NCBI GenBank assembly: GCA_035708085.1
Contig: DASSTE010000055.1
Coordinates: forward strand, 1,975 to 65,974
DNA from: Gammaproteobacteria bacterium
Lineage (GTDB): Bacteria > Pseudomonadota > Gammaproteobacteria > Natronospirales > DASSBR01
Direction: 5' to 3'
DNA length: 64,000 bases
Notes under the pieces: model-generated
Told to the model about the DNA's origin: nothing
Seen by the model: only the letters and a program-made list of their open reading frames with translations
Databases searched by the model: none
In this document: positions 1 through 64,000 of the stretch, one piece after another
How positions within the stretch are numbered: the first letter of the stretch is position 1
Layout: the number at the start of each line of letters is the position of its first letter
Translations under genes and position numbers: made by a program

Positions 1-2459
1 TGCTCCAGAATCGCTACAGCCGGATCGAGTTTCGCCGCGCGCCGCGCCGGCAGGTAGCATGCGACGACGGTAATGACCGACAGTGCTACAGCCACTCCAG
101 CGAGCGTCACTGGGTCGAACGGCGCAACGTTGAAGAGCTGCGACGAAATCGAGTATCCGAGTACCACCGCGAGAAGCAGGCCGACACACAAGCCGATCGC
201 CAGCATCTTCAGGCCGTCCCGAATGATCAACCACAACAAATCACCAGGCAGCGCGCCCAGCGCCAGGCGTACGCCGCACTCGGTCACACGCTGACCGACG
301 ACGTAGCTCAATACGCTGTACACGCCGACCGCCGCGAGCACCAGCCCGAGGCATGCAAACACCAGCACCAGCGCCATGACGGCTTCGCGCTCTGCCAATG
401 ATCGCGCGAGCGTGTCGTGCATCGTGGAGAAGTTGCTGATCGATACCAGCGGATTGATGTTGTTGACGACCTGCTTGACAGGCTTGATCAACGTTTCCGG
501 TGGCACCCGACTTTTGACGACAAGGCTGATTCCTGAAGAAGGATACTGGGCGCTGTCGAGATAAAACATGCCGCGCGCCGGCGCGTCCGCCAATGAGCCA
601 CTGTGAATCGTGGCGACCTCGCCGATAATTCTAAAATGCACGCGCTTATGATTTTGATCTTTAATCCAGCCAAACGTAATTTGGCGCCCGATCGGACTTT
701 CCCCGGGGAACCACTTGTCCGCCAGCTTTTGGTCAATGATCGCCACCGGCCGGCTCTTCGATGTATCCTGTAAACCGAACGTACGTCCGCGCAACAGCGG
801 AATGTTCAACGCGGCAAAAAATCCGGCGCTAACGGTTTCGGCATTCCCTACCGGTGCTTTTGCGTCAGTCACCGACACTCGCCCAGGAATGGTATAGCCG
901 CCGGTATCCGGCGGATTTTTGATCGGCACGTTCGATACCAGCGCAGCATGCCCGACGCCCGGAATCCGGCGGATGCCATTCAGCAATTGTTGATAATAGT
1001 GAGCCCGAGCCGCGCTATCGGGCTGGTTCTTTGACGGCGGAATCAAAATGTCCGCCGTCAGCACGTTATTCGTACTAAAACCGGGGTCGACCGCCTGCAG
1101 TCGCGCGAGGCTATGCACCAGCAAACCGGCGCCACCCAAAAGCGCCGCCGCGAGCGCGATTTCTGCGACAACCAAGGCGCTCCTCGTCCGCTTCGCGCCA
1201 CGGCTGCCGCCGACGGCCCGCCCTCCCGATTGCAACAGCATTTGCGGATCGTTACGCGACAACTGGCGAATCGGCAGCACGCTGGTCACGATCGCGACCA
1301 GCAACACCATCCCGAGCGCGAACAGGCCGACGCGCCAGTCCGGCGTCAGGGTAAATACCCCAAGCCGCGCCCCAAGGCCGGCATTCTGAATGAACGTGAG
1401 ACTAAACCAACCCAAGGCCACGCCCGCCAGCGCGCCGGGCACGGCGAGACACAAGCCCTCGACGAACATTTGCCGGATCAGCGCCCAACGGCTCGCACCC
1501 AGGGCGGTTCGCATCGCGATTTCGTGCGTGCGCCCGAGGATACGCGCAAGCAGAAGATTGGCGACGTTGACGCAAGCCATCAGCAGCACCAGCAGCACGA
1601 AGCCCTGCAAAATCAGCAGCAGCGGCGTGCGGCCGCCCAACAGCACGTCGCGGTATGGCCGCACTTTGAAGCCCCAATCCTTTTGCTTGTACCAATTCCC
1701 TATCAGCGGAATCACTTTTTTGATGATGCTGGAGCGAACCCGGGCCAACTGGGCGCGCGCCTGCGCGATGCTGGCGCCCGGCTTCAGCCGCGCAATGGCG
1801 CGCTGGTTGTCCCAGCCGCAGGTCCGGCACTGGTTCGTCCCCAGAGGCGGGAAATAGAACGGGGTCCAGAGGCTGACGCGGTTGTCCGGAAAGGCAAAAC
1901 CTTTCGGCAGCACGCCTATTACGCGATACCGTTCGCCATCAAGCTTGATGGATCGACCTACAACGTCGCGGTCGCCACCGAAAGTGCGCTGCCAGAATGC
2001 GTAACTCAATATCGCGACTTTGTTTCGGCCTTTCTCATCGTTGGCGGCATCGAATGCGCGGCCGATCACGGGCTTTACCCGCAACACATCGAATAGAGTG
2101 GCGCGGGTTTTGAGCGTAGTCACCCGCTGCGTGCGGCCGTTAAGCGTCAGGTTATGGTCCTCTTCGGCATAGAGAGCGCTCGATTCGAAGACACTCGTCC
2201 CCTTTCTCGCATCCGTAAAACTGTTGATTGACACGCCGGTATAAGGCTCGCCGATCGCCGGTACGCTCTCGTTGATCGCGACCAGTTGCTGCGGCTGAGA
2301 ATACGGCAACGGCTTCAGCAGATAGCCGTTCAGCACGCTGAACACCGCCGTGTTGGCGCCGATGCCGAGCGCAAGTGTGACAATAGCTGCAACCGCAAAG
2401 CCAGGCTTGGCAGCTAATTGCCGCAGACCGAAACGTAGATCGTTCAGAAAACCGCTCAT
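1..2459 (-). CDS. ADOP-type duplicated MacB/FtsX ABC permease, paralog 9 of the array (3' end truncated by the window edge)
   Basis: Absent from the ORF track because it has no stop inside the window. My own reverse-strand translation: ATG at 2459 gives MSGFLNDLRFGLRQLAAKPGFAVAAIVTLALGIGANTAVF. The same frame holds at 1601 (FVLLVLLMACVNVANLLLARILGRTHEIAMR), at 722-540 (ADKWFPGESPIGRQITFGWIKDQ...GMFYLDSAQYP, no stops) and at 60-2 (ACYLPARRAAKLDPAVAILE plus a partial Q codon). All segments are collinear with the complete paralogs. I did not translate every codon. Confidence 0.8.
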   Translation of the reverse strand, partial: MSGFLNDLRFGLRQLAAKPGFAVAAIVTLALGIGANTAVFSVLNGYLLKPLPYSQPQQLVAINESVPAIGEPYTGVSINSFTDARKGTSVFESSALYAEEDHNLTLNGRTQRVTTLKTRATLFDVLRVKPVIGRAFDAANDEKGRNKVAILSYAFWQRTFGGDRDVVGRSIKLDGERYRVIGVLPKGFAFPDNRVSLWTPFYFPPLGTNQCRTCGWDNQRAIARLKPGASIAQARAQLARVRSSIIKKVIPLIGNWYKQKDWGFKVRPYRDVLLGGRTPLLLILQGFVLLVLLMACVNVANLLLARILGRTHEIAMRTALGASRWALIRQMFVEGLCLAVPGALAGVALGWFSLTFIQNAGLGARLGVFTLTPDWRVGLFALGMVLLVAIVTSVLPIRQLSRNDPQMLLQSGGRAVGGSRGAKRTRSALVVAEIALAAALLGGAGLLVHSLARLQAVDPGFSTNNVLTADILIPPSKNQPDSAARAHYYQQLLNGIRRIPGVGHAALVSNVPIKNPPDTGGYTIPGRVSVTDAKAPVGNAETVSAGFFAALNIPLLRGRTFGLQDTSKSRPVAIIDQKLADKWFPGESPIGRQITFGWIKDQNHKRVHFRIIGEVATIHSGSLADAPARGMFYLDSAQYPSSGISLVVKSRVPPETLIKPVKQVVNNINPLVSISNFSTMHDTLARSLAEREAVMALVLVFACLGLVLAAVGVYSVLSYVVGQRVTECGVRLALGALPGDLLWLIIRDGLKMLAIGLCVGLLLAVVLGYSISSQLFNVAPFDPVTLAGVAVALSVITVVACYLPARRAAKLDPAVAILE

Positions 2460-2477
2460 CGAGTTCCCCGGTTTCAG

Positions 2478-4883
2478 TTATTGCTCCAACATCGCCACGG
2501 ACGGATCGAGCTTCGACGCCCGCCGCGCCGGCAGATAACAGGCGGCAATTGTAATAATTGATAACGCGACAACCACACCTGCCAGCGTCAGCGGATCGAA
2601 CGGCGCCACATTGAAAAGCTGTGACGAAATTGCATAGCCCAGCACCACCGCGAGCCCAAGGCCGATGCACAAACCGATCGCCAGCATCCGCAGCCCGTCG
2701 CGGATGATCAGCCACAAGAGGTCGGCCGGCAGGGCTCCGAGCGCCAGCCGCACACCGCACTCCGTAACGCGCTGGTTCACGACGTAATTCAGCACGCCGT
2801 ACACACCGACTGCGGCGAGTGCCAGCCCGATGCAGGCGAATACGAGTACGAGCATCATCAGCGCTTCACGCTCGGTAAGCGATTGCGCGAGCACGTCGGC
2901 CATAGATATGAAATGGGAAATCGATGCGTTCGGGCTGAGATCCCGAACGACCTGCTTGAGCGGTTTTACCAGACGGTACGGCGGCATGCTGGTCTTGACC
3001 ACCAAATGCATGTCGCCAAACGCGTTTTGCGCGGCATTCAAATAGTACGTTCCCCGCTGTGGCGGACTATCGAGCGAGGTGGCGTAAACGGTTCCCACTT
3101 CGCCGATGATCGTGTATCGCGTTGGATCACCCCCAAGCGTAATCTGGTGCCCGATCGGACTGGAATCGGGAAACCATTGGTCCGCCAGTTTTTTATCTAC
3201 GACGACCATTGGCCGGGAATCGCCTGGCGCGAACACCCGTCCACGCAGCAATGGAATTCCCAGCGTTCCAAAGTAACCCTCCGACGCGATAACCATATTG
3301 CCCAGCGGCTTGTGCGGGCCCATCGGAGACTCACCGGGCACCGTGTATGCATTACCGAGCGGCGGCCATTCAATCGGCACGGCGTTTACTACGCCCGCGC
3401 TTTCGACACCGGGTAGCGCCCGCACGCGGCGCAGGAGCTCGTCATAGTATTGATCGCGCGCATTTGCGTTCACGATTTCCGCCGTCAACACCCGCGCGGC
3501 ATCGAAACCGGGATCAGCCGACTGCAAGCGAAGGAAACTGTTCACCAGCAATCCGGTACCGCCCAGTAAGGCGGCAGCGAGCGCGATTTCGGCCACAACC
3601 AAGGCACCGCGGATGCGTCTCGCTCCACGACCGCCGCGAATTGACCGCCCGCCCTCCTGCAACAAGCCCTGCAGATCGCGGCGTGAAAGTTGTCGGATCG
3701 GCAATGCGCTGATGATGACAGCCACCAGCACGACTACGATAAGGGCGAACAGCCCAACCCGCCAATCCGGTGTCAACGTAAACAGACCGAGCCGCGCGCC
3801 AAATCCGATATTCTGAATAAAGCTCAGTCCCAACCATCCCAACGCGACGCCGGCCAAGCCGCCGGGGATAGTCAGGCAAAACGCTTCAACGAATACCTGC
3901 CGCACAAGTCTCATTAGACTTGCGCCCAAGGCGGCGCGCATTGCGATCTCGTGCGTGCGGCCGAGAATACGTGCGAGAAGCAAATTCGCGACATTGACAC
4001 ACGTCATGAGTAACAACAGCAGCACGAAGCCTTGCAAAATAAAGAGCAATGTCGCGCGATCGCCGAGCAATTTGCCTCGATAAGACCGCGCGCGAAGATG
4101 CCAGCCGGTTTTCTGCACCATCCGGTTAAACCATGCCGGTTCGGCCGCTACGATCCGCGAAGTGATCTGATGCAACTGCGCACGTGCAGCGTTGAGATCA
4201 GCGCCGGGCTTCAATCGTGCGATTAGTTGCTGGTTGTGCTCGCAGGTCCGGCACTTGTGCAACAGTTGAGGTGGGAAATGGAACGGAACCCAGAGTCCGA
4301 CACTTGAGTCGGGAAATGCGAAGTGCCGCGGCATTACGGCGATCACGCGGTACGGCTCGCCATACAGCTTGATGGTACGACCGATTGCATCGCGATTGCC
4401 GCCAAAAACCGTTTGCCACAGGCCATAGCTCAGCACCGCCACATGGTCCCGCCCCCCCTGGTCATTAAGGTCGCCAAACACCTGTCCGAGATAGGGTTTG
4501 ACACGCAAAACGTCAAACAAGTCAGCGCGCGCACGAACGGCGGGAACCAGTTCTGTTTGACCGTTGATTGTCAGGTTAAAAGCCGTCTCCTTGTATAGTG
4601 CGGCGTCGGCCAGTACCGTTGCGTCTTTCTTGATGTCGAGATAATTCATCGCCGACACGCCGACGTAGGGCTGGTGCGCATTTGGGAAGCTTTCGTTGAT
4701 CGCAATCAGTTGTTGCGATTGAGGGTACGGCAACGGCTTTAACAGATAGCCGTTCAACACGCTGAACACAGCCGTGTTCGCGCCGATCCCGAGCGCCAGC
4801 GTGACAATTGCCGCGGCGGCAAAGCCAGGCTTGGCCGCTAGCTGGCGCAGACCGAAACGTACGTCATGCAAAAATCCGTTCAT
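2478..4883 (-). CDS. ADOP-type duplicated MacB/FtsX ABC permease, paralog 8
   Basis: 801 aa ORF. N-terminal hallmark MNGFLHDVRFGLRQLAAKPGFAAAAIVTLALGIGANTAVFSVLNGYLLKPLPYP. Central FtsX block CVNVANLLLARILGRTHEIAMRAALGA. C-terminal FtsX block NYVVNQRVTECGVRLALGA...ARRASKLDP. Two large intervening periplasmic-type domains. Confidence 0.93.
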   Translation of the reverse strand: MNGFLHDVRFGLRQLAAKPGFAAAAIVTLALGIGANTAVFSVLNGYLLKPLPYPQSQQLIAINESFPNAHQPYVGVSAMNYLDIKKDATVLADAALYKETAFNLTINGQTELVPAVRARADLFDVLRVKPYLGQVFGDLNDQGGRDHVAVLSYGLWQTVFGGNRDAIGRTIKLYGEPYRVIAVMPRHFAFPDSSVGLWVPFHFPPQLLHKCRTCEHNQQLIARLKPGADLNAARAQLHQITSRIVAAEPAWFNRMVQKTGWHLRARSYRGKLLGDRATLLFILQGFVLLLLLMTCVNVANLLLARILGRTHEIAMRAALGASLMRLVRQVFVEAFCLTIPGGLAGVALGWLGLSFIQNIGFGARLGLFTLTPDWRVGLFALIVVVLVAVIISALPIRQLSRRDLQGLLQEGGRSIRGGRGARRIRGALVVAEIALAAALLGGTGLLVNSFLRLQSADPGFDAARVLTAEIVNANARDQYYDELLRRVRALPGVESAGVVNAVPIEWPPLGNAYTVPGESPMGPHKPLGNMVIASEGYFGTLGIPLLRGRVFAPGDSRPMVVVDKKLADQWFPDSSPIGHQITLGGDPTRYTIIGEVGTVYATSLDSPPQRGTYYLNAAQNAFGDMHLVVKTSMPPYRLVKPLKQVVRDLSPNASISHFISMADVLAQSLTEREALMMLVLVFACIGLALAAVGVYGVLNYVVNQRVTECGVRLALGALPADLLWLIIRDGLRMLAIGLCIGLGLAVVLGYAISSQLFNVAPFDPLTLAGVVVALSIITIAACYLPARRASKLDPSVAMLEQ

Positions 4884-4896
4884 GCCAGCGCCCTCC

Positions 4897-7314
4897 TCAT
4901 TGCTCCATCATCGCCACTGCCGGATCGAGCTTTGCCGCACGCCGCGCCGGCAACCAACACGCCGCCAGCGTGATGGCGCAAAGCACGACCGCGCTGCCGG
5001 CCAACGTCACCGGATCAAACGGCGCTACGCCGAACAACTGCGCGTACATCATGTAGCCGAACAGCACCGCGAGACCGAGGCCAAGCACCAACCCGACCGC
5101 CAACAGTCGCAGTCCGCCTTTCAATATCAGCCACGACAGATCTTCCGGCAGCGCGCCCAAAGCAAGCCGCACGCCACATTCAGCGCGACGCTGGCTGACG
5201 GCATAGCTCATTACGCCGTACATGCCGACGATGGCGAGCGCCAGCGCGATGGCTCCGAAGGCGAGGACCAGCAGCATCGTGGCGTGGCGATCCTGCAGCC
5301 GGTCGGCCAGTATCTGGTGCATGGTTTTGAAGTTCGTGACAGACACGAGTGGGTCGATATTGCCGACCAGTTTGGTCAACGGGCGAATCAACGCCTGCGG
5401 CGGAATGGTTGTCCTGATTATCAGATTTAAGCCAGGGCGCCAGACACCTTGTGATACCGGCAAGTAAATCGTTTCCATGGAAGGTTCGTCGGCCAAGCTG
5501 GTTTTGAGCGTCGGTACGACGCCTATAATTCGATATTTGGAGCCGCCACCGACAAGATATTGGCCGACCGGGTTCGTGTCGGAAAAGTACTTGTTGGCAA
5601 GCATTTGATCAATAACAACGACCGGCTCGCTATCGGCAGTGTCTTGCGGCCCGAAAGCGCGGCCTCTCAACAACGGCACGCCCAGCGTTTTGAAGTAGCC
5701 GCTACTGACAATGGACATCCAGGCAAAAGGCGGCGGTGAAATCGAACGGCCGGCGATCCCGTAACCGCCGTTGGTGCCGTAACGAAACGGCAACTGCGTT
5801 GTCACTGCCGCCGCGCTGGCACCAGGCAATGCACGCACGCGCTTGATCAGGTCGTTGTAGAAACTGGCCAAGGCTTTGGTTCCCTCGTGGTCGCCGGCCG
5901 GCACTACGACACTCGCGGTCAATACGTTATCCGGGTTGAAGCCGGGGCTTATCGATTGCAATTTAATAAAGCTGTGTATCAGCAGTCCCGACCCCGCCAG
6001 CAGAGCAGTCGCGAGCGCCAGTTCCACCGTGACCAGCGCATTGCGCGTCCGCCGCGCGCCGCGCCCACCGCCTGTTGCGCGACTACCTTCTTGCAGAACC
6101 GTCTGTAAATCAGTTCGGCTGAAATGGCGGATCGGCAAGAGGCTCACGGCCAGCGCGACCAGAATGACAGCTGCGATAGCAAACAGCGCGACCCGCCAAT
6201 CAGGCGTGATGCTGAACAAACCGCTTTCAGCGCCCCAGCCGAGCTGCCGGATGAACCGAAGACTCCACCACGCCAGCCCCACGCCTATGGCGCCGCCCGG
6301 AATAGCGAGGCACAAGCCTTCGATCAACAATTGGCGCGCCAGCTTCCCGCGCGTGGCGCCGAGTGCGCTGCGCATCGCCATCTCGTGCGTACGCCCGAGG
6401 ATGCGGGCGAGCAGGAGATTGGCAACGTTCACACAGGTAATCAGCAGAACCAGCAATACTGCCGCTTGCAGCAGTAACAGCAGCGACGGCCTTCCAGATA
6501 CTAGTTGTGCGTGCCAGGGTTGCAGCCACCAGTCGATGTTGTACTTTTTGGTTCTCGCGCGCATCGTTGCGCTGACGCGGTTAACCGTCTGCAAGACCGT
6601 GTCGAGCTGTGTCCCCGCCGCCTCAATGCTGACACCCGGTTTAAGCCGCCCGATGATCTTCAGTTTGTTATCGCCGCGCTGGCTTTCGGTTTTGTCCTCG
6701 GCGGTAAATACCAGTGGCACGAATAGCTGGTTTGGCTCGCCTTGAAACACGAAGTTCCTCGGCATTACGCCCAGCACTGTATAGGGCTTGCCGTCGAATC
6801 TAAGCGTGTGCCCAACCACATTCGGATCGCCACCCAGCTTGTGCTGCCAGAACGGATAAGACAGAACGACGACTTGTCCCCGTCCCGGTTGCTGGCTTTC
6901 CTTACTGAACGTGCGCCCCAGCAACGGCTGAACTTGCAGCACGTCGAACAGTGAAGCCGTGGTTCTGACGACTGGAATAGCCTGCGCCATGCCGGCTCGC
7001 GTGAGGTTCAGCGAGTCCCAGTTGACCGCGGCGATGGCCGAGAAATCGGATGCGCGATTCACCATGCTCAGGTAGTTCGGTACCGAGATCGAGGCGTAAC
7101 GGATATTTGCTTTCGCCTGATCCTCGTTGATCTGCACCAGTCGGTCGCTGTGCGGATATGGCAGCGGTTTCAGCAGATAGCCGTTCAGCACGCTGAACAC
7201 CGCAGTGTTCGCGCCGATGCCGAGCGCAAGCGTCAGGATCGCGGCGGCCGCGAAGCCGGGTTTGGCGGCAAGCTGGCGCATGCCGAAACGCAGATCTTTT
7301 AAGAAGCCGTTCAT
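4897..7314 (-). CDS. ADOP-type duplicated MacB/FtsX ABC permease, paralog 7
   Basis: 805 aa ORF with the same architecture and motifs (MNGFLKDLRFGMRQLAAKPGF..., CVNVANLLLARILGRTHEMAMRSALGA, SYAVSQRRAECGVRLALGA). A 13-nt gap separates it from the next gene. Confidence 0.93.
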   Translation of the reverse strand: MNGFLKDLRFGMRQLAAKPGFAAAAILTLALGIGANTAVFSVLNGYLLKPLPYPHSDRLVQINEDQAKANIRYASISVPNYLSMVNRASDFSAIAAVNWDSLNLTRAGMAQAIPVVRTTASLFDVLQVQPLLGRTFSKESQQPGRGQVVVLSYPFWQHKLGGDPNVVGHTLRFDGKPYTVLGVMPRNFVFQGEPNQLFVPLVFTAEDKTESQRGDNKLKIIGRLKPGVSIEAAGTQLDTVLQTVNRVSATMRARTKKYNIDWWLQPWHAQLVSGRPSLLLLLQAAVLLVLLITCVNVANLLLARILGRTHEMAMRSALGATRGKLARQLLIEGLCLAIPGGAIGVGLAWWSLRFIRQLGWGAESGLFSITPDWRVALFAIAAVILVALAVSLLPIRHFSRTDLQTVLQEGSRATGGGRGARRTRNALVTVELALATALLAGSGLLIHSFIKLQSISPGFNPDNVLTASVVVPAGDHEGTKALASFYNDLIKRVRALPGASAAAVTTQLPFRYGTNGGYGIAGRSISPPPFAWMSIVSSGYFKTLGVPLLRGRAFGPQDTADSEPVVVIDQMLANKYFSDTNPVGQYLVGGGSKYRIIGVVPTLKTSLADEPSMETIYLPVSQGVWRPGLNLIIRTTIPPQALIRPLTKLVGNIDPLVSVTNFKTMHQILADRLQDRHATMLLVLAFGAIALALAIVGMYGVMSYAVSQRRAECGVRLALGALPEDLSWLILKGGLRLLAVGLVLGLGLAVLFGYMMYAQLFGVAPFDPVTLAGSAVVLCAITLAACWLPARRAAKLDPAVAMMEQ

Positions 7315-7327
7315 GCGTTTTCTCCCT

Positions 7328-9778
7328 TCACTGCTCCATGATTGCGACAGCCGGATCGAGCTTCGCCGCGCGTCGCGCCGGCAGATAACACGCCACCAGA
7401 GTAATCACGCACAGCACGACGGCGCTGCCGATCAACGTCACCGGATCGAACGGCATGACGCCAAATAACTGTGCCGATATGAGATACCCGCACAAGACGG
7501 CGAGACCGAGACCGATCAGCAGCCCCACCGCCAGCAGGCGCAGCCCGTCCTTCAGCACCAGCCACTGCAGGTCCTCCGGCAATGCGCCGAGCGCAAGGCG
7601 GACGCCGCACTCGGCGCGCCGCTGACCCACGGCGTAGCTCATCACCGCATAGACGCCGACGATCGCGAGCGCGAGCGCGATGGCGCCGAATGCCAGCAAC
7701 AGCGTCATCGTCGTTTGCTTGTCGCTCAGCGAGTCCGATAGTTGCTCATGCATCGTGTGGATGTCGTCGACGGCGACGTTCGGGGCCATTGTCGCCAGAA
7801 GGCTTTGCACCGGTTTGACGAGCGCCCTCGGCGGCAGCTTGGTGTGAATCACCAGGTACATGTCGCTCGACGCCCCTTTGCCGATGTTCATGTAGACGGC
7901 CGCCGACGGTTGTGGCTGAGACAGTTTCGCGTACTTGATATCGGGCACGACGCCGACGATCGTATACACATCCTGGGAGCCGAACTGAATCTTCTGGCCA
8001 ATCGGGTTGACGCCGCTGAAGTACTTCTTCACCAGGGCAGCGCTGACGATCGCGTGTCCCTTACCCGCGTCACGTTCGTGGAAGCGCCGACCGCGCAGGA
8101 CCGGGATGCCGAGCGTCTTGAAATAACCCGCACTGACAAGATCGGTCAGCGCCGCGGGCGGCTTGCCGGAGGCCGGCTTCGGTCGGCCGGGAATCGCGAA
8201 GGCATTGAAGCTTGATGCGCCGCCCAGCGGCACGAAATCGGTAATGCCGGCCTTCCAGACGCCGGGCAGCGCGTCTACACGTCGCACCACTTCCCTGTAA
8301 AAATTGCTCATCGCGCCGTCGCCGGAATAATCCTTGGGCGACAATACAAGTTGTGCGATCAACACATGGTCCTTGCGAAAACCGGGATCGACATTCTCGA
8401 GATTCAGATAGCTATGCAACACCAGCCCCGCCATGGCGAGCAGGCCGGTCGCGAGTGTGAGTTCCGAAATCACGAGCACATTGCGTACACGTTTGGCACC
8501 GCGCCCGCCGCCGGCGGTACGGCTACCATCCTGCAAAGCCTTTTGCAGGTCAGTTTTGGCGAGGTGGCGGATCGGCAAGACGCTCACCAGCGCGGCGGTC
8601 AACAGCACCGCGCCAAGAGCGAACAGGCCGACGCGCCAGTCGAGCTCGATATTGAATATGCTTTCTCCCGCCCCAAGTGCCGAACCGGCCAGAAAGTGCA
8701 AACCCAGCCACGCGAGCCCGACGCCGATCAAGCCGCCAGGTACGGCCAGGCACAGCGCTTCGCCCAGCAGTTGCCGCGCCAGCACACCACGGGTTGCGCC
8801 GAGCGTGCTGCGCACGGCCATTTCATGGCTGCGGCCGAGAATACGGGAGAGCAAAAGGTTCGCAACATTGACGCAGGTGATCAGCAGGATCAGCAGTACC
8901 GCTCCCTGCAACAGCCATAGCGTCGCCGGGCGGTCGCCAAGCAGCTTCTGCCGGTATGATCGGGCTTGCAGCGCAAATCCGCTGCTCTTGAGCAGTTTTT
9001 GGTCAAAGGTGAAATTGCCCGCCTTGATGGGGAGCGTCCGATCGGTCCAGCCGCGTACGGCCTGCCGTACCTGTTGTTGCGCAACGTGTGGGGTCACGGC
9101 GGGTTTCAGCCAGCCGATAAATCGCGCATTCAGCGCCAGAAAGCGTTGCGGCGCAAAGGTCTGCGGGCCAATCGTCCGTGGTATCCAAATCGAAATGTCA
9201 CGATCGGGGAAGGCGAACCGCTGCGGCATGACGCCGATGATTCGATACACGTTGCTTTCAATCTTCACGGTCTTGCCGACAACGTCCGGATCGGCGCCAA
9301 ATGTGCTGCGCCACAGCGCGTAACTGATGACCACTACATGATCGTTGCCATCCTTCATGTTGGCCTTGGCAAAGGTATGGCCAAGCATGGGATGGACGCC
9401 CAAAACATGGAACAGGGACGCGGTAGAAAACACGCCGCCGACGCGTTGCGCACGCCCGCCGGCATTCAAATTAAAATCGTCCCGGCCATAAACTGCCGTC
9501 GCGGCAAACGCATTGGTGTCCTTCTGAATGACTTGGTAGATCGGCATCGATATCGAGAAGTCACCGGCTTTCACTTTGGGTATCTCGACATTGACCTGCG
9601 CCAGCCGGCCGGCATGCGGATACGGCAGCGGCTTGAGCAGGTAGCCGCTAAGCACGCTGAAGACAGCGGTGTTGGCGCCGATGCCGAACGCGAGCGTGGT
9701 AATCGCCGCGGCGGCAAAGCCGGGTTTGGCAATGATCTGGCGAAATCCAAAGCGGAGATCTTTGAGAAAGCCGTGCAT
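7328..9778 (-). CDS. ADOP-type duplicated MacB/FtsX ABC permease, paralog 6 (subfamily A)
   Basis: 816 aa ORF with the same architecture. It groups with paralogs 2 and 4 (shared PYPHAGRLAQ, RFIGWLKP, LSRILGRSHEMA, HFLAGSALGAG). Confidence 0.93.
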   Translation of the reverse strand: MHGFLKDLRFGFRQIIAKPGFAAAAITTLAFGIGANTAVFSVLSGYLLKPLPYPHAGRLAQVNVEIPKVKAGDFSISMPIYQVIQKDTNAFAATAVYGRDDFNLNAGGRAQRVGGVFSTASLFHVLGVHPMLGHTFAKANMKDGNDHVVVISYALWRSTFGADPDVVGKTVKIESNVYRIIGVMPQRFAFPDRDISIWIPRTIGPQTFAPQRFLALNARFIGWLKPAVTPHVAQQQVRQAVRGWTDRTLPIKAGNFTFDQKLLKSSGFALQARSYRQKLLGDRPATLWLLQGAVLLILLITCVNVANLLLSRILGRSHEMAVRSTLGATRGVLARQLLGEALCLAVPGGLIGVGLAWLGLHFLAGSALGAGESIFNIELDWRVGLFALGAVLLTAALVSVLPIRHLAKTDLQKALQDGSRTAGGGRGAKRVRNVLVISELTLATGLLAMAGLVLHSYLNLENVDPGFRKDHVLIAQLVLSPKDYSGDGAMSNFYREVVRRVDALPGVWKAGITDFVPLGGASSFNAFAIPGRPKPASGKPPAALTDLVSAGYFKTLGIPVLRGRRFHERDAGKGHAIVSAALVKKYFSGVNPIGQKIQFGSQDVYTIVGVVPDIKYAKLSQPQPSAAVYMNIGKGASSDMYLVIHTKLPPRALVKPVQSLLATMAPNVAVDDIHTMHEQLSDSLSDKQTTMTLLLAFGAIALALAIVGVYAVMSYAVGQRRAECGVRLALGALPEDLQWLVLKDGLRLLAVGLLIGLGLAVLCGYLISAQLFGVMPFDPVTLIGSAVVLCVITLVACYLPARRAAKLDPAVAIMEQ

Positions 9779-9789
9779 CGTTGTTCCTC

Positions 9790-12225
9790 TTAGTGATCAG
9801 TCATTGCAATCGCAGGATCAAGCTTCGCTGCACGCCGCGCCGGCAGATAGCTCGCAAGCAGCGTCACCGCCGACAGCACCACCACGGCGCCGGCCAAGGT
9901 CAGCGGATCAAATGGGCGGATGCCGAAGAGCTGCGACGAGATGGCGAAGCCGCCCGCGACGGCAAGCCCCAAGCCCGCAACGATGGCAATCGCAAGCAAC
10001 TTCAGGCCGTCGCGGATCACCAGCCACAGCAGGTCTTCCGGCAATGCGCCGAGTGCAAGGCGGACGCCGCACTCGCTTCTGCGCTGGCCGACGGCGTAGC
10101 TGAGCACGCCATAGACGCCGATCATCGCCAGCGCCAGCGCAATGCCGCCGAAGACGATGACCATCGCCATGGTTGCGCGCTTGCTTCCGACAGCGTCCGC
10201 GAGCTTGGCCTGCATGGTCTGGACATCGAACATCGCTATCGCCGGGTCCGCCTGGCGGACGACCTTTCGCAACGGCTGGATCAACGTGTTGGGCGGAACC
10301 GCCGTCTTCAGCACCAGGTGCATGCTGCGGCGCGGATGCTGCGACGCGCTGACGTAAATCGAACTGAACGCTTGCTTCTCGTCCAGATGCTTGCGCTTGA
10401 TGGTCGGCACCACGCCGACGACGGTGTACGTGCCCTGCGGCCAACTCGCGGTGATCTGCTTGCCGATGGGATTGGTGCCGCCGAAGTAGCGCCGCGCAAG
10501 TTGCTGATTGATGACGGCAACGGGCCGTGACCCGACGCGATCGCGCGCATCGAAACCGCGCCCGCGCAGAATCGGAATGTCCAGCGCCTTGAAATAGTCG
10601 CCGCCGATAAACAATTCCGCGGCGGATGGAAGAGCGCTGTTGGACGGCGGCTTGTAGCCAGGTATCCGCACGTAGACGATGGGCACGCGCGACAGCGGCG
10701 GCGAACTCACCAGGCTCGCCTGCTCCACGCCGGGTATGGTGCGAACACGGGTTAAAAGATGGTCGTAGAAATCGGCCAAAGCCGCGTCGCCGGCATGATC
10801 CTGGCGCGGCACGAGCAAACCCGCCATCAGCACGTTTTGCTTCGCGAATCCGGTATCGACGGTTTGCAAGTTGATGAAGCTGTGCAACAGCAGGCCGGCA
10901 CCGGCCAGCAAGGCCGTCGCCAGCGTCAGTTGCAGAATGACGAGGCCACCGCGGAGGCGCTTCGCGCGCCGATCGCCTGACACCGCGCGACCGCCCGCTT
11001 GCAACAATGCCTGCAAGTCGGTGCGCGACAAATGCCGGATCGGCAGCAGGCTGACGAGCAACGCGGTGACGCAAACGATGCCGAGGGCGAACAATCCGAC
11101 CCGCCAGTCAGGGGTCACATTGAAGACGTCGCCGGCCGTCACCAGGCCCGAGGCATCAGCCAGACTCAATGCCCACCAGCCGAGCACAATACCGACCACC
11201 CCGCCCGGAGCAGTCAGGCACACAGCTTCGACAAAAAGCTGACGCGCGAGTACCGCGCGAGTCGCACCGAGCGCGGCGCGCATCGTCAGTTCATGCGTGC
11301 GGCCGAGCACCCGCGTAAGCAGCAGGTTGGCCACGTTGACGCACGCCATCAGCAGTACTAGCGCCACAGCTCCCTGTAACAACCAGAGCATCGCGCCACG
11401 ATCGCCGACCAGCACCTGGCGGAGCGGTCGCGCGGCCATTGCGAAGCCGGCGTTCTGAAGACGGCGCCAATCGGAAGCCGTCCCGATTTGCCGCACAAAA
11501 TCGCGCACCGCGCCGAGCTGCATCGAGACCGTGCTCGTCGTGGCACCCGGCCGCGTCCGACCGACGAATTCATAGTTCAGCGTGGCGATATTCCCCGACC
11601 GCAAAGCATCGGGTGTGATCGTCACCGGCATCCATAAATCGACCGATTCATCCGGAAACGCAAAGCCGCGCGGCATAACGCCGATGACTCGATAAATGGT
11701 GCCGTTGAGCCGAAACTGCTTGCCGAGCGCGTCCGGCGCGCCGCCGAACAGCCGCTGCCACAGCGCGTAGCTCAAAACCGCGACCTTGCCGCCCCCCGGC
11801 TGATCAGCTTGCCGATCGTAGGTATGGCCAAGCAGCGGCTTGGCTTGCAGCACATTGAATAGTGACGCCGTCGCAACCGCCCCTTCGACGCGCGTTGCCC
11901 GCCCATTGAATTGCAGGTTGAACGCGGTGGCACCATAAATGGCACCACCCGACAGCGCCTTCACCCGTTCGTCGATCGTCTTGTACAGCAGAGCGGACAC
12001 ACCGCCGTACTGAATATTGACCTTGGGTTCGCTGACATCGATCTGCACCAACTGGCTGCCGTGTGGGTACGGCAGCGGCTTCAGAAGATAGCCATTCAGC
12101 AGGCTGAAAACCGCCATGTTCGCGCCGATGCCAAGAGCAAGCGTCAGGATGGCGGCGACGGCGAAGCCGGGTTTAGCGGCGAGCTGGCGAAGGCCGAAGT
12201 GCAGGTCGTTCAGAAAGCCGTTCAT
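9790..12225 (-). CDS. ADOP-type duplicated MacB/FtsX ABC permease, paralog 5
   Basis: The ORF track starts at 12330. Homology places the start at ATG 12225 (MNGFLNDLHFGLRQLAAKPGF), 7 nt after the stop of the upstream paralog. It ends ...LDPAIAMTDH rather than ...MEQ. Confidence 0.9.
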   Translation of the reverse strand: MNGFLNDLHFGLRQLAAKPGFAVAAILTLALGIGANMAVFSLLNGYLLKPLPYPHGSQLVQIDVSEPKVNIQYGGVSALLYKTIDERVKALSGGAIYGATAFNLQFNGRATRVEGAVATASLFNVLQAKPLLGHTYDRQADQPGGGKVAVLSYALWQRLFGGAPDALGKQFRLNGTIYRVIGVMPRGFAFPDESVDLWMPVTITPDALRSGNIATLNYEFVGRTRPGATTSTVSMQLGAVRDFVRQIGTASDWRRLQNAGFAMAARPLRQVLVGDRGAMLWLLQGAVALVLLMACVNVANLLLTRVLGRTHELTMRAALGATRAVLARQLFVEAVCLTAPGGVVGIVLGWWALSLADASGLVTAGDVFNVTPDWRVGLFALGIVCVTALLVSLLPIRHLSRTDLQALLQAGGRAVSGDRRAKRLRGGLVILQLTLATALLAGAGLLLHSFINLQTVDTGFAKQNVLMAGLLVPRQDHAGDAALADFYDHLLTRVRTIPGVEQASLVSSPPLSRVPIVYVRIPGYKPPSNSALPSAAELFIGGDYFKALDIPILRGRGFDARDRVGSRPVAVINQQLARRYFGGTNPIGKQITASWPQGTYTVVGVVPTIKRKHLDEKQAFSSIYVSASQHPRRSMHLVLKTAVPPNTLIQPLRKVVRQADPAIAMFDVQTMQAKLADAVGSKRATMAMVIVFGGIALALAMIGVYGVLSYAVGQRRSECGVRLALGALPEDLLWLVIRDGLKLLAIAIVAGLGLAVAGGFAISSQLFGIRPFDPLTLAGAVVVLSAVTLLASYLPARRAAKLDPAIAMTDH

Positions 12226-12232
12226 AATTCTT

Positions 12233-14677
12233 TCATTGCTCCATGATCGCGACAGCAGGATCCAGCTTCGCGGCGCGCCGCGCCGGCAGGTAACATGCAG
12301 CCAAAGTGATGAGGCACAGCACGATCGCACTCGAAATCAACGTCGCGGGATCGAACGGCGAGACACCAAACAACTGCGCCGAAATCAGATAGCCGCACAG
12401 CACCGCGAGGCCCAGCCCTATGACCAGACCGATCGCGAGCAGCCGCAATCCGTCCTTCAGGATGAGCCACTGCAGGTCACGCGGCAGCGCGCCAAGCGAC
12501 AGGCGAACACCGCATTCGGCGCGGCGCTGACCAACGGCATAGCTCATGACGGCGTAAACGCCGACAATCGCAAGAGCCAGCGCAATGGCACCAAACGCCA
12601 GCAACAGCCCCATCGTCGTTTGCCGGCGGCGCAGCAAATCCGCCATCTGGTCGCGCATCGTATGCATCTGGCTCACGGCGAATTTCGGCGCCACGGCAGC
12701 TACCAGATCTTTCACCGGTTGCCTGAGCGAGGCTGGCGGCAACTTGGTGTGGATCAGCAGGAACATGTCGCTGGACGGCGTCGTGTCCATGTTGAAATAG
12801 GTCGCGGGCGTCGACTGCGGCTGAGACAAATGCGAGTACTTGATCGGCGGCACGACGCCCACGATCGTCCACTTGTGGCCGTAGTACCAGAGCTGTTGGC
12901 CAACAGGATCGTCACCATGGAAATATTTGTCGACGACCGAGGTGTCGACTATCGCCCGCCTTTTCCCCGCGTCACGTGCATCGAAGCGGCGGCCGCGCAG
13001 AATTGGAATGCCGAGCGTCTGGAAAAACCCGGGGGTGATGCGATCCATCATCGCGAGCGGCAGCTTTCCGGAGGGCGACTTGCGCCCGACGATGGCGATC
13101 GGGTGAGCGAGGTCACCGCCCATTAACGGCATGAGGTCGGAAACGCCTGCACTGACGACACCGGGCAGCGTATCGATCCGCTGTACCACTTCCTCGTACT
13201 TCGCGCTCATCGCCTCGCGGCTCGAAAAATCGTCCCACGACACGGTCAGATGCGCGATCAGCATATGATCCGTGCGAAACCCCGGATCGACCCTTTGGAT
13301 ATTCACGAAGCTGTGCAGGAGCAGCCCGGCCATCGCGAGCAACCCGGTCGCCAGTGTCAGTTCCGCGACGACGAGTGCATTGCGCGCACGTTTCGCGCTA
13401 CGCCCGCCGCCGCTGGTGCGACTGCCGTCCTGCAGGATCATTTGCAAGTCGGTTCCAGCGAGGTGGCGAATCGGCAGCACACTCACCAGCGCAGCCGTGA
13501 GCAGGACCGCGCCCAGCGCAAACAGTCCAACGCGCCAATCCAGCCCGATATCAAAAACGCTGGCGCCGGCACCGAGCGCGGAGCCGGCGAGGAAGTCCAG
13601 GCCCAGCCATGCGAGCCCGATGCCGATGAGTCCGCCGGGGACTGTCAAACACAAGGCTTCTCCCAGCAATTGCCGTGCCAGCGCGGCGCGTGTCGCGCCC
13701 AAGGCGCTGCGCATGGCCATTTCATGACTGCGGCCGAGGATACGCGACAGCAGCAGGTTCGCGACGTTGACGCAGGTAATCAAAAGGATCAGCAGCACCG
13801 CGCCTTGCAGCAGCCACAGGGTTGCCGGCCTCTTACCGAGCAGCTCTTGCCGGTAAGGCCGCGTATGTAAGGCGAATCCGGAGTTGTGCAAAAACGCCTT
13901 GTCGATTCGGCGACCGTCCTCCTTGAACGGCACATGGCCATCCAGCCAGTTATGAACGGCATGTTGAATCTGCTGTTCGGCACCATCCACACTGGCGCCG
14001 GGTTTGAGCCGGCCGATGAAATTGAAGTTGAGATCGAGGAATCGGTTGGGCTTGAAAGCCTCCGGGCCAACTGCCACCGGCGTCCACATCTCGGCGTCGT
14101 GACCGGGAAACGCGAAGCTTTTGGGCATCACGCCGATGATCTTGTACGGCAAGCTCAGGAACGTGACAGTCGTACCAATGACGCCGGGGTCGCCGCCGAA
14201 GGTGTCGCGCCACATGGCATAGCTGATCACCGCCACCTGGTTGCGTCCCTTCTGCTCGTCGGCGGCGGTGAACGTGCGACCCAGCAGCGGCTGCACGCCC
14301 AGCACCCGAAATAGCGAGCCGGCAACCAGGTAATCATAGACATCCATCGCCCGGCCGCCGACCTTCACGTTGATATCATCGCCGTAGTAAAGTCCGGTCG
14401 CGGCGAAAGCATTCGTCTTCGTCTCGATGATCCGGTTCATCAACAGCGAAACGGGCACGTCGCCGCCCCCGAATTTCGGCACTCCTACATGGACCTCCGC
14501 CAGCCGCCCGGCATGCGGATACGGCAGCGGCTTGAACAGGTAGCCGCTCAGGATGCTGAACACGGCGGTGTTTGCGCCAATGCCGAGCGCGAGCGTCAGG
14601 ATCGCAGCGACGGCGAAACCGGGTTTGGTGGCCAGTTGTCGCAGCCCGACGCGCAGGTCATTCAGAAAGCCATTCAT
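12233..14677 (-). CDS. ADOP-type duplicated MacB/FtsX ABC permease, paralog 4 (subfamily A)
   Basis: 814 aa ORF with the same architecture. Shares the subfamily-A motifs with paralogs 2 and 6. Confidence 0.93.
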   Translation of the reverse strand: MNGFLNDLRVGLRQLATKPGFAVAAILTLALGIGANTAVFSILSGYLFKPLPYPHAGRLAEVHVGVPKFGGGDVPVSLLMNRIIETKTNAFAATGLYYGDDINVKVGGRAMDVYDYLVAGSLFRVLGVQPLLGRTFTAADEQKGRNQVAVISYAMWRDTFGGDPGVIGTTVTFLSLPYKIIGVMPKSFAFPGHDAEMWTPVAVGPEAFKPNRFLDLNFNFIGRLKPGASVDGAEQQIQHAVHNWLDGHVPFKEDGRRIDKAFLHNSGFALHTRPYRQELLGKRPATLWLLQGAVLLILLITCVNVANLLLSRILGRSHEMAMRSALGATRAALARQLLGEALCLTVPGGLIGIGLAWLGLDFLAGSALGAGASVFDIGLDWRVGLFALGAVLLTAALVSVLPIRHLAGTDLQMILQDGSRTSGGGRSAKRARNALVVAELTLATGLLAMAGLLLHSFVNIQRVDPGFRTDHMLIAHLTVSWDDFSSREAMSAKYEEVVQRIDTLPGVVSAGVSDLMPLMGGDLAHPIAIVGRKSPSGKLPLAMMDRITPGFFQTLGIPILRGRRFDARDAGKRRAIVDTSVVDKYFHGDDPVGQQLWYYGHKWTIVGVVPPIKYSHLSQPQSTPATYFNMDTTPSSDMFLLIHTKLPPASLRQPVKDLVAAVAPKFAVSQMHTMRDQMADLLRRRQTTMGLLLAFGAIALALAIVGVYAVMSYAVGQRRAECGVRLSLGALPRDLQWLILKDGLRLLAIGLVIGLGLAVLCGYLISAQLFGVSPFDPATLISSAIVLCLITLAACYLPARRAAKLDPAVAIMEQ

Positions 14678-14688
14678 CTCCTACCCCT

Positions 14689-17151
14689 TTACTGCTCCAT
14701 CATGGCTATGGCCGGGTCGAGCCTTGCCGCGCGACGGGCAGGCAGCCAGCAAGCGAGCAGCGTGATCGCCGCCAAAACGATGACGGTGCCAATGAGCGTG
14801 ATGGGATCGTAGGGCGCAATGCCGAACAGCCGCGACGACAGGACGAAGCCGAATATCACCGCGAGACCCAGCCCGGTAATCAGCCCGATGCCGAGCAGTT
14901 TCAGGCCGTCCTTTATTATCAGCCACAGCAAATTTTCGGGTAGCGCGCCCAAGGCAAGTCGAATGCCGCACTCCGCCCGCCTCTGCCCGACCGCGTAGCT
15001 CATTACGCCGTACACGCCGACTACCGCCAGCGCCAGCGCGATGCCGCCGAAGGCAAGCAGCAGGAGCACGACCATCTGCTTGTTGCTCAGGCTGCCCGCA
15101 ACGACCTGGCGCATGGTCTTTATGTTGTACAGCGCGGCCACGGGGTTAATCTTTTGGACTGTCTGCCGCAACGTCTTGATCAGCATGTCCGGCGGAATTG
15201 AGGTGCGGACAAACAAGCGCGTACGGGTAATGGCCATACGCGCAACATTCTCGTAAACCTGATAGGTCGGATTGGTTTTATCCAGGCCGCGGACTTTGAT
15301 CGGCGCCGCTACGCCCACAATGCGCAGCCACTCCTCCTTCTTATGCAGAAAGCGGTAATGAGCAATTCTTTTGCCGATGGCATGGCCATTGAAGTATTTG
15401 TCGGCGAAGTTCCTGCCGACGACGGCGGTAGGCAGACCAGTAGCGGTATCGCTTGTGAAGCCATGCCCCTTCAACAAAGGAATGCCGAGAGTCTTGAAGT
15501 ACTCTGACGTTACCGGATTGACAATCGCTTTCGGCGGCGGTCCATTTCCTCGTGGATGACCTTGTATGTCCCAGCCATCAATCCATAAGCCGGTAAGCGG
15601 CACCCAGGCACCGACGGCGGCGTACTCTACACTCGGCAGCGCCCGGACATGACGCAGCAGGTCGACCCGAAAGGCGTTCATCGAATGCTTGAGCTGCTCG
15701 CGGTGTTCAGGCGTGTCTGAAAGATTGCTGGCGGAGACTGCCTGAGGCGGTACGAACACCCGCGCCGTCAGCATGTTGTTGATATTGAAACCCGGATCGA
15801 CATGCTCCACGTTCACGAAGCTGTGCAGAAGCAAGCCGGCGCTGGCCAGCAGGGCGGTCGCAAGTGCCAGTTCGCCGGCTACCAATGCCCCGCGTACGCG
15901 TCGAGAGCCGCGACTGCCGGATGCTGTGCGGCCACCCTCCTGAAGCACATTTTGAAGGTCTGTTTTTGCCAGATGAAAAATCGGCAAGACGCTGACCAAC
16001 AGCCCGACGCCGCACACGACACAAAGCGCGAACAGGCCAACCCGCCAGCCCATGTCTATGCTTGCATTCCCAGCCTGTGACGAGGCAAGACGGATAAGGC
16101 GCAAGCATAGCCAACCGATGCCAATGCCCGCGAGTCCGCCTGGCACGGCAAGGCAGAACGCTTCAACGACAAGTTGACGTGCAAGCATGGCACGGCTGGC
16201 GCCGAGCGCGCTGCGCATCGCCATTTCGTGGCCGCGCCCCAGGATGCGCGCCAGCAGCAAGCTTGCGACGTTGATGCAGGCAATCAGAAGAACCAGTAGT
16301 ACCGCCGCTTGCAGCAGGAGCAGCGTCAGCGCCTTGCTGTCAATGTGTCTGTCAGCGAGCGGCTGAGTGTCGAGGCGGTAGCCGCTGTGCTTCAGCCTAG
16401 CCGGCTCAATCATGCTGCGAATACGCGTTGCGGCTGCCTCTATTTGCGGCTTTAATTCGGCCCGTGTCGCGTGCGGCGCGAGGCGCCCGATCAACTGGTA
16501 TTCCATCGCCATCGGGTGAGCCTTCAGTTCCGCCGGCTTGATCGTCAGAGGTGCCCAGTACCCGATGTCGCTGCTCGGAAACTCGAATCCCGGCGGCATC
16601 ACTGCGCGTATGCGGTAGATATCCTCATTCAACTTGATCGCACGCCCGATGATATTCGGGTCGCCGCCAAATTTGCTTTGCCACAAGTGATAGCTGATGA
16701 CGACTACGCTGCCCTGGCCGGGCCGGTCATTCGCCATAGTGAACGTGCGCCCGAGCAGCGGTTTGACGCCCAGAGTTTTGAACAGGGATCCCGTCGCCTT
16801 GACCCCGGAAATGACATTCGCCCGCCCGTCGGTGCGCAAGTTTGCGGACGTGGTCGAAAATGCCGCGACGCTCGAAAAGGCGTTAACGTGATCCCGGAGG
16901 TCATCATAGAGGGGAAGAGAGCCCCACATGTCCATGTTTCCGCCGAACTTCGGCATTTGGGTGTAAATATTGGTCAGTTGCTCGCTGTGTGGATACGGCA
17001 GCGGCTTCAACAGGTAATCGTTGAGCACGCTGAATACGGCCGTGTTCGCACCGATGCCGAGCGCGAGTGTCAGGATTGCGGCGACGGCGAAGCCGGGTTT
17101 GGTGGCCAGTTGTCGCAGTCCGAAACGCAGGTCATTCAGAAAGCCATTCAT
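14689..17151 (-). CDS. ADOP-type duplicated MacB/FtsX ABC permease, paralog 3
   Basis: 820 aa ORF with the same N-terminal, central and C-terminal FtsX motifs. Its periplasmic domains are divergent. Confidence 0.93.
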   Translation of the reverse strand: MNGFLNDLRFGLRQLATKPGFAVAAILTLALGIGANTAVFSVLNDYLLKPLPYPHSEQLTNIYTQMPKFGGNMDMWGSLPLYDDLRDHVNAFSSVAAFSTTSANLRTDGRANVISGVKATGSLFKTLGVKPLLGRTFTMANDRPGQGSVVVISYHLWQSKFGGDPNIIGRAIKLNEDIYRIRAVMPPGFEFPSSDIGYWAPLTIKPAELKAHPMAMEYQLIGRLAPHATRAELKPQIEAAATRIRSMIEPARLKHSGYRLDTQPLADRHIDSKALTLLLLQAAVLLVLLIACINVASLLLARILGRGHEMAMRSALGASRAMLARQLVVEAFCLAVPGGLAGIGIGWLCLRLIRLASSQAGNASIDMGWRVGLFALCVVCGVGLLVSVLPIFHLAKTDLQNVLQEGGRTASGSRGSRRVRGALVAGELALATALLASAGLLLHSFVNVEHVDPGFNINNMLTARVFVPPQAVSASNLSDTPEHREQLKHSMNAFRVDLLRHVRALPSVEYAAVGAWVPLTGLWIDGWDIQGHPRGNGPPPKAIVNPVTSEYFKTLGIPLLKGHGFTSDTATGLPTAVVGRNFADKYFNGHAIGKRIAHYRFLHKKEEWLRIVGVAAPIKVRGLDKTNPTYQVYENVARMAITRTRLFVRTSIPPDMLIKTLRQTVQKINPVAALYNIKTMRQVVAGSLSNKQMVVLLLLAFGGIALALAVVGVYGVMSYAVGQRRAECGIRLALGALPENLLWLIIKDGLKLLGIGLITGLGLAVIFGFVLSSRLFGIAPYDPITLIGTVIVLAAITLLACWLPARRAARLDPAIAMMEQ

Positions 17152-17163
17152 GCCCTACCCCCT

Positions 17164-19617
17164 CTACTGCTCCATCATCGCTATGGCTGGGTCGAGCTTT
17201 GCCGCGCGTCGCGCCGGCAGATAACACGCGGCCAGCGTGATGAAGCACAGCACGATGGCACTGCCAATCAGCGTCAGCGGATCAAACGGTACAACCCCGA
17301 ACAACTGCGACGAAATCAGGAAGCCGCATAACACGGCGAGGCCAAGGCCGAGAACAAGGCCGACCGCAAGCAGCTTCAAACCATCCTTCAATATCAACCA
17401 TTGCAAATCGCCCGGCAGCGCGCCAAACGCCAAACGAACGCCGCATTCGGCGCGCCGCTGTCCCACGGCGTAACTCATCACGGCATACACGCCGACAATC
17501 GCAAGCGCCAACGCAATCCCACCAAACGCGAGCAGCAAAGTCATCGTTGTCTGGTTATCGTTCAGCGAATCCAACAATTGCGCGTGCATGGTGTGGATGT
17601 CGGCAACGGCGACATTCGGCGCTATCGCGGCCAGCAGGTTTTTTACCGGCTTGATGAGCGCAGCTGGTGGCAGCTTGGTGTGGATGACAAGATACATATC
17701 GGGCGTCACACTGTATTTGCCGATGTCGATGTAAACGGCGGCCGACAATTTGGGCTGCGACAATCTCGTGTATTTGACCGGCGGCACAACGCCGACAATG
17801 GTGTAGATCTGTTTTGCGCCATAGTCGATCTTTTGCCCGATCGGGTTCACACCGCGAAAATACTTTTTGACCACGCGGGCATCGACGATCGCATGCATCT
17901 TGCCCGCATCGCGTTCATCGAAGCGTCGCCCGCGTAAAATCGGGATGCCGAGCGTTTTGAAATAGCCTGGGCTGATAAAATCCTGAATAGCCCCCGGCGA
18001 CTCGCCCGAAGGCTGCGGTGGCCGGCCGGGGATGGTGAAGCCGTTGAAAATTGCCATATTGCTCATCGGCACGGAAGCGGTAATCCCGGATTGCCAAACG
18101 CCAGGCAGTCCATCCACGCGCTTCACCACGTGGTTGTAAAACTGGCTCATCGCTTTGTCGTCCAAATAATCCTTGGGCGACAACAGAAGCTGCGCGATCA
18201 ATACATGGTCCTTGCGAAAACCGGGATCGACGGCTTCAAGATTCATAAAGCTGTGCAGCACCAGGCCGGCGATCGCAAGCAAGCCGGTCGCGAGCGCCAG
18301 TTCGGCAATAACGAGCGTATTGCGGACGCGCTTTGCGCCTCGCCCCGCGGTGCTGCGGCTACCCTCCTGCAAAGCAATTTGCAGATCAGTTTTGGCGAGT
18401 TGGCAGATCGGTAAAACGCTAATCAAGGCCGCGGTGACCAGCGCCGCGCCAAGTGCAAATAACCCGACGCGCCAGTCAAGCGCGATGTCGAATATGCTGC
18501 TACCAACGCCGAGAGCTGAGCCCGCCAGAAAGTGCATGCCGAACCAGGCGAGGCCGAAGCCGATCAAGCCACCGGGCACTGTCAGGCACAACGCCTCGCC
18601 AAGCAGTTGTCGCGCCAGCGCGCCCCGGGTCGCGCCAAGCGTGCTGCGGATCGCGATTTCATGGCCGCGCCCGAGAATGCGCGACAGCAACAGGTTGGCA
18701 ACGTTGACGCAGGTGATCAGCAAAATCAGTAACACCGCGCCTTCCAGCAGCCATAAGGTCGCTGGACGGTTGCCGAGCAATCCCTGCCGGTACGATTGGG
18801 CGCGCATCGAAAACCCCATGCTCTTTAGCAGTTTCCGGTTGTACATGAGGTTGCCCACTTTGATGGGGAAATTATTGTCGGTCCATGTCTGAACCGCTTG
18901 CCGTACTTGCCGTTGCGCCGTCGCGATGCTGACGCCGGGTTTGAGCCAGCCAATAAATCGAGTATCGAGTGCCGATAGAAACCGCGTCGGATCGAAAGTT
19001 TTGGGAACGATCGGTTGCGGTAACCATATCGAGATGTCGTGGTCCGGGAACGCGAAGCCGCGCGGCATTACGCCGACGATTCGATAATCCTCGCTTTCAA
19101 TATTGACGGCCTTGCCGATGATGTTGGGGTCTGCGCCGAACGTAGTGCGCCAGAGCGAATAACTGATGACTACAACCTGGTCGCTGCCAGGCTTCATGTC
19201 GGCTTTGGTGAAGGTATGCCCGAGCATGGGCTGCACGCCGAGAACGCGAAACAGCGACGCCGTAGTGATCAGCCCGCCGACGCGCTGCGCGCGTCTGGCG
19301 GCGTTCAGATTGAAATAGTCGCGATGGTAAACGGCACCAGCGGCAAAGGCCTTGGTGTGCCTTTGAACGATTTGATACATCGGCATCGAGATACCGGAAT
19401 CACCGCTGCTAAATTTTGGAAGCTCCGTGTTAAGTTGCGCCAACCGGCCGGCGTGCGGGTACGGTAGCGGCTTGAACAGATAGCCGCTCAGAACGCTGAA
19501 CACCGCCGTATTGGCGCCGATGCCAAGCGCCAGCGTGAGGATGGCCGCGGCGGCAAATCCAGGCTTGGCTGTAAGTTGATGAATGCCAAAACGCAGGTCT
19601 GTGAGAAAGCCGTTCAT
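17164..19617 (-). CDS. ADOP-type duplicated MacB/FtsX ABC permease, paralog 2 (subfamily A)
   Basis: 817 aa ORF. By eye it is closest to paralog 6 along its whole length. Confidence 0.93.
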   Translation of the reverse strand: MNGFLTDLRFGIHQLTAKPGFAAAAILTLALGIGANTAVFSVLSGYLFKPLPYPHAGRLAQLNTELPKFSSGDSGISMPMYQIVQRHTKAFAAGAVYHRDYFNLNAARRAQRVGGLITTASLFRVLGVQPMLGHTFTKADMKPGSDQVVVISYSLWRTTFGADPNIIGKAVNIESEDYRIVGVMPRGFAFPDHDISIWLPQPIVPKTFDPTRFLSALDTRFIGWLKPGVSIATAQRQVRQAVQTWTDNNFPIKVGNLMYNRKLLKSMGFSMRAQSYRQGLLGNRPATLWLLEGAVLLILLITCVNVANLLLSRILGRGHEIAIRSTLGATRGALARQLLGEALCLTVPGGLIGFGLAWFGMHFLAGSALGVGSSIFDIALDWRVGLFALGAALVTAALISVLPICQLAKTDLQIALQEGSRSTAGRGAKRVRNTLVIAELALATGLLAIAGLVLHSFMNLEAVDPGFRKDHVLIAQLLLSPKDYLDDKAMSQFYNHVVKRVDGLPGVWQSGITASVPMSNMAIFNGFTIPGRPPQPSGESPGAIQDFISPGYFKTLGIPILRGRRFDERDAGKMHAIVDARVVKKYFRGVNPIGQKIDYGAKQIYTIVGVVPPVKYTRLSQPKLSAAVYIDIGKYSVTPDMYLVIHTKLPPAALIKPVKNLLAAIAPNVAVADIHTMHAQLLDSLNDNQTTMTLLLAFGGIALALAIVGVYAVMSYAVGQRRAECGVRLAFGALPGDLQWLILKDGLKLLAVGLVLGLGLAVLCGFLISSQLFGVVPFDPLTLIGSAIVLCFITLAACYLPARRAAKLDPAIAMMEQ

Positions 19618-19664
19618 GTTGTATCTCTAGTCCCCTTAACGTCCGGGAGCGGGAAATGGAGAAG

Positions 19665-22106
19665 TCACTGCTCCACGATCGCTACGGCCGGGTCGAGCTT
19701 CGCCGCACGACGTGCCGGTAGATAACACGCGAGCAGCGTGATGACAGCCATGACGATGGCGGTACCGGCCAACGTCAGCGGGTCGAACGGCGCGACACTG
19801 AACAGGCGCGCCGAGAGCAGGTACCCCATCACGACAGCGAGGGCCAGGCCCACCACCAGGCCGACCGCGAGCAGCTTGAGCCCGTCCTTCAACACCAGCC
19901 ACAGCAGGTCCTCGGGCAGCGCGCCCAGGGCCAGGCGCACTCCGCACTCGGTGGTACGCTGACCGACGGCGTAGCTCATGACGCCGTAAACACCGATGAT
20001 GGCGAGGGCCAGCGCGATTGCGCCAAATGCGAGGATCAGAATCATCAGCGACTGGCGACCTTGCAAGTTGTGCGCGATCAGGTCCTGCACCGATTCAAAG
20101 TCATTGGCGGTGGCGCCGGGAGCAACCTGCGCTACTGTGGCCTTGATCGCCTTGACCTGCGAATAAGGCGGCAGCGTGGTCTGGACCACGAGCGCAAGCG
20201 CCCCTCCCCGCTGCGCAAGCATCGCCAGCCATTGGGCCGACTGGCTCACCGGGAAATAGGCGGTGCCCATGTTGTTCGCGCGACTCAGTTGCTCTGCGCG
20301 CATCGACGAAACAACACCGACGATCGTGGTTTTCGTATCCCCCATTTTCAGGGTGCGCCCGACAGGATTTTTGCCGGGATACGCCTGTTGTGCCATGACG
20401 TCATCGATCACCATGACAGGCTGGCTGTGCGCAGTATCCTGCGCATTGAACAGCCGCCCGCGCAGCAGCCGCAAGCCAAGCGTATTGAAATACCCGGTAT
20501 CGGTAATATTCCACCAGGCGAATGGCGCATACTTCGGCCGCCCCGGGACTTCATAGCTGCCGTTGACCCCGTAGCTGAGCGGCAACTGCAACGCCACGCC
20601 CGCGCTTTCCACCCCCGGCACGGCATGGATTTGATCGAGCAATTGATGGTAAAAACTCGCCGCGGCCTCGCCCGACACCTGCGGCGGCGGCGCAACTTTG
20701 GCCGTCAAGACATGGCTTGTGCGAAAACCGGGATTGATGCCGCTTAACTCAATGAAACTGTGCATCAGCAGCCCGGCGCCGGCGAGAAGCGCGGCCGCCA
20801 GAGCCATTTCAGCCACAGCCAGAACATTGCGAACGTGCCTGGCGCCGCGCCCACCGCCGATGCTGCGGCCGCCTTCCTGCAAGATGCCTTGCAGGTTGCC
20901 CCGACTGAAATGTCTGATGGGCAAGAGGCTGATTACAACCGCCACCAGGAGTACAGCCCCAAACGTAAATACACCGACGCGCCAATCGGGGTTTATGGTG
21001 AAAATCTGCGATCCTCCGAGGCCCAGATTTTGTACGAAGCCGAGCGCCCACCAGCCGAGTGCCATACCGGCGATGCCGCCGGGCACCGCCAGGCAAAGGC
21101 CTTCGATCAACAGTTGGCGTGCAAGGACTCCGCGAGTCGCGCCCAGCACGCTGCGCATGGCGAGTTCATGCGTGCGGCCGAGAATGCGTGCGAGCAAGAG
21201 GTTGGCGACGTTGACGCAGGCGATCAAAAGAACCATCAGTACGGCCGCCTGCAGCAAGAACAGGGTCGAGTCTTCGTCGCCGACGAGCTTGTCGCGATAC
21301 GGACGTGCGTTCCAGTCAAGGCCGACCTGGTCCTGCGACTGTTTCATTTCCGAACTGGTATCGATAACCTGATCGAGAACCGCCGCTAGTCGTGCATTCG
21401 CCTGCTGCAGGCTCACGCCCGGCTTCAGTCGCGCAATCACCGGCGAATTCTGGTTGCGCCGGAATGCTTCCGATTTCATCTTCGCGGTCATCACGTACGG
21501 CGTCCACAGCCGCGCCAAACCGAAACCGATATCGACATTCATGGTTCGTGGCATCACACCGATGATCGTGTACGGCTCCCCATTCAACTTGATGGACTGG
21601 CCGATCACGCTCCGGTCGGCGCCGAAGGTCTGTTGCCAGAAACTGTAGCTCAACACGACAACATGACCGCGCCCGGGCTGCTGCGCGGTACTGTCAAAGG
21701 TGCGCCCAAGCAGCGGTTTGACGCCGAGCACATCGAATAACGACGCCGTCGCCATCGACGCATGTACCCGCTGCGTCTGACCCCCCGCCTGCACGGCATA
21801 ACTTCGCCACGTCCACGCGCCGATCGACGAGAACACGTCATGAGTGTTTTGTTTGATGCTCAGATAGTTCGGCAGCGATAACGGCGCATGCTGAATCCCC
21901 GGCTTGATCTGATGCTCGCTGACGTCTACCAGTTGCTCACTGTGCGGGTACGGCAGCGGTTTCAGCAGATAGCCGTTGAGCACACTGAACACGGCTGTAT
22001 TGGCGCCAATGCCGAGCGCCAGCGTCAGGATCGCCGCAGCCGCGAAGCCGGGCTTCGATGCCAGCTGGCGCAGGCTGAACCGCAGGTCCGTTAACAGGCC
22101 GTTCAT
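19665..22106 (-). CDS. ADOP-type duplicated MacB/FtsX ABC permease, paralog 1 (first after the ATPase)
   Basis: 813 aa ORF (MNGLLTDLRFSLRQLASKPGF...). Its N-terminal periplasmic region most resembles paralog 7. It starts 18 nt after the ATPase stop. Confidence 0.93.
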   Translation of the reverse strand: MNGLLTDLRFSLRQLASKPGFAAAAILTLALGIGANTAVFSVLNGYLLKPLPYPHSEQLVDVSEHQIKPGIQHAPLSLPNYLSIKQNTHDVFSSIGAWTWRSYAVQAGGQTQRVHASMATASLFDVLGVKPLLGRTFDSTAQQPGRGHVVVLSYSFWQQTFGADRSVIGQSIKLNGEPYTIIGVMPRTMNVDIGFGLARLWTPYVMTAKMKSEAFRRNQNSPVIARLKPGVSLQQANARLAAVLDQVIDTSSEMKQSQDQVGLDWNARPYRDKLVGDEDSTLFLLQAAVLMVLLIACVNVANLLLARILGRTHELAMRSVLGATRGVLARQLLIEGLCLAVPGGIAGMALGWWALGFVQNLGLGGSQIFTINPDWRVGVFTFGAVLLVAVVISLLPIRHFSRGNLQGILQEGGRSIGGGRGARHVRNVLAVAEMALAAALLAGAGLLMHSFIELSGINPGFRTSHVLTAKVAPPPQVSGEAAASFYHQLLDQIHAVPGVESAGVALQLPLSYGVNGSYEVPGRPKYAPFAWWNITDTGYFNTLGLRLLRGRLFNAQDTAHSQPVMVIDDVMAQQAYPGKNPVGRTLKMGDTKTTIVGVVSSMRAEQLSRANNMGTAYFPVSQSAQWLAMLAQRGGALALVVQTTLPPYSQVKAIKATVAQVAPGATANDFESVQDLIAHNLQGRQSLMILILAFGAIALALAIIGVYGVMSYAVGQRTTECGVRLALGALPEDLLWLVLKDGLKLLAVGLVVGLALAVVMGYLLSARLFSVAPFDPLTLAGTAIVMAVITLLACYLPARRAAKLDPAVAIVEQ

Positions 22107-22124
22107 GTTATGGACTCCCTGTGC

Positions 22125-22862
22125 TTATTCGGCAACTGGCGAGGCTGCCGGAGCCGGATTGGCGATGGTGATGTCCTCGTCGACGATCTGGCCGTCGAAG
22201 AGCTGGATCGTGCGTGCGGCGCGGGTCGCGTAACGCGGATCATGCGTGACCATGCAAATCGTTGCGCCGGCATGGTGCAACTCGTCCATCAGTTCCATTA
22301 CCGCCTCGCCACTGGCCGAATCCAGATTACCGGTCGGCTCGTCGGCGAGCAGAATCGAGGGCTCGCCAACCAGTGCGCGAGCCACGGCAACGCGCTGCTG
22401 CTGACCGCCGGAAAGCTGCGACGGGTAATGGTTGACGCGGTGCGCCATGCCGACCCGTTCCAGCACCGTATTCACCTTTTCGCGCCGTTCTTCCTTGCTC
22501 GTGCCGCCGCGATACACCAGCGGCAGCTCGACGTTCTCATACACGCTTAAGTCGCCGATCAGGTTGAACGTCTGGAAAATGAAACCGATCTCGCGATTAC
22601 GGATGTGCGCCCGGTCGGCATTGTCGAGTTCCTCAACCGCCGTGCCGTTCAACTGATAAGTGCCGCTGGTCGGTGTCGACAGCAGGCCGAGGATCGACAT
22701 CAGCGAGGTCTTGCCGCAGCCGGAGGGGCCGAGGATGGCGACGTATTCGCCACGGTCGATGTCGAAGCTGATGCCGTTCAGCGCGTACGTCTCGACTTCG
22801 TCGGTGGCGTAGATCTTTTTCAGGTTGTCGATTCTGATCAGCTGCATTTCATCGTCTTTCAT
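22125..22862 (-). CDS. ABC transporter ATP-binding protein, MacB/LolD/FtsE-type stand-alone NBD
   Basis: Walker A GPSGCGKTS, signature LSGGQQQR, Walker B ILLADEPTGNLD, H-loop VTHD. I prefer ATG 22862 (MKDDEMQLIRI...) because GGAG lies 6 nt upstream. The ORF-track start at 22889 would overlap the adaptor gene by 8 nt. Confidence 0.92.
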   Translation of the reverse strand: MKDDEMQLIRIDNLKKIYATDEVETYALNGISFDIDRGEYVAILGPSGCGKTSLMSILGLLSTPTSGTYQLNGTAVEELDNADRAHIRNREIGFIFQTFNLIGDLSVYENVELPLVYRGGTSKEERREKVNTVLERVGMAHRVNHYPSQLSGGQQQRVAVARALVGEPSILLADEPTGNLDSASGEAVMELMDELHHAGATICMVTHDPRYATRAARTIQLFDGQIVDEDITIANPAPAASPVAE

Positions 22863-22881
22863 CGTTTGCTCCGGTTTGCGA

Positions 22882-24153
22882 TTACCCATGACTCAACTCG
22901 ATTCGGTCGTACTGGCTCCATTGGGAGGTATCCGACACAATGACCTTGTCGCCCGGCTTGAGCCCGGCGACGACCTGTACGGCGTTGGCCGACGTGCGGC
23001 CCAGTTCAACTTTGGTGCGCGTCGCCAGATCGCTGCCCGGCACCAGCCGGAACACGCTCAGCGTGTCGCCCGCCTGCACGCCTGCCGGGCGATCCATGTA
23101 GAGCACGTTATCGAGCTTCGCGAGGACGATTTCGCCCTGCACGTCCAAGCCGCTGCGCAGATCCTTCGGCGGATCGCCGACCGGCGCGACATCGATTTCG
23201 ACGGTGCCGTTCTCCACCGTCGGATTGACGCGAATGACCTTGCCGACGAAAGTGCTGTTGGCGCCGCCGAACGCGGTCAGCATCACGTGCTGGCCGATCG
23301 CGATTGCGCCCGCCTGCGATTCGGCGACCTGCAGCTTAGCCATCAGGTTGTTCTGCTGCGCGATGCGCGCGATGTCCGCGCCAATCGCCAGGTGTTGGCC
23401 GTCCTGCACCGCGACTTGCGTCACGATGCCGGTCATGCCGGCTTTCACCTGCAGGTTGTCGAGGTCGCGCTCACGCGCGGCGAGGTCGGCCTTGAGCTGC
23501 GCGACTTCCGCCTGCTTCGCGTTGACCTGCGCATCGAGGCTCGCCTTGAACTGCTGAATACGCTGCTTGTCGGATGCCACCTTCTGCTTGAGTTGTTCCG
23601 CCTTCGCGACAGTCTGCCGGTAATCCAATTCGGAGATAATGTGTTCCTTGACGACCTGCGCCTGAGCCTTTTTCTGGAACTGCGCGACCTGGTAGTTGCT
23701 CTCGTCCTGCGCCAGCGTGTTTTCGAGATCGAGCAACTGGCTTTGCAGTTGCGCCTTCAGCGATGCCAGATCCGCCTTGCCCGTTGCTACCTTCGTCTTC
23801 GCCTGCGCCACCGCCTGCACGACCTCCGGGTTGTGCATGACGACCAGAACGCTGTCCGGCTTGACATGATCGCCCGGCCGCACCAGGCGCTTCTCGACCA
23901 CCCCGGCGGCGGGCGCAGTGACCCATTGAATAACGCGCGGCGTCAAAACACCCGACGCCTGCACGGTAATCGTCAGCGGACCCTGCTTGACGGTGCTGAC
24001 CAGCACCGACGAGCGCGGCACGCTGGGCGCGGCAGGCTTAAGAAATGCGACCAGCACGATCGCGGCAATAACGACTGCGGCGGCGGAACCGATCAGCGCG
24101 AAGCGCTTGCGCTGACGTTTGCGGCGATGTTCGGCGGAACGGGGCTTGTCCAT
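22882..24153 (-). CDS. HlyD/MacA-family periplasmic adaptor (membrane fusion protein)
   Basis: N-terminal basic stretch plus TM (RKRFALIGSAAAVVIAAIVLVAF), then a long coiled-coil (QAKTKVATGKADLASLKAQLQSQLLDLEN...) and beta-barrel-like C-terminal domains. The ORF-track start (TTG 24189) is replaced by ATG 24153 (MDKPRSAEH...), which has AGAGGA 5 nt upstream and lies downstream of the sigma-54 promoter. Confidence 0.9.
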   Translation of the reverse strand: MDKPRSAEHRRKRQRKRFALIGSAAAVVIAAIVLVAFLKPAAPSVPRSSVLVSTVKQGPLTITVQASGVLTPRVIQWVTAPAAGVVEKRLVRPGDHVKPDSVLVVMHNPEVVQAVAQAKTKVATGKADLASLKAQLQSQLLDLENTLAQDESNYQVAQFQKKAQAQVVKEHIISELDYRQTVAKAEQLKQKVASDKQRIQQFKASLDAQVNAKQAEVAQLKADLAARERDLDNLQVKAGMTGIVTQVAVQDGQHLAIGADIARIAQQNNLMAKLQVAESQAGAIAIGQHVMLTAFGGANSTFVGKVIRVNPTVENGTVEIDVAPVGDPPKDLRSGLDVQGEIVLAKLDNVLYMDRPAGVQAGDTLSVFRLVPGSDLATRTKVELGRTSANAVQVVAGLKPGDKVIVSDTSQWSQYDRIELSHG

Positions 24154-24189
24154 GAAATCCTCTGGTTGCGGGTTATACCGTATACGCAA

Positions 24190-24204
24190 GCAAAAACCAT
24201 GCCA
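24190..24204 (-). promoter_or_regulatory. sigma-54 (-24/-12) promoter P1 for the adaptor-ATPase-permease operon
   Basis: The minus strand reads TGGCAT-GGTTT-TTGC, with the invariant GG and GC at the canonical spacing. The predicted transcription start is near 24179, about 26 nt upstream of ATG 24153. An NtrC-type activator gene is adjacent. Confidence 0.75.
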
Positions 24205-24270
24205 AACTGACGTTGTCGTTATCTTTCCAGTGGTTACGCATTTATTTTAAGGTTGATGATAAGATGCGAA

Positions 24271-24307
24271 TGTTCGATTATGGGACGGCGCGTCCCATAA
24301 TCGAACA
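24271..24307. promoter_or_regulatory. UAS1: 17-N3-17 perfect palindrome, candidate enhancer-binding-protein site for P1
   Basis: TGTTCGATTATGGGACG-CGC-CGTCCCATAATCGAACA on the minus strand. It lies 66 bp upstream of the TGGCAT of P1. It matches UAS2 at 32 of 37 positions. Confidence 0.7.
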
Positions 24308-24330
24308 CATGAAGCCATTCCCGATACCTC

Positions 24331-24561
24331 TCACTCATAGCGGACTCGCCCATACGCCAGAAGCGAACTCAACTCGCCGCAACGGCGGGGCATTTTTCTA
24401 CGGCCGTCAGCACACGCAACGTTTTCGCGCCGATCCGTCGCCAAAACCACCACGTCAGGCAACTCGCAGCGTCGAGCTGCAAGCTCATTGCTGCAGGCGG
24501 CGAGCCCTTTTCTACGCGAGCCCCCAGTTTCGAGCGTAGGCACACGCAATAATCCGTTCAT
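24331..24561 (-). CDS. candidate small basic Cys-containing protein (76 aa), or the non-coding body of a sigma-54-dependent short transcript
   Basis: ATG at 24561 with GGAGA 7 nt upstream, about 56 nt downstream of the predicted P2 start. The peptide MNGLLRVPTLETGGSRRKGL... has 4 Cys, 13 Arg, no TM segment and no signal peptide. By my count 30 of 76 codons end in A/T (AGA x2, CGA x2, TTA), which is atypical for this genome, so coding status is uncertain. Confidence 0.3.
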   Translation of the reverse strand: MNGLLRVPTLETGGSRRKGLAACSNELAARRCELPDVVVLATDRRENVACADGRRKMPRRCGELSSLLAYGRVRYE

Positions 24562-24628
24562 GTCACTATCTCCGAATTACCGTCCAATACTGATCCACTT
24601 CAACAGCGGACCTCCTGCATTTACTCAA

Positions 24629-24643
24629 GCAAATACTGTGCCA
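24629..24643 (-). promoter_or_regulatory. sigma-54 (-24/-12) promoter P2, a duplicate of P1
   Basis: The minus strand reads TGGCAC-AGTAT-TTGC, a consensus -24/-12. From TGGCA onward, 19 of 24 positions match P1, including the downstream TTGxGTAxA. Confidence 0.75.
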
Positions 24644-24707
24644 ATACTGCTGTTGGATGTATTTCAAGCACTTAGCGTTTAGTTGCCATGCGCAAGGCGG
24701 TAACATT

Positions 24708-24744
24708 TGTTCGATTCCGGGACGTCGCGTCCCGTAATCGAAGA
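24708..24744. promoter_or_regulatory. UAS2: 17-N3-17 near-perfect palindrome, candidate enhancer-binding-protein site for P2
   Basis: TCTTCGATTACGGGACG-CGA-CGTCCCGGAATCGAACA on the minus strand. It lies 64 bp upstream of the TGGCAC of P2. It sits 40-80 bp upstream of the divergent activator gene start. Confidence 0.7.
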
Positions 24745-24785
24745 TCGTGTACCATGCGGCAGCATTGAAAAGCGCACATTTCGCC

Positions 24786-26153
24786 ATGCCCCAGCCCAAC
24801 ATTCTCATTGCCGACGACAAGCAGCACATTCTCGACAGCCTGCGACTGCTGCTGAAGAGCGAGAACTTGCGCCCGCTGTGCGTACAGTCGCCCGCCGCGG
24901 CGCTGGAAGCGCTGCGCACGCAGGTTTTTGATGCCGCCTTGATCGACCTCAACTACACCCGGGACACCACCTCCGGCGCAGAGGGGCTGGAACTGCTACA
25001 GGCCCTGCATCGTCTGGACGACAGCCTGCCGGTCATCGTCATGACGGCCTGGGGCAGCGTGGAACTTGCCGTCGAGGCCATGCGCCAGGGCGCGGCGGAT
25101 TTCATCGAGAAGCCATGGGACGACGCGCGTCTGCTCAGCGTGCTGCGCAACCAGATTGCGCTGGCGCACGCGCTCAAGCAGGGCCGCCGACTGAACGCGG
25201 AAAATGCCTTACTGCGCGAACGCCGGCCGATCCAATTCATCGCCGAGTCGCCCGCGATGCGGGAAATCATGCGGCTTGCCGAGCAGGTGGCGTCCGCCGA
25301 TGCGGCCGTGCTGATCACCGGGGAGAATGGCACAGGCAAGGGAGTGCTGGCGCGGCACATTCATGATCTTTCCGCGCGCGCCGGGCAACCCTTCATTCGC
25401 GTCAACCTCGGCGGGCTGGCGGAGTCGCTGTTCGAAAGCGAGTTGTTCGGCCACGTCAAAGGTGCGTTTACCGATGCCAAGTCCGACCGCATGGGCCGCT
25501 TTGAACTGGCCGACGGCGGAACGCTGTTTCTGGATGAAATCGGCAACCTGACGATGGAACAGCAGGCGCGGCTGTTGCATGTGCTGGAGGAAGGCGAATT
25601 CGAACGGGTCGGCGCTTCGCGGCCGATCCGGGTCGACGTGCGTATCGTGTCAGCAACGAACGTCGATCTGCAAAGAGCGATCAGCTCCGGGCATTTCCGC
25701 AAGGATTTGTATTACCGGCTCAACACGGTGCGCATCGAATTGCCGCCGTTGCGCGACCGCCCACAGGACATCGAGCCGTTGACCATGCAGTTCCTGGCAC
25801 ACAATGCGCAACGCTACGGCAAAACCATATCCGGTCTCGCCCCCGAGGCCGCCGCGGCTCTCGCCCGCTATCCCTGGCCCGGCAACGTCCGCGAACTGCA
25901 GCACGTGATGGAGCGCGCAGTACTGCTTGCCCAGGGCGATGTTCTGACGGCGCAGGATCTGCGGCTGGAGACCGGCGACGCGATCGGCGATACCGCCGGC
26001 ATGGAATACATGACGCTCGCCGACGCCGAGCAGCATTTGATTCGCGCGGCGCTGCATCGCTGCGGCGGCAGCGCCAACGAAGCGGCTGCGGTGCTCGGAG
26101 TAAGTCGAAGCGCTCTGTATCGAAGGTTGCAGCGGTATGGCATCGGCGATTAG
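24786..26153 (+). CDS. sigma-54-dependent response regulator (NtrC family: REC + AAA+ + Fis-type HTH)
   Basis: REC domain (NILIADDKQ..., AALIDLNY, VIVMTAWGS, FIEKP). AAA+ domain (GENGTGKGVLARHIH, ESELFGHVKGAFTDA, which is the GAFTGA-type loop, FLDEIG). C-terminal HTH (AAAVLGVSRSALYRRLQRYGI). The start could instead be GTG 24747. Neither start has a strong SD. Confidence 0.92.
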   Translation: MPQPNILIADDKQHILDSLRLLLKSENLRPLCVQSPAAALEALRTQVFDAALIDLNYTRDTTSGAEGLELLQALHRLDDSLPVIVMTAWGSVELAVEAMRQGAADFIEKPWDDARLLSVLRNQIALAHALKQGRRLNAENALLRERRPIQFIAESPAMREIMRLAEQVASADAAVLITGENGTGKGVLARHIHDLSARAGQPFIRVNLGGLAESLFESELFGHVKGAFTDAKSDRMGRFELADGGTLFLDEIGNLTMEQQARLLHVLEEGEFERVGASRPIRVDVRIVSATNVDLQRAISSGHFRKDLYYRLNTVRIELPPLRDRPQDIEPLTMQFLAHNAQRYGKTISGLAPEAAAALARYPWPGNVRELQHVMERAVLLAQGDVLTAQDLRLETGDAIGDTAGMEYMTLADAEQHLIRAALHRCGGSANEAAAVLGVSRSALYRRLQRYGIGD

Positions 26154-27501
26154 CCACCGTGCCGGAACGCGGAAACGCGGGAGTCGATCCCGGCGGCCGC
26201 GTTCGTTCGAGACGCGTCTCGCGCTGTGGATCCTGGTCGCCGCCCTGCCCGCTCTGCTCGGCTTCGCAATTCTGTTATGGCGCGTCCGTGCCCCGCCACC
26301 GGCGTGGATCGCCTTCGCATTATCGCTCTGCTGGCCGCTGGCGGTTGCACTTCGCGGGCGCCACCGCTTCACTTACGCTTTGCGCACGCTCACCAACCTG
26401 ATGGAATCGCTCAAGGAAGGCAGCTATACGCTGCGCGGTACGCACGCGCACAAGCCGGGTGTGCTGGGCGAGGTGACCGACCACCTCAACGCGCTCGCGG
26501 CGAGCCTGCAAGGCGAGCGCGTCGCATCGCAGGAAGCCGGGGCGCTGCTGAGCAAGGTGGTGGATGAAGTCGATATTGCTGTCCTCACGTTCGATGACCT
26601 GGAACGGCTGACATTCATTAACCCGGCCGGCGAGCATCTGCTCGGCGAAGATCGCAAAACACTGATGTACCGCCCGGCGGCGGCGCTGCAACTAAGCTCG
26701 CTGCTGCGTGGGCCGCAGGCCGCGACGGTGCAGCGTAGTTTTCCCGGCGGTGCCGGGCCCTGGGATGTACGCCGGCGAATCTTCCGGCAGGAAGGCCATC
26801 GCCGTCACCTGCTGGTCATGACAGACGTCAGCCGCGCGCTGCGTGAGGAAGAACGGCATGCATGGCATCAACTGATTCGCGTGCTGGGCCACGAGATCAA
26901 CAATTCTCTGGCGCCGATTCGCAGCACCGCCTCGACATTGGCACGTCTGGCACAAAAGGAACCCCTGCCGGCAGACTGGCGTGCCGACATGGCCGAGGGT
27001 CTGGATCTGGTGGGCAAGCGGGCCGAATCGCTGCGCCGCTTCATGCGCGCCTACACGATGCTTGCACGGCTGCCACCGCCAAAGAAGCGGCGAGTGCGGC
27101 TCGCACCCCTGGTCGCGCGTGTGGCAGCGTTCGATCCGCGTCGGCGCGCGTCGGTGTCGTCGGGTCGACCGTTGACAATCGAGGCGGATGCCGACCAGAT
27201 CGAACAGGCGCTGATCAACCTCGTCAAGAACGCGATCGATGCGACCGAGGAAGGCGGCGGCGAGGTGACGATTCAGTGGCAGGCGAAAGACGGTGAGGCG
27301 GTGATCGAGGTGATCGACGACGGCCCCGGTCTCGCCGGCAGTCAGAACCTGTTCGTGCCGTTCTTCACAACCAAGCCCGGCGGTAGCGGGATCGGTCTGG
27401 CGCTGGGGCGGCAGATCGCGGAAGCGCATGGTGGCACGCTCACGCTCGAAAACCGCCGCGATGCATACGGCTGCGTCGCGCGGCTGTCGCTGCCGCTTTA
27501 G
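26137..27501 (+). CDS. sensor histidine kinase (two N-terminal TM segments, linker/PAS-like region, HisKA, HATPase_c)
   Basis: H-box LIRVLGHEINNSLAPIRS, N-box LINLVKNAIDA, G-boxes DDGPGL and GGSGIGLALGRQI. It overlaps the regulator gene by 17 nt. Its stop lies 1 nt from the stop of the convergent lipoprotein gene. Confidence 0.9.
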   Translation: MASAISHRAGTRKRGSRSRRPRSFETRLALWILVAALPALLGFAILLWRVRAPPPAWIAFALSLCWPLAVALRGRHRFTYALRTLTNLMESLKEGSYTLRGTHAHKPGVLGEVTDHLNALAASLQGERVASQEAGALLSKVVDEVDIAVLTFDDLERLTFINPAGEHLLGEDRKTLMYRPAAALQLSSLLRGPQAATVQRSFPGGAGPWDVRRRIFRQEGHRRHLLVMTDVSRALREEERHAWHQLIRVLGHEINNSLAPIRSTASTLARLAQKEPLPADWRADMAEGLDLVGKRAESLRRFMRAYTMLARLPPPKKRRVRLAPLVARVAAFDPRRRASVSSGRPLTIEADADQIEQALINLVKNAIDATEEGGGEVTIQWQAKDGEAVIEVIDDGPGLAGSQNLFVPFFTTKPGGSGIGLALGRQIAEAHGGTLTLENRRDAYGCVARLSLPL

Positions 27502-27502
27502 A

Positions 27503-27823
27503 TCAATACGCCGGGTAGGTTGGCGGCTGCGACAGAATCTGCACCCGGTCGCCGACCTGAAATGCCGGCTGCGTCGGCAGCGCGATCGTCTGCACCGACC
27601 CGTTGTCGAGGCGAATCGAGACCTGGTAGTCCGTCGGCGACAGCGACTGGACAGAGGTGATCACGCCGCAATTGGTGCAGGCGCCCGTGGCCGGAGCTGC
27701 AGCCAGGCGCGGTTGCGGCAAGGACGCGGGTTGAGTGGGTTCCGGCGCGCAGCCGGCCAACAGAATCATGACGCCAAAGGCGACTCCGCCGAGAAGTCGG
27801 ACGGAACTTTTTCCGATATCCAT
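27503..27823 (-). CDS. small lipoprotein, function unknown
   Basis: Signal peptide with lipobox (GVMILLAGC). Mature part has a CTNCG motif. GGAG lies 11 nt upstream of the ATG. Confidence 0.7.
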   Translation of the reverse strand: MDIGKSSVRLLGGVAFGVMILLAGCAPEPTQPASLPQPRLAAAPATGACTNCGVITSVQSLSPTDYQVSIRLDNGSVQTIALPTQPAFQVGDRVQILSQPPTYPAY

Positions 27824-27879
27824 TTTTTTATCTGCTCCATTTCCTTAGGAACTACGAAAAAGTATAGCACGCGGTTCGG

Positions 27880-28728
27880 TCAGCGCCTGCCTCCGGTTTC
27901 AACAGCGCGACCGGGATCACGAATCCACTCGCTGAACGAGCCGGCGTACAGCCTCGACCCGTGCAGGCCGGCGACTTCCATCGCCAGCAGATTATGGCAG
28001 GCGGTGACGCCCGAGCCGCAGGAATGGACGACTTCCGCCGGGCTCGTGTCGCCAATCGCGGCGCGGAACCGCCCGGCCAGTTCCGCCGGCGAACGGAACC
28101 GTCCTTCCGCATCGAGGTTGTCCTTGAACGGCAGATTGATTGCGCCGGGGATATGGCCGGCAACCGGATCGACGGGCTCTTCTTTGCCGGCATAACGATC
28201 GGCGTCGCGCGCATCGATCAGGCAGCCGACCTGCTCACGCATCATTTCTTCCACCTCGTCCGTGCGCAGCCACAGGTCGTGATCGAGTTGCGGCCTGAAC
28301 GTATTCGCGCCCGGATGCGGCGTGCGCTGGTCGAGCGGCCGGCGTTCCGCCCGCCAGCGGTTCAGACCGCCGTCGAGCACTGCGGCCCGGCTGTGCCCAA
28401 GCCAGCGTGTCAGCCACCACAGACGCGCGGCGAATGCGCCACCGCGATCGTCGTAGGCGACGATTTGCGACTGCGGCCCGACACCCCACCCCGCCAGCTT
28501 GCCGGCCAGCAGATCGGGATCGGGCAGCGGATGACGGCCTGTACGCGGCCCGGTCGGCCCCGACAGGTCGCGCTCCAGGTCGGCGAAGCGCGCGCCGGGG
28601 ATATGAGCCTCCCGCCACGCCCGCTCGCCGGCCTGCGGATCGGCGAGATCGAAGCGGCAGTCGAAGACGACCCATTGCGGATCGTCGAGATGGCCGGCCA
28701 ACTGCGCCGTTGTAACCAGCGTGTCCAT
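27880..28728 (-). CDS. sseA: thiosulfate / 3-mercaptopyruvate sulfurtransferase (tandem rhodanese domains)
   Basis: Two rhodanese domains with the active-site loop HSCGSGVTACH. The start is moved from the ORF-track 28941 to ATG 28728 (MDTLVTTAQLAGHLDDPQWVVFDCR), because the upstream extension overlaps the neighbouring gene. Confidence 0.85.
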   Translation of the reverse strand: MDTLVTTAQLAGHLDDPQWVVFDCRFDLADPQAGERAWREAHIPGARFADLERDLSGPTGPRTGRHPLPDPDLLAGKLAGWGVGPQSQIVAYDDRGGAFAARLWWLTRWLGHSRAAVLDGGLNRWRAERRPLDQRTPHPGANTFRPQLDHDLWLRTDEVEEMMREQVGCLIDARDADRYAGKEEPVDPVAGHIPGAINLPFKDNLDAEGRFRSPAELAGRFRAAIGDTSPAEVVHSCGSGVTACHNLLAMEVAGLHGSRLYAGSFSEWIRDPGRAVETGGRR

Positions 28729-28747
28729 TACCCGTTGCGGTCCGACT

Positions 28748-29188
28748 TCACCCTTCGCTGGTTTGTTTCCAGACCACCGCCGTCCACGCCCCGTTGCCAT
28801 GCGGCTTTGCGGCAATGAAATAGACTTTGCCGGGCACGACCGTAAGCTTGAGTGTGTCCTTGGTCTCACGCCACAGCGGCGTGCCGGGCATGGCGATGTT
28901 GGCACTCGGCACGTGACCGCGATTGGCAATGCCTTCGGCACGGAATTGCAACGTATAGGTGCCAGGCTTCAGGTAAATCAGCGGCTCGCCCTTCTTGAAC
29001 ACGCGTTGGCCGTTGATCTTCCACAGGTAGAGCTGGTGCATCCGCTGTGCCTGGAAGCCGCCGTTAAAGCGCAGCACCGCATGCGGCTGATCGCTGCTCG
29101 CAAAAGCGCTCGCATTGTCGTCCGCCAGCGCGGGTATTGCCGACACCGCGAACAGTAGCGCCAGCGCGATGGGTAACAGTCGTTTCAT
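28748..29188 (-). CDS. secreted hypothetical protein
   Basis: 146 aa with a cleavable signal peptide (MKRLLPIALALLFAVSAIPALA). GGAGGA SD. Ends 19 nt upstream of sseA. Confidence 0.7.
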   Translation of the reverse strand: MKRLLPIALALLFAVSAIPALADDNASAFASSDQPHAVLRFNGGFQAQRMHQLYLWKINGQRVFKKGEPLIYLKPGTYTLQFRAEGIANRGHVPSANIAMPGTPLWRETKDTLKLTVVPGKVYFIAAKPHGNGAWTAVVWKQTSEG

Positions 29189-29265
29189 GGCTGATCCTCC
29201 GTTAAGCCACTACACTATCAGTATACGCTGACCTCGAAAAATCAAGGTGACCCAGGAGAAGCACA

Positions 29266-30087
29266 ATGGCCGATCTGCGCGACAAGACGCTCTTCATCAG
29301 CGGCGGCAGCCGCGGCATCGGCGAAGCCATCGGGCTGCGCGCCGCGGCCGACGGCGCCAACGTCGTCATCGCCGCCAAGACGGCGCGGCCGCACCCGAAA
29401 CTGCCTGGGACCATCTACACCGCCGCCGAGACGATTGAAAAGGCCGGCGGCCGCGCGCTGCCGCTCCAGGTCGACATCCGGGATGCCGACGCAGTCCGCG
29501 CCGCCGCCGAACAGGCGGCCGAGCACTTCGGCGGCATCGACATCCTCGTCAACAATGCCAGCGCCATCAACCTCACCCGGCTGGAGGACACGCCGGTCAA
29601 GCGCCTCGACCTGATGCTCGAAGTCAACCTGCGCGGTACTTATATCTGTTCGCAGGCGTGCTTGCCGTACCTGAAGCAGGCGGCAAATCCACACATTCTG
29701 ACGCTCTCGCCGCCGATCAACCTCGCCCCGAAATGGTTCGGGAACCACGCGGCCTACACGATCTCCAAGTATGGCATGAGCCTGTGCGTACTGGGCTTGT
29801 CGGCGGAACTACGCGAGGCCGGCATCGGCGTCAATGCGCTGTGGCCACGCACGGTCATCGCCACCGCGGCCATCAACATGCTTGGCGACCGGGTCAAGGC
29901 GGCGAATTGTCGGAAGCCCGAGATCATGGCCGATGCGGCGCACGCGATCCTGGTCCGGTCGGCGCGGGAGACAACCGGGCGGTTCTTTATCGACGAGGAA
30001 GTACTACGCGAGACGGGTTTGAAGTCGATGGACCAGTACGCCGTCGAGCCGGGGGCGCCGCTGGTTCCGGATTTGTTTCTGGATTGA
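29266..30087 (+). CDS. SDR-family NAD(P)-dependent oxidoreductase
   Basis: TLFISGGSRGIG cofactor motif, NNAS, and a YxxxK catalytic motif (YTISKYG). AGGAGA SD. Confidence 0.85.
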   Translation: MADLRDKTLFISGGSRGIGEAIGLRAAADGANVVIAAKTARPHPKLPGTIYTAAETIEKAGGRALPLQVDIRDADAVRAAAEQAAEHFGGIDILVNNASAINLTRLEDTPVKRLDLMLEVNLRGTYICSQACLPYLKQAANPHILTLSPPINLAPKWFGNHAAYTISKYGMSLCVLGLSAELREAGIGVNALWPRTVIATAAINMLGDRVKAANCRKPEIMADAAHAILVRSARETTGRFFIDEEVLRETGLKSMDQYAVEPGAPLVPDLFLD

Positions 30088-30107
30088 AGATCGACCCGGA
30101 CAGGGTA

Positions 30108-30173
30108 TCGCGAGCGTCGATGGCGCGGTGCCTGAGAGAAGCCACCCCACCCGCCCTGACACGTCGTTGACGG
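30108..30173 (-). repeat. reduced (core-only) copy of the nested palindromic repeat family, reverse orientation
   Basis: TCGCGAGCGTCGATGGCGCGGTGCC...CCACCCCACCCGCCCTGACACGTCGTTGACGG aligns by eye with both ends of the full copy at 54072-54198. The internal hairpin is missing. Confidence 0.45.
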
Positions 30174-30260
30174 CTGCAGCTATCAGCAACATCAAGCTAC
30201 CGTCCATGGCAACCGGGTTCCTGCTTCCTGCAGGAATGACAAGAACCGCACATCAGCGTC

Positions 30261-30298
30261 TCGAGGCGGTGGGGTAGCCCATCGCCCCCACCACAACC
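30261..30298 (+). repeat. reduced (core-only) copy of the nested palindromic repeat family, forward orientation
   Basis: TCGAGGCGGTGGGGTAGCC|CATCGCCCCCACCACAACC matches the two ends of the 54270-54388 copy. About 80 internal bp are absent. Confidence 0.6.
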
Positions 30299-30318
30299 CA
30301 CGGACGCACGCAAAGAGC

Positions 30319-30375
30319 TTGAATTTTCCGGCTGCGCCACTACAATAGTTAGCATGCTAACTTTTCGCATGCTAA
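30319..30375 (+). promoter_or_regulatory. putative sigma-70 promoter plus MarR operator
   Basis: TTGAAT (30319-30324), a 16-nt spacer, then TACAAT (30341-30346). This is followed by the perfect palindrome TTAGCATGCTAA (30349-30360) and a second half-copy GCATGCTAA (30367-30375), just before the marR-like start at 30379. Confidence 0.5.
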
Positions 30376-30378
30376 CAG

Positions 30379-30813
30379 ATGGCTGAGACTGAGCGCGAGC
30401 ATTTCGGCGTGATTGTCGGGGAGCTGTCGCGGCTGTGGCGGCGCAAGCTGAATCAGCGCCTCAAACCGCTCGGTTTGAGCCAGGCGAAGTGGATGGTCAT
30501 TCTGCATCTCAGCCGTGTCCACGGCGGCATGGTTCAGCATGAACTCGCCGAGCGGCTGGCGATCGAGGCCCCGAGCCTCGCCCGCCTGCTCGACCGTATG
30601 GCGGACGGCGGCTGGATCGAGCGACGCGAGTCGCCGGAAGATCGGCGTTGCAAGACCGTCCACCTGACACGCAAAGCGCGCTCGACCGCGCGGCGCATCG
30701 ACGCGACCATCCGGGAGCTGCGGGAAGATCTGCTGGCCGACCTGACGCCGGACGACCTCGCGCATTGCCAGCGGGTGTTTCGGCTGATTGCCCAACGGGC
30801 GGAAACTATCTAA
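30379..30813 (+). CDS. MarR-family transcriptional regulator (EmrR-like position)
   Basis: 144 aa with a winged-helix region (LSQAKWMVILHLSRVHGGMVQHELAERLAIEAPSLARLLDRM...DRRCKTVHLT). Located upstream of EmrA/EmrB-like genes. Confidence 0.88.
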   Translation: MAETEREHFGVIVGELSRLWRRKLNQRLKPLGLSQAKWMVILHLSRVHGGMVQHELAERLAIEAPSLARLLDRMADGGWIERRESPEDRRCKTVHLTRKARSTARRIDATIRELREDLLADLTPDDLAHCQRVFRLIAQRAETI

Positions 30814-30821
30814 AGGTATGA

Positions 30822-30852
30822 GCAGGAGCGATCGCTCCTGCGCGTTTTTTTT
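30822..30852 (+). terminator. intrinsic terminator / attenuator between the MarR gene and the pump genes
   Basis: Perfect 20-nt palindrome GCAGGAGCGATCGCTCCTGC, then GCG and a T8 run. The AGGAG SD of the next gene follows immediately after the T run. Confidence 0.7.
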
Positions 30853-30864
30853 CAGGAGTCATAC

Positions 30865-31881
30865 GTGCGCATTATCAAATGGGCTGTCGCCATCGCCGTT
30901 GTCATTGCCATCGCCGTCGGCGGCTATTTCTACTGGGAGCATTCGCAGCGCTACCCCAGCACCGACGATGCCTACATCGGCGCTCATGTCATCCATCCCG
31001 CGCCTGAAGTCTCCGGCGAGGTCGAAATCGTCAATGTTCGCAATGCGGAGCATGTCAACCAGGGCGACCTGCTGTTCAAACTCGACCTGACGCCGTTCAA
31101 GCTGGCGGTCAAGCAGGCCGAGGCGCAACTCGAACAGGCGCGCGAAATGAACGCCGGGCTGAAGGCGGCGGTCGCCGCCGCACGCGCCGAAGTCGCCAAT
31201 CGCGAAGCACAGTTGGACAAAGCCAAGCTCGATGCCAAGCGTACTCACAAGCTGGTCAAGAAAGGCTACCGCACCAAGGCCCAGGGCACCGACGTGCAGG
31301 CGGAGTTGAAGAGTGCGAAGGCCGCACTCGCGCTTGCCAAGGCCAAGCTCAACCAGGCGGTGCAGCAGCTCGGCCAGAAGGGCGAAGGCAACTATCGCGT
31401 GGTGGAGGCTAAGGCAGAGCTGGGCCTGCGCAAGTGGCAGCTCGCGCACGCTGCGGTGTATGCGCCGTGCAGCGGCGAAGTGACCCAGGTGCAGCTGCGT
31501 CCCGGCGATACTGTCCAGCAGGGCCGCTCGCCGTTCGTGCTGGTGTGCGACAACAAGGTCTGGGTCGATGCCAATTACAAGGAAACCGACATTGCCGGCA
31601 TTCATCCCGGCGACAAGGCGACCATCAGCGTCGACATGTATCCGAACAAGACGTTCCACGGCCGCGTGATCGGGATCAACCCGGCCGCGGGTACCGCGTT
31701 CTCGCTGTTGCCGCCCGAAAACGCGACGGGCAACTGGGTCAAGGTGACGCAGCGCGTGCCGGTGCGCGTGCTGATTACGGATACCGATCCGGCACACCCG
31801 CTGCGCGTCGGCACCAGTGCCGAGGTGACGATCGACATCCAGTCGGGCCCCGGCAACCACAAGGTCGCCGACAACCGCTAA
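30865..31881 (+). CDS. HlyD-family secretion protein (EmrA-like MFS pump adaptor)
   Basis: GTG start with AGGAG SD. N-terminal TM segment, the STDDAYI motif typical of EmrA-type adaptors, and a coiled-coil region. Confidence 0.88.
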   Translation: MRIIKWAVAIAVVIAIAVGGYFYWEHSQRYPSTDDAYIGAHVIHPAPEVSGEVEIVNVRNAEHVNQGDLLFKLDLTPFKLAVKQAEAQLEQAREMNAGLKAAVAAARAEVANREAQLDKAKLDAKRTHKLVKKGYRTKAQGTDVQAELKSAKAALALAKAKLNQAVQQLGQKGEGNYRVVEAKAELGLRKWQLAHAAVYAPCSGEVTQVQLRPGDTVQQGRSPFVLVCDNKVWVDANYKETDIAGIHPGDKATISVDMYPNKTFHGRVIGINPAAGTAFSLLPPENATGNWVKVTQRVPVRVLITDTDPAHPLRVGTSAEVTIDIQSGPGNHKVADNR

Positions 31882-31901
31882 CGCGCTGGTAGCTCCAAAC
31901 A

Positions 31902-33434
31902 ATGCCAGCGCAAAAGCTCGGCTCGCGCTTCCTGATTACCGTCGCGGTGATGTCCGCGACGGTAATGCAGGTACTCGACACCACGATCGTCAACGTCGCC
32001 CTGCCCCACATGCAGGGCGAACTGGGGGCGAACCCGGACCAGATCACCTGGGTGCTGACCAGTTACCTGGTCGCGTCCGGCATCTTCATGCCGCTGACCG
32101 GCTACTTCACCGACCGGCTCGGCCAGAAGCGCTACCTGACGATCAGCATCACCGGCTTCGTCATCGCCTCGATGCTGTGCGGCATCTCGCAGACGCTGCC
32201 GGAAATCGTGCTCGCGCGCCTGTTGCAGGGCATGTTCGGCGCCGGCCTGTCGCCCATCTCGCAGTCGATCCTGATCAACACGTATCCGCGCGAAAGCCGC
32301 GGCCGCGCGATGGCGATCTGGGGCCTCGGCATTATGGTGGGGCCGATTCTCGGGCCGACGCTCGGCGGCTGGCTCACCGAAGTGTTCAACTGGCGCTGGA
32401 CTTTTTATATCAATGTGCCGGTCAGCATCCTGTCGCTCGCGCTGACATGGCTCGCGGTGCCGGAAACCGAGCGCAAGAAACGCACCACCGACTGGACCGG
32501 CCTCGTCCTGATCGCCATGGGCATCGGGTGCCTGCAATACGTGCTCGACCGCGGCAACCAGAAAAACTGGTTCGATTCCGGCGTGATCACCATTCTGGTG
32601 ATCCTGTCGGTGGTCGGCTTTGTCGGCTTTATCTACCACAGCCTTCGTAACAAGCGACAGGCGCTGTTCGACCTGCGCATTTTCAAGGACCGCAATTTCG
32701 CCACTGCCTCGCTGCTGATCACGGCGCTGGGGCTGGCTATGTACGGCACCCTCGTTCTGCAGCCGCTGCTGCTCGAAGGTCTGCTTGGCTACCCGGTGCT
32801 GACGACCGGTATCGTGATGGCGCCGCGCGGCATTGCCAGCGCCATCAGCATGTTCATGGTCGGCAAGCTTATTACCCGTTTCGAGCCGCGCATCATGGTG
32901 GGCGTCGGTATCCTGCTATCCACGCTCGGCACCTGGTTCATGACGCAGTACAACCTGCAGATCAATCTCTTCTGGGTGATCTTTCCGATCGTGATCCAGG
33001 GCTTCGGCATGGGGCTGATCTTCGTACCGCTCGCGACCGTCGCCTACTCGACGCTGCCCAATGAAAGTTCCGCCGAGGCCGCCGGCATGTTCAGCCTGGT
33101 GCGTACGATCGGCTCGTCGGTCGGCATCGCGATCGTCGTGACGCTCCTGTCACGCCATACGCAGATCGCCTGGAACCAGTTGGGCGGCCATATCACCGCC
33201 AGCAACCCGGCAGTGTGGCATTACCTTAGTCGGCTCGGTCTGTCGCCCGACTCGCAGGCGGCGGCCGGGATCTTCGCGAAACTGGTCGGGAGTCAGGCAC
33301 GTATCACCGGTTTCCTGGACGCCTTCCTGGTCGTCTTTGTAAGCTTTATTTGCATGATTCCGCTGGTCGCGATCATGCGCCGTGTGAACCGGACGTCGGG
33401 CGGCGGCCATGCCGCCGCGAGCGCGATGGAATAG
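31902..33434 (+). CDS. DHA2-family MFS drug:H+ antiporter (EmrB/QacA-like, 14-TM type)
   Basis: 510 aa. LDTTIVNVALPHMQGELG and GYFTDRLGQKR motifs. Many hydrophobic segments. Confidence 0.9.
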   Translation: MPAQKLGSRFLITVAVMSATVMQVLDTTIVNVALPHMQGELGANPDQITWVLTSYLVASGIFMPLTGYFTDRLGQKRYLTISITGFVIASMLCGISQTLPEIVLARLLQGMFGAGLSPISQSILINTYPRESRGRAMAIWGLGIMVGPILGPTLGGWLTEVFNWRWTFYINVPVSILSLALTWLAVPETERKKRTTDWTGLVLIAMGIGCLQYVLDRGNQKNWFDSGVITILVILSVVGFVGFIYHSLRNKRQALFDLRIFKDRNFATASLLITALGLAMYGTLVLQPLLLEGLLGYPVLTTGIVMAPRGIASAISMFMVGKLITRFEPRIMVGVGILLSTLGTWFMTQYNLQINLFWVIFPIVIQGFGMGLIFVPLATVAYSTLPNESSAEAAGMFSLVRTIGSSVGIAIVVTLLSRHTQIAWNQLGGHITASNPAVWHYLSRLGLSPDSQAAAGIFAKLVGSQARITGFLDAFLVVFVSFICMIPLVAIMRRVNRTSGGGHAAASAME

Positions 33435-33442
33435 GAGCTTTT

Positions 33443-33901
33443 ATGTATTACAGAATCCTGTTGGCCTACGACGGTTCGCTCGGCGGACGCCGGGCACTAC
33501 GCGAAGGTGCCAACATCGCCATCAAGTTTCACGCGGTCACGCATCTGCTGGCGGTGATGAAGCCCGCGTTCGGCGCGCAAATCGGTCATGGCTTCGACAT
33601 CGGACACATCGCGGATACGGAACTAAATCACTTTCAGACGACTCTAGATGAAGGCGTGGCAATGTTGAAAGACTGGGGTCTCGATGCGACCGGCCATCTG
33701 GTTCGCGGCGACCCGGTCACCGAGATTGCGAGGCTCGCCACCGAAGTCGAGGCGGACCTGGTTGTCGTCGGCCACGGGGGGCACGCTGCACTCTCCCGCT
33801 GGTGGCGTACGCCGCTCAGCGCATCGCTGCTCGACCGGCTGGATTGCAGCCTGCTGATCGCGATGCACGGCGAGGCGGCGGACGAAGTCGTCGATACATA
33901 A
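33443..33901 (+). CDS. universal stress protein (UspA family)
   Basis: MYYRILLAYDGS... and ...DLVVVGHGGH... motifs. ATG 33443 is preceded by AGGAG. The ORF-track start at 33350 overlaps the MFS gene. Confidence 0.85.
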   Translation: MYYRILLAYDGSLGGRRALREGANIAIKFHAVTHLLAVMKPAFGAQIGHGFDIGHIADTELNHFQTTLDEGVAMLKDWGLDATGHLVRGDPVTEIARLATEVEADLVVVGHGGHAALSRWWRTPLSASLLDRLDCSLLIAMHGEAADEVVDT

Positions 33902-33917
33902 ATCGCCTTTCCGGAAG

Positions 33918-35087
33918 GTGGAAGTGAAACCAAGATACCTCCTCAGTGCCGCCGGCATCGTGGCCGCCGGCGCTATAGCCTGGCGCATCTATGCCGTGGC
34001 GGCACCGACCGCACCGGCCGCCCGTGGCGCGCATCACGCATTTGAAATGACCGTCGACACGATTGAAGTCGGTTCTCAGCCGGTACCGCTGGTGTTCCAG
34101 GCCAACGGCCGCGCGCAGACGCGTCACAGCGTCACCGTGCGCGCGCGTGTCGGCGGCATACTCAAGAAAGTCCTGTTCCAGGAAGGCGACCGCGTCAAGG
34201 CCGGGCAACTGTTGTTCGTCATCGATCCGGAGCCGTACAAGATCAAGGTCGAACAGGCCGACGGCAAAGTTCAACAGGACCAGGCTAAGCTCGCCGCGGA
34301 CAAGGCCAACGCCGAACGCATGAGCAAGCTGATCGGCAACAGCTATGTCAGTCAGCAGGATTACGAAAACGCCAAGGCGCAGGTCAAACAGGACGTGGCG
34401 ACGCTCGCCACCGATCAGGCGCAGCTCGAAGAAGCGAAGATGCAGCTCGGCTACACGCAGATTCGCGCGCCGATCAACGGCAAGACCGGCGAAATCACCT
34501 ACAAGGCCGGCAACCTGATCGACGCAAATGGCTCGACGGCCCTCGTCACGATTAACCAGATCGCGCCGATTTCGGTGCAGTTCGACCTGCCGCAGGCGCA
34601 ACTGCCGGCGCTGCTGCACTATCGCAAGGGCGGCGATATGGCGGTCGCAGTGGCGGATGCCTCCGGCAACACCATCGCGACCGATGGCAAGCTGGTCTTT
34701 ATTAATAACGTCGTCGACCAGAATACCGGCACGTTGAGCGTTAAAGCGTTGTTCCCCAACAGCAGCCGCGCAATCTGGCCGGGCGAACTGGTGACGGTCA
34801 GCCTGACGCTGACGGTGCAGAAGGACAAGCTGGTCGTACCAATGGTCGCGGTGCAACCCGGCCAGCAGGGGAGTTACGTCTACACGGTAGATAATGGCAA
34901 GGTCACCGTGCACAACGTCGACGTGCTGCGCCAGTACCAGGGCCTGGCGGTAATCGGCGGCGGCTTGAAGCCAGGTGAACTCGTCGTCGTACGGGTGCCG
35001 CGCGAATTGCACGAGGGCCTGCCTGTCAAGACGCACACCATCACGCTGGCACAAGCCGTGCCGGAACTGGAGCGGACGGAGTCGTGA
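33918..35087 (+). CDS. RND efflux periplasmic adaptor (MdtA/AcrA family)
   Basis: 389 aa. Lipoyl/hairpin motifs (VKAGQLLFVIDPEPY, LGYTQIRAPINGKTG). Directly upstream of the RND pump gene. Confidence 0.9.
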   Translation: MEVKPRYLLSAAGIVAAGAIAWRIYAVAAPTAPAARGAHHAFEMTVDTIEVGSQPVPLVFQANGRAQTRHSVTVRARVGGILKKVLFQEGDRVKAGQLLFVIDPEPYKIKVEQADGKVQQDQAKLAADKANAERMSKLIGNSYVSQQDYENAKAQVKQDVATLATDQAQLEEAKMQLGYTQIRAPINGKTGEITYKAGNLIDANGSTALVTINQIAPISVQFDLPQAQLPALLHYRKGGDMAVAVADASGNTIATDGKLVFINNVVDQNTGTLSVKALFPNSSRAIWPGELVTVSLTLTVQKDKLVVPMVAVQPGQQGSYVYTVDNGKVTVHNVDVLRQYQGLAVIGGGLKPGELVVVRVPRELHEGLPVKTHTITLAQAVPELERTES

Positions 35088-35121
35088 TCGCCACTCGCAG
35101 CGATATCATCGGGGGCCGCCG

Positions 35122-38100
35122 ATGAACCTGTCGGCGCCTTTTATCAAGCGGCCGGTCATGACGACCGTGCTGATGGCGGCGATGGTGCTGTTCGGCTTTT
35201 TCGCCTACTCCAGCCTGCCCGTCAGTGAACTGCCGAAGGTCGATTTCCCGACCATCGTCGTCTCTGCAAGCCTGCCCGGCGCGAACCCGCAAACCATGTC
35301 GAGCACGGTTGCGACGCCGCTGGAGCGCTCATTCAGCGGCATCGCCGGCGTCACGTCAATTACGTCCGTCAGCGCGACCGGCCGTACGCGCATCAACCTG
35401 CAGTTCGACCTCGATCGTAATATCGATGCCGCGGCGCAGGACGTGCAGGCGGCGATCCAGGATGCCTCGCGCGACCTTCCCGAGTCGATGCCGTCGCTGC
35501 CAACCCTGCGCAAAGTCAACCCGAACGACCACTCGATCATTTATATCGCCTTCAGCGCCAAACATCTCGCGTTGACCAAACTCGACGAGTACGCCGAGAC
35601 ACGCGTTTCCCAGCGACTGTCCACGCTGCCCGGTGTCGCTGAAGTCAATGTCTGGGGGTCGAAGAAATACGCCGTTCGCATTTACATCAACCCTTACGCG
35701 CTGAACGCGCGCGGACTGTCCCTCGCGCAGGTGCGCCAGGCGATTTCGACCGGCAACAGCAATCAGCCGGCCGGCACGATCAGTGGCGGCCTGCGCGCGT
35801 ACAACGTCCGCGCCGAGGGCCAGCTGACGAGCGCGCAGCAATATAACAACCTAGTGCTCGCCTACAACAACGGCGCGCCGATCCGGCTCGACGATGTCGG
35901 CCACGCCGTCGATAGTGTCGAGGAAAACAAACAGGCGACGACCTACAACGGCGGCACGTCGATCGTGCTGTCGGTGCAGCGCCAGCCGGGCGCCAATACG
36001 GTGCAGGTCGCGAAGGAAGTGCGCGCCATCCTGCCGCAGCTTGAAAAGCAGGCACCGGGAGGTGCGACGCTCAACGTCATTTACGATCGCTCGGAATTCA
36101 TCAACGCGTCGATCCACGACGTGAGCTATACGCTGGTGCTGGCGATCGCGCTGGTCATCATGGTGATATTCCTGTTCCTGCGTAACGGACGCGCGACGAT
36201 CGTCAGCGCCCTCGCCTTGCCGACCTCGCTGATCGGCACGTTCGCGATCATGTACCTGCTCGACTTCGGCCTCAACAACTTGACGCTGATGGCGCTCACG
36301 CTCGCGGTCGGCTTTGTTGTCGATGACGCGATCGTTGTGCAGGAAAACATCGTCCGCTATATGGAAATGGGCCATCCGCCGCTCAAGGCGGCGATGCTCG
36401 GCAGCAAGGAAATCAGCTTTACCGTCTTGTCGATGACGCTGTCGCTGGTCGCCGTATTCATCCCGATCCTGTTCATGGGCGGCGTCGTCGGCCGCCTGTT
36501 CAGCGAGTTCGCGATTACGATCGCGATTGCGATTCTGCTGTCGGGCGTCGTCTCGCTGACGCTGACGCCGATGCTGTCGGGGCGCGTGCTGCGCCCGATC
36601 CGTAAACACGGCCGCTTCTACCAGGCCAGCGAGCGTCTGTTCGACCGACTGCGCGACGCCTACGTTCGCACGCTGAGCTACTCGGTCCACCACTGGCGCG
36701 CCACGCTGTGCGTCGCGGCGGTGCTGTTTGGCGCGACCGTCTTCCTGTTCATGATGGTGCCGAAGGGCTTTATCCCCACCGAAGACTCCGGCGTCATCTA
36801 CGGCTTCGTGCGCGGGCCTGAAGGCATGACTTTTTCTGAAATGCAGGTACACCAGCGTCAGCTGACCTCGCTGATCCAGAAGACGCCGGGTGTCGCCGGC
36901 GTGATGTCGAGTGTCGGCCAGGGTCGCGGTGGCGACACCGGCGAGAGCTCCGGTTTCATGATGATCGGCCTCGCGCCGCACAGCCAGCGACCGGATGCCG
37001 AAACCATCATTCGCGACCTGCGTCGCGAGGCCATGAAAGTGGGCAGTATCGAAGCGTTCTTCAGCATCCCGACGGCCATCAACGTGGGTACCGGCCACGG
37101 CAACAGCCCCTATGATTTTGTGCTGCAAGGGTCGGATCTCGGCCAATTGCAACAGGTCGCGGCGCAGTTGCAGAAGCGCGCGGCGCAAATTCCAGGCATC
37201 ACCGACATCGACACGGACTTGCAGCTGCGGCAGCCGCAGATCGACGTCCACATCGAGCGCAGCAAAGCCGCGGCGCTGGGCGTCAACCCGGCCGATATCC
37301 AGAACACGTTGTACAGCGCGTTCGGCGGCCAGCGCGTCAGTCAGATTTATGGCGAGACCGACGAATACGAGGTTCTGATGGAACTCGCGCCGCAGTTCCA
37401 GCGCAGCATCAACGCGCTTGACGCACTGTACGTGCCGGGGCGGGATGGCACGCTGGTGCCACTGTCGAGCGTCGCACAAATTACGCCTGGCGTCGGCCCG
37501 CTCGAGATCAGCCATTACGACGAACTGCCGTCGGTGACGCTGTCGTTCAACACCAAGCCCGGCGTCTCGTTAGGCGAGGTGACGAAGCCGCTCATGGACA
37601 TCGCCTCCGACATTCTGCCCAGCGGCGTGACCGGTACCTTCGCCGGCAACGCTCAGGTCTTCCAGGAATCGATGCACACTCTGCCGATCCTGCTGCTGAT
37701 CACGGTGCTGGTGATCTACATGGTGCTCGCGATTCTGTACGAACACTTCATCCACCCGGTGACGATCCTGACAGCACTGCCGCTGGCAATCTTCGGCGCG
37801 CTGATCGCACTGCTGATCACCAACCAGGTACTCAACCTGTTCAGCTTCGTCGGGCTGATTCTGCTTGTCGGCCTGGTAAAAAAGAACGGCATCATCATGA
37901 TCGACTTCGCGCTGCACGCACGGCGCGACCAGGGTCTCGACGCCGAAGACGCGATCGTCGAAGCCTGCCGCATCCGCTTCCGCCCGATCCTGATGACATC
38001 GGTCGCGGCCATCCTCGGCACACTGCCGATTGCGATCGGCTTCGGCGTGGGCGCCGAAGCACGCCGCCCATTGGGTATCGCCGCCGTCGGCGGCCTGATC

Positions 38101-38253
38101 TTCGCCCAGTTCCTGACGCTTTACATCACCCCGGCGTTCTACGTGGCGATGGAAAAGCTGAGCCAGAAATGGCGCGGGGAAAAGCGGGAAGAAACAGAAG
38201 ATACGAGCGCGGCAACGGCGCGACGCCAAATCGAATCGGGCAGGACTGCTTAA
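35122..38253 (+). CDS. RND-family multidrug efflux pump, inner-membrane subunit (AcrB/MdtB/C-like)
   Basis: Starts MNLSAPFIKRPVMTTVLMAAMVLFG. About 1040 aa with a 12-TM-type layout and two large periplasmic loops. The ORF-track start at 34975 overlaps the adaptor gene. Confidence 0.93.
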   Translation: MNLSAPFIKRPVMTTVLMAAMVLFGFFAYSSLPVSELPKVDFPTIVVSASLPGANPQTMSSTVATPLERSFSGIAGVTSITSVSATGRTRINLQFDLDRNIDAAAQDVQAAIQDASRDLPESMPSLPTLRKVNPNDHSIIYIAFSAKHLALTKLDEYAETRVSQRLSTLPGVAEVNVWGSKKYAVRIYINPYALNARGLSLAQVRQAISTGNSNQPAGTISGGLRAYNVRAEGQLTSAQQYNNLVLAYNNGAPIRLDDVGHAVDSVEENKQATTYNGGTSIVLSVQRQPGANTVQVAKEVRAILPQLEKQAPGGATLNVIYDRSEFINASIHDVSYTLVLAIALVIMVIFLFLRNGRATIVSALALPTSLIGTFAIMYLLDFGLNNLTLMALTLAVGFVVDDAIVVQENIVRYMEMGHPPLKAAMLGSKEISFTVLSMTLSLVAVFIPILFMGGVVGRLFSEFAITIAIAILLSGVVSLTLTPMLSGRVLRPIRKHGRFYQASERLFDRLRDAYVRTLSYSVHHWRATLCVAAVLFGATVFLFMMVPKGFIPTEDSGVIYGFVRGPEGMTFSEMQVHQRQLTSLIQKTPGVAGVMSSVGQGRGGDTGESSGFMMIGLAPHSQRPDAETIIRDLRREAMKVGSIEAFFSIPTAINVGTGHGNSPYDFVLQGSDLGQLQQVAAQLQKRAAQIPGITDIDTDLQLRQPQIDVHIERSKAAALGVNPADIQNTLYSAFGGQRVSQIYGETDEYEVLMELAPQFQRSINALDALYVPGRDGTLVPLSSVAQITPGVGPLEISHYDELPSVTLSFNTKPGVSLGEVTKPLMDIASDILPSGVTGTFAGNAQVFQESMHTLPILLLITVLVIYMVLAILYEHFIHPVTILTALPLAIFGALIALLITNQVLNLFSFVGLILLVGLVKKNGIIMIDFALHARRDQGLDAEDAIVEACRIRFRPILMTSVAAILGTLPIAIGFGVGAEARRPLGIAAVGGLIFAQFLTLYITPAFYVAMEKLSQKWRGEKREETEDTSAATARRQIESGRTA

Positions 38254-38273
38254 GCCGAACTTACAACAGGCTT

Positions 38274-38333
38274 TCGAGGCGGTGGGGTAACTTCTTCCGA
38301 AAGTCTCTGAGGACAGGATGTCTGAGGGAAGCC
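38274..38333 (+). repeat. truncated (left-half) copy of the nested palindromic repeat family
   Basis: TCGAGGCGGTGGGGTAACTTCTTCCGAAAGTCTCTGAGGACAGGATGTCTGAGGGAAGCC parallels 54270-54330. Similarity stops exactly at the stop codon of the convergent EAL gene. Confidence 0.6.
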
Positions 38334-40099
38334 TACATGCTCTGCGAACTAATCCAACGCCTTAAATCAGCCTCCGGCATCGGTTTGGCATACAGGTATC
38401 CCTGCCCTACTGCCACGTCGAGCGACGTCAGGAAACGCGCCTCGTCGTCGGTCTCGATACCTTCGGCGACCGTGTCCAATCCGAAGTTCCGCGCCAGCAG
38501 GATGATCGTGCGAATGATCGCCGCGTTCGTCTCATTTGAGTTCACGTCTTTGACGAACGCCTTGTCGATCTTGAGTGATGTGACCGGCAACTGGTGCAGA
38601 TAGCTTAATGACGAATAGCCGGTGCCGAAATCGTCCACGGCGATGTCGATACCGCGCTGCCGTAGCCGGTTCAGCTTGTCGAGCGACTTGCCGCTGATCT
38701 CGAACATGGCCGTCTCCGTCAGTTCAAGTTCCAGTGCAGCCGGAGGAATGCCGAACTGGTCGAGGGCCGCCTCAACCGCGTCGGCGAAATCGTCGGCGCA
38801 AACATCCTCGGCGGAAACGTTTACCGCGACACGTTCCACCCCGATGCCCTGCTCGCGCCAGCGATGCACGGCCGCGCAGGCTTCCGTCAGAACCCAGCGA
38901 TCGATGTCGCAAATCAGGCCGGTCGCTTCGGCAACCTCCATGAAATCCATCGGCGGTACCAGTTGGCCACCCGGCAACCGCCAGCGCACCAGTGCTTCCA
39001 CGGCGATCACCTTGCGGTCGGCGAGTCGCAACTGCGGCTGGTACCACAGCTCGAACTGGTCATGCTCCAGCGCTTCGTGCAGGCGCGACTCGGTCCGAAT
39101 GAACCGAAGCGCCTTGTCCTGGTCGCGCTTCGAGTAGAACGTGGGCCCCGCATCGACGGCACCCGCCAGCGCGCTGATTGCGCAATCGAGTACGGCGGAA
39201 GCGTCCGAGGCATCCTGCGGATACCCGCCGATACCGATGCGCGGCGATACGCGGACGCTTTCGCCGTCCACCTTGATCGGTTCCTCGGCGAGGCGCCGGA
39301 TCCGCCCGCAGACCTCGATAACGCCGTCCATCGGCAGTCCCACCGGATGAATCAGGCCCCATTTTTCCGAACCGAGTTGCGCGAGCGGCACGTCCGGCCC
39401 CAGCAACTCGCGCATGCGTTTCGCGCAAAATGCCGCCGCGCGATCAAATCCCTGGTGGCCGAGCGACGTCAGCACGTGCGCCAGCGGCACATGCACGACC
39501 GTCACGTACAGCGACTTGTTGAGCACCGTCGCGTCGAGGACCGCGCTGGTGAGGCGGTCCATGAACAAATTCAGGTTGGGCAGACCGGACAGGCGGTCGT
39601 GATTGACGACGAAGGCCAGCCGCGACCGTTGCGTCAGCGCCAGGTGACGGGCGCGAAACAGCATTGCCACGCGCTCCATGAATTCGCCACGATCAATCGG
39701 CGTCAGGACAAACTCGTCGATGGTGTCCCAGAATACCCGCAGCCGCCGGCGCAGGTCGCGCCGCGACGCGATCAGAACCACCGGCAGGAACGTCGGCTCC
39801 TCGCGCAGCTTGGCGTCGATCAACTGGCGATGCCAGCGCCGGAAGCCCGCCGCATCGACGATGGCCAGGTCGAACGGTTCGCTCGGAAAATGGCCGTCGT
39901 GCGGCAACAACACCTGGTGCAGTTCGCGCAGGTGCCCGGCCAGTTGATCGCGATTACCGCCCGGTTCTACGAGAAGGAGAATGCGGCCTCCGGCCGGCTC
40001 CGGGGTGTGTTCATCAGTCTCGTCAGCCCGACCTTCGGCTTCATAGGCGGAACCGCGCCAGGCGACCTGGGCAATTTGTTTCAGCTTTTCTGCGTACAT
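38333..40099 (-). CDS. c-di-GMP phosphodiesterase: receiver-like N-domain, degenerate GGDEF, intact EAL
   Basis: EAL-domain motifs EALVRW, DDFGTGYSSLSYL, LKIDKAFV and AEGIETDDE. The position where GG(D/E)EF is expected reads LGSEKW. The N-terminal CheY-like fold (ILLLVEPGG, LAIVDAAG) lacks the acidic pair and the conserved Lys. Confidence 0.88.
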   Translation of the reverse strand: MYAEKLKQIAQVAWRGSAYEAEGRADETDEHTPEPAGGRILLLVEPGGNRDQLAGHLRELHQVLLPHDGHFPSEPFDLAIVDAAGFRRWHRQLIDAKLREEPTFLPVVLIASRRDLRRRLRVFWDTIDEFVLTPIDRGEFMERVAMLFRARHLALTQRSRLAFVVNHDRLSGLPNLNLFMDRLTSAVLDATVLNKSLYVTVVHVPLAHVLTSLGHQGFDRAAAFCAKRMRELLGPDVPLAQLGSEKWGLIHPVGLPMDGVIEVCGRIRRLAEEPIKVDGESVRVSPRIGIGGYPQDASDASAVLDCAISALAGAVDAGPTFYSKRDQDKALRFIRTESRLHEALEHDQFELWYQPQLRLADRKVIAVEALVRWRLPGGQLVPPMDFMEVAEATGLICDIDRWVLTEACAAVHRWREQGIGVERVAVNVSAEDVCADDFADAVEAALDQFGIPPAALELELTETAMFEISGKSLDKLNRLRQRGIDIAVDDFGTGYSSLSYLHQLPVTSLKIDKAFVKDVNSNETNAAIIRTIILLARNFGLDTVAEGIETDDEARFLTSLDVAVGQGYLYAKPMPEADLRRWISSQSM

Positions 40100-40488
40100 C
40101 GCCGTTCCTCCCCGGCATCGGTCGCGGCTCGCTGCATCAGGTCATACATCAACTGCTGCAGCAAGCCTTTGCCCACCGGCTTCTCGAGATAATGGGCTGC
40201 GCCGAAAAAACCTTCGGTTACGCCGGCAGCCGCTCCGCGCGCCGCCGCCAGCACGATAAACGGCAGTTCGCGGCTACGCAGGATGTCGCACAGCGAACCG
40301 GCCCGCGACCCAAAATCCGAGGCATCCACGACGGCTACGCCGGGACCGCGGTCAAGCGCGCATTCGAGTGCAGTTTCATCGCCCACGGCCACGCACGCGG
40401 CGCCCAATGGCGCCAATACTCCCTCTGTCGCGCGCACGTTGCCGGGACGTTTCATGACCAGAATGATTCTGGCCAGTCGCGCAGTCAT
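40081..40488 (-). CDS. stand-alone receiver-like (pseudo-receiver) protein
   Basis: 135 aa from ATG 40488. CheY-like pattern (IILVMK, VAVVDASDFG, FIVLAAA, YLEKP) but no N-terminal acidic pair. The junction with the KaiC-like gene reads TAATG, a stop/start overlap. The 3' end overlaps the EAL gene by 19 nt. Confidence 0.65.
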   Translation of the reverse strand: MTARLARIILVMKRPGNVRATEGVLAPLGAACVAVGDETALECALDRGPGVAVVDASDFGSRAGSLCDILRSRELPFIVLAAARGAAAGVTEGFFGAAHYLEKPVGKGLLQQLMYDLMQRAATDAGEERRCTQKS

Positions 40489-41951
40489 TACGCAGTATCT
40501 CCGGCGCCTTCCTCCACCGTCGGCGTGCCGATGAGCACTCCGCGCAGGCCACTCACCGGCTCCCCTATGACCAGTGCCTGCGGTCCGATCCTGAAGGTGT
40601 ACAAACAACTGTCGAAGCTGCTGAGGCGCTTTTTGAGGACGCCCATCACCTTCTGCAGTTCTCCGTCGATCTCCATGTAGCGAAGGAAAACGACGTTATC
40701 GGAGAGGTAGCTGATGCCGCGCTCGGAGACGCGGAAATGCCCCATCATCATTTCCGTCTCGTTGATCAGCACCACCGAAACGCCGACACGCGCCAGGCTC
40801 TTGGCGAAGGCATGCAAGCGTTCCTTGATTTCCTCATCGCCGTCGAGGGCCAGTTCGAGGCCGGCGACGCTGTCGAGAATTACCAGTTCAACCTGATCGT
40901 CCTCGACATGCCGTCGCACGCGATTCGCGAATTCGTCGGCGAGGTAGCGCATCGGCTCGACCTGCTCGATCAGCACACGCCCCTCCTCGTACGCCCCGGC
41001 CAGGTCGATTTGCAGCGACTTCGATCGCCGCATGAAGGTCGCCACCTCCTCCTCGAACAAAAAAATTGCCGCACGCCGCCCCTGCCGCGCCGCTTCCGCG
41101 GCGAACAACGACGCCATGGTCGATTTACCGGCGCCGGACGGCCCGGTGATCAGCGAGACGGTGCCGGCTTCAATGCCGCCGCCCAGGATAGCGTCCAGCC
41201 GCTCAACACCGCTGCGCCAGCGCCAGCGCTCCTCTTCCGTCAGCTTTGATTTCGGCAGTAGCTGCGTTACAAAAACGTTGAGGCCATCGCTCCCGACCCG
41301 CATCTGATGGCTACCGCGGCGAAACGCACTGCCTCGGAACTTGGTCACGCGTACCGAGGCGCTCTTCGTACCGGCTTCAAAGCTGATGACGCCATCCGCC
41401 ATGAACTGCAGATCGTCGTCGGGAAATTCCGTGGTACTTTCGGAGGAAAAAAGGACGGTTGCGCCCTGCCCCGTCAGGTAACGCAACAGGGACAGCACCT
41501 GCTTGCGGTATTGGAAGATGTCGGCGGACAGAAAGCGCAACTGGCTCAGGGAATCGATAAAGACGCGCTTCGGCGAATACTGCTCGACTGCCTCGATGAC
41601 GGCGCGAGCCAGCGGCTCCTGCTCGACATCGGCGGCGGCAAAAACATCGTAGCCCTGCTGATCGGTAAAGAAATGCTCGTCCGGTGCGAGACTGAGAAAA
41701 GTAATCGCCCCGACATCGATGCCCACCGTCTGAGCATTATTACGAAGCTGGGCCTCGGATTCCTGAAAGCCGATAAACAGCGCCGGCGACGTATCATCCG
41801 GCACCGACAGGAAATGCAGCCCGAGCGTCGTTTTGCCCCTGCCGGGGCCACCGCGAACGAGATAGGCGCGCCGGGCAATCAGCCCGCCCTCGAGAATTTC
41901 ATCGAGCCCCGCAACTCCCACGGAAACCCGTTCCAAACCTTGAGTCCCCAT
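40488..41951 (-). CDS. KaiC-like double-domain RecA-superfamily ATPase
   Basis: 487 aa from ATG 41951. Two tandem KaiC/RecA-type domains, each with Walker A (GGPGRGKTTLG; GPSGAGKSTMA) and Walker B-like strands (VFIDSLSQL; LVILDSVAGL). It also has KFRGS- and LKKR-type segments. Confidence 0.85.
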   Translation of the reverse strand: MGTQGLERVSVGVAGLDEILEGGLIARRAYLVRGGPGRGKTTLGLHFLSVPDDTSPALFIGFQESEAQLRNNAQTVGIDVGAITFLSLAPDEHFFTDQQGYDVFAAADVEQEPLARAVIEAVEQYSPKRVFIDSLSQLRFLSADIFQYRKQVLSLLRYLTGQGATVLFSSESTTEFPDDDLQFMADGVISFEAGTKSASVRVTKFRGSAFRRGSHQMRVGSDGLNVFVTQLLPKSKLTEEERWRWRSGVERLDAILGGGIEAGTVSLITGPSGAGKSTMASLFAAEAARQGRRAAIFLFEEEVATFMRRSKSLQIDLAGAYEEGRVLIEQVEPMRYLADEFANRVRRHVEDDQVELVILDSVAGLELALDGDEEIKERLHAFAKSLARVGVSVVLINETEMMMGHFRVSERGISYLSDNVVFLRYMEIDGELQKVMGVLKKRLSSFDSCLYTFRIGPQALVIGEPVSGLRGVLIGTPTVEEGAGDTA

Positions 41952-42010
41952 GCACTCTCCCAAAAGGTTGTTGGCGCATTTTAGCACCGCGCCGGCGCAC
42001 CCACGACAAG

Positions 42011-42730
42011 CTACGCCACCTCCACCCAACCAGGTACGTCCTTCCAGGCGCCGCTCATCCGTTTTTCAAGCTCTCGATACTCCGGCATGCACGTTTCCAC
42101 CGCCCGCCAGAACCGCGCCGAGTGATTCATATGCCGCGTATGCGCAAGCTCGTGAATAAACAGGTAGTCCACCAACTCCGGCGCAAGAAACAGCAGCTTG
42201 TAATTGATGCTGATCTGCTTTTTCGACGAACAACTGCCCCAGCGGGTCCGCTGGCCGCGCACGCTAACTTTGTCGTACCGGAACCCATGCCGCCGGGCCA
42301 GGTACCCCAGGCGCGGCAACAGCGCCTCGCGTGTCTTTGCCGCAAGCCAGCGGCGCAACTGCCGCCGCGCCGCCACCGGATCGCGGCGGCCGGCGGTGAC
42401 ATACAGTGCGTGCCCTTGCTCCGCCACCAAGGCGTGGCCGCCGGCAACGCCGTAAAATATCCGGTAATGGGACCCGATCGACGCCAGCGCGAGCGTATCC
42501 GGCAGGCTGTCCGCCGGCAGCGGCCGCGGCAGGTCCCGCGATACGCTCTCAATCCACTCCCGCTGCGCCGACACGAACCGCTCGATCTGGCGCAGGGCAC
42601 ACCGCCGCGGCGCGACGATTTCGACCCCGATCCACGGCCGCACGCGGATCTGCAGGCGCTTCGCCCGCGCGCTGTAACGCAGGGCGTAGCCCATAACTGA
42701 ATGGCTCGAATGGAGGGGTCGATTGCTCAT
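42011..42730 (-). CDS. YgjP-like / DUF45 (M48-related) zinc metallohydrolase
   Basis: C-terminal HELAH (HExxH) motif within LVDYLFIHELAHTRHMNHSARFW. The start is set at ATG 42730. The 270-aa upstream extension in the ORF track overlaps the divergent kinase gene and looks non-coding. Confidence 0.75.
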   Translation of the reverse strand: MSNRPLHSSHSVMGYALRYSARAKRLQIRVRPWIGVEIVAPRRCALRQIERFVSAQREWIESVSRDLPRPLPADSLPDTLALASIGSHYRIFYGVAGGHALVAEQGHALYVTAGRRDPVAARRQLRRWLAAKTREALLPRLGYLARRHGFRYDKVSVRGQRTRWGSCSSKKQISINYKLLFLAPELVDYLFIHELAHTRHMNHSARFWRAVETCMPEYRELEKRMSGAWKDVPGWVEVA

Positions 42731-42844
42731 TTGAGGTAGTAGCATAACCGGGATTGAGGCCGGTTTGGTGGTTTGCCCTACCCCCCGAATCTCCCTATAC
42801 TCCATCGACGCACGGACGCCCCCGGCAAGCACGACGAAGGCGCA

Positions 42845-45727
<2,883 letters not shown>

Positions 45728-45888
45728 GCATCCCTACAGATCGGGCGAGCACTAGGGCTTTAGACGTTCTGGAAAATGGATATCAAGCACAGGCTACTTA
45801 AAATCCCGCCATTCAATGACATAGCAGCCAGAACGAAGTTTGCCGTAATCACATAACGCTCCTATACTGAAAACTCCCCGACGCAGCC

Positions 45889-48800
45889 ATGGACGGCACT
45901 ATGACAACGGCGGACCCGGTGCCCGGCTCAGGTAACGACTCGTCTGCCCGCTTCCCCGGCGACAGCGAAATGCACGCCCGCGTCCGCGAATACGACTGGA
46001 CGCGAACCTCCCTCGGCGCCGTTGAACAATGGCCGCAGTCGCTAAAGACGGCAGTTGTCACCTGCCTCGATGCGGGCTTTGCACATTTCATCTGGTGGGG
46101 TCCGGATCTCATCCAGCTGTACAACGACGCTGCTGTGGCCATTTTGCGCGACCGACATCCGGCGGCCCTTGGGCAGCCAGCCCGTGAATGCTGGCGGGAA
46201 ATATGGGACGACCTCGCCGCACCGGTGGACCGGGTGCTCGCCACCGCTGCGACGCGAAGATGCGGGAACGCGCCGCTCTTTCTCGATCGCGGCGGCATGC
46301 GCCAGCCCGGCTACTTCGATCTCTGTTTCAGCGCGCTACGCGATGAATCCGGCAATGTGGTCGGCGTGGTCATTGCCGCCGTCGACACGACCGACCGCGT
46401 CTGCGCAGAAATGGCGTTGCGCGAGAGCCAGGCTCGGCTGACAGCCGACCTCGCCGGCATGCGCCGGCTGTACGAATTGCATGCCAGGCTGGCCGAGCAA
46501 ACTGACTTGCACACCGCGCTGGAGGAGATTGTTTCGGCCTCGAACGAATTCATGGAGACCGACCGTGGCTGTATGCAACTCGTCAGCGCGGACGGCGAGC
46601 GACTCGAAATGTTCGCGTATCGCGGATACGCCGACGACGATCCGTTCATACGGCGTTTTCTGCATGACGGATCGAAGGGCGCGTGCGACGCCGTGCGTCG
46701 TGAGCGCCGGCGCCTGATCATCGAAGACATTGCCACCTTTCCCGGCTTCGATAGCACCCCCGTCGATCGCGAAGTAGCGCTTGCCGAAAACATCCGCGCG
46801 ACGCAGTCGACGCCGCTGCTCAGTCGCCAGGGCGAGGTGCTGGGCGTTCTCAGCAACCAGTTCCGGAGCCCGCACCGACCGACCGAAAACCAGATCAAGC
46901 TGATCGATATGCTGGCCTGGACGGCGTCCGAGTTCATTGCTCGCCATTACGCCGATGCAGCGTTGCGCGCCGGCGAGGCGCGACTGCGTGCCGCCACGAA
47001 CGCCGCACAAATAGGGGTATGGGAATTTGACCTGCGCAACAGGAAGCTGCTCTATGCATCGCGGCGGTATGCCCAGATCATGGGGTACGACGAGATTCCG
47101 GACGACTGGACGCTGGAGCGTGCACTTGAGCACTTCGAACCGGCGGACCGGGATCGCCTGCTGGACTACCTGCGCGACCGGGGCGGCCAGGGCATGCTGG
47201 AAAGCCGCATCACCCGCATCGACGGCAAGGAACGCTGGATCTCGCTGGGCAGCGAGGTTTACCGGGAGGGCAACGGCACGCCGGTACGCGTCGTCGGCAC
47301 AATGCTCGACATTACCGAGCGCAAGCTGCGCGAAGAACGTGAGCAGTTCCTGCTCAAGCTCAGCGACGAGTTGCGGCCGCTGGGCGATCCGGAGGTCATA
47401 CAGGAAGTCGCCGCACGGGCGACGGCCGAGCATCTTCATGTCAGTCGCGCATTGTACGCGGAAGTGGAGCACGAGGAAGACGGCGATTATTTCGCAGTCA
47501 GACGCGACTACCATACGCCCGCTATCGGCGCCATCGCCGAACGGCTCCGACCTACGGATTTCGGCAGGGCGCTGTTCGAATCCTGCCGCCGCGGCAAGCC
47601 GATCTTCGTCAACAATGTGGAGACGGAGCCGCAACTCACGGACGCCGAACGTAACGCCTGTCTCGGCATCAAAATGCGCGCCCGCGCCGTTGTGCCACTG
47701 GTCAAGAATGGCCGCTTCATAGCGGCCTTCGGCGTTCACCACAATGCGCCTCGCATCTGGACGGAAGATGAAATCACGCTGATCCGGGAAGCCGCGGAAC
47801 GAACCTGGAGCGCCGTCAAGCGCGCGGCGGCCGAAGCGGCGTTGCGCGAAAGCGAAGCGCAATTGCAACAGGCAAGCCGCGCCAAGGATGAATTCCTGGC
47901 GATGCTCGGCCATGAGCTGCGCAATCCGCTGCAGCCGATCAGAACGACATTGCGGCTGATGCAGATGCGCGAGCCCAATGCGCTCGTCGACGAGCGCGCG
48001 ATCATCGATTCACAGGTGCAACACATGATCGGCATGGTCGACGACCTGCTCGACGTGTCGCGCATTGCGCGCGGCAAGATCGAACTGAAAACGACTGCGC
48101 TCGATATCGGCGATGTCATCCTGCGTGCGATAGAAACCGCGCGGCCGATGCTCGAGGAAAGCAGCCAAGTGGTGGAAACCGCGATCGGCGACGGCCTCAT
48201 CGTCGAAGGCGAGCGACGGCGGCTGGTGCAGATCATGACCAATCTGCTGACCAACGCCGCAAAATATTCGCCGCGCGGCCGGCGGATTCACGTCAGCGCC
48301 GGCGCCGAGCGCGGCCGCGTCGTCATTCGGGTGCGCGATCAGGGCATTGGGATAGCGCCCGAGTTGCTACCGCACATCTTCGATTCGTTTACACAGGATT
48401 CACAGTCGATCGAGCGATCGCAGGGCGGGCTGGGGCTAGGGCTGGCAATCGTTCACAGCCTGGTCACGCTGCACGGCGGCACCGTCGAAGCGACCAGCGC
48501 CGGCCGCGACCAGGGCAGCGAGTTCATCGTGCGGCTGCCACTGGTCGAGCGCCGCGCCGTCGAACGCGAGCCGGTGCACACGGAGATCATGGCTGCGCCG
48601 CCGGAGTCAATGGTCGCGCGAGAACATCTCAAGGTGTTGATCGTTGACGACTACGCCAGCGCTGCCGAAAGTCTTGCGGAGTTGCTGAACTATGAGGGCT
48701 TCGAGACGCGGATTGCCAGCGACGGCGCCGAGGCCGTCGAAGCCGCCACCGAGTTCAGGCCGGAGGTGGCGTTGATCGATATCGGTCTGCCGGTCATGGA

Positions 48801-49035
48801 CGGCTACGAGGTTGCGCGCCGCCTGCACGAAATCCCGTCGCTCCGCGACACGCGGCTGATTGCCGTCACCGGCTACGGACAGGAAAGCGATCGGCAGCGT
48901 ACGAAGGAAGCCGGCTTCGACCGCCACGTCGTCAAACCGATCGACCCCAGCGGCATCGGCGCACTGGTCAGGCAGACCGCTTCGCCCGCAGCTCCGCGAC
49001 CACTCGCCTCAGATTTGTCTGAGTTTCGGCACTGA
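45889..49035 (+). CDS. hybrid sensor histidine kinase, paralog of the preceding gene (extra GAF/PAS modules)
   Basis: Same N-terminal domain (EYDWTRTSLGAVEQWPQSL...) and same H-box (FLAMLGHELRNPLQPI). HATPase and REC (VLIVDDYASAAE...ALIDIGLPVMDGYE...VVKP). Confidence 0.9.
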   Translation: MDGTMTTADPVPGSGNDSSARFPGDSEMHARVREYDWTRTSLGAVEQWPQSLKTAVVTCLDAGFAHFIWWGPDLIQLYNDAAVAILRDRHPAALGQPARECWREIWDDLAAPVDRVLATAATRRCGNAPLFLDRGGMRQPGYFDLCFSALRDESGNVVGVVIAAVDTTDRVCAEMALRESQARLTADLAGMRRLYELHARLAEQTDLHTALEEIVSASNEFMETDRGCMQLVSADGERLEMFAYRGYADDDPFIRRFLHDGSKGACDAVRRERRRLIIEDIATFPGFDSTPVDREVALAENIRATQSTPLLSRQGEVLGVLSNQFRSPHRPTENQIKLIDMLAWTASEFIARHYADAALRAGEARLRAATNAAQIGVWEFDLRNRKLLYASRRYAQIMGYDEIPDDWTLERALEHFEPADRDRLLDYLRDRGGQGMLESRITRIDGKERWISLGSEVYREGNGTPVRVVGTMLDITERKLREEREQFLLKLSDELRPLGDPEVIQEVAARATAEHLHVSRALYAEVEHEEDGDYFAVRRDYHTPAIGAIAERLRPTDFGRALFESCRRGKPIFVNNVETEPQLTDAERNACLGIKMRARAVVPLVKNGRFIAAFGVHHNAPRIWTEDEITLIREAAERTWSAVKRAAAEAALRESEAQLQQASRAKDEFLAMLGHELRNPLQPIRTTLRLMQMREPNALVDERAIIDSQVQHMIGMVDDLLDVSRIARGKIELKTTALDIGDVILRAIETARPMLEESSQVVETAIGDGLIVEGERRRLVQIMTNLLTNAAKYSPRGRRIHVSAGAERGRVVIRVRDQGIGIAPELLPHIFDSFTQDSQSIERSQGGLGLGLAIVHSLVTLHGGTVEATSAGRDQGSEFIVRLPLVERRAVEREPVHTEIMAAPPESMVAREHLKVLIVDDYASAAESLAELLNYEGFETRIASDGAEAVEAATEFRPEVALIDIGLPVMDGYEVARRLHEIPSLRDTRLIAVTGYGQESDRQRTKEAGFDRHVVKPIDPSGIGALVRQTASPAAPRPLASDLSEFRH

Positions 49036-49724
49036 ACCACGAATCGGCTATCGCGTCGATGGCCGGTCCGGTTGCAGCGTCGGCGAGCGCGCTGCGTAAT
49101 GAGGCGCGGGTGCGCCGGCGGGTCGTGGCGTATGCGTTCACCGGCAGCGCGAGAACGCTTTCAAGCCAGTTGCGCGCCCTCGGAACGACGTCGTCGGGCG
49201 GCGCCAGCTCATCGACGAAACCGGTGGCCAACGCCTGCTCCGAATCGAGCAGCCGCCCTTCTCCACCCAGCAGTGCCGCCTGGCGCGGACCGACGACGGT
49301 GGCCAGCGTCTCATACAACACCACGGGTAACGGCAAGCCGACGCGCACTTCGTTGAGGCCAATCTTGTAGCGACCTTCAGCCATGACGCGATAATCGCAG
49401 CACAGCGCGAGCACCGCACCGCCCGCGGGGCTGTGACCGGTAATGGCGGCGACGACCGGAATCGGCGCATCCGCCAGCACGCACATCAATCCGACAAAAT
49501 CGCGCCAGAAGCCGGTAATCGCTCGCCGGTCAAGCGACAACAGTTGCGGCAGATCGAGGCCGGCCGAAAACATGCCGGGCGCGCCGGACAGCAGCACCCC
49601 TTTCGCTCCGGCCGTCGGCGCCTCGGTGACGGCGGCAGCCAGCGCCTGGACCAGTTCCGGATTGAGGGCGTTGGCGGGCGGCCGCGCCAGACAGATATTC
49701 ATGATGCCATTATGTTCTTTTATT

Positions 49725-49732
<8 letters not shown>
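48968..49732 (-). CDS. enoyl-CoA hydratase/isomerase family protein
   Basis: 254 aa with crotonase-fold motifs (GMFSAGLDL, ITGHSPAGG). Its 3' end overlaps the convergent kinase gene by 68 nt. Confidence 0.85.
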
Positions 49733-51405
<1,673 letters not shown>

Positions 51406-51444
51406 GGAAGGAGTCACAGTAATCTCTTTACTCAGCACTAGCTA

Positions 51445-53984
<2,540 letters not shown>

Positions 53985-54071
53985 CTAACAGATTGCGGGC
54001 TTCGGGACAATGAGGAAATTTGCTTTCAGGTGGTTTGGTGGGTGGAAAGTTCGTGGGTTTTAGGCTGTCGC

Positions 54072-54185
54072 GAGGGTGGCGGCGCGGTGCCTTCTCCCAG
54101 GGACGCCGTGAATACATCCCTGTAGGCTCTGGGTTCGGCTCCTGCCTCACACAGCCCTGGGAGAAGGCCCCACACCCCCGCCTCG
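54072..54185 (-). repeat. full copy of the nested palindromic repeat family, reverse orientation
   Basis: Internal stem GCCTTCTCCCAGGG (54089-54102) pairs with CCCTGGGAGAAGGC (54155-54168). The loop segment ACGCCGTGAATACATCCCTGT is the reverse complement, with 2 mismatches, of ACAGGGACGTATTCATGGCGT in the 54270-54388 copy. The outer ends resemble TCGAGGCGG..GGGG. Confidence 0.65.
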
Positions 54186-54269
54186 AACGTTGTTGCCGGT
54201 TCCTCCTCTCCCTCAGGGAGAAGGGACCAGGAAACGCGCCATTCTTACGGGAAAGTTCACGACAACGTA

Positions 54270-54388
54270 TCGAGGCGGTGGGGTAGCCTCTTCCGAGAGT
54301 CTCTGAGGACAGGGATGTCCGAGGGAAGCCACAGGGACGTATTCATGGCGTCTCTCGGAAGAGGCTACCCCGTCGCCCCCACCACAAC
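54270..54388 (+). repeat. full copy of the nested palindromic repeat family, forward orientation
   Basis: A 20-bp perfect stem, GGGGTAGCCTCTTCCGAGAG (54280-54299) with CTCTCGGAAGAGGCTACCCC (54352-54371), encloses a 52-nt loop. It is flanked by imperfect terminal inverted repeats (TCGAGGCGGTGGGG / CCCCGTCGCCCCCACC). Confidence 0.7.
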
Positions 54389-54402
54389 CTAACCCCTACA
54401 AA

Positions 54403-55641
54403 TCAATGCGCACTATGCACACGAATAGGCGATAGCGGCGGCAACGCCGGGGCTGCACGACGCGGCGCGAGGGAGAAGTCGTGGTACGGCTTGGTGCTGC
54501 CCCAGGTTCGGCAGCTTGGACATTGCCAGTAGAGGGTCTTGCCGGCATAGCCGCACTGGTGACAGCGGTAGCTTGCGCCTTCGGCCAGCAGGCGTCGCAA
54601 TGCCTGCTGCAACGGCGCGAGGTTCTCCGGGCCGAGTGAACAGTCGGCGCGGTCCAGAACTGCGCCCAGAATCTCGTGCAGGCCTTGTAGAGCACTGGAT
54701 GTGCGGACGTAATCGCTGACGCAGCGTTCGGTGGCCGCGGTCGCGAGTTCCGGCCGCCGGATCGTCGCTACCGCGAATTCGGCTACCGCGTTTGCATTGC
54801 CGTCCATCAGTGCCTGCACGGTCTGATCCAGGCCATCCTCCATGTTGAGTTGCCGGTAGGTTTCCGCGAGCGGCGGCAGGATTTCGCTGGCGAAGACGAT
54901 GTCGCTTTCCAGCGCGCGCCGGAAATGACGCGCGGCGAGTGCGGCCTCGCCTGTCTGCAGCGCCAGTTCGCCCAGCATGATGCCGACGCGGACGTTGTCG
55001 CGATCGAAGGTCTGCGCGCGTTTCAGCAGCTTGTGCGCGCCGCGCCAGTCACCGGCATCGCGGCGTGCCGCGGCCAGTTCGCAGAAATAGTGCGCGACAA
55101 TCGCGTTCTGGTTGTCGCCCGTCGCCGCTTCCAGCTTGCGACGCATGGCGATCGCCTGATCCCAGTCCTTTTGCTGCTCGTAAATCGCCACCAGGTGGCG
55201 CAGCGCCACTTCCATGTGCGGACGGACGTCGACGAGTTCGAGGAACAGCGTTTCAGCGCGATCGAACAGGCCCGCGCGCATATAATCCTCGCCCAGTTCG
55301 CGCAGCGCCTGATTGCGGTCGCGGCGGTTGAGGTTGGGTCTCGCGATCAGGTTCTGGTGCAGGCGAATCGCGCGGTCGACTTCGCCGCGGCGGCGGAACA
55401 GGCTGGCGAGCGCGAAGTGCGTTTCGACCGTTTCCGAGTCGACCTCGACCATGCGAATGAACACTTCAATCGCCTTGTCGGGTTGCTCGTTGAGCAGGTA
55501 GTTCAGCCCCTTGAAATACTCGACGCGCGGGAACGGCAGACCGCTGCTGCCGGTGCCGCGACCGCGCCGGCCCAGCCACCAGCCGACGCCGATCGACACC
55601 AGCACCAGTACGAACAGGCCGATTAGTTGATTAATGGGCAT
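54403..55641 (-). CDS. lapB: lipopolysaccharide assembly protein LapB (YciM): TM + TPR repeats + rubredoxin-type zinc finger
   Basis: N-terminal TM segment (LIGLFVLVLVSIGVGWWLG), TPR region, and C-terminal CHQCGYAGKTLYWQCPSCRTWG. The start is moved to ATG 55641. Overlaps lapA by 11 nt. Confidence 0.9.
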   Translation of the reverse strand: MPINQLIGLFVLVLVSIGVGWWLGRRGRGTGSSGLPFPRVEYFKGLNYLLNEQPDKAIEVFIRMVEVDSETVETHFALASLFRRRGEVDRAIRLHQNLIARPNLNRRDRNQALRELGEDYMRAGLFDRAETLFLELVDVRPHMEVALRHLVAIYEQQKDWDQAIAMRRKLEAATGDNQNAIVAHYFCELAAARRDAGDWRGAHKLLKRAQTFDRDNVRVGIMLGELALQTGEAALAARHFRRALESDIVFASEILPPLAETYRQLNMEDGLDQTVQALMDGNANAVAEFAVATIRRPELATAATERCVSDYVRTSSALQGLHEILGAVLDRADCSLGPENLAPLQQALRRLLAEGASYRCHQCGYAGKTLYWQCPSCRTWGSTKPYHDFSLAPRRAAPALPPLSPIRVHSAH

Positions 55642-55930
55642 CTTGCAGGGGGACTTTGCGAAGGCTGGTGACTTCCGCCTGCGCGTCGCGCGCCGCCTGC
55701 CGTAGCTTGCGGTTGGCACGCCGCAGACGAATCATTTCCAGACTGCAGCCAATAAAGCCGAGCACGAGACCGACTATACACCCGCCGACGGCCACGTAGG
55801 AAAGCGGCGCGTGAAGCACGCCCCAGATGTAGTCGACGCTGACCGGGGAGGCGTTTCGCAGCGCGAACAACACCCCGATCACGAAGACGATCAGTGCAAA
55901 TAGAGAGCTCAGGAACCGCAGCATGGGCAA
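55631..55930 (-). CDS. lapA: lipopolysaccharide assembly protein LapA (YciS)
   Basis: 99 aa with two TM segments. Located immediately upstream of lapB and downstream of ihfB. Confidence 0.8.
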   Translation of the reverse strand: MPMLRFLSSLFALIVFVIGVLFALRNASPVSVDYIWGVLHAPLSYVAVGGCIVGLVLGFIGCSLEMIRLRRANRKLRQAARDAQAEVTSLRKVPLQDAH

Positions 55931-55987
55931 GCCATCCTCATGGACACATCGTCACGACGGCGAACCGCTCGACGCCGGTGACGTCGG

Positions 55988-56323
55988 TCAGCCTGCCGCC
56001 GAAGTCTGTGCCCGGACCGGCGGCTCCATCTGTGCGGGCGTCTGGTCGAAGTCGACCCGCTCGCGCAGATCCTTGCCCGGCTTGAAGTGCGGCACGTACT
56101 TGCCGGCCAGCGCGACCGCACGGCCGGTTTTCGGATTGCGTCCCATGCGCGGCGGGCGAAAATGCAGCGAAAAGCTGCCGAATCCGCGAATTTCGATGCG
56201 CCGGCCCCGCGCCAGCGAATTGCTCATCTGATCGATGATCATCCTGACGGCCAGTTCGATATCCTTTGGCGCCAGGTGAGCCTGTTCGCGAGCCATGAAC
56301 TCGATCAATTCTGATTTAGTCAT
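55988..56323 (-). CDS. ihfB: integration host factor subunit beta
   Basis: MTKSELIE...[25 protein letters not shown]...[16 protein letters not shown]. The start is set at ATG 56323. Confidence 0.95.
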
Positions 56324-56418
56324 GAATCGGACCACCCTTTGTCTGATAGCTGACGCCCGCGCCTGCCGGACCGACCCACCGGCACCGCCGCATCAGGCGG
56401 TGCCGGCGAAAACGGCGA

Positions 56419-58098
56419 TCAGGACTCTTCGTCGCCGCCAATCTTTTCCTTGAGCAAATCCCCAAGCGTCGTCGTCCCGGCCGACGCCTTGCTGCTGTAG
56501 TCGTCGATGGCCTGGGCTTCTTCGTGAAGCTCTTTGGCCTTGATCGAAATGTTGATGCTGCGGCTCTTGCGATCGACGGCGATGAATTTCGCTTCGACCG
56601 TCTCGCCTTCCTTGAGCACGCTGCGCGCATCTTCGACGCGATCGCGCGACAGTTCGGAGGCACGCAGATAGCCTTCAATGCCTTCGGCCAGGTCAACCAC
56701 CGCGCCCTTGGCGTCGACCGACTTGACGGTACCGGTGACGATGCTGCCCTTCGGATGCGCCGCGAGGAAGTTCGACAGGGGGTCCTTTTCAAGCTGCTTC
56801 ATGCCGAGCGAAATGCGCTCGCGCTCGGGATCGACGGCCAGCACCACGGCTTCGACTTCGTCGCCCTTCTTGAAGTTGCGCACTGCTTCCTCGCCCGGAA
56901 TGTCCCAGGACAGGTCGGACAGGTGCACCAGCCCGTCGATGCCGCCATCGAGACCGATGAAGATACCGAAGTCGGTGATCGACTTGATCGAGCCGACGAT
57001 CCGGTCGCCCTTGTTGTGCATCGCCGCGAACTCGTCCCACGGATTCGCCAGGCACTGCTTCATGCCCAGCGAAATGCGGCGGCGGTCGCCGTCAATGTCG
57101 AGCACCATGACTTCGACCTCGTCGCCCACCTGGACGACCTTGGCCGGATTGACGTTCTTGTTGGTCCAGTCCATCTCGGAGACGTGCACCAGGCCTTCGA
57201 CGCCCTCTTCGATCTCGACGAAGCAGCCGTATTCGGCCAGGTTCGTGACGCGGCCGAACAGGCGCGCGCCGATCGGGTAGCGGCGCGCAATGCCGACCCA
57301 CGGATCCTCGCCGAGCTGCTTCAGGCCCAGCGAGACGCGGTTGCGCTCGCGGTCGAACTTGAGCACCTTGACTTCAATTTCGTCGCCGACTTCGACCACT
57401 TCGGACGGATGCTTGACGCGCCGCCAGGCCATATCGGTGATGTGCAGCAAGCCGTCGATGCCGCCGAGGTCGACGAACGCGCCATAATCGGTGAGGTTCT
57501 TGACGATGCCCTTGAGGATCAGGCCTTCCTGCAGGTTTTCGAGCAGCTGTTCGCGCTCGGCACTGTATTCTTCCTCGACCACCGCGCGACGCGAGACGAC
57601 GACGTTGTTGCGCCGCTGGTCGAGCTTGATGATCTTGAACTCGAGTTCCTTGCCCTCGAGGTAGGTCGGGTCGCGCACCGGGCGGACATCGACCAGCGAG
57701 CCCGGCAGGAACGCGCGCACTTCTTCGATGTCGACCGTGAAGCCGCCCTTGACCTTGCCGCTGATGTAGCCGTGGACGATCTCGCCGGCTTCGTGGGCTT
57801 TCTCCAGCCGCGCCCAGGACCGCGCGCGCTTGGCTTTTTCGCGCGACAGGCGGGTCTCGCCGAACCCGTCTTCGACCGCGTCGAGCGCGACCTCGACTTC
57901 GTCGCCCTCGGCAATATCGACTTCGCCGCTTTCGTTATAGAACTGTTCGACCGGGATGACACCCTCGGATTTCAGCCCCGCATTGACGATGACCACATCG
58001 TCGCCGATCGACATGACGATCGCGTTGATGATGGCGCCCGGCTGCATCTCCTTGTTGGCGATGCTTTCTTCAAACAGTTCAGCAAAAGATTCACTCAT
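56419..58098 (-). CDS. rpsA: 30S ribosomal protein S1
   Basis: Starts [13 protein letters not shown]. Six S1 repeats (recurrent G.V..L..YGAFV.L.G..GL.H.S). The start is set at ATG 58098. Confidence 0.97.
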
Positions 58099-58166
58099 TA
58101 AAGTCGTCGTCCCGTGCCCTTCGGCAACAATTAACCGCAAATCCCATCCCGGTTTTACGGGTTACG

Positions 58167-58859
58167 TCAAAATGAACGCAGACGTCCTGTCCCGTTCGCT
58201 GTTAAATCGAGTACCTCGGCGACTACGGCATCGATCGACTTGCCCGTGGTATCGACCACGTGCGCATCGGGCGCCGGTGTCAACGGCGAGATCGGGCGCT
58301 CGGCATCCCGCCGGTCGCGCTCCTCCAAATCTCGCAAAAGGCTGTCAAGGCTAACACTTAACCCTTTCTTATTCAACTGCTTATGGCGCCTCTCGGCCCT
58401 TTCGCGGGCGCTCGCAGTCAGGAAAATCTTGGTGCCGGCATCGGGAAAAATGACGCTGCCCATGTCGCGGCCGTCGGCGACCAGCCCCGGCGGCTCGCGG
58501 AAACGTCGCTGCAGGTCCGCCAGGGCCGCGCGCACCTCGGGCAGAACCGCGATTTTCGATGCGGCATTGCCGCAGGATTCCGCCCGCACCGCCGACGTCA
58601 CGTCGTCTCCATTTAACAGAATTCGACCATCGTCGTCGTTGGGCACAAAGCGGATGTCGAGCGTCGGCGCCAGGGCTGCGACGCGCGCCGGCTCCTCGGG
58701 ACGGATGTGGGCTTCGGCAGCCGCGTGCGCGAGAATGCGGTACAAGGCGCCGCTGTCGAGGTGGTGCCAGCCGAGTCGTTGCGCGACCAGACGACTGATG
58801 GTGCCTTTGCCGGAACCGCTGGGGCCGTCGATGGCGATCACCGGAGCCGGTCCAGTCAC
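58167..58859 (-). CDS. cmk: cytidylate kinase
   Basis: P-loop IAIDGPSGSGKGT. The GTG start at 58859 overlaps the aroA stop (GTGA). The long ORF-track N-terminal extension lies inside aroA in another frame. Confidence 0.9.
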   Translation of the reverse strand: MTGPAPVIAIDGPSGSGKGTISRLVAQRLGWHHLDSGALYRILAHAAAEAHIRPEEPARVAALAPTLDIRFVPNDDDGRILLNGDDVTSAVRAESCGNAASKIAVLPEVRAALADLQRRFREPPGLVADGRDMGSVIFPDAGTKIFLTASARERAERRHKQLNKKGLSVSLDSLLRDLEERDRRDAERPISPLTPAPDAHVVDTTGKSIDAVVAEVLDLTANGTGRLRSF

Positions 58860-60163
58860 GCCGCCTCCTCGATCTGCACGCCGCCGGCTCGCGCGACATG
58901 CGCAAAGTCGGGAAACGAGGTGGCGACATTGTCCACGTCGTCGATTCGCAGCGGTGCATCCGCGCGCAATGCCGCCATCGCGAACGCCATCGCGATGCGG
59001 TGATCGCCGCCGCTGTCGATGACGCCGCCGCCGAAGCGCTCGACGCCCTCCACCCGCAGCCCATCCGGCAGCACCTCCACGGGCGCGCCCAGCGTCGTCA
59101 GCCCGGCCGCAATCGCCGCCAGCCGGTCGCTCTCCTTGACGCGCAGCTCGGACGCGCCGCTCAGGGTCGTTGCGCCGGCGGCGCAAGCTGCCGCGACCAT
59201 CAATGCCGGAAATTCGTCGATCGCCAGCGGCACCAGCGCCGGCGGAATGTCGATGCCGTGCAGCGAAGCGCTCCGTACATGCAGGTCGGCCACCGGCTCA
59301 TCGCCGTACTGGCGCGGGTTCGCGATGTCGATGCACGCGCCCATCGCGCGGAGGATGTCGAGCACGCCGGTACGCGTCGGATTGATGCCGACGCCTTCGA
59401 GCCAGACGTCCGAATCAGGCGCGATCGTCGCGCCAACCATCAGAAACGCGGCCGACGACAGATCGCGCGGCACCTGCACCGCCGCGGCACGAAGGCGGCT
59501 GCCGCCGCGCACGCCGATCCAGTCGTGCTCATGCAAAATCTCGACGCCGAACTGCTTGAGCAACCGCTCCGTGTGATCGCGAGTGGGCGCCGGTTCCAGA
59601 CAGGCGGTCTCGCCGTCAGCGAACAGCCCCGCCAGCAGCAACGATGATTTCAACTGTGCACTCGCGACCGGCATGCGGTAGTGCAGCGCCTTGAGCGGTC
59701 GGCGCCCCTCGATGACCAGCGGCGCGACATCGCCGGGCGCGACATCGATCGCGGCTCCCATCTCCCGGAGCGGCTCGACGATGCGTCGCATCGGCCGGCG
59801 GCACAATGACGCGTCGCCGGTCAGTTCGGTGCGGAACGGCTGCCCGGCCGCCACGCCCGCGAGCAGGCGGAAGCCGGTGCCGGAATTACCAAGATCCAGC
59901 GGCGCGCCGGCAGCTTTCAGCCCGTCGCTGCCCATGCCGCGCACCGTCACCGGCAGGCTCTCGGTCCAGGCGATTTCCACGCCCAGCGCCGCCAGCGCCT
60001 CGGCCGTCGAGCGGCAGTCGGCGCCGGGCAGAATGCCGGAAATTTCGGTCACGCCGTCGGCCAGCGCGCCGAGGATCAGTGCACGATGGGAAATCGACTT
60101 GTCGCCCGGGACGTCGAGCGCGCCACGCAGCCTGCCGCCGGGGGAGACGTTATAGGCTGTCAC
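58856..60163 (-). CDS. aroA: 3-phosphoshikimate 1-carboxyvinyltransferase (EPSP synthase)
   Basis: 435 aa. PGDKSISHRALILGALA and LGNSGTGFRLL motifs. It is not fused to a prephenate dehydrogenase domain. Confidence 0.95.
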   Translation of the reverse strand: MTAYNVSPGGRLRGALDVPGDKSISHRALILGALADGVTEISGILPGADCRSTAEALAALGVEIAWTESLPVTVRGMGSDGLKAAGAPLDLGNSGTGFRLLAGVAAGQPFRTELTGDASLCRRPMRRIVEPLREMGAAIDVAPGDVAPLVIEGRRPLKALHYRMPVASAQLKSSLLLAGLFADGETACLEPAPTRDHTERLLKQFGVEILHEHDWIGVRGGSRLRAAAVQVPRDLSSAAFLMVGATIAPDSDVWLEGVGINPTRTGVLDILRAMGACIDIANPRQYGDEPVADLHVRSASLHGIDIPPALVPLAIDEFPALMVAAACAAGATTLSGASELRVKESDRLAAIAAGLTTLGAPVEVLPDGLRVEGVERFGGGVIDSGGDHRIAMAFAMAALRADAPLRIDDVDNVATSFPDFAHVARAGGVQIEEAA

Positions 60164-61305
60164 GCGTCCGCAAGCACTTTTTTCAGCGCCTCGATAAAGC
60201 GCCGGTTTTCGTCCGGCAACCCGACCGTCACGCGCAGATGCGTCGGCAGATCGTAGCCGCCGATCGGGCGGACGATGACGCCTTCGCGCAGCAGCAGTTC
60301 GAACACTTCGCGGCCATCGCGGCGCACGTCGACGGTGACGAAATTACCCACCGACGGCAGAAACGACAGGCCCATGTCCGTCAGTGCGCGTTCGAGTGCC
60401 GCACGTCCTTCGCGGTTCGTTCGCACCGCCTCGTCGAGGTGGGCGGTATCGGCCAACGCCGCCTGCGCCGCGACTTGGGCCAGCGCATTGACGTTGAACG
60501 GCGGCCGGACGCGGTTCATCAGGTTGGCGAGCTGCGGATGCGAGATCGCGCAACCGACCCGCAGCCCCGCGAGCCCGTACGCCTTCGAAAACGTATGCAG
60601 CACGACGAGGTTCGGGTAATGCTCCAGCAGCCGCACGCCGTTGGGGTAATCGGCTTGCTCGACGTATTCGAAATACGCCTCGTCGAGCACGACGACGACC
60701 TCGTCCGGCACTGCATCGAGGAAACGCACCAACTCGTCGCGACCCAGCCAGGTGCCGGTCGGATTGTTGGGGTTGGCGATAAACACCAGCCGGGTCGCAG
60801 CGTCGATCAGCGCAAGCATCGCGTCGAGGTTGTGGCCGTAGGGCATCGGCGCATCGGCCGGATTGGCAGCGGCAATGCGGAGCTCCGCGCCGACAGCGCG
60901 CGTGGCAATCACATAGCTGACGAAGCCGTGGCGCGACATCACCGCATTGCGGCTGCTATCGAGCATCACTTCGCCCAGTATCCGCACCAGCTCATCGGAG
61001 CCGTTGCCCAGGGTGATCTGGTCTGCCGACACCGCCCAATGCGCCGCGAGTGCCTGCTTGAGATCGTAGGCATTACCGTCCGGATAAATGGCCAGCTCGT
61101 CGAGTTGCGCCTGAACCGCCGTCTTCGCTTTCGGGCTGGGCCCGAGCGGGCTCTCGTTCGAAGCGAGCTTGACGATTTCCGTCAGGCCGTATTCGCGCTG
61201 GACCTCGCCGATCGGCTTGCCCGGTTCATACGGCTTGAGTTCGCGCACACCCGGCACGGCGAGCTTGCTGAAATCTGTGGCTTTGCTTTTCTGAACTGCG
61301 TCCAT
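60160..61305 (-). CDS. hisC: histidinol-phosphate / aromatic aminotransferase (class II)
   Basis: 381 aa. LASNESPLGP, and the PLP-lysine context TFSKAYGLAGLRVG. 4-nt overlap with aroA. Confidence 0.9.
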   Translation of the reverse strand: MDAVQKSKATDFSKLAVPGVRELKPYEPGKPIGEVQREYGLTEIVKLASNESPLGPSPKAKTAVQAQLDELAIYPDGNAYDLKQALAAHWAVSADQITLGNGSDELVRILGEVMLDSSRNAVMSRHGFVSYVIATRAVGAELRIAAANPADAPMPYGHNLDAMLALIDAATRLVFIANPNNPTGTWLGRDELVRFLDAVPDEVVVVLDEAYFEYVEQADYPNGVRLLEHYPNLVVLHTFSKAYGLAGLRVGCAISHPQLANLMNRVRPPFNVNALAQVAAQAALADTAHLDEAVRTNREGRAALERALTDMGLSFLPSVGNFVTVDVRRDGREVFELLLREGVIVRPIGGYDLPTHLRVTVGLPDENRRFIEALKKVLADA

Positions 61306-61308
61306 TCT

Positions 61309-62388
61309 TCAACCGTGCCGTTTCTCGAAATCGTGCATGAAATCAATCAGCGCCGCGATGCCCGCTTCCGGCATTGCGTTGTAAATGCTGGCGCGCACCC
61401 CGCCGACGGACTGATGGCCGTGCAGGTTGGCGAGCCCCGCCGCCTCGGCTTCGTCGAGGAATACCGGTTCCAGCGCCGCATCGGCGAGCAGGAACGGCAC
61501 GTTCATCAGTGAACGTGCACGCGGCGCGACGTTGTTGGTGTAAAAGCCACTGGCGTCGACCGTATCGTAAAGGCGCATGGCCTTGCGGCGATTGATGGCC
61601 TCGATCGCGGTCAAGCCACCCTGCGCCTTGAGCCACTTGAGCACGAGGCCCGCGACGTACCAGGACCAGGTCGGCGGCGTATTGAGCATTGAATGCGTTT
61701 CGTCCTGCTGGCGGTAATCCAGCACGCCCGGCGTCGTCGGCAGCGCCTTGCCCAGCAGGTCGCGGCGCACGATCACGACCGTCATGCCGGCGGGCCCGAT
61801 GTTCTTTTGCGCGCCGGCGTAGATCAGCCCGAAGCGCGAAATGTCGAGCGGCCGCGACAGCAATTCCGACGTCATGTCGGTGACCAGCAGCGCGCCTTCG
61901 AATTCCGGCGTCTCGCGATACTGCACGCCGCCAATGGTTTCGTTGGCCACGTAATGCACGAAGGCGGCATCCGTGGCCACGCGCCATTCGCTTGCCGGCA
62001 CGATATCGCGATAGCGACTGGCCTCAGCGTCGCCCGCGGTTTCAACCCGCATGTAAGGCCGGGCGATCTCCATCGCGCCGCGCGACCAGTGGCCCGTTTT
62101 GACGAAGGCGGCGTGCGAGCCGTGCGCGGCGAGGTTCATGACCATTGCCGCAGCCTGCAACCGCGCGCCGCCCTGCATGAACAGCACCGCGTAATCGTCC
62201 GGCACCGCCAGCAGTTCGCGCAGGTCGGCTTCCGCCTCGGCAGCGATCCGCTGGAAAAGCGGCCGCCGGTGCGGCAGTTCCATCGCCGACATGCCGCTGC
62301 CGCGACAATCGCGCAATTCGTCGCGCACCTGGTCGAGTACCGCGTCCGGCAGTTCCGCCGGACCGGCGGCAAAGTTGTATACGGTCAT
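61309..62388 (-). CDS. serC: phosphoserine aminotransferase
   Basis: 359 aa. Starts [25 protein letters not shown] motif. Confidence 0.93.
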
Positions 62389-64000
62389 TCTTCGCCGCCT
62401 TCCTCTTCGCCATTTTCCTCGACCGGCACCAGCCGATCGATACCCACCAATTGCTCGCCCTCGCCCAGCCGGATCAGGCGCACGCCCTGCGTGTTGCGGC
62501 CCAGCACGGAAATGTCGGCGACGCCGGTTCGTACCAGCGTGCCGCCGTTGCTGATCAGCATGATTTCGTCTTCCTCGACCACCTGAATCGCACCGATCGC
62601 CTGGCCGTTGCGCCCACCGGTCTGAATCGAAATGACGCCCTGCCCGCCGCGACCGCGGATCGGATAATCGCGCGCCGCCGTGCGCTTGCCGTAACCGTTT
62701 TCGGTCGCGGTCAGAATATCGCCGTCGCCGACGATGATCAGCGCATTGACGACCGCATCCGACGCCAGCCGAATACCGCGCACACCGGCCGCAGTACGAC
62801 CCATCGCGCGCACATCCGTTTCGCGGAAGTGAATCGCCTTGCCGTTGCTCGCGAACAGCATGACTTCCTTGCTGCCGTCGGTGATTGCGACGCCGACCAG
62901 TTCGTCGCCTTCGCGCAGGTCGAGCGCGATCAGGCCGGTAGAGCGCGGCCGCGAGAACTGCTCGAGCGAGGTTTTCTTGACCGTGCCGTTGCGGGTTGCC
63001 ATGAAGACGAACGAATCTTCGGCGTATTCACGCACCGGCAGCACGGCGGTTATGCGTTCGTCCTGATCCAGCGGCAACAGGTTGACGATCGGCTTGCCGC
63101 GCGCGCCGCGGCTCGCCTGCGGCAACTCGTACACCTTGAGCCAGTACACTTTGCCGGCGCTTGAGAAGCACAGCACCGTGTCGTGCGTGCTGGCGACGAA
63201 CAGCGTGTCGATAAAGTCTTCGTCCTTGAAACTGGTCGCGCTCTTGCCGCGCCCGCCGCGCCGCTGCGCGCGATACGCGGTCACCGGCTGCGCCTTGGCG
63301 TAGCCTTCGTGCGACAACGTCACGACCACATCTTCTTCGGTGATCAGGTCTTCCAGCGTCAGGTCGAGGTGATCGGTCAGAATCTCCGTCCGGCGTTCGT
63401 CGGCGTACTGCGAGCGGATTTCGACCAGTTCGCCGCGCACCACTTCGCGCAGTCGTTCTTCGGAGGAGAGAATGTCAGAAAGCTCTTTAATTTTATCGAG
63501 CAAGTCCTTGTATTCATTTATTATTTTATCTTGTTCGAGACCGGTCAGTCGCTGCAGCCGCAGGTCCAGGATGGCCTGCGCCTGCGCCTCGGACAGGCGA
63601 TAACCGCCGTCGACGAGACCGAATTCCCGGCCGAGGCCTGCCGGCCGCGATGCCTCCGCGCCGGCGCGCTCCAGCATGCCGGTGACCGTGCCGGGCTCCC
63701 AGAGTTGCGTCATCAGGCCGGCTTTGGCTTCAGCCGCGCCGGGCGAAGCCTTGATCAAGGCGATCACCGGATCGATGTTCGCCAGCGCGACGGCCAGGCC
63801 CTCCAAAACGTGAGCCCGGTCACGCGCCTTGCCGAGATCGTACACGGTGCGCCGGGTGACGACTTCGCGGCGGTGACGAATGAATGCTTCCAGCATCGTC
63901 TTGAGGTCGAGCAACCGTGGCTGCCCGTCGACCAGCGCGACCATGTTGATGCCGAATACGGATTGCATCGCGGTGTGCTGGTACAGGTTGTTCAGCATCA
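62385..64000 (-). CDS. gyrA: DNA gyrase subunit A, C-terminal two-thirds (5' end beyond the right edge of the window)
   Basis: [23 protein letters not shown]..., beta-pinwheel repeats (RGGRGK..., GVRGIRL) and an acidic tail [11 protein letters not shown]. The reading frame is open to position 64000. Confidence 0.95.

Follow-up and report, generated by a model that had tools for sequence, protein, structure and literature searches.

The closest described relatives of the locus studied here are type VII (MacB-type) ABC systems. In MacAB-TolC of E. coli (5NIK, PMC5985334) each permease unit consists of four transmembrane (TM) helices and a periplasmic core, the MacB/LolD-type nucleotide-binding domain (NBD) is fused to the product of the one permease gene, and a membrane-anchored adaptor and TolC complete the machine. 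LolCDE (7ARH and others), a single essential lipoprotein-extraction system without adaptor or TolC, pairs two unlike MacB-type units on separate chains, LolC and LolE, with a homodimer of one ATPase. In YbbAP-TesA of E. coli (9GE6-9GE8, PMC12646458) a single gene encodes a permease made of two MacB-type units fused pseudo-symmetrically, with two periplasmic domains and two coupling helices; it has a periplasmic hydrolase partner, again without adaptor or TolC, and its YbbA2:YbbP1 composition offers a precedent for a 2:1 ratio of a separately encoded ATPase to a fused permease. The darobactin exporter DarBCD of Photorhabdus (PMC8442675) combines one permease with a separate ATPase and an adaptor inside a RiPP gene cluster, and the NCBIfam profile of its permease spans 777 positions, which is as long as a fused double permease. 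A cluster of 8-10 ADOP permeases with ATP-binding proteins and a TesA-like thioesterase was described in 2014 on genomic island 43 of Psychroflexus torquis (PMC3914696).

We analysed a stretch of 64,000 nucleotides (the window) from a soil Gammaproteobacteria MAG; the host of this ADOP array is not an acidobacterium. The minus strand carries genes for an adaptor (MFP; 22882-24153, 423 aa) and a stand-alone ATPase (22125-22862, 245 aa). Downstream of them, at 1-22106, lie nine intact ADOP genes, given here with their TIGR03434 scores: P1 (19665-22106, 813 aa, 812.6 bits), P2 (17164-19617, 817 aa, 800.7 bits), P3 (14689-17151, 820 aa, 783.2 bits), P4 (12233-14677, 814 aa, 787.4 bits), P5 (9790-12225, 811 aa, 794.9 bits), P6 (7328-9778, 816 aa, 812.1 bits), P7 (4897-7314, 805 aa, 849.2 bits), P8 (2478-4883, 801 aa, 781.4 bits) and P9 (1-2459, 836 bits). 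The window holds 819 of the 820 codons of P9; because its database copy, P0127, has 820 aa, only the final codon and the stop are missing. Successive gaps measure 18, 47, 12, 11, 7, 11, 13, 13 and 18 nt. The gene list, coordinates, minus-strand orientation and gaps of 7-47 nt reported by the first-pass annotation were all borne out. It had also considered that several paralogues might prove to be broken by stops or frameshifts, but all nine reading frames are intact and contain no in-frame stops.

A sigma-70 promoter scan of positions 1-20000 returned one site, on the opposite strand, against 6.2 expected, and terminator-like sites are not enriched in the same interval (26 vs 22.1). The gap sizes and both scans are consistent with one transcription unit, without proving one. 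A phmmer search covering the window's ORFs of 100 aa or more found no second ABC ATPase.

By motif content and profile searches the ATPase is of the MacB/LolD type, with the motifs for catalysis complete (Walker A, Q-loop, LSGGQ, Walker B and H-loop). Its Pfam domain is ABC_tran, and its top PDB matches are 5XU1_A, MacB NBD, LolD and YbbA. Among NCBIfam profiles the top matches are DarD (249 bits), MacB NBD and LolD, each below its equivalog cut-off. The adaptor contains the Pfam domains HlyD_D23, HlyD_3 and Biotin_lipoyl, passes TIGR01730 (120.9 vs a cut-off of 94.9), matches the DarC and MacA profiles weakly yet over its full length, and is 100% identical to P0001. Given its hydrophobic N-terminus, FALIGSAAAVVIAAIVLVAFL, it is predicted to be a periplasmic membrane-fusion protein anchored at that end. 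The MacB/LolD-type and HlyD-type assignments made at first reading hold in profile searches. The adaptor reaches 61 bits with the MacA equivalog (cut-off 342), and the scores with the Dar profiles fall far below the equivalog cut-offs (249 vs 375, 89 vs 450 and ~20 vs 700). Unlike the darobactin locus, the window has no radical-SAM or other maturation gene.

The window machine is an uncharacterised variant of MacAB-TolC-type (type VII ABC) systems. It shares with MacAB-TolC the MacB/LolD-type NBD, permease units of four TM helices with a periplasmic core, the anchored adaptor and, in the clusters of relatives, a TolC-family channel. It differs in that the ATPase is a separate protein, in that an ADOP fuses two permease units into an 8-TM chain with two unlike periplasmic domains, in the presence of at least nine alternative permease genes instead of one, and in its apparent control by sigma-54 and a two-component system. 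We read it, with a probability of roughly 0.55, as an inducible operon for a MacAB-TolC-like machine in which one ATPase/adaptor chassis serves nine or more alternative permeases.

The putative regulators are encoded on the plus strand, divergently from the operon. The sigma-54-dependent response regulator (24786-26153; Response_reg, Sigma54_activat, AAA_lid_14 and HTH_8) has a REC, AAA+, HTH_8 architecture with a GENGTGK Walker A motif, a GAFTDA loop and a DEIG motif. The canonical sequence of the sigma-54 loop is GAFTGA, and this deviation counts against the proposed regulation. Close homologues of the regulator (E ~1e-150) adjoin equivalent clusters in Acidobacteriaceae, and 25 of 35 metagenome loci have a homologue upstream. 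The sensor histidine kinase (26137-27501; HATPase_c), whose synteny is kept in relatives, has an H-box HEINNSL and an AtoS-like C-terminal half, AtoS being the top NCBIfam match, below cut-off. Its hydropathy profile has maxima at residues 38 and 63; since the two N-terminal TM helices are only a few residues apart, the kinase should lack a periplasmic sensor domain. In this it resembles the intramembrane-sensing kinases that partner BceAB.

Exact matches to the sigma-54 consensus number three in the window, while 0.17 are expected. The proximal promoter TGGCATGGTTTTTGCT (24189-24204, minus strand) starts 51 nt before the start codon of the adaptor gene. Counterparts lie at -50/-51 in the related genomes A, C and D and at -27 in Oleiagrimonas citrea, and one is present in L033; Acidobacteriaceae loci likewise carry a sigma-54-type promoter, TGGCAC-N5-GTGCW, immediately before the adaptor gene. 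The distal -24/-12 promoter TGGCACAGTATTTGCT (24628-24643, minus strand), an exact consensus match, was found in four of four related lineages. A palindrome matches twice in the window and in none of 100 shuffles. The proximal copy TTCGATTATGGGACGGCGCGTCCCATAATCGAA (24273-24305), whose core sits near -152 relative to the adaptor ATG in genomes A, C and D as well, is probably the enhancer for the operon promoter. The distal copy TTCGATTCCGGGACGTCGCGTCCCGTAATCGAA (24710-24742) lies ~70-100 nt upstream of the distal promoter and is probably an enhancer (UAS) bound by the response regulator. A putative small ORF of 76 aa (MNGLLRVPTLE..., 24331-24561, minus strand) lies downstream of the distal promoter. 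Its ribosome-binding site and ATGAACGGATT start are kept in four lineages (lengths 76, 76, 66 and 77 aa), its dN/dS against genome A is 0.42, and the region has no Rfam match.

All nine permeases exceed the TIGR03434 cut-off of 622.3 bits (781-849 bits), and the three scanned with Pfam (P1, P5 and P9) contain two MacB_PCD and two FtsX domains each, as the original family assignment had it; the sequence motifs quoted with that assignment agree with the alignment consensus of the paralogues. The AlphaFold model of P1 (pLDDT 85.3) shows 8 TM helices and two periplasmic domains of MacB-like fold; its coupling helices span residues 312-320 and 718-726. The model's top structural matches are YbbP, MacB, Spr0695 and LolE, and MacB chains score best in PDB sequence searches with each ADOP half. 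By the HMM searches and the model, each ADOP is a whole pseudo-dimer in which two MacB-type units are fused, with 4+4 TM helices, a pair of periplasmic domains and a pair of coupling helices. The asymmetric yet conserved pair of coupling helices matches the LolC/LolE pairing.

In four relatives (genomes A, B and C, and L035/L036) the gene directly after the P9 orthologue encodes a TolC-family protein, and wherever the sequence goes on beyond it there are further ADOP genes. Here the channel gene probably lies just past the window edge, a placement taken solely from synteny in the relatives; in the protein search, none of the TolC-family homologues came from the source contig (76,733 nt).

Structurally, YbbP alone matches the P1 model over its full length (9GE6_A, E 2.7e-19), at a structure-based identity of ~14%. 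This match agrees with a type VII ABC extractor or sensor and not an exporter acting through an outer-membrane channel: ADOPs would pull lipids, lipoproteins or antimicrobial-target complexes from the inner membrane to be hydrolysed or handed over, as in YbbAP-TesA, LolCDE or BceAB, or would report flux to the kinase. The same reading is favoured by the kinase without a periplasmic sensor domain, by the thioesterase of the Psychroflexus cluster (PMC3914696), and by a gene within the genome A array for a PF00144 serine hydrolase resembling AmpH and class C beta-lactamases. However, this hydrolase is missing from the window and most relatives, and ADOPs have 8 TM helices compared with 10 in BceB and in YbbP (where two of them are linkers). 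The gene for the N-terminally anchored adaptor invariably comes first, and the clusters of both phyla include a TolC-family gene; together these are the signature of a trans-envelope conduit. We regard extraction or sensing as a serious but unlikely alternative.

In the TIGR03434 description the family is defined by the absence of adjacent ATPases. On that definition ADOPs could be independent transporters beside one MacAB-like unit, the first or few using the operon ATPase and adaptor and the others relying on unlinked ATPases or none, as is assumed for "orphan" ADOPs. The stoichiometry, with a single ATPase gene against nine for permeases, is unbalanced and fits this idea. So does a second, different ATPase interspersed among the ADOPs in many related clusters, which also means that one motor is no universal rule of the system. 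Nevertheless, we think such independence unlikely. Identity across the nine paralogues is 93% in TM1, 80% in TM2, 75% and 80% in coupling helices 1 and 2 and 82% at the C-terminus, against 40% and 38% in the periplasmic domains, the pattern of conserved TM and coupling helices and variable periplasmic domains that the first-pass annotation had predicted. The high conservation of the coupling helices and of the N- and C-terminal cytoplasmic helices in all nine copies argues against separate operation, as do the short gaps without internal promoter or terminator signals and the failure of the phmmer search to find a further ABC ATPase in 64 kb. The same can be said of the distribution of the layout in soil metagenomes: most of 80 loci show the adaptor, the ATPase and several ADOPs, often beside a sigma-54 regulator, and of 16 loci whose downstream sequence sufficed for counting, 15 have at least three ADOP genes behind one adaptor and ATPase.

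Clusters with an adaptor, an ATPase and multiple ADOPs are also carried by Acidobacteriaceae, among them the cultured Occallatibacter savannae AB23, and by Oleiagrimonas citrea. The order in Acidobacteriaceae is adaptor, ATPase, 3-5 ADOPs, second ATPase, TolC-like gene, sigma-54 regulator and kinase, and across phyla the adaptor, the ATPase, several ADOPs, the TolC-family gene and the sigma-54 regulator are co-inherited. On these counts the layout is common in soil bacteria, not rare. The first-pass annotation, which knew of no description of such a stoichiometry, overstated how unusual the arrangement is, given the same cluster in Acidobacteriaceae, O. citrea and the metagenome loci and a similar one in Psychroflexus torquis; these arrays are common, but they are not functionally characterised. 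The clusters of Acidobacteriaceae and P. torquis share with the window tandem ADOP paralogues accompanied by ATP-binding and other transporter genes. What sets the window lineage apart is its one ATPase, at least nine ADOPs, the divergent two-component system and the TolC gene inside the array. Its ADOPs form a clade of their own and have therefore expanded independently.

With pairwise identities of 46-76%, the nine paralogues are not recent repeat noise. P1 and P2 are 99% and 98% identical to their orthologues in genome A, with a dS of 0.08 for P1; the near-identity of P2 is lost within roughly its last 65 codons. P3 has no close orthologue among the relatives examined (the top match elsewhere is 52%), and colinearity with genome A is lost at 16983 and regained at 15136. 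P4 is 89% identical to its counterpart in genome A (dN/dS 0.13). P5 is 84% identical to genome D and only 62% to genome A, while P6 is 93% identical to genome B and 85% to genome A (dN/dS 0.05-0.10). The sole orthologue of P7 is in genome D (73%). P8, without an orthologue in the relatives examined, is a paralogue of P9, 64% identical to P9 and its orthologues; the latter are 82% (genome A), 76% (genome B) and 75% (genome C) identical to P9. Between orthologues the overall dN/dS is 0.05-0.16, with 0.03-0.23 for the periplasmic domains; the seven ADOP copies with an orthologue (all but P3 and P8) are therefore maintained. Judged by these ratios, purifying selection acts on every ADOP copy having an orthologue.

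Relative to genome A, dS is 0.08 in P1-P2, 0.26-0.57 in the flanks and ~1.0 in P6 and P9, and P3 has been replaced, the breakpoints falling in the conserved ends that code for TM segments. Genomes that share 95-99% identity in the flanking and operon-head proteins differ in ADOP copy number and order. By this comparison the gene content of the array is mosaic between close relatives. Such mosaicism could suggest that the distal genes serve mostly as a store of cassettes from which recombination rebuilds the expressed proximal permeases, like silent antigenic-variation cassettes, and not simultaneously working pumps, but this is highly improbable: every copy is full length and stop-free with its own start codon, most copies have a GGAG-like ribosome-binding site ahead of them, distal orthologues show dN/dS of 0.05-0.15, periplasmic domains included, and several ADOPs of the comparable Psychroflexus cluster are abundant in its proteome (PMC3914696).

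The predicted conservation pattern and the purifying selection make a shared motor and adaptor the best reading, and from the sequence we infer the following scheme. The kinase would phosphorylate the response regulator, which would bind the two palindromic enhancers and activate both sigma-54 promoters; the proximal one would drive the adaptor, the ATPase and the nine ADOP genes. Any single ADOP may dock the dimer of the single ATPase through its two conserved coupling helices, and the complex may then join the single adaptor and the TolC-family channel. ATP binding and hydrolysis would be transmitted mechanically to the ADOP periplasmic domains, and substrates picked up in the periplasm or at the inner membrane's outer leaflet would be expelled. 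As a guess, these are diverse antimicrobial or amphiphilic compounds of soil. The ADOPs would thus be alternative specificity modules on a common chassis, and recombination in the conserved TM-coding ends could reshuffle the permease repertoire between strains. It counts against a shared chassis that the adaptor has to dock periplasmic domains only 38-40% identical between paralogues. With one ATPase gene, nine permease genes and two ATPase copies per permease, there would also be a large stoichiometric imbalance unless the genes are translated at very different rates or the permeases are in competition for ATPase.

A shared ATPase is an established principle for ABC importers. In group II ECF transporters, too, one energising module serves several membrane modules. 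To our knowledge, no ATPase sharing has been reported among type VII (MacB-type) systems. The multitask ATPases MsmX, MsiK and MsmK of type I importers and MceG of Mce systems (PMC7658222, PMC4519317, PMC9947336) resemble the proposed arrangement in that one ATPase energises several alternative membrane modules of differing specificity. They belong to importers of unrelated folds, with permeases mostly at scattered loci, whereas the layout described here points to an efflux-type machine with exchangeable membrane modules.

The minus strand of the window carries, between positions 1 and 24153, eleven genes arranged head to tail. The first encodes an adaptor (22882-24153, 423 aa) and the second an ABC ATPase (22125-22862, 245 aa). 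They are followed by nine permease genes, P1 (19665-22106), P2 (17164-19617), P3 (14689-17151), P4 (12233-14677), P5 (9790-12225), P6 (7328-9778), P7 (4897-7314), P8 (2478-4883), and P9, which starts at 2459 and reaches the window edge, missing only its last codon and stop (its database copy, P0127, has 820 aa). The permeases are 801-820 aa long. The ATPase gene lies upstream of P1, and the intergenic gaps from this point on are 18, 47, 12, 11, 7, 11, 13, 13, and 18 nt, with GGAG-like ribosome binding sites in most of them. The gene order, coordinates, and 7-47 nt gaps described in the first-pass annotation were thus reproduced. In-frame stops in the paralogues, which it had named as a possible objection, are absent: none of the eleven genes contains an internal stop. 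In a scan of positions 1-20000 for sigma-70 promoters, 6.2 sites were expected and a single one was found, on the opposite strand; terminator-like sites in the same region occur at background level. The nine permeases share 46-76% pairwise identity, so the array is old and diverged. This identity range, together with several positional orthologues in other genomes, rules out that the array is the product of a recent duplication or of faulty assembly.

A protein 100% identical to the adaptor is encoded on a 76,733-nt contig of a soil metagenome-assembled genome (MAG) labelled "Gammaproteobacteria bacterium". The closest relatives of the permeases are encoded in gammaproteobacterial MAGs (74-82% identity); the best locus of Limisphaerales reaches 38% and acidobacterial loci 27-35%. 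The remainder of the window is core chromosome with gyrA, serC, aroA, cmk, rpsA, lapB, pyrG, and eno. An acidobacterial origin of the window is ruled out by these relatives and by the core-gene context. A region with two further efflux systems, one EmrAB-like and one AcrAB-like (30318-38253), adjoins the locus and is syntenic in relatives. It includes an EmrA-like adaptor with an MFS transporter (30865-33434), beside which relatives have a MarR-type regulator gene, and an RND adaptor with an AcrB-family pump (33918-38253). A signalling cluster (38333-49035) comes next. Its genes encode a GGDEF-EAL protein (38333-40099), a KaiC-like double ATPase (40488-42029), a 507-aa protein whose metallopeptidase domain resembles YgjP (42011-43534), and two large PAS/GAF hybrid histidine kinases (42773-45727 and 45889-49035).

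All nine permeases belong to the ADOP family of duplicated permeases, as the first-pass annotation proposed. They score 781.4-849.2 bits against TIGR03434, whose curated cut-off is 622.3, and their matches span the profile from position 1-2 to 800 of 803. In the three proteins scanned against Pfam (P1, P5, and P9) two PF12704 (MacB_PCD) and two PF02687 (FtsX) stretches were found in each. According to the original TIGRFAMs description, "orphan" in the family name means the lack of an adjacent ABC ATPase gene, and the name also implies a restriction to Acidobacteria. Here a MacB/LolD-type ATPase gene adjoins P1, and the same is seen in Acidobacteriaceae and in most of the metagenome loci. The adjacent ATPase conflicts with the name of the family, not with membership as defined by the HMM. 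The taxonomic restriction does not hold either, as the window and its closest relatives are labelled as Gammaproteobacteria MAGs.

The ADOP sequences contain eight hydrophobic segments with a cytoplasmic linker of about 30 residues between TM4 and TM5. P1 was modelled with AlphaFold from 91 sequences (mean pLDDT 85.3, pTM 0.75). The model predicts eight transmembrane helices, 4+4, with the halves joined by a cytoplasmic linker, two periplasmic domains of mixed alpha/beta structure, and short coupling helices at residues 312-320 (after TM2) and 718-726 (after TM6). The best full-length Foldseek match of the model is E. coli YbbP (9GE6_A, E 2.7e-19), followed by MacB, Spr0695, LolE, BceB, and HrtB, with a probability of 1.00 for MacB, YbbP, and LolE. 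In a PDB sequence search each half of the ADOP is closest to MacB (1e-27). YbbP has ten transmembrane helices and the ADOP eight, so the predicted ADOP topology is that of a direct 4+4 fusion, which is absent among the solved structures retrieved.

Conservation among the paralogues differs sharply between regions. The mean pairwise identity over P1-P9 is 93% in TM1, 82% in the C-terminal helix, 80% in both TM2 and coupling helix 2, 79% in the N-terminal helix, and 75% in coupling helix 1, against 40% and 38% in periplasmic domains 1 and 2. The expectation of conserved membrane and coupling helices with variable periplasmic domains was therefore borne out across the nine paralogues (75-93% against 38-40%). 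The two coupling helices are unlike one another, and each is conserved across P1-P9. In orthologous pairs dN/dS lies at 0.05-0.16 for the whole gene and at 0.03-0.23 for the periplasmic domains. By these ratios, all copies that have an orthologue are kept by selection, and their periplasmic domains are functional rather than drifting. Positive selection on the periplasmic domains is not seen at the level of whole domains, where the few available orthologues give the range of 0.03-0.23.

The best matches of the ATPase are DarD, the MacB nucleotide-binding domain, and LolD, and all catalytic motifs are present. It is the only ABC ATPase found by a scan of the 64-kb window. The adaptor belongs to the membrane-fusion proteins and has an N-terminal anchor together with HlyD_D23, HlyD_3, and lipoyl domains. 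It passes the TIGR01730 cut-off (120.9 against 94.9); at 61 against 342 bits it does not qualify as a MacA equivalog. No TolC-family gene was found in the window, where P9 runs to the edge, and a protein search with the TolC-like protein of relatives returned no homologue from the 76,733-nt source contig. In the related gammaproteobacterial genomes A, B, and C (contigs L001, L002, and L003) and in the Logan contigs L035/L036, a TolC-family gene (TIGR01844, 257.8 against a cut-off of 225.15) lies directly 3' of the P9 orthologue. Wherever the sequence continues beyond this gene, one to three more ADOP genes follow. Judging by this gene order, the array of the window probably continues past the edge as well.

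Among characterized machines the locus would work most like MacAB-TolC, with which it shares the membrane and periplasmic fold of the MacB type, coupling helices between TM2 and TM3 (according to the PDB sequence search, Foldseek, and the model), and an adaptor of the membrane-fusion protein family. Yet it does not encode a MacB equivalog. In MacB proper the nucleotide-binding domain is fused to the N-terminus of the permease, whereas here the 245-aa ATPase is separate and the permease is itself a fusion; against the MacB equivalog model NF007826 the ATPase scores 242 bits and the ADOPs at most 122, far under the cut-off of 966. A fused permease with a separate ATPase is also found in YbbAP, where YbbP, a fused type VII permease with ten transmembrane helices, binds two YbbA subunits (PMC12646458). 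The differences are that YbbP has a 4+2+4 layout with two linker helices, while the ADOP has eight helices, and that YbbAP is associated with the periplasmic lipid hydrolase TesA, while the operon in the window has no hydrolase gene. The DarBCD system (PMC8442675) has the same three-part list of components. The equivalog level is nevertheless missed for all three (DarD 249 against 375, DarC 89 against 450, DarB about 19-22 against 700 bits), and no radical-SAM gene is found near the locus, unlike in the darobactin-type RiPP cluster. Finally, two different but conserved coupling helices are a feature of LolC/LolE, which use one LolD homodimer. The locus is thus an uncharacterized variant of type VII systems.

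Two genes are oriented divergently from the operon; one encodes a sigma-54-dependent response regulator (24786-26153), the other a histidine kinase (26137-27501). The regulator has REC, sigma-54-interaction AAA+, and HTH_8 domains (E-values 2.5e-68, 5.4e-21, and 3.4e-12), and its loop GAFTDA differs by one change from the canonical GAFTGA. The two transmembrane helices of the kinase are only a few residues apart, which leaves no periplasmic sensor domain. The 632-nt spacer between the regulator and the operon contains two exact matches to the sigma-54 promoter consensus on the operon strand: a predicted proximal promoter at 24189-24204 (-), which starts 51 nt before the adaptor ATG, and a predicted distal one at 24628-24643 (-). 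The whole window contains three exact matches to TGGCAY-N5-TTGCW against 0.17 expected. Each of the two promoters is preceded by a 33-nt palindrome, TTCGATT..GGGAC......GTCCC..AATCGAA, which is found twice in the window and in none of 100 shuffles. The proximal promoter and its palindrome are kept at equal distances in genomes A, C, and D. A sigma-54 promoter is also present in the cultured Oleiagrimonas citrea, and in Acidobacteriaceae loci TGGCAC-N5-GTGCW stands immediately before the adaptor gene. These elements form a putative -24/-12 promoter with an upstream enhancer, as in sigma-54 two-component regulation of the NtrBC type. The third consensus match (13665-13680, minus strand, TGGCACGGCAATTGCT) lies inside P4. 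It is probably a by-product of coding and not a promoter, because it encodes the conserved LARQLL and other paralogues have versions with two mismatches at the same position.

Downstream of the distal promoter there is a 76-aa ORF (24331-24561, minus strand), rich in arginine and with several cysteines. Its ribosome binding site and first codons (ATGAACGGATT, MNG[LF][LF]) are kept in four lineages, in which the length is 76, 76, 66, and 77 aa, and its start resembles the ADOP start MNGFL. Candidate identities are a small protein that evolves quickly, a leader peptide, or the remnant of an ADOP 5' end. Two other readings, a RiPP precursor comparable to darA and a known RNA element, were rejected: there is no maturation enzyme nearby, no Rfam match, and dN/dS relative to genome A is 0.42.

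The gammaproteobacterial ADOPs form one clade apart from the acidobacterial arrays, which indicates a lineage-specific expansion. Comparison with genome A presents the array as a mosaic. Flanking proteins are 95-97% identical, the adaptor 96%, and the ATPase 99%, with dS of 0.26-0.57. P1 and P2 (17164-22106, corresponding to 12048-16990 of contig L028 of genome A) are 98-99% identical at the protein level with dS of only 0.08. P2 has 97-100% nucleotide identity over most of the gene, and the near-identity is lost in the last 65 or so codons. This low dS against that of the surroundings, the adaptor and ATPase included, suggests that the two genes were recently exchanged between lineages as a cassette. 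P4 shows background divergence (dS 0.41), and dS is about 1.0 for P6 and P9. P5 and P7 have orthologues in genome D only, and P8 has none. P3 also has no orthologue; there, colinearity with genome A is lost about 170 nt into the gene and regained about 450 nt before its end. The breakpoints lie in the conserved TM-coding ends, a pattern indicative of recombination in which entire permeases, or their central parts, are exchanged.

This architecture is very common. The first-pass annotation knew of no description of a stoichiometry of one adaptor, one ATPase, and at least nine ADOPs, but the arrangement is less unusual than this suggests: the layout recurs in Acidobacteriaceae, in O. citrea, and in soil metagenomes, and a comparable cluster is known from Psychroflexus torquis. 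In genome A, the closest relative, the kinase and regulator genes stand divergently to an array of adaptor and ATPase genes, four ADOPs, the gene of a PF00144 hydrolase, three more ADOPs, TolC, and another two ADOPs. Four ADOPs precede TolC in genome C, and genome D and contig L033 have at least four to five. The hydrolase, a 486-aa serine hydrolase resembling AmpH and class C beta-lactamases (L001, 3614-5074, between ADOPs 4 and 5), was seen in no array but that of genome A and is absent from the operon in the window; it is reminiscent of the hydrolase that partners YbbAP (TesA). O. citrea has the adaptor, the ATPase, and at least four ADOP-like genes. The latter differ at the N-terminus (MPIWLTEIW...) and score 601, just under the ADOP cut-off of 622; in this species the adaptor and ATPase genes are separated by an ORF of 67 aa (L032, 11334-11537).

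In Acidobacteriaceae, among them the cultured Occallatibacter savannae AB23, the adaptor and ATPase genes are accompanied by 3-5 ADOPs, the gene of a second ATPase, a TolC-like gene, and genes for a sigma-54 regulator and a kinase. At the end of the cluster (12455-15147 in L008, an Acidobacteriaceae locus, and 15108-17875 in L018, that of O. savannae) the second ATPase, which is different from the first, and a long TolC-like protein precede the regulator and kinase. At 663-688 aa the acidobacterial TolC-like protein is unusually long, and its N-terminal extension matches no Pfam family. In three loci from Acidobacteriaceae MAGs (L015, L024, and L025) the ADOP genes are split into many short ORFs. 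These could be pseudogenized arrays, but frameshift errors of assembly are more likely; the three loci were left out of the counts. Additionally, we collected 80 soil-metagenome loci using an adaptor profile. Of the 31 that extend at least 3.5 kb downstream, 30 have an ADOP, three or more ADOPs fill 15 of the 16 with at least 8.5 kb downstream, and a sigma-54 regulator was found in 25 of the 35 with at least 2 kb upstream.

In the literature searched, a single description of such a cluster was found: P. torquis has a 42-kb island with 8-10 ADOPs and ATP-binding transporter genes, whose proteins are abundant and whose function is not known (PMC3914696). Dyadobacter is reported to have dozens of ADOPs per genome (PMC11573002). 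Our literature search on ADOPs found only two passing mentions and no functional study, partner ATPase, or mechanism. The locus is therefore real, widespread, and mechanistically suggestive, but less singular than the first reading assumed, and the layout itself is already in databases.

The regional conservation, the dN/dS of orthologues, and the single ATPase and adaptor support a reading in which one motor and one adaptor would serve alternative permeases. Three points stand against it. The ratio of ATPase to permease genes is 1:9, though two ATPase subunits are needed per permease; many related clusters have a second ATPase; and one adaptor would have to dock on very divergent periplasmic domains. 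Sharing of an ATPase is, to our knowledge, not established for type VII systems. It is established for importers and Mce systems (PMC7658222, PMC4519317, PMC9947336).

In its most extended form, to which we give a probability of roughly 0.3, the shared motor and adaptor would be part of a combinatorial envelope pump. A constant chassis of ATPase dimer, adaptor ring, and TolC-type channel would accept any one of nine to twelve alternative fused permeases, each bringing two periplasmic domains of its own, so that one sigma-54-induced operon would provide many substrate specificities. Recombination at the conserved TM-coding ends would rapidly edit the repertoire from strain to strain, making it a kind of chemical-defence "library", and the sensor-less kinase might read transporter activity directly (flux sensing). 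The same class of ATPase might also be the missing motor of hundreds of "orphan" ADOPs of Acidobacteria and Bacteroidota.

ADOPs are among the largest unexplained paralogue families of soil bacteria. The locus and its relatives offer a testable answer to the question of their power source and partners: an ATPase of the DarD/MacB type, a membrane-fusion adaptor, a TolC-family channel, and a sigma-54 two-component switch. Direct testing is possible, since cultured carriers (O. savannae AB23 and O. citrea) exist. The shuffling of permeases between strains suggests selection by a changing chemical environment, which is relevant to intrinsic resistance within soil communities. If one ATPase and one adaptor do serve many permeases, this would be the first example of a shared motor among type VII ABC systems and a new bacterial route to broader specificity of efflux or extraction.

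Follow-up and report, generated by a model that had tools for sequence, protein, structure and literature searches.

Closest described systems

The NtrC sites at glnAp2/glnAp1 and the XylR sites at Ps/Pr are tandem dimer sites on one face of the DNA that nucleate the oligomer of the enhancer-binding protein (EBP), and at the XylR-dependent promoter Pu the DNA between enhancer and promoter is bent by IHF. In both systems, the activator also represses a sigma-70 promoter that its enhancer sites overlap; for XylR, this is the promoter of its own divergent gene. In ZraSR-zraP, PspF-pspA, and CpxRA-cpxP, the gene of a small feedback protein is divergent from its regulator, whose control acts through sigma-54 at zraP and pspA.

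Features of both groups recur at the locus described here, which lies in a 64-kb window (the whole stretch of DNA that was analysed). A divergent intergenic region of 633 bp contains two co-directional sigma-54 promoters, one at the head of a pump operon and one upstream of a small gene, beside the genes of an NtrC-type regulator and its kinase. As for NtrC and XylR, there are candidate tandem dimer sites, an IHF-like bending site, and an enhancer that may cover a sigma-70 promoter, but this overlap is read from a -10-like hexamer only, and the second sigma-54 promoter is co-directional and has its own full enhancer. As for zraP, pspA, and cpxP, the small gene is divergent from the regulator genes and would be under their control; its product, however, lacks a signal peptide and does not resemble ZraP, CpxP, or PspA, and a feedback role is hypothetical.

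The AtoSC/atoDAEB system of Escherichia coli offers a comparable enhancer. There, AtoC, a response regulator of the NtrC family, switches on a neighbouring sigma-54 operon from a single long palindrome upstream of the promoter, a verified 40-bp site made of two inverted 20-bp sites (PMC3118216). The locus follows the same plan, but its operator sequence is unrelated, its target is an efflux operon and not fatty-acid catabolism, it has two enhancer-promoter units instead of one, and its kinase lacks a periplasmic domain. Moreover, the regulator is not an AtoC orthologue, as its score is far below the equivalog cut-off (382 vs. 714).

In the Bce modules of Firmicutes (BceRS-BceAB; PMC9169098, PMC11009047), a two-component system is genetically linked to an ABC permease of the FtsX superfamily whose extracytoplasmic domain is large, and signalling requires the transporter. 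Like the kinase of such modules, the one considered here has two transmembrane helices with nearly no external loop and is linked to FtsX-family transporter genes. In contrast to the OmpR-type BceR, however, the regulator is a sigma-54 EBP of the NtrC type, the kinase has a cytoplasmic PAS domain, and the permeases are ADOP-type proteins with an HlyD adaptor in Gram-negative hosts. The regulator-kinase-pump set is thus no member of the Bce family, although by analogy it may work in a Bce-like manner.

The initial annotation had proposed two sigma-54 promoter/enhancer units of like design beside an NtrC-type activator, and this proposal is supported by the conservation of the units in related lineages. 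We consider it likely that these are twin sigma-54 modules under the adjacent NtrC-type regulator, driving the pump operon and the small gene.

Two predicted sigma-54 promoters

24189..24204 (24-nt stretch 24204-24181), minus strand: P1, sigma-54 -24/-12 promoter TGGCAT-GGTTT-TTGCT, TGGCATGGTTTTTGCTTGCGTATA
24628..24643 (24-nt stretch 24643-24620), minus strand: P2, sigma-54 -24/-12 promoter TGGCAC-AGTAT-TTGCT, TGGCACAGTATTTGCTTGAGTAAA

Both promoters were re-read on the minus strand where the initial annotation had placed them, an independent recount again gave 19 of 24 identical positions, and a repeat search of the window retrieved the P1/P2 and UAS1/UAS2 pairs independently. The pattern TGGCAYNNNNNTTGCW (TGGCAY-N5-TTGCW) occurs three times in the 64-kb window vs. 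0.17 ± 0.40 times expected from shuffles, an approximately 18-fold enrichment, and none of 100 shuffled windows reached three. The third match (13665-13680) is intragenic, within a permease coding sequence, and was discarded. P1 and P2 each have a single mismatch to YTGGCACGrNNNTTGCW, and their GG and GC doublets are exactly 10 nt apart within the TGGCAC-N5-TTGCW framework of sigma-54 promoters.

The promoters are also conserved at orthologous positions and at sensible distances from start codons. P1 is kept in all seven related lineages, with 49-51 nt between TGGC and the ATG of the HlyD gene, and P2 in six of the seven, about 80 nt 5' of the ATG of the small ORF. Transcription is predicted to start at about 24179 for P1, approximately 26 nt upstream of the HlyD ATG, and at about 24617-24620 for P2. 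An rpoN gene was not seen within the 64-kb window.

Candidate palindromic enhancers

24271..24307, no strand assigned: UAS1, proximal enhancer, perfect 17-N3-17 palindrome TGTTCGATTATGGGACG-CGC-CGTCCCATAATCGAACA
24708..24744, no strand assigned: UAS2, distal enhancer, imperfect palindrome, minus-strand reading TCTTCGATTACGGGACG-CGA-CGTCCCGGAATCGAACA

The two 37-bp palindromes were found as annotated (24307-24271 and 24744-24708 on the minus strand), with 32 of 37 positions identical. UAS1 is present in all seven lineages and UAS2 in six, and in each of the six lineages having both, UAS1 is the more symmetric site. UAS2, the less symmetric site, presumably has the lower affinity. The half-site consensus from 26 arms is nnTnTTCGnTTnnGGGA, and each palindrome can be written as TTCG-N5-GGGA-N7-TCCC-N5-CGAA, in which the four conserved blocks follow one another at intervals of about one helical turn. 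From its sequence, the palindrome is best interpreted as a pair of adjacent dimer sites, which would seed the active oligomer. The earlier remark that 37 bp is unusually long for such an operator does not hold, as the verified AtoC palindrome spans 40 bp (PMC3118216).

The centre of UAS2 lies 82.5-83.5 nt and that of UAS1 84-87 nt from the -24 GG, so that all 13 sites place a dyad at 82.5-87 nt, within the range of about 80-150 nt and on the fixed helical face typical of EBP enhancers. It is extremely improbable that the palindromes, instead of being operators, belong to a dispersed repeat of the REP type or work as RNA hairpins that terminate or stabilise transcripts. Their distance to the -24/-12 motif is fixed over 13 instances in seven lineages. 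A 17-bp hairpin of UAS1 would indeed form in any RNA reading through from P2, but no consistent T-tract follows the palindromes on their 3' side, and UAS2 lies upstream of P2 and not 3' of any co-directional gene. In the sequence searched, only two copies of the palindrome exist in the 64-kb window and none elsewhere among 170 fetched loci, and exact matches to the half-site TTCGATTNNGGGACG in the window are confined to the four arms of UAS1 and UAS2.

Module layout, conservation, and origin

24662..24674, minus strand: IHF-like core of module 2, TAAGTGCTTGAAA, one mismatch to YAANNNNTTGATW, starting 31 nt upstream of TGGC
24224..24236, minus strand: counterpart of this core in module 1, TAACCACTGGAAA, two mismatches, weak in this genome

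Reading the palindromes as operators, the modules follow one layout in the seven related lineages, one of which has lost the distal module: the palindrome comes first, an IHF-like site starts some 31 nt ahead of TGGC, and the promoter comes last. The spacers between UAS and promoter are 66 nt in module 1 and 64 nt in module 2, as annotated, and across the seven lineages the distance from UAS to TGGC is 101-104 nt and 99-101 nt, respectively. An IHF-like core with at most one mismatch is found in 9 of 14 modules vs. 8.9% of shuffled spacers, and a core occupies the identical position in 10 of 14; at the position where module 1 of this genome is weak, lineages L001 and L002 have perfect matches. 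A bending site between UAS and promoter, as expected of sigma-54 enhancers, is indicated by consensus match only.

Lineage L003 retains an intact module 1 but lacks the distal module: UAS2 is gone and the -12 element of P2 has degenerated to TTTTCC, so both parts of module 2 were lost jointly in what amounts to a natural knock-out.

The initial annotation took the whole enhancer-promoter cassette to be duplicated. The UAS, the IHF-like core, and the -24/-12 elements are alike in the two modules, but the spacers have no detectable homology (likeness of module 1 and module 2 spacers not significant, z = 0.07-2.2). Because only the functional elements match, an ancient duplication and convergence would look the same, and a cassette duplication is plausible but unproven.

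Pump operon

22882..24153, minus strand: HlyD-family periplasmic adaptor, 423 aa, first gene of the pump operon
22125..22889, minus strand: MacB/LolD-type ABC ATPase, 254 aa, sole ATPase of the operon
2478..22106, minus strand: eight complete tandem ADOP-family duplicated FtsX/MacB permeases (TIGR03434), 801-846 aa

P1 stands at the head of the pump operon, as had been claimed. The operon extends over at least 24 kb and encodes the HlyD adaptor and a single ABC ATPase along with nine or more ADOP permeases; the ninth begins at about 2458 and extends towards the start of the window. All permeases score above the TIGR03434 cut-off, and the intergenic gaps are mostly 11-47 nt. Together with the MacB/LolD-type ATPase and the HlyD protein, they make up the gene set of an ADOP/MacB-type tripartite pump; an outer-membrane factor gene was not seen in the operon.

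ADOP permeases abound among soil bacteria (Acidobacteriota, Gemmatimonadota, and Lysobacterales). Our literature search found almost nothing on them and no description of sigma-54 control of MacB, FtsX, or ADOP pumps.

A small coding gene downstream of P2

24331..24561, minus strand: small ORF, 76 aa (MNGLLRVPTLE...CGELSSLLAYGRVRYE), RBS GGAG at 24573-24570

According to the initial annotation, P2 fires a short upstream transcript. Instead, its predicted product is an mRNA that encodes a conserved protein of 76 aa, as seen from the conserved RBS and ATG, kept in seven lineages, and from a frame-specific dN/dS. Among the window, L001, and L002, dN/dS is 0.39-0.68 in frame vs. 0.8-1.5 off frame (Fisher p = 0.001-0.004), third codon positions are over-represented among the substitutions, and the alignment contains no indels across 231 nt at 74%-82% DNA identity. 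The small ORF is coding, and its gene is clade-specific and fast-evolving. The encoded protein is a basic orphan with 13 Arg, 4 Cys, and a net charge of +6, and it lacks a signal peptide.

Searches of Pfam and NCBIfam returned nothing for this ORF or for the 179-aa ORF of L048, the 76-aa protein has no recognisable fold or family, and a word-indexed homology search with the 76-aa protein gave no match. An exhaustive phmmer search retrieved only four proteins: P0002 is the copy of L001, annotated with a false start further upstream, and P0003 is a real homologue with 50% identity in an identical context. P0004 and P0005 were rejected as false matches driven by repeats. A single-sequence AlphaFold2 model of the protein (pLDDT 40) was set aside.

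The ORF could lack a protein function, its translation shielding the P2 leader of about 440 nt from Rho so that P2 aids pump expression, or its first 10-13 codons, which are conserved, could specify a regulatory leader peptide. Conservation across all lineages is limited to the RBS, the ATG, and the N-terminal MNG(F/L)(F/L)xxP(S/T)L. The lengths (55, 76, 77, and 179 aa) and C-terminal sequences vary, the ORFs of L003, L004, and L048 diverge strongly from that of the window beyond approximately residue 13, and the L004 ORF passes through UAS1. In addition, dN is about ten times that of neighbouring genes, the AlphaFold2 confidence is low, and no terminator precedes P1. Against this, omega is significantly below 1 over the entire ORF in the comparison of the window, L001, and L002, the C-terminal motifs CELP and CGELSSLLxxGRIR are kept in P0003 at 50% identity, and the length of 76-77 codons is exact in four lineages. 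We regard this alternative as unlikely, although it deserves consideration, and favour a functional small protein; its function is uncertain outside the group formed by the window, L001, L002, and P0003.

A non-coding regulatory RNA with a fortuitous ORF is very improbable as the product of P2. Sigma-54-dependent small RNAs such as Qrr, GlmY, and CrcZ are known elsewhere, and the region folds with a z-score of -3.4. The UAS1 palindrome, however, accounts for most of this score; moreover, the RBS and start codon are kept, and the substitutions are frame-specific. A search of Rfam between 23500 and 25500 (E <= 1) gave just two chance-level matches, and in none of four lineages was a terminator found on the sense strand from the small ORF to P1, so neither an Rfam match nor a structure with terminator marks the product as an sRNA free of coding signal. 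Because there is no terminator before P1, the P2 transcript, in our reading the mRNA of the small protein, probably reads through into the pump operon.

Regulator and kinase

24786..26153, plus strand: NtrC-family response regulator/enhancer-binding protein with REC, sigma-54 AAA+ (GAFTDA), and HTH_8 domains
24750..24755, plus strand: -10-like hexamer TACCAT of the regulator gene, 6 nt from UAS2, putative promoter
26137..27501, plus strand: sensor histidine kinase with two transmembrane helices, a loop of about 5 residues, and PAS, DHp, and CA domains

The adjacent NtrC-type gene was confirmed with its REC, sigma-54 AAA+, and HTH_8 domains (PF00072, PF00158, PF25601, and PF02954), the GAFTDA loop at residues 226-231, a phospho-acceptor Asp54, and Lys109. 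This architecture is that of group I (NtrC type) EBPs, and the best matches of solved structure are NtrC4, NtrC1, and ZraR. Compared with the NCBIfam cut-offs, the protein scores 382/714 for AtoC, 369/559 for NtrC, 363/503 for PrsR, and 350/760 for ZraR and is assigned to none of the AtoC, ZraR, NtrC, PrsR, or LuxO equivalogs. On these scores we treat it as an unnamed member of the NtrC family, with AtoC as the best NCBIfam match (382 bits).

The recognition helix SRSALYRRL was tried as a link between protein and operator and rejected. It is near-invariant in paralogues that apparently have other operators, and therefore the sequence does not tie the regulator specifically to the palindrome. 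This would also suit binding of the palindromes by another EBP or a repressor, with the neighbouring two-component system controlling something else. We find this quite improbable: sigma-54 promoters absolutely need an EBP, and the regulator, strictly adjacent in all seven lineages, is the only one at the locus. Furthermore, homologous regulator-kinase pairs, from several phyla, are linked to like pump genes at 108 of 112 loci. In other phyla, sigma-54 promoters are also found upstream of HlyD, ABC, or ADOP genes beside such pairs. The adjacent regulator thus remains our preferred binder.

UAS2 ends 41 nt upstream of the regulator ATG, in line with the proximity noted before. Upstream of the regulator gene, a canonical sigma-70 promoter was not found; the -10-like hexamer has no -35 element, and its region (GTGTACCAT/GTGTACTAT) is kept in six of seven lineages. 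Since UAS2 abuts this conserved TACCAT, autoregulation via UAS2 is plausible.

The kinase has the topology of the intramembrane-sensing type, and the loop between the helices is at most 15 residues long in 115 of 126 kinases.

Proposed mechanism and its relevance

From these elements we propose that the intramembrane-type kinase phosphorylates the adjacent response regulator, which probably binds both palindromes. For each promoter, the midpoint of its own enhancer would lie some 110 nt before the predicted start, and an IHF-like bending site would sit about 31 nt 5' of the -24 element. UAS1 with P1, the more symmetric site, would start the pump operon, and the less symmetric, presumably weaker UAS2 with P2 would start the gene for the 76-aa basic protein, with P2 RNA probably continuing into the pump operon. 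At high activator levels, UAS2, lying over the -35 region of the regulator's weak promoter, may mediate negative autoregulation.

A bolder reading, which we think rather doubtful, is that the twin modules form the output stage of a so far undescribed Gram-negative counterpart of the Bce resistance modules of Firmicutes. The kinase, which has no external sensor, would then read the activity of the ADOP/MacB pumps and switch on at least nine permease paralogues with differing periplasmic domains, and the weaker unit would add a young, possibly de novo-born basic feedback protein and autoregulation of the regulator.

The promoter mechanism itself is ordinary, a conventional and well-preserved textbook design, and it is the regulon that is uncharacterised. 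With a dedicated sigma-54 two-component system and a well-defined operator, the locus gives ADOP pumps a testable regulatory handle. The twin modules allow a presumably strong and a presumably weaker enhancer of one activator to be compared in their natural setting at a single locus, L003 a natural knock-out of the weak module in a relative, and the small orphan gene an origin and role open to study.

Distant loci and leader structure

A metagenome scan with the regulator yielded relatives at no more than 60% identity and no further orthologous intergenic regions. About 150 loci at 55%-60% identity were unusable for footprinting, having another gene order and no palindrome; in these, the pump genes and the regulator-kinase genes lie on one shared strand.

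24592..24612, minus strand: hairpin in the 5' leader of the P2 transcript, GGUCCGC-UGUUGAA-GUGGAUC

In the equivalent stem of L167, a U-to-C change makes a G-U pair stronger, and L048 has another stem, GCCGC/GCGGC, at the same place in the leader.

Twin promoter-enhancer modules in the window

Direct reading of the minus strand of positions 23900-25100 showed that the sequences and coordinates of both promoters and both palindromes in the initial annotation are all correct:

24204-24181, minus strand: P1, sigma-54 -24/-12 promoter by sequence reading
24307-24271: UAS1, palindromic enhancer, a perfect 17-N3-17 palindrome
24643-24620, minus strand: P2, sigma-54 -24/-12 promoter by sequence reading
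24744-24708: UAS2, palindromic enhancer identical to UAS1 at 32 of 37 positions

The identity between P1 and P2 (19 of 24 positions), that between the palindromes, and the UAS-to-promoter spacers of 66 nt (UAS1-P1) and 64 nt (UAS2-P2) were likewise borne out, and a repeat search recovered both the direct and the inverted pairs. Enrichment is only about 2-fold for the loose pattern TGGC-N7-TTGC; TGGCAY-N5-TTGCW occurs three times vs. 0.17 expected, a count reached in none of the shuffles, and exact matches to the half-site TTCGATTNNGGGACG are confined to the four palindrome arms. The twin promoter and palindrome matches are not due to chance. The third TGGCAY-N5-TTGCW match, a perfect one (TGGCACGGCAATTGCT; 13665-13680, minus strand), lies within the coding sequence of the fourth ADOP-family (duplicated FtsX/MacB-type) permease; being intragenic and having no palindrome upstream, it was set aside as a sigma-54 promoter and is probably a chance occurrence.

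Conservation and design of the modules

A genome scan with the regulator sequence yielded 80 loci, among which only L001 and L002 (both 95%), L003 (81%), L048 (80%), and L004 (77%), all soil Gammaproteobacteria MAGs, have the divergent layout; a metagenome scan with the regulator gave no match closer than 60%. Searching with the small open reading frame (ORF) behind P2 added loci of two lineages (L161-L164, the L048 lineage; L165-L170, a new one), so that seven lineages could be compared in total. The proximal module (UAS1 and P1) is found in 7/7 and the distal module (UAS2 and P2) in 6/7 lineages; the twin-module finding is real and well conserved. In L003 (5850-6000, upstream of the regulator), UAS2 is absent and the -12 element of P2 reads TTTTCC, with the proximal module whole, and this lineage can be regarded as a natural knock-out of the distal module.

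The palindrome-to-TGGC distance is 99-101 nt in the distal and 101-104 nt in the proximal module, with 82.5-87 nt from the palindrome centre to the -24 GG. The half-site derived from 26 arms is nnTnTTCGnTTnnGGGA, with a GGGA-TCCC gap of 7-9 nt. Each palindrome comprises four conserved blocks (TTCG, GGGA, TCCC, and CGAA) at steps of 9, 11, and 9 nt, on the same helix face, which may represent two adjacent pseudo-dyads binding one dimer each, as in the enhancers of other enhancer-binding proteins (EBPs). The initial annotation considered a 37-bp operator unusually long, but this length is not exceptional, as AtoC has a verified site of similar length, a 40-bp palindrome in which two 20-bp sites are inverted relative to each other (PMC3118216). 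UAS2 is less symmetric than UAS1 in every lineage having both (symmetric positions of 17, UAS1/UAS2: 15/13, 16/10, 14/10, 14/12, 11/9, and 11/10), suggesting that the proximal enhancer is strong and the distal one weaker.

Approximately 31 nt upstream of TGGC, both spacers carry a core that fits the IHF consensus (YAANNNNTTGATW). With at most one mismatch, this core is present in 9/14 modules vs. 8.9% of shuffled spacers, and perfect in 3/14 vs. 0.5% expected. Because the shared elements include this IHF-like core between enhancer and promoter, the two modules follow the same complete design, and the predicted mechanism is the textbook sigma-54/EBP/IHF arrangement. The earlier proposal that the whole cassette was duplicated is unproven: the proximal and distal spacers show no significant likeness (z = 0.07-2.2), and sequence alone cannot decide between duplication and convergence.

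A small protein-coding gene behind P2

In every lineage, P2 is followed by a leader hairpin, a GGAG-type ribosome-binding site (RBS), and ATGAACG(G/A). The ORF starting there (24331-24561, minus strand) encodes 76 aa in the window and likewise in L001 and L002; its product has 77 aa in L004 and in the 50% identical homologue P0003, only 55 aa in L003, where the ORF is shortened, and as many as 179 aa in L048. Aligned over 231 nt, the ORFs of the window, L001, and L002 show zero indels and 74-82% identity, with 30 changes at third codon positions vs. 17 and 14 at the others, and dN/dS is 0.39-0.68 in frame vs. 0.8-1.5 in the other frames; in the two more divergent comparisons, omega falls significantly below 1 (p = 0.0013 and 0.0041). 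Its dS equals that of the neighbouring genes and its dN is about 10 times greater. The N-terminal MNG(F/L)(F/L)xxP(S/T)L is retained through synonymous changes (e.g. Leu as CTC, CTG, TTG, and CTT), and P0003 retains CELP and CGELSSLLxxGRIR. The protein is basic (13 Arg, 4 Cys, net charge +6), lacks a hydrophobic segment, has no family in Pfam or NCBIfam, and has relatives only in this clade among 1.84 billion representative proteins; its predicted structure is uninformative. Together, the coding signals, clade-limited relatives, and high dN indicate a real but young, fast-evolving gene. The short upstream transcript previously assigned to P2 would therefore be a protein-coding mRNA rather than non-coding, given the frame-specific dN/dS and the conserved RBS and ATG.

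In the L048 lineage (L048 55-1369; L161 2055-3010), only the first ~13 residues are shared with the 76-aa protein; beyond them, the 179-aa orphan ORF encodes a hydrophobic stretch resembling a signal peptide and then 150 residues of unrelated sequence. What is left of the usual middle part (YRCRDL..CELP) is found further downstream in a different frame, suggesting that about 560 nt were inserted into the small ORF.

In the predicted P2 transcript, the leader hairpin (24592-24612, minus strand) occupies the 5' end; it is conserved, with stem changes in L167 and L048 that keep pairing, and perhaps serves mRNA stability. Terminator-like hairpins with T-runs also occur on the antisense strand of the ORF (24373-24398 and 24488-24513, plus strand; L001 5703-5731; L167 2096-2068), at homologous positions in several lineages. 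An antisense role is possible; the scans are individually non-significant, and the hairpins coincide with two internal peptide repeats, R-R/K-K-x4-C-G-E/D, containing the rare codon pair AGA AAA, of which they are probably a by-product.

Probable read-through and possible autoregulation

Between the small ORF and P1, no sense-strand intrinsic terminator was found in the window, L001, L004, or L167, and T-richness after UAS1 is inconsistent across lineages, making it probable that P2 transcripts run on into the pump operon. Such read-through RNA would carry UAS1 as a 17-bp hairpin.

No canonical sigma-70 promoter was detected for the regulator gene. A -10-like TACCAT (24750-24755, plus strand), conserved in six lineages, lies 6 nt from UAS2, which would thus overlie the -35 region of a putative regulator promoter and could mediate autoregulation. 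NtrC at glnAp1 and XylR at Pr are known cases of enhancers overlying sigma-70 promoters; the likeness here, an activator site over a promoter, is inferred from the -10-like hexamer.

The pump operon and the adjacent regulator-kinase pair

As initially annotated, P1 precedes the pump operon, and the adjacent NtrC-type protein has the REC, GAFTDA-containing AAA+, and Fis-type HTH domains:

24153-22882, minus strand: HlyD-family adaptor, first after P1
22889-22125, minus strand: single MacB/LolD-type ATPase
minus strand: ADOP-family duplicated permeases, eight complete and the start of a ninth (~2458)
24786-26153, plus strand: regulator, REC / sigma-54 AAA+ / HTH_8
26137-27501, plus strand: histidine kinase overlapping the regulator gene, two TM helices, then PAS, DHp, and CA

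Intergenic gaps of mostly 11-47 nt point to an unusually large operon of at least 24 kb (1-24153, minus strand), in which no outer-membrane factor gene was seen. The permease paralogues are pairwise 45-75% identical, with mean identities of 0.55-0.77 in the membrane parts vs. 0.25-0.47 in the periplasmic domains. With its annotated GTG start, the fifth permease gene (9790-12330, minus strand) shares 98 nt with the gene before it; since the ADOP profile match begins at residue 40, translation probably starts about 39 codons downstream of this GTG.

The regulator carries GAFTDA at 226-231 and Asp54; among proteins of solved structure, Aquifex NtrC4/NtrC1 and ZraR are closest to it. It reaches none of the NCBIfam equivalog cut-offs (AtoC, 382 vs. 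714; NtrC, 369 vs. 559) and classes as an NtrC-family member without a name. About 5 residues link the TM helices of the kinase.

The wider family of regulator-kinase pairs

Regulator homologues at 55-60% identity are accompanied by ABC, ADOP, or HlyD genes in 108 of the 112 loci with enough flank, usually upstream of the regulator-kinase pair and on the same strand. These pairs (L005-L160) occur in Lysobacterales, Gemmatimonadota, and Acidobacteriota, and in 115/126 kinases a loop of at most 15 residues joins two N-terminal TM helices. This topology near transporter genes recalls the Bce modules of Firmicutes, a lead rather than a result. Strong sigma-54 motifs directly precede HlyD, ABC, or ADOP genes in six loci (L010, L026, L034, L040, L055, and L074), with palindromes unlike those of the window (L074, for instance, has GTGTCCG-N4-CGGACAC); neither the twin module nor the small ORF occurs in these wider-family loci. 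The literature searched contained no account of this two-component-system/pump linkage. What lifts the locus slightly above the ordinary is the very large, uncharacterised ADOP pump battery under this control, the orphan small gene, and the phylum-spanning two-component-system/pump link.

More efflux and signalling genes lie in the right-hand flank (27880-49035), including those for a rhodanese-domain protein, an SDR, an EmrAB-like HlyD and MFS pair, an adaptor with an AcrB-type RND pump, a GGDEF-EAL protein, a KaiC-like ATPase, a YgjP-like metallopeptidase, and a large hybrid PAS/GAF histidine kinase.

Follow-up and report, generated by a model that had tools for sequence, protein, structure and literature searches.

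In Enterobacteria, PmrD (85 aa), MgrB (47 aa) and SafA (65 aa) are connector or feedback proteins induced by two-component systems; AcrZ, a protein of 49 aa, is a partner of the AcrAB-TolC efflux pump. Leader ORFs in front of ABC efflux genes are known as well, e.g., the bmrB leader of bmrCD in Bacillus subtilis, which together with ermCL and PA5471.1 belongs to the leader peptides controlling efflux or resistance genes. In the darobactin locus darA-darBCD-darE, a MacB-type exporter is encoded immediately after the precursor peptide gene. The substrates of MacB-type pumps come from the periplasm, and heat-stable enterotoxin II is exported by MacAB-TolC. Small RNAs of the Qrr and GlmY type have their own sigma-54 promoters. 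Literature searches returned nothing on how ADOP systems are regulated, nor on MacB-type systems that are under sigma-54 control and include a small ORF.

The locus studied here lies in a 64,000-nucleotide stretch of DNA (the window) from a gammaproteobacterium. Judging from its sequence, an ORF of 76 codons, flanked by a two-component regulator gene and a large operon for an efflux pump, is probably an unannotated gene whose protein is small, basic and quickly evolving. It resembles PmrD, MgrB and SafA in that the protein is small, predicted to be two-component-induced, encoded next to or within the regulon, restricted to a narrow lineage and fast-evolving, and PmrD in being basic and apparently cytoplasmic. 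However, those three are expressed from sigma-70 promoters, MgrB and SafA are membrane proteins, and none has sequence or fold similarity to the ORF product. AcrZ is likewise a small protein co-regulated with an efflux pump, but it spans the membrane as a single helix bound to the pump, whereas the ORF product has no hydrophobic segment; furthermore, AcrAB-TolC is an RND pump and the system here is an ADOP/MacB-type ABC system. The genes for the small RNAs Qrr1-4, GlmY/GlmZ-type and NrsZ share the short unit with its own -24/-12 promoter and upstream activator site. In contrast to them, the ORF has a ribosome-binding site, an ATG and codon-periodic substitution, and neither a terminator nor an Rfam match nor covariation was found. 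The darobactin locus is similar in having a small ORF right before adaptor, ATPase and FtsX-type permease genes, and DarD is the best-scoring named relative of the ATPase and DarC the second-best of the adaptor. It differs in that the scores are far below the equivalog cut-offs, the window has no radical-SAM maturase gene, the ORF product does not resemble DarA, and the ORF is served by a promoter of its own, with a second enhancer and promoter between it and the operon. With bmrB, ermCL and PA5471.1 the locus shares a short, putatively translated ORF 5' of an efflux operon and a conserved N-terminal peptide, but no terminator/antiterminator or Shine-Dalgarno sequestering was found here, a complete enhancer and promoter intervenes, and the stop position is variable.

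Layout of the locus and its two enhancer-promoter modules

The features of the locus are as follows.

2478-22106: eight ADOP permease genes in tandem, after the ABC ATPase gene
22128-22889: ABC ATPase gene, after the adaptor gene
22885-24153, minus strand: HlyD/MacA-like adaptor gene, first annotated gene of the pump operon
24189-24204, minus strand: P1, sigma-54 promoter TGGCAT-N5-TTGCT, with its end 35 nt upstream of the adaptor start codon (ATG 24153)
24271-24307, palindromic: UAS1, perfect 17+17 palindrome with a 3-nt loop, enhancer for P1, within any P2 read-through RNA
24331-24561, minus strand: 76-codon ORF (stop included) starting with ATG 24561, encoding a basic 76-aa protein (pI 9.8)
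24569-24573, minus strand: Shine-Dalgarno sequence GGAGA, 7 nt before ATG 24561
24592-24612, minus strand: 5'-terminal stem-loop of the P2 transcript, GGUCCGCU / AGUGGAUC, overlapping an AGGAGG and a TTG mini-ORF
24628-24643, minus strand: P2, sigma-54 -24/-12 promoter TGGCAC-N5-TTGCT, sequence TGGCACAGTATTTGCT, exact motif match
24662-24674, plus strand: IHF-like site TTTCAAGCACTTA, one mismatch to WATCAANNNNTTR, between UAS2 and P2
24710-24742, palindromic: UAS2, enhancer site TTCGATTCCGGGACG-TCG-CGTCCCGTAATCGAA, 89% identical to UAS1
24786-27501, plus strand: divergent two-component system with genes for an NtrC-type sigma-54 activator (24786-26153) and a histidine kinase (26137-27501)

Three of the eight permeases were scanned with profiles, and the other five were assigned from size and tandem position. 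Two of the three scanned (17167-19617 and 19668-22106) scored 812.6 and 800.7 bits against TIGR03434 (cut-off: 622.3 bits) and thus belong to the ADOP family; a domain scan of the permease at 2481-4883 revealed MacB_PCD and FtsX domains. The best NCBIfam match of the ATPase was the darobactin exporter protein DarD (249 bits; equivalog cut-off: 375 bits), and the second-best match of the adaptor was DarC (89 bits; equivalog cut-off: 450 bits), the darobactin exporter models being NF038007 and NF038010. In the regulator, Response_reg, Sigma54_activat and HTH_8 domains were identified. The scanned ORFs of the window included no rpoN gene, and no radical-SAM, YcaO, lanthipeptide or other maturase gene was present in the 64 kb. 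The 76-codon ORF is unannotated in the source record. Because the accessions of the adaptor and the regulator are consecutive, and the exact ORF product is absent from a collection of 15 billion proteins, an earlier note on this DNA was right to call the ORF an unannotated component of the system. In the public collections searched, the ORF was called in only three protein clusters, with different boundaries.

For comparison, we used ten related lineages of uncultured soil Gammaproteobacteria with adaptors 77-98% identical. In these ten, the order is regulator gene, UAS2, P2, ribosome-binding site, ATGAACGG-initiated ORF, UAS1, P1 and adaptor gene. P1 is present in all of them and P2 in nine, with TGGCAC in seven and TGGCAT in L003 and L014; in L004, P2 and UAS2 were lost together. 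UAS2 is found at the same distance from P2 in the window, L001, L002, L030, L026 and L014, and its palindrome core has diverged in L003 and L013.

The exact -24/-12 match at 24643-24628 agrees with the sigma-54 promoter P2 proposed in the earlier note, and with C(-12) at 24629, the predicted start is at about 24617. Three such matches occur in the window (0.17 expected). With -24/-12 elements at the proper spacing, an upstream palindrome and an adjacent activator gene, P2 has the sequence hallmarks of a sigma-54 promoter. The palindrome, which the adjacent regulator presumably binds, exists in exactly two copies in 64 kb (0 expected). The centre of UAS2 is about 84 nt upstream of the P2 GG, and its edge is 44 nt from the regulator start codon at 24786. 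UAS2 and P2 have the same geometry as UAS1 and P1, with repeat spacings of 437 and 439 nt. The UAS2/IHF-like site/P2 module appears to be a copy of the UAS1/IHF-like site/P1 module driving the pump operon, and since both carry the same palindrome, the NtrC-type regulator should switch both on together. Of nine lineages, seven have the IHF-like site at the same offset, L003 and L013 with an exact match. The UAS1-P1 module contains a corresponding site, again at that offset, which is exact in L001 and L002 and has one mismatch in L003, L013 and L026. Since the window contains no exact match to WATCAANNNNTTR, we regard the site as suggestive only.

Downstream of the predicted P2 start, AGGAGG (24616-24611) and the TTG mini-ORF (24603-24577) are on the minus strand where the earlier note had placed them, but the mini-ORF is not conserved, because this stretch is deleted in L003, L004 and L013. 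The stem-loop is kept in five or six lineages, including the window, L001, L002, L030 and L026, and is absent from L003 and L013. The GGAGA seen in the note 7 nt before ATG 24561 proved to be part of a general pattern: GGAG precedes ATGAACG by 7-9 nt in all ten lineages, with a spacer that varies in sequence.

Coding signature and conservation of the ORF

The ORF product contains 13 Arg and 4 Cys and has neither a signal peptide nor a hydrophobic segment, the highest Kyte-Doolittle average over 19 residues being 0.47. These properties and the ORF boundaries (24561-24331) agree with the earlier note, and so does the atypical codon usage: 30 of the 76 codons (39%) end in A/T, compared with 18-25% in five neighbouring genes, and the codons AGA (twice), CGA (twice) and TTA (once) are used. 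GC at the three codon positions is flat (0.64/0.55/0.61), whereas the neighbours show about 0.70/0.40/0.80-0.82. Codon usage and GC3 are therefore not those typical of the genome, and the composition resembles that of non-coding or very young sequence. AlphaFold2 gave a mean pLDDT of 40 from the single sequence and 47 from a four-row alignment, and the protein is probably largely disordered.

Substitutions between lineages nevertheless had the pattern of a coding sequence. In the ORF frame, NG86 dN/dS was 0.39 for the window and L001 (Fisher p = 0.0013), 0.44 for the window and L030 (p = 0.003) and 0.47 for L003 and L013 (p = 0.012), with a combined p of ~5e-4 (Fisher's method). The other two sense frames gave 0.95-1.5. 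In the antisense frame with coinciding wobble positions, dN/dS was also low, but this frame contains stop codons. An ORF on the plus strand (24213-24539) was dismissed, as the sites that vary most coincide with its second codon positions. Differences were distributed over the three codon positions as 17/14/30 and 16/16/21, and dN/dS was about 0.4 in codons 1-40 and also in codons 41 to the end. A single indel, of 6 nt, was found in the ORF body among the window, L001, L002 and L030; the flanks have indels of 1, 3-4 and 7 nt in the 56-nt 5'UTR and large ones past the stop. The chance of meeting no in-frame stop over three non-overlapping lineage paths was about 0.02 (0.27 x 0.22 x 0.35). In addition, the motifs MNGFFRxPSL, RRCELP and CGELSSLL were kept through synonymous codon changes: RRCELP is identical in the window and L004 with synonymous changes in five of six codons, and CGELSSLL is identical in the window and L030 with three synonymous and no non-synonymous changes. 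With its conserved start and ribosome-binding site, a synonymous bias in one frame and a preserved frame, the ORF has the sequence properties of a protein-coding gene and behaves like a weakly constrained one. The search for synonymous-biased substitution at homologous loci that the earlier note had suggested thus turned out positive across the ten lineages, and of its three readings, it supports the small basic protein: the low dN/dS of about 0.4 is limited to this frame, all indels preserve it, and ribosome-binding site and start are conserved.

The protein evolves rapidly. Between the window and L001 it is 62% identical, while the adaptors are 98% identical, and the dN of the ORF is 0.4-0.65 of the adaptor dS, which is 0.7-0.85 substitutions per site and served as a proxy for neutral divergence. 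The N-terminal ~37 residues are conserved (MNGFFRxPSL...RCR...ARRCE[LP]P), and codons 2-5 are also conserved at the nucleotide level (ATGAACGGATTTTT); the tail is variable, and the C-terminal half cannot be aligned between deeper groups. At the nucleotide level, the body of the region is unalignable between deeper lineages, but the ORF start and the protein motifs persist. No Cys is invariant, since C32 is replaced by F in L002 and C23 by W in L030. The product is ~55-82 aa long in nine lineages (the L004 ORF has only 55 codons) and 179 aa long in L016, where the first ~10 codons are kept and followed by an unrelated frame. The L016 variant contains a signal-peptide-like segment with a maximum hydropathy of 1.82; in the other nine lineages, the maximum is at most 0.47. 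ORF length across the deep groups was rejected as evidence, as the lengths beyond the ~37 conserved codons were within geometric expectation (estimated p ~0.2).

An exhaustive phmmer search found two homologues of the ORF product, P0123 (E 2.5e-22) and P0124 (E 9.4e-8). The latter is a full-length protein of 77 aa with 50% identity, likewise encoded between regulator and adaptor genes. Two further matches, P0125 and P0126, were to repeat proteins, in one case the translation of a CRISPR-like array, and were discarded as due to chance. With the ORF and with the profile of the nine-member family as queries, word-indexed protein searches yielded no protein other than the L016-type one, searches of Pfam, NCBIfam and PDB sequences with the ORF product were empty or at chance level, and no homologue from outside the clade was found in the sequence searches. 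No regulator gene adjoins the adaptor homologues of 43-46% identity (L023-L025); therefore, the arrangement is confined to the clade with an adaptor identity of at least 77%. A metagenome scan with the adaptor alignment detected only relatives of 20-23% identity, in unrelated contexts. One adaptor homologue of 57% identity sits at a contig end.

Readings of the P2 transcript and its first ORF

UAS1, whose 17-bp palindrome the earlier note had described correctly, starts 23 nt past the ORF stop and not 24 nt as given there. The note had further assumed that P2 drives only a short transcript. This was not supported, as nothing in the sequence would stop transcription short of the adaptor gene: the minus strand showed no terminator-like site. 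With no terminator behind the ORF, transcription from P2 most likely continues through UAS1 and P1 into the adaptor-ATPase-permease operon. Of two nested transcripts, the longer would then have the small gene as its first cistron. We see a slightly better than even chance that the ORF is a real, translated and lineage-restricted gene, encoding a small basic cytoplasmic protein from the first cistron of a regulator-induced P2 transcript. The product is Arg-rich, without signal peptide or membrane segment, and evolves at about half the neutral rate. Our guess, by analogy with the small connector proteins of enterobacterial two-component systems, is that it most likely acts inside the cell, assisting the two-component system or the pump or giving feedback on them, and is made only on induction.

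Alternatively, P2 may be a second promoter of the pump operon and the ORF a translated leader, for which the passage of ribosomes matters and the peptide itself is functionless; it could, for example, shield the ~460-nt leader from Rho-dependent termination or sense translation stress in the manner of antibiotic-responsive leader peptides. We regard this as unlikely, even though it agrees with the uninterrupted path from the ORF to the adaptor gene, with the ribosome-binding site and ATG being the best conserved parts, with codons 2-5 conserved in nucleotides and a tail varying in length and sequence, and with the atypical codon composition. The constraint on both halves of the ORF and the retention of RRCELP and CGELSSLL through synonymous changes would be unexpected for an irrelevant sequence. 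Furthermore, the hallmarks of an attenuator leader were not found: the minus strand has no terminator, the distance from the ORF stop to UAS1 varies from overlapping to ~230 nt, a complete promoter for the operon itself, P1, follows the ORF, and no alternative terminator/antiterminator pairing or Shine-Dalgarno-masking structure was detected. Flat codon-position GC and 39% A/T-ending codons, together with the very fast amino-acid divergence, would also suit an incidental or decaying ORF, i.e., a spacer between duplicated modules or the remnant of an older gene, open by chance in a GC-rich genome and without selection or function. Spurious ORFs of 50-150 aa abound in the window, the ORF is truncated in L004 with loss of the promoter and has its body replaced in L016, and its product has no fold and no family. 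Still, we find such an origin quite improbable in view of dN/dS below 1 in three independent comparisons in this frame alone, exclusively in-frame indels, protein motifs conserved amid synonymous codon turnover, and GGAG and ATG in all ten lineages despite an adaptor dS of 0.7-0.85.

The earlier note had also considered a peptide related to the pump. Export by the ADOP/MacB-type pump, as its cargo, signal or immunity partner, of a peptide whose leader is conserved and whose core varies and bears Cys would match the position of the gene directly upstream of the pump operon under a common regulator, the conserved ~37 N-terminal residues followed by a variable C-terminal half, the DarD and DarC matches (both below cut-off) and the signal-peptide-like segment of L016. 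However, nine of ten lineages lack a signal peptide or hydrophobic segment, although it is from the periplasm that MacB-type pumps draw substrates; C32 is replaced in L002 and C23 in L030, the window encodes no maturation enzyme, and DarC and DarD score far below their cut-offs. The ORF product thus has the features neither of a Sec-exported, STII-like peptide nor of a darobactin-like RiPP, and we consider export very unlikely. Even less probable, to the point of being barely credible, is the third proposal of the note, a sigma-54-dependent small RNA or structured non-coding leader in which the ORF is a coincidence. P2 could serve as the RNA's own sigma-54 promoter, as for Qrr- and GlmY-type small RNAs, the 5' hairpin is conserved in five or six lineages, and, folded over all its 378 nt, the P2 transcript does better than shuffled sequences (z = -4.0), although this stretch includes the perfect UAS1 palindrome. 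Against it, Rfam searches at gathering and permissive thresholds (E up to 10) gave chance matches only, no intrinsic terminator was found, and the substitutions show codon periodicity. The conserved RNA structure sought upstream of homologous loci did not emerge either: the covariation term of the consensus fold was unfavourable (+0.88), with 3 of 72 pairs compensated, and the nucleotide body is unalignable in deeper lineages, where the ORF start and motifs persist. Covariation, a terminator and membership in a known family, which mark small regulatory RNAs, are thus all lacking.

Returning to a translated gene, a more specific possibility is that the small protein is a dedicated partner of the ADOP array (signal, cargo precursor or specificity factor), in which the N-terminal 37 residues would be a recognition leader and the hypervariable Cys/Arg-rich tail the working part; we count this as a long shot. 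Related to, and compatible with, this reading is a gene born de novo inside the duplicated enhancer-promoter module, an origin that fits the flat codon-position GC, the restriction to one clade and a dN/dS of ~0.4-0.5.

ADOP-type MacB-like permeases are abundant in soil bacteria, and our literature search found no substrate or function described for them. The locus combines eight of them in tandem under a single sigma-54 two-component switch, and a conserved small protein that is probably co-induced is a concrete and cheap target for studying how the system is controlled or what the pump transports. The case also illustrates that fast-evolving small genes with atypical codon usage are missed by annotation pipelines. 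If the gene is young, it would neatly exemplify how a small gene can establish itself within duplicated regulatory DNA; if it encodes a dedicated partner of the array, it would offer the first molecular handle on the large uncharacterised family of ADOP transporters.

Layout of the locus

The small ORF is a 76-codon minus-strand reading frame of an uncultured soil gammaproteobacterium, located between the genes for an HlyD/MacA-like adaptor (HET8552335.1) and an NtrC-type regulator (HET8552336.1). Since these two accessions are consecutive, no annotated gene lies between them; a collection of 15 billion proteins has no entry identical to the 76-aa product. The ORF is thus indeed unannotated, as the earlier note had claimed. 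The sequence details described there were all correct, including the codon counts; the sole correction is a trivial one, as the UAS1 palindrome does follow just past the stop codon, but after 23 nt and not 24.

Features of the locus
2478-22106, minus strand: eight tandem paralogous ADOP-type permease genes, ~800 aa each (MacB_PCD + FtsX, duplicated)
24153, minus strand: ATG of the adaptor gene
24204-24189, minus strand: P1, sigma-54 promoter
24271-24307: UAS1 palindrome, between the small ORF and P1
24561 (ATG) to 24331 (end), minus strand: small ORF, 76 codons
24573-24569, minus strand: GGAGA
24643-24628, minus strand: P2, sigma-54 promoter
24710-24742: UAS2 palindrome, first in minus-strand order
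24786-26153, plus strand, divergent: NtrC-type activator gene
26137-27501, plus strand, divergent: histidine kinase gene
30865-33434, plus strand: HlyD-type adaptor + MFS pump
33918-38253, plus strand: adaptor + RND pump

Palindrome and promoter are present as two copies of one module, with repeat spacings of 437 and 439 nt. In several relatives an IHF-like site lies at an equal offset in both modules; in the window itself this site deviates from the consensus. Only 44 nt separate the edge of UAS2 from the first codon of the divergent activator gene (24710-24786), and a search of 24100-24850 showed no sigma-70-like promoter; UAS2 may therefore have a second role in autoregulation of the two-component operon. 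At the 3' end of the small ORF, 24335-24354 (minus strand, TATGGGCGAGTCCGCTATGA) resembles a collapsed UAS palindrome (TATGGGACG...CGTCCCATAA) and, judging from this likeness, could have been left behind by the duplication that produced the two modules. Three terminator-like sites were found in the region (0.9 expected), none of them on the minus strand; hairpins with T-runs at 24373-24389 and 24488-24503 (plus strand) lie opposite the small ORF and may be fortuitous or may end antisense transcription.

The permease array lies downstream of a single adaptor gene and a single ABC ATPase gene. Of the eight permeases, two were scored against the ADOP family model TIGR03434 and both pass its cut-off; MacB_PCD and FtsX domains were identified in another, and the remaining five were assigned from their size and position. 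The related lineage L013 has only one permease gene, followed by an unrelated HepT-like gene, indicating wide copy-number variation within the clade. A third exact sigma-54 -24/-12 match in the window (13665-13680, minus strand, TGGCACGGCAATTGCT) lies within permease gene 12233-14677 with no UAS palindrome nearby; it may have arisen by chance or represent a sigma-54 site internal to the gene. The other genes of the window are housekeeping genes (gyrA, aroA, cmk, rpsA, pyrG, eno) and genes for signalling proteins and two more efflux systems (within 30865-38253, plus strand). Export systems are abundant around the locus.

Conservation and coding potential of the small ORF

Relatives were gathered by an adaptor genome scan, from contigs encoding adaptor homologues, and by querying with the 76-aa sequence in an exhaustive phmmer search. 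Ten distinct lineages were obtained in this way, all uncultured and from soil or metagenome assemblies, with adaptor identities of 77-98%. As the GC-rich window is crowded with spurious ORFs, the mere presence of the small ORF is no proof of a gene. GGAG precedes an ATGAACG start by 7-9 nt in 10/10 lineages, P2 is kept in 9/10 and UAS2 in most. The ORF encodes 76, 76, 76, 77, 77, 77, 55, 82, 66 and 179 aa; in the deeper groups the lengths beyond the conserved N-terminal part do not exceed a geometric expectation, and ORF length was therefore dropped as evidence. The N-terminal ~37 residues can be aligned in nine lineages (MNG[FLI][FL]..P[ST]L ... R.RL.RCR ... ARRCE[LP]P), and the window group has the C-terminal motif CGELSSLLxxGR[IV]R in common with lineage L030. 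Between the window and L004, RRCELP is kept through synonymous change in 5/6 codons, and CGELSSLL differs from that of L030 by three synonymous and no non-synonymous changes.

Nei-Gojobori dN/dS in the ORF frame was 0.39 for window-L001 (p=0.0013), 0.44 for window-L030 (p=0.003) and 0.47 for L003-L013 (p=0.012), compared with 0.95-1.5 in the other two sense frames; the sole low-scoring antisense frame is interrupted by stop codons and has the same wobble positions as the ORF. In the four alignable lineages the ORF body carries only one indel, of 6 nt; indels of 1, 3-4 and 7 nt occur in the short 5'UTR, and large ones 3' of the stop. With the observed substitutions placed randomly along three non-overlapping lineage paths, the probability of the frame staying open is ~0.02. 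We consider it likely that the small ORF is coding.

Several properties argue against a conventional gene. The small protein is 62% identical between the window and L001, while the adaptor is 98% identical, and its dN amounts to 0.4-0.65 of the adaptor dS. The GC profile over the three codon positions is flat (0.64/0.55/0.61; neighbours ~0.70/0.40/0.82), the aligned family has no invariant Cys, and in the deeper groups the C-terminal halves cannot be aligned. AlphaFold2 models were uninformative (mean pLDDT 40 and 47), and no relatives outside the clade were found in Pfam, NCBIfam, PDB or 5.8 billion proteins. Taken together, these properties depict a small basic protein that is young or under weak constraint and probably disordered.

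Some lineages deviate from this pattern. In L004 (5200-6003) the UAS2 palindrome is lost and P2 is degenerate (TCGGCATGGAATTTTCC); the ribosome-binding site, ATG and 37 conserved N-terminal codons are retained in a 55-codon ORF. In L016/L017 (2577-3116; adaptor identity 79%) the intergenic region spans 1150 nt, and the ORF is homologous over the first ~10 codons only (MNEFFCTPSL), followed by an unrelated sequence; this 179-aa product (P0122) has a signal-peptide-like segment (LRLSIAAMLTGALLIGAANAAAAP) and is predicted by gene callers on several contigs. L014 (2700-3503) has a strongly structured 5'UTR of ~199 nt and, inside the ORF in another frame, a second GACATGAACGG start, which suggests a partial internal duplication. 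The phmmer match P0126, a 230-aa 'protein' of rotating repeats (KHPRRCGELS / GNTPADAGNF / ETPPQMRGTF), was rejected as a relative: it resembles the translation of a CRISPR-type repeat array, and its match to PRRCGELS of the small ORF is due to chance, which calls for caution over short-motif matches.

Alternative readings of the P2 transcript

The earlier note had also considered a non-coding sigma-54-dependent RNA, a reading that our results do not support. The region has no Rfam match and no minus-strand terminator, and in the consensus fold of the four alignable lineages the covariation term was unfavourable, with 3/72 pairs compensated. The only structure kept, although not in every lineage, is a 5'-terminal hairpin (24612-24592). 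The whole-transcript folding z-score was good, but the stretch includes the perfect UAS1 palindrome, which serves protein binding on DNA. An exported peptide or pump cargo is disfavoured as well. MacB-type pumps take their substrates from the periplasm. A signal peptide or hydrophobic segment is lacking in 9/10 lineages, and no peptide-maturation enzyme is encoded anywhere in the 64-kb window. The darobactin exporter provides the best NCBIfam match of the ATPase (DarD) and the second-best of the adaptor (DarC), both with scores far below cut-off.

An attenuator leader is disfavoured by the lack of a terminator/antiterminator pair, by the complete promoter between ORF and operon, and by the variable stop position, which ranges among lineages from overlapping UAS1 to ~230 nt away. 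The strongest rival is a translated leader whose product is itself irrelevant: this accounts for the strong conservation of the start region and for the variability of the tail, but leaves unexplained the internal motifs and the frame-specific dN/dS in both ORF halves.

Proposed mechanism and novelty

The locus combines two equivalent enhancer-promoter modules with an adjoining activator gene; the ORF itself has a conserved translation start, is under weak constraint and is not followed by a terminator. In the model we propose, the response regulator would bind both palindromes and fire P2 and P1 together. The P2 RNA would be translated into the small protein and would extend past UAS1 and P1 to cover the adaptor-ATPase-permease operon as well, so that two nested transcripts would arise; UAS2 may additionally act on the regulator's own gene. 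By analogy with PmrD, a small, fast-evolving, lineage-restricted connector protein, our guess is that the small protein could assist the two-component system or the pump, or exert feedback on either, from within the cell.

The sigma-54 enhancer-dependent promoter, the two-component-induced small protein and the ADOP/MacB-type pump are known kinds of element. New are the protein family, which has no detectable relatives, the location of a small gene between tandem duplicates of a single enhancer-promoter module, and its association with an array of eight ADOP permeases; our literature searches brought up no report of such an arrangement, either for ADOP regulation or for sigma-54-controlled MacB-type systems with a small ORF. 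We regard the small ORF as a sound and testable unannotated gene, restricted to one narrow clade of uncultured bacteria.
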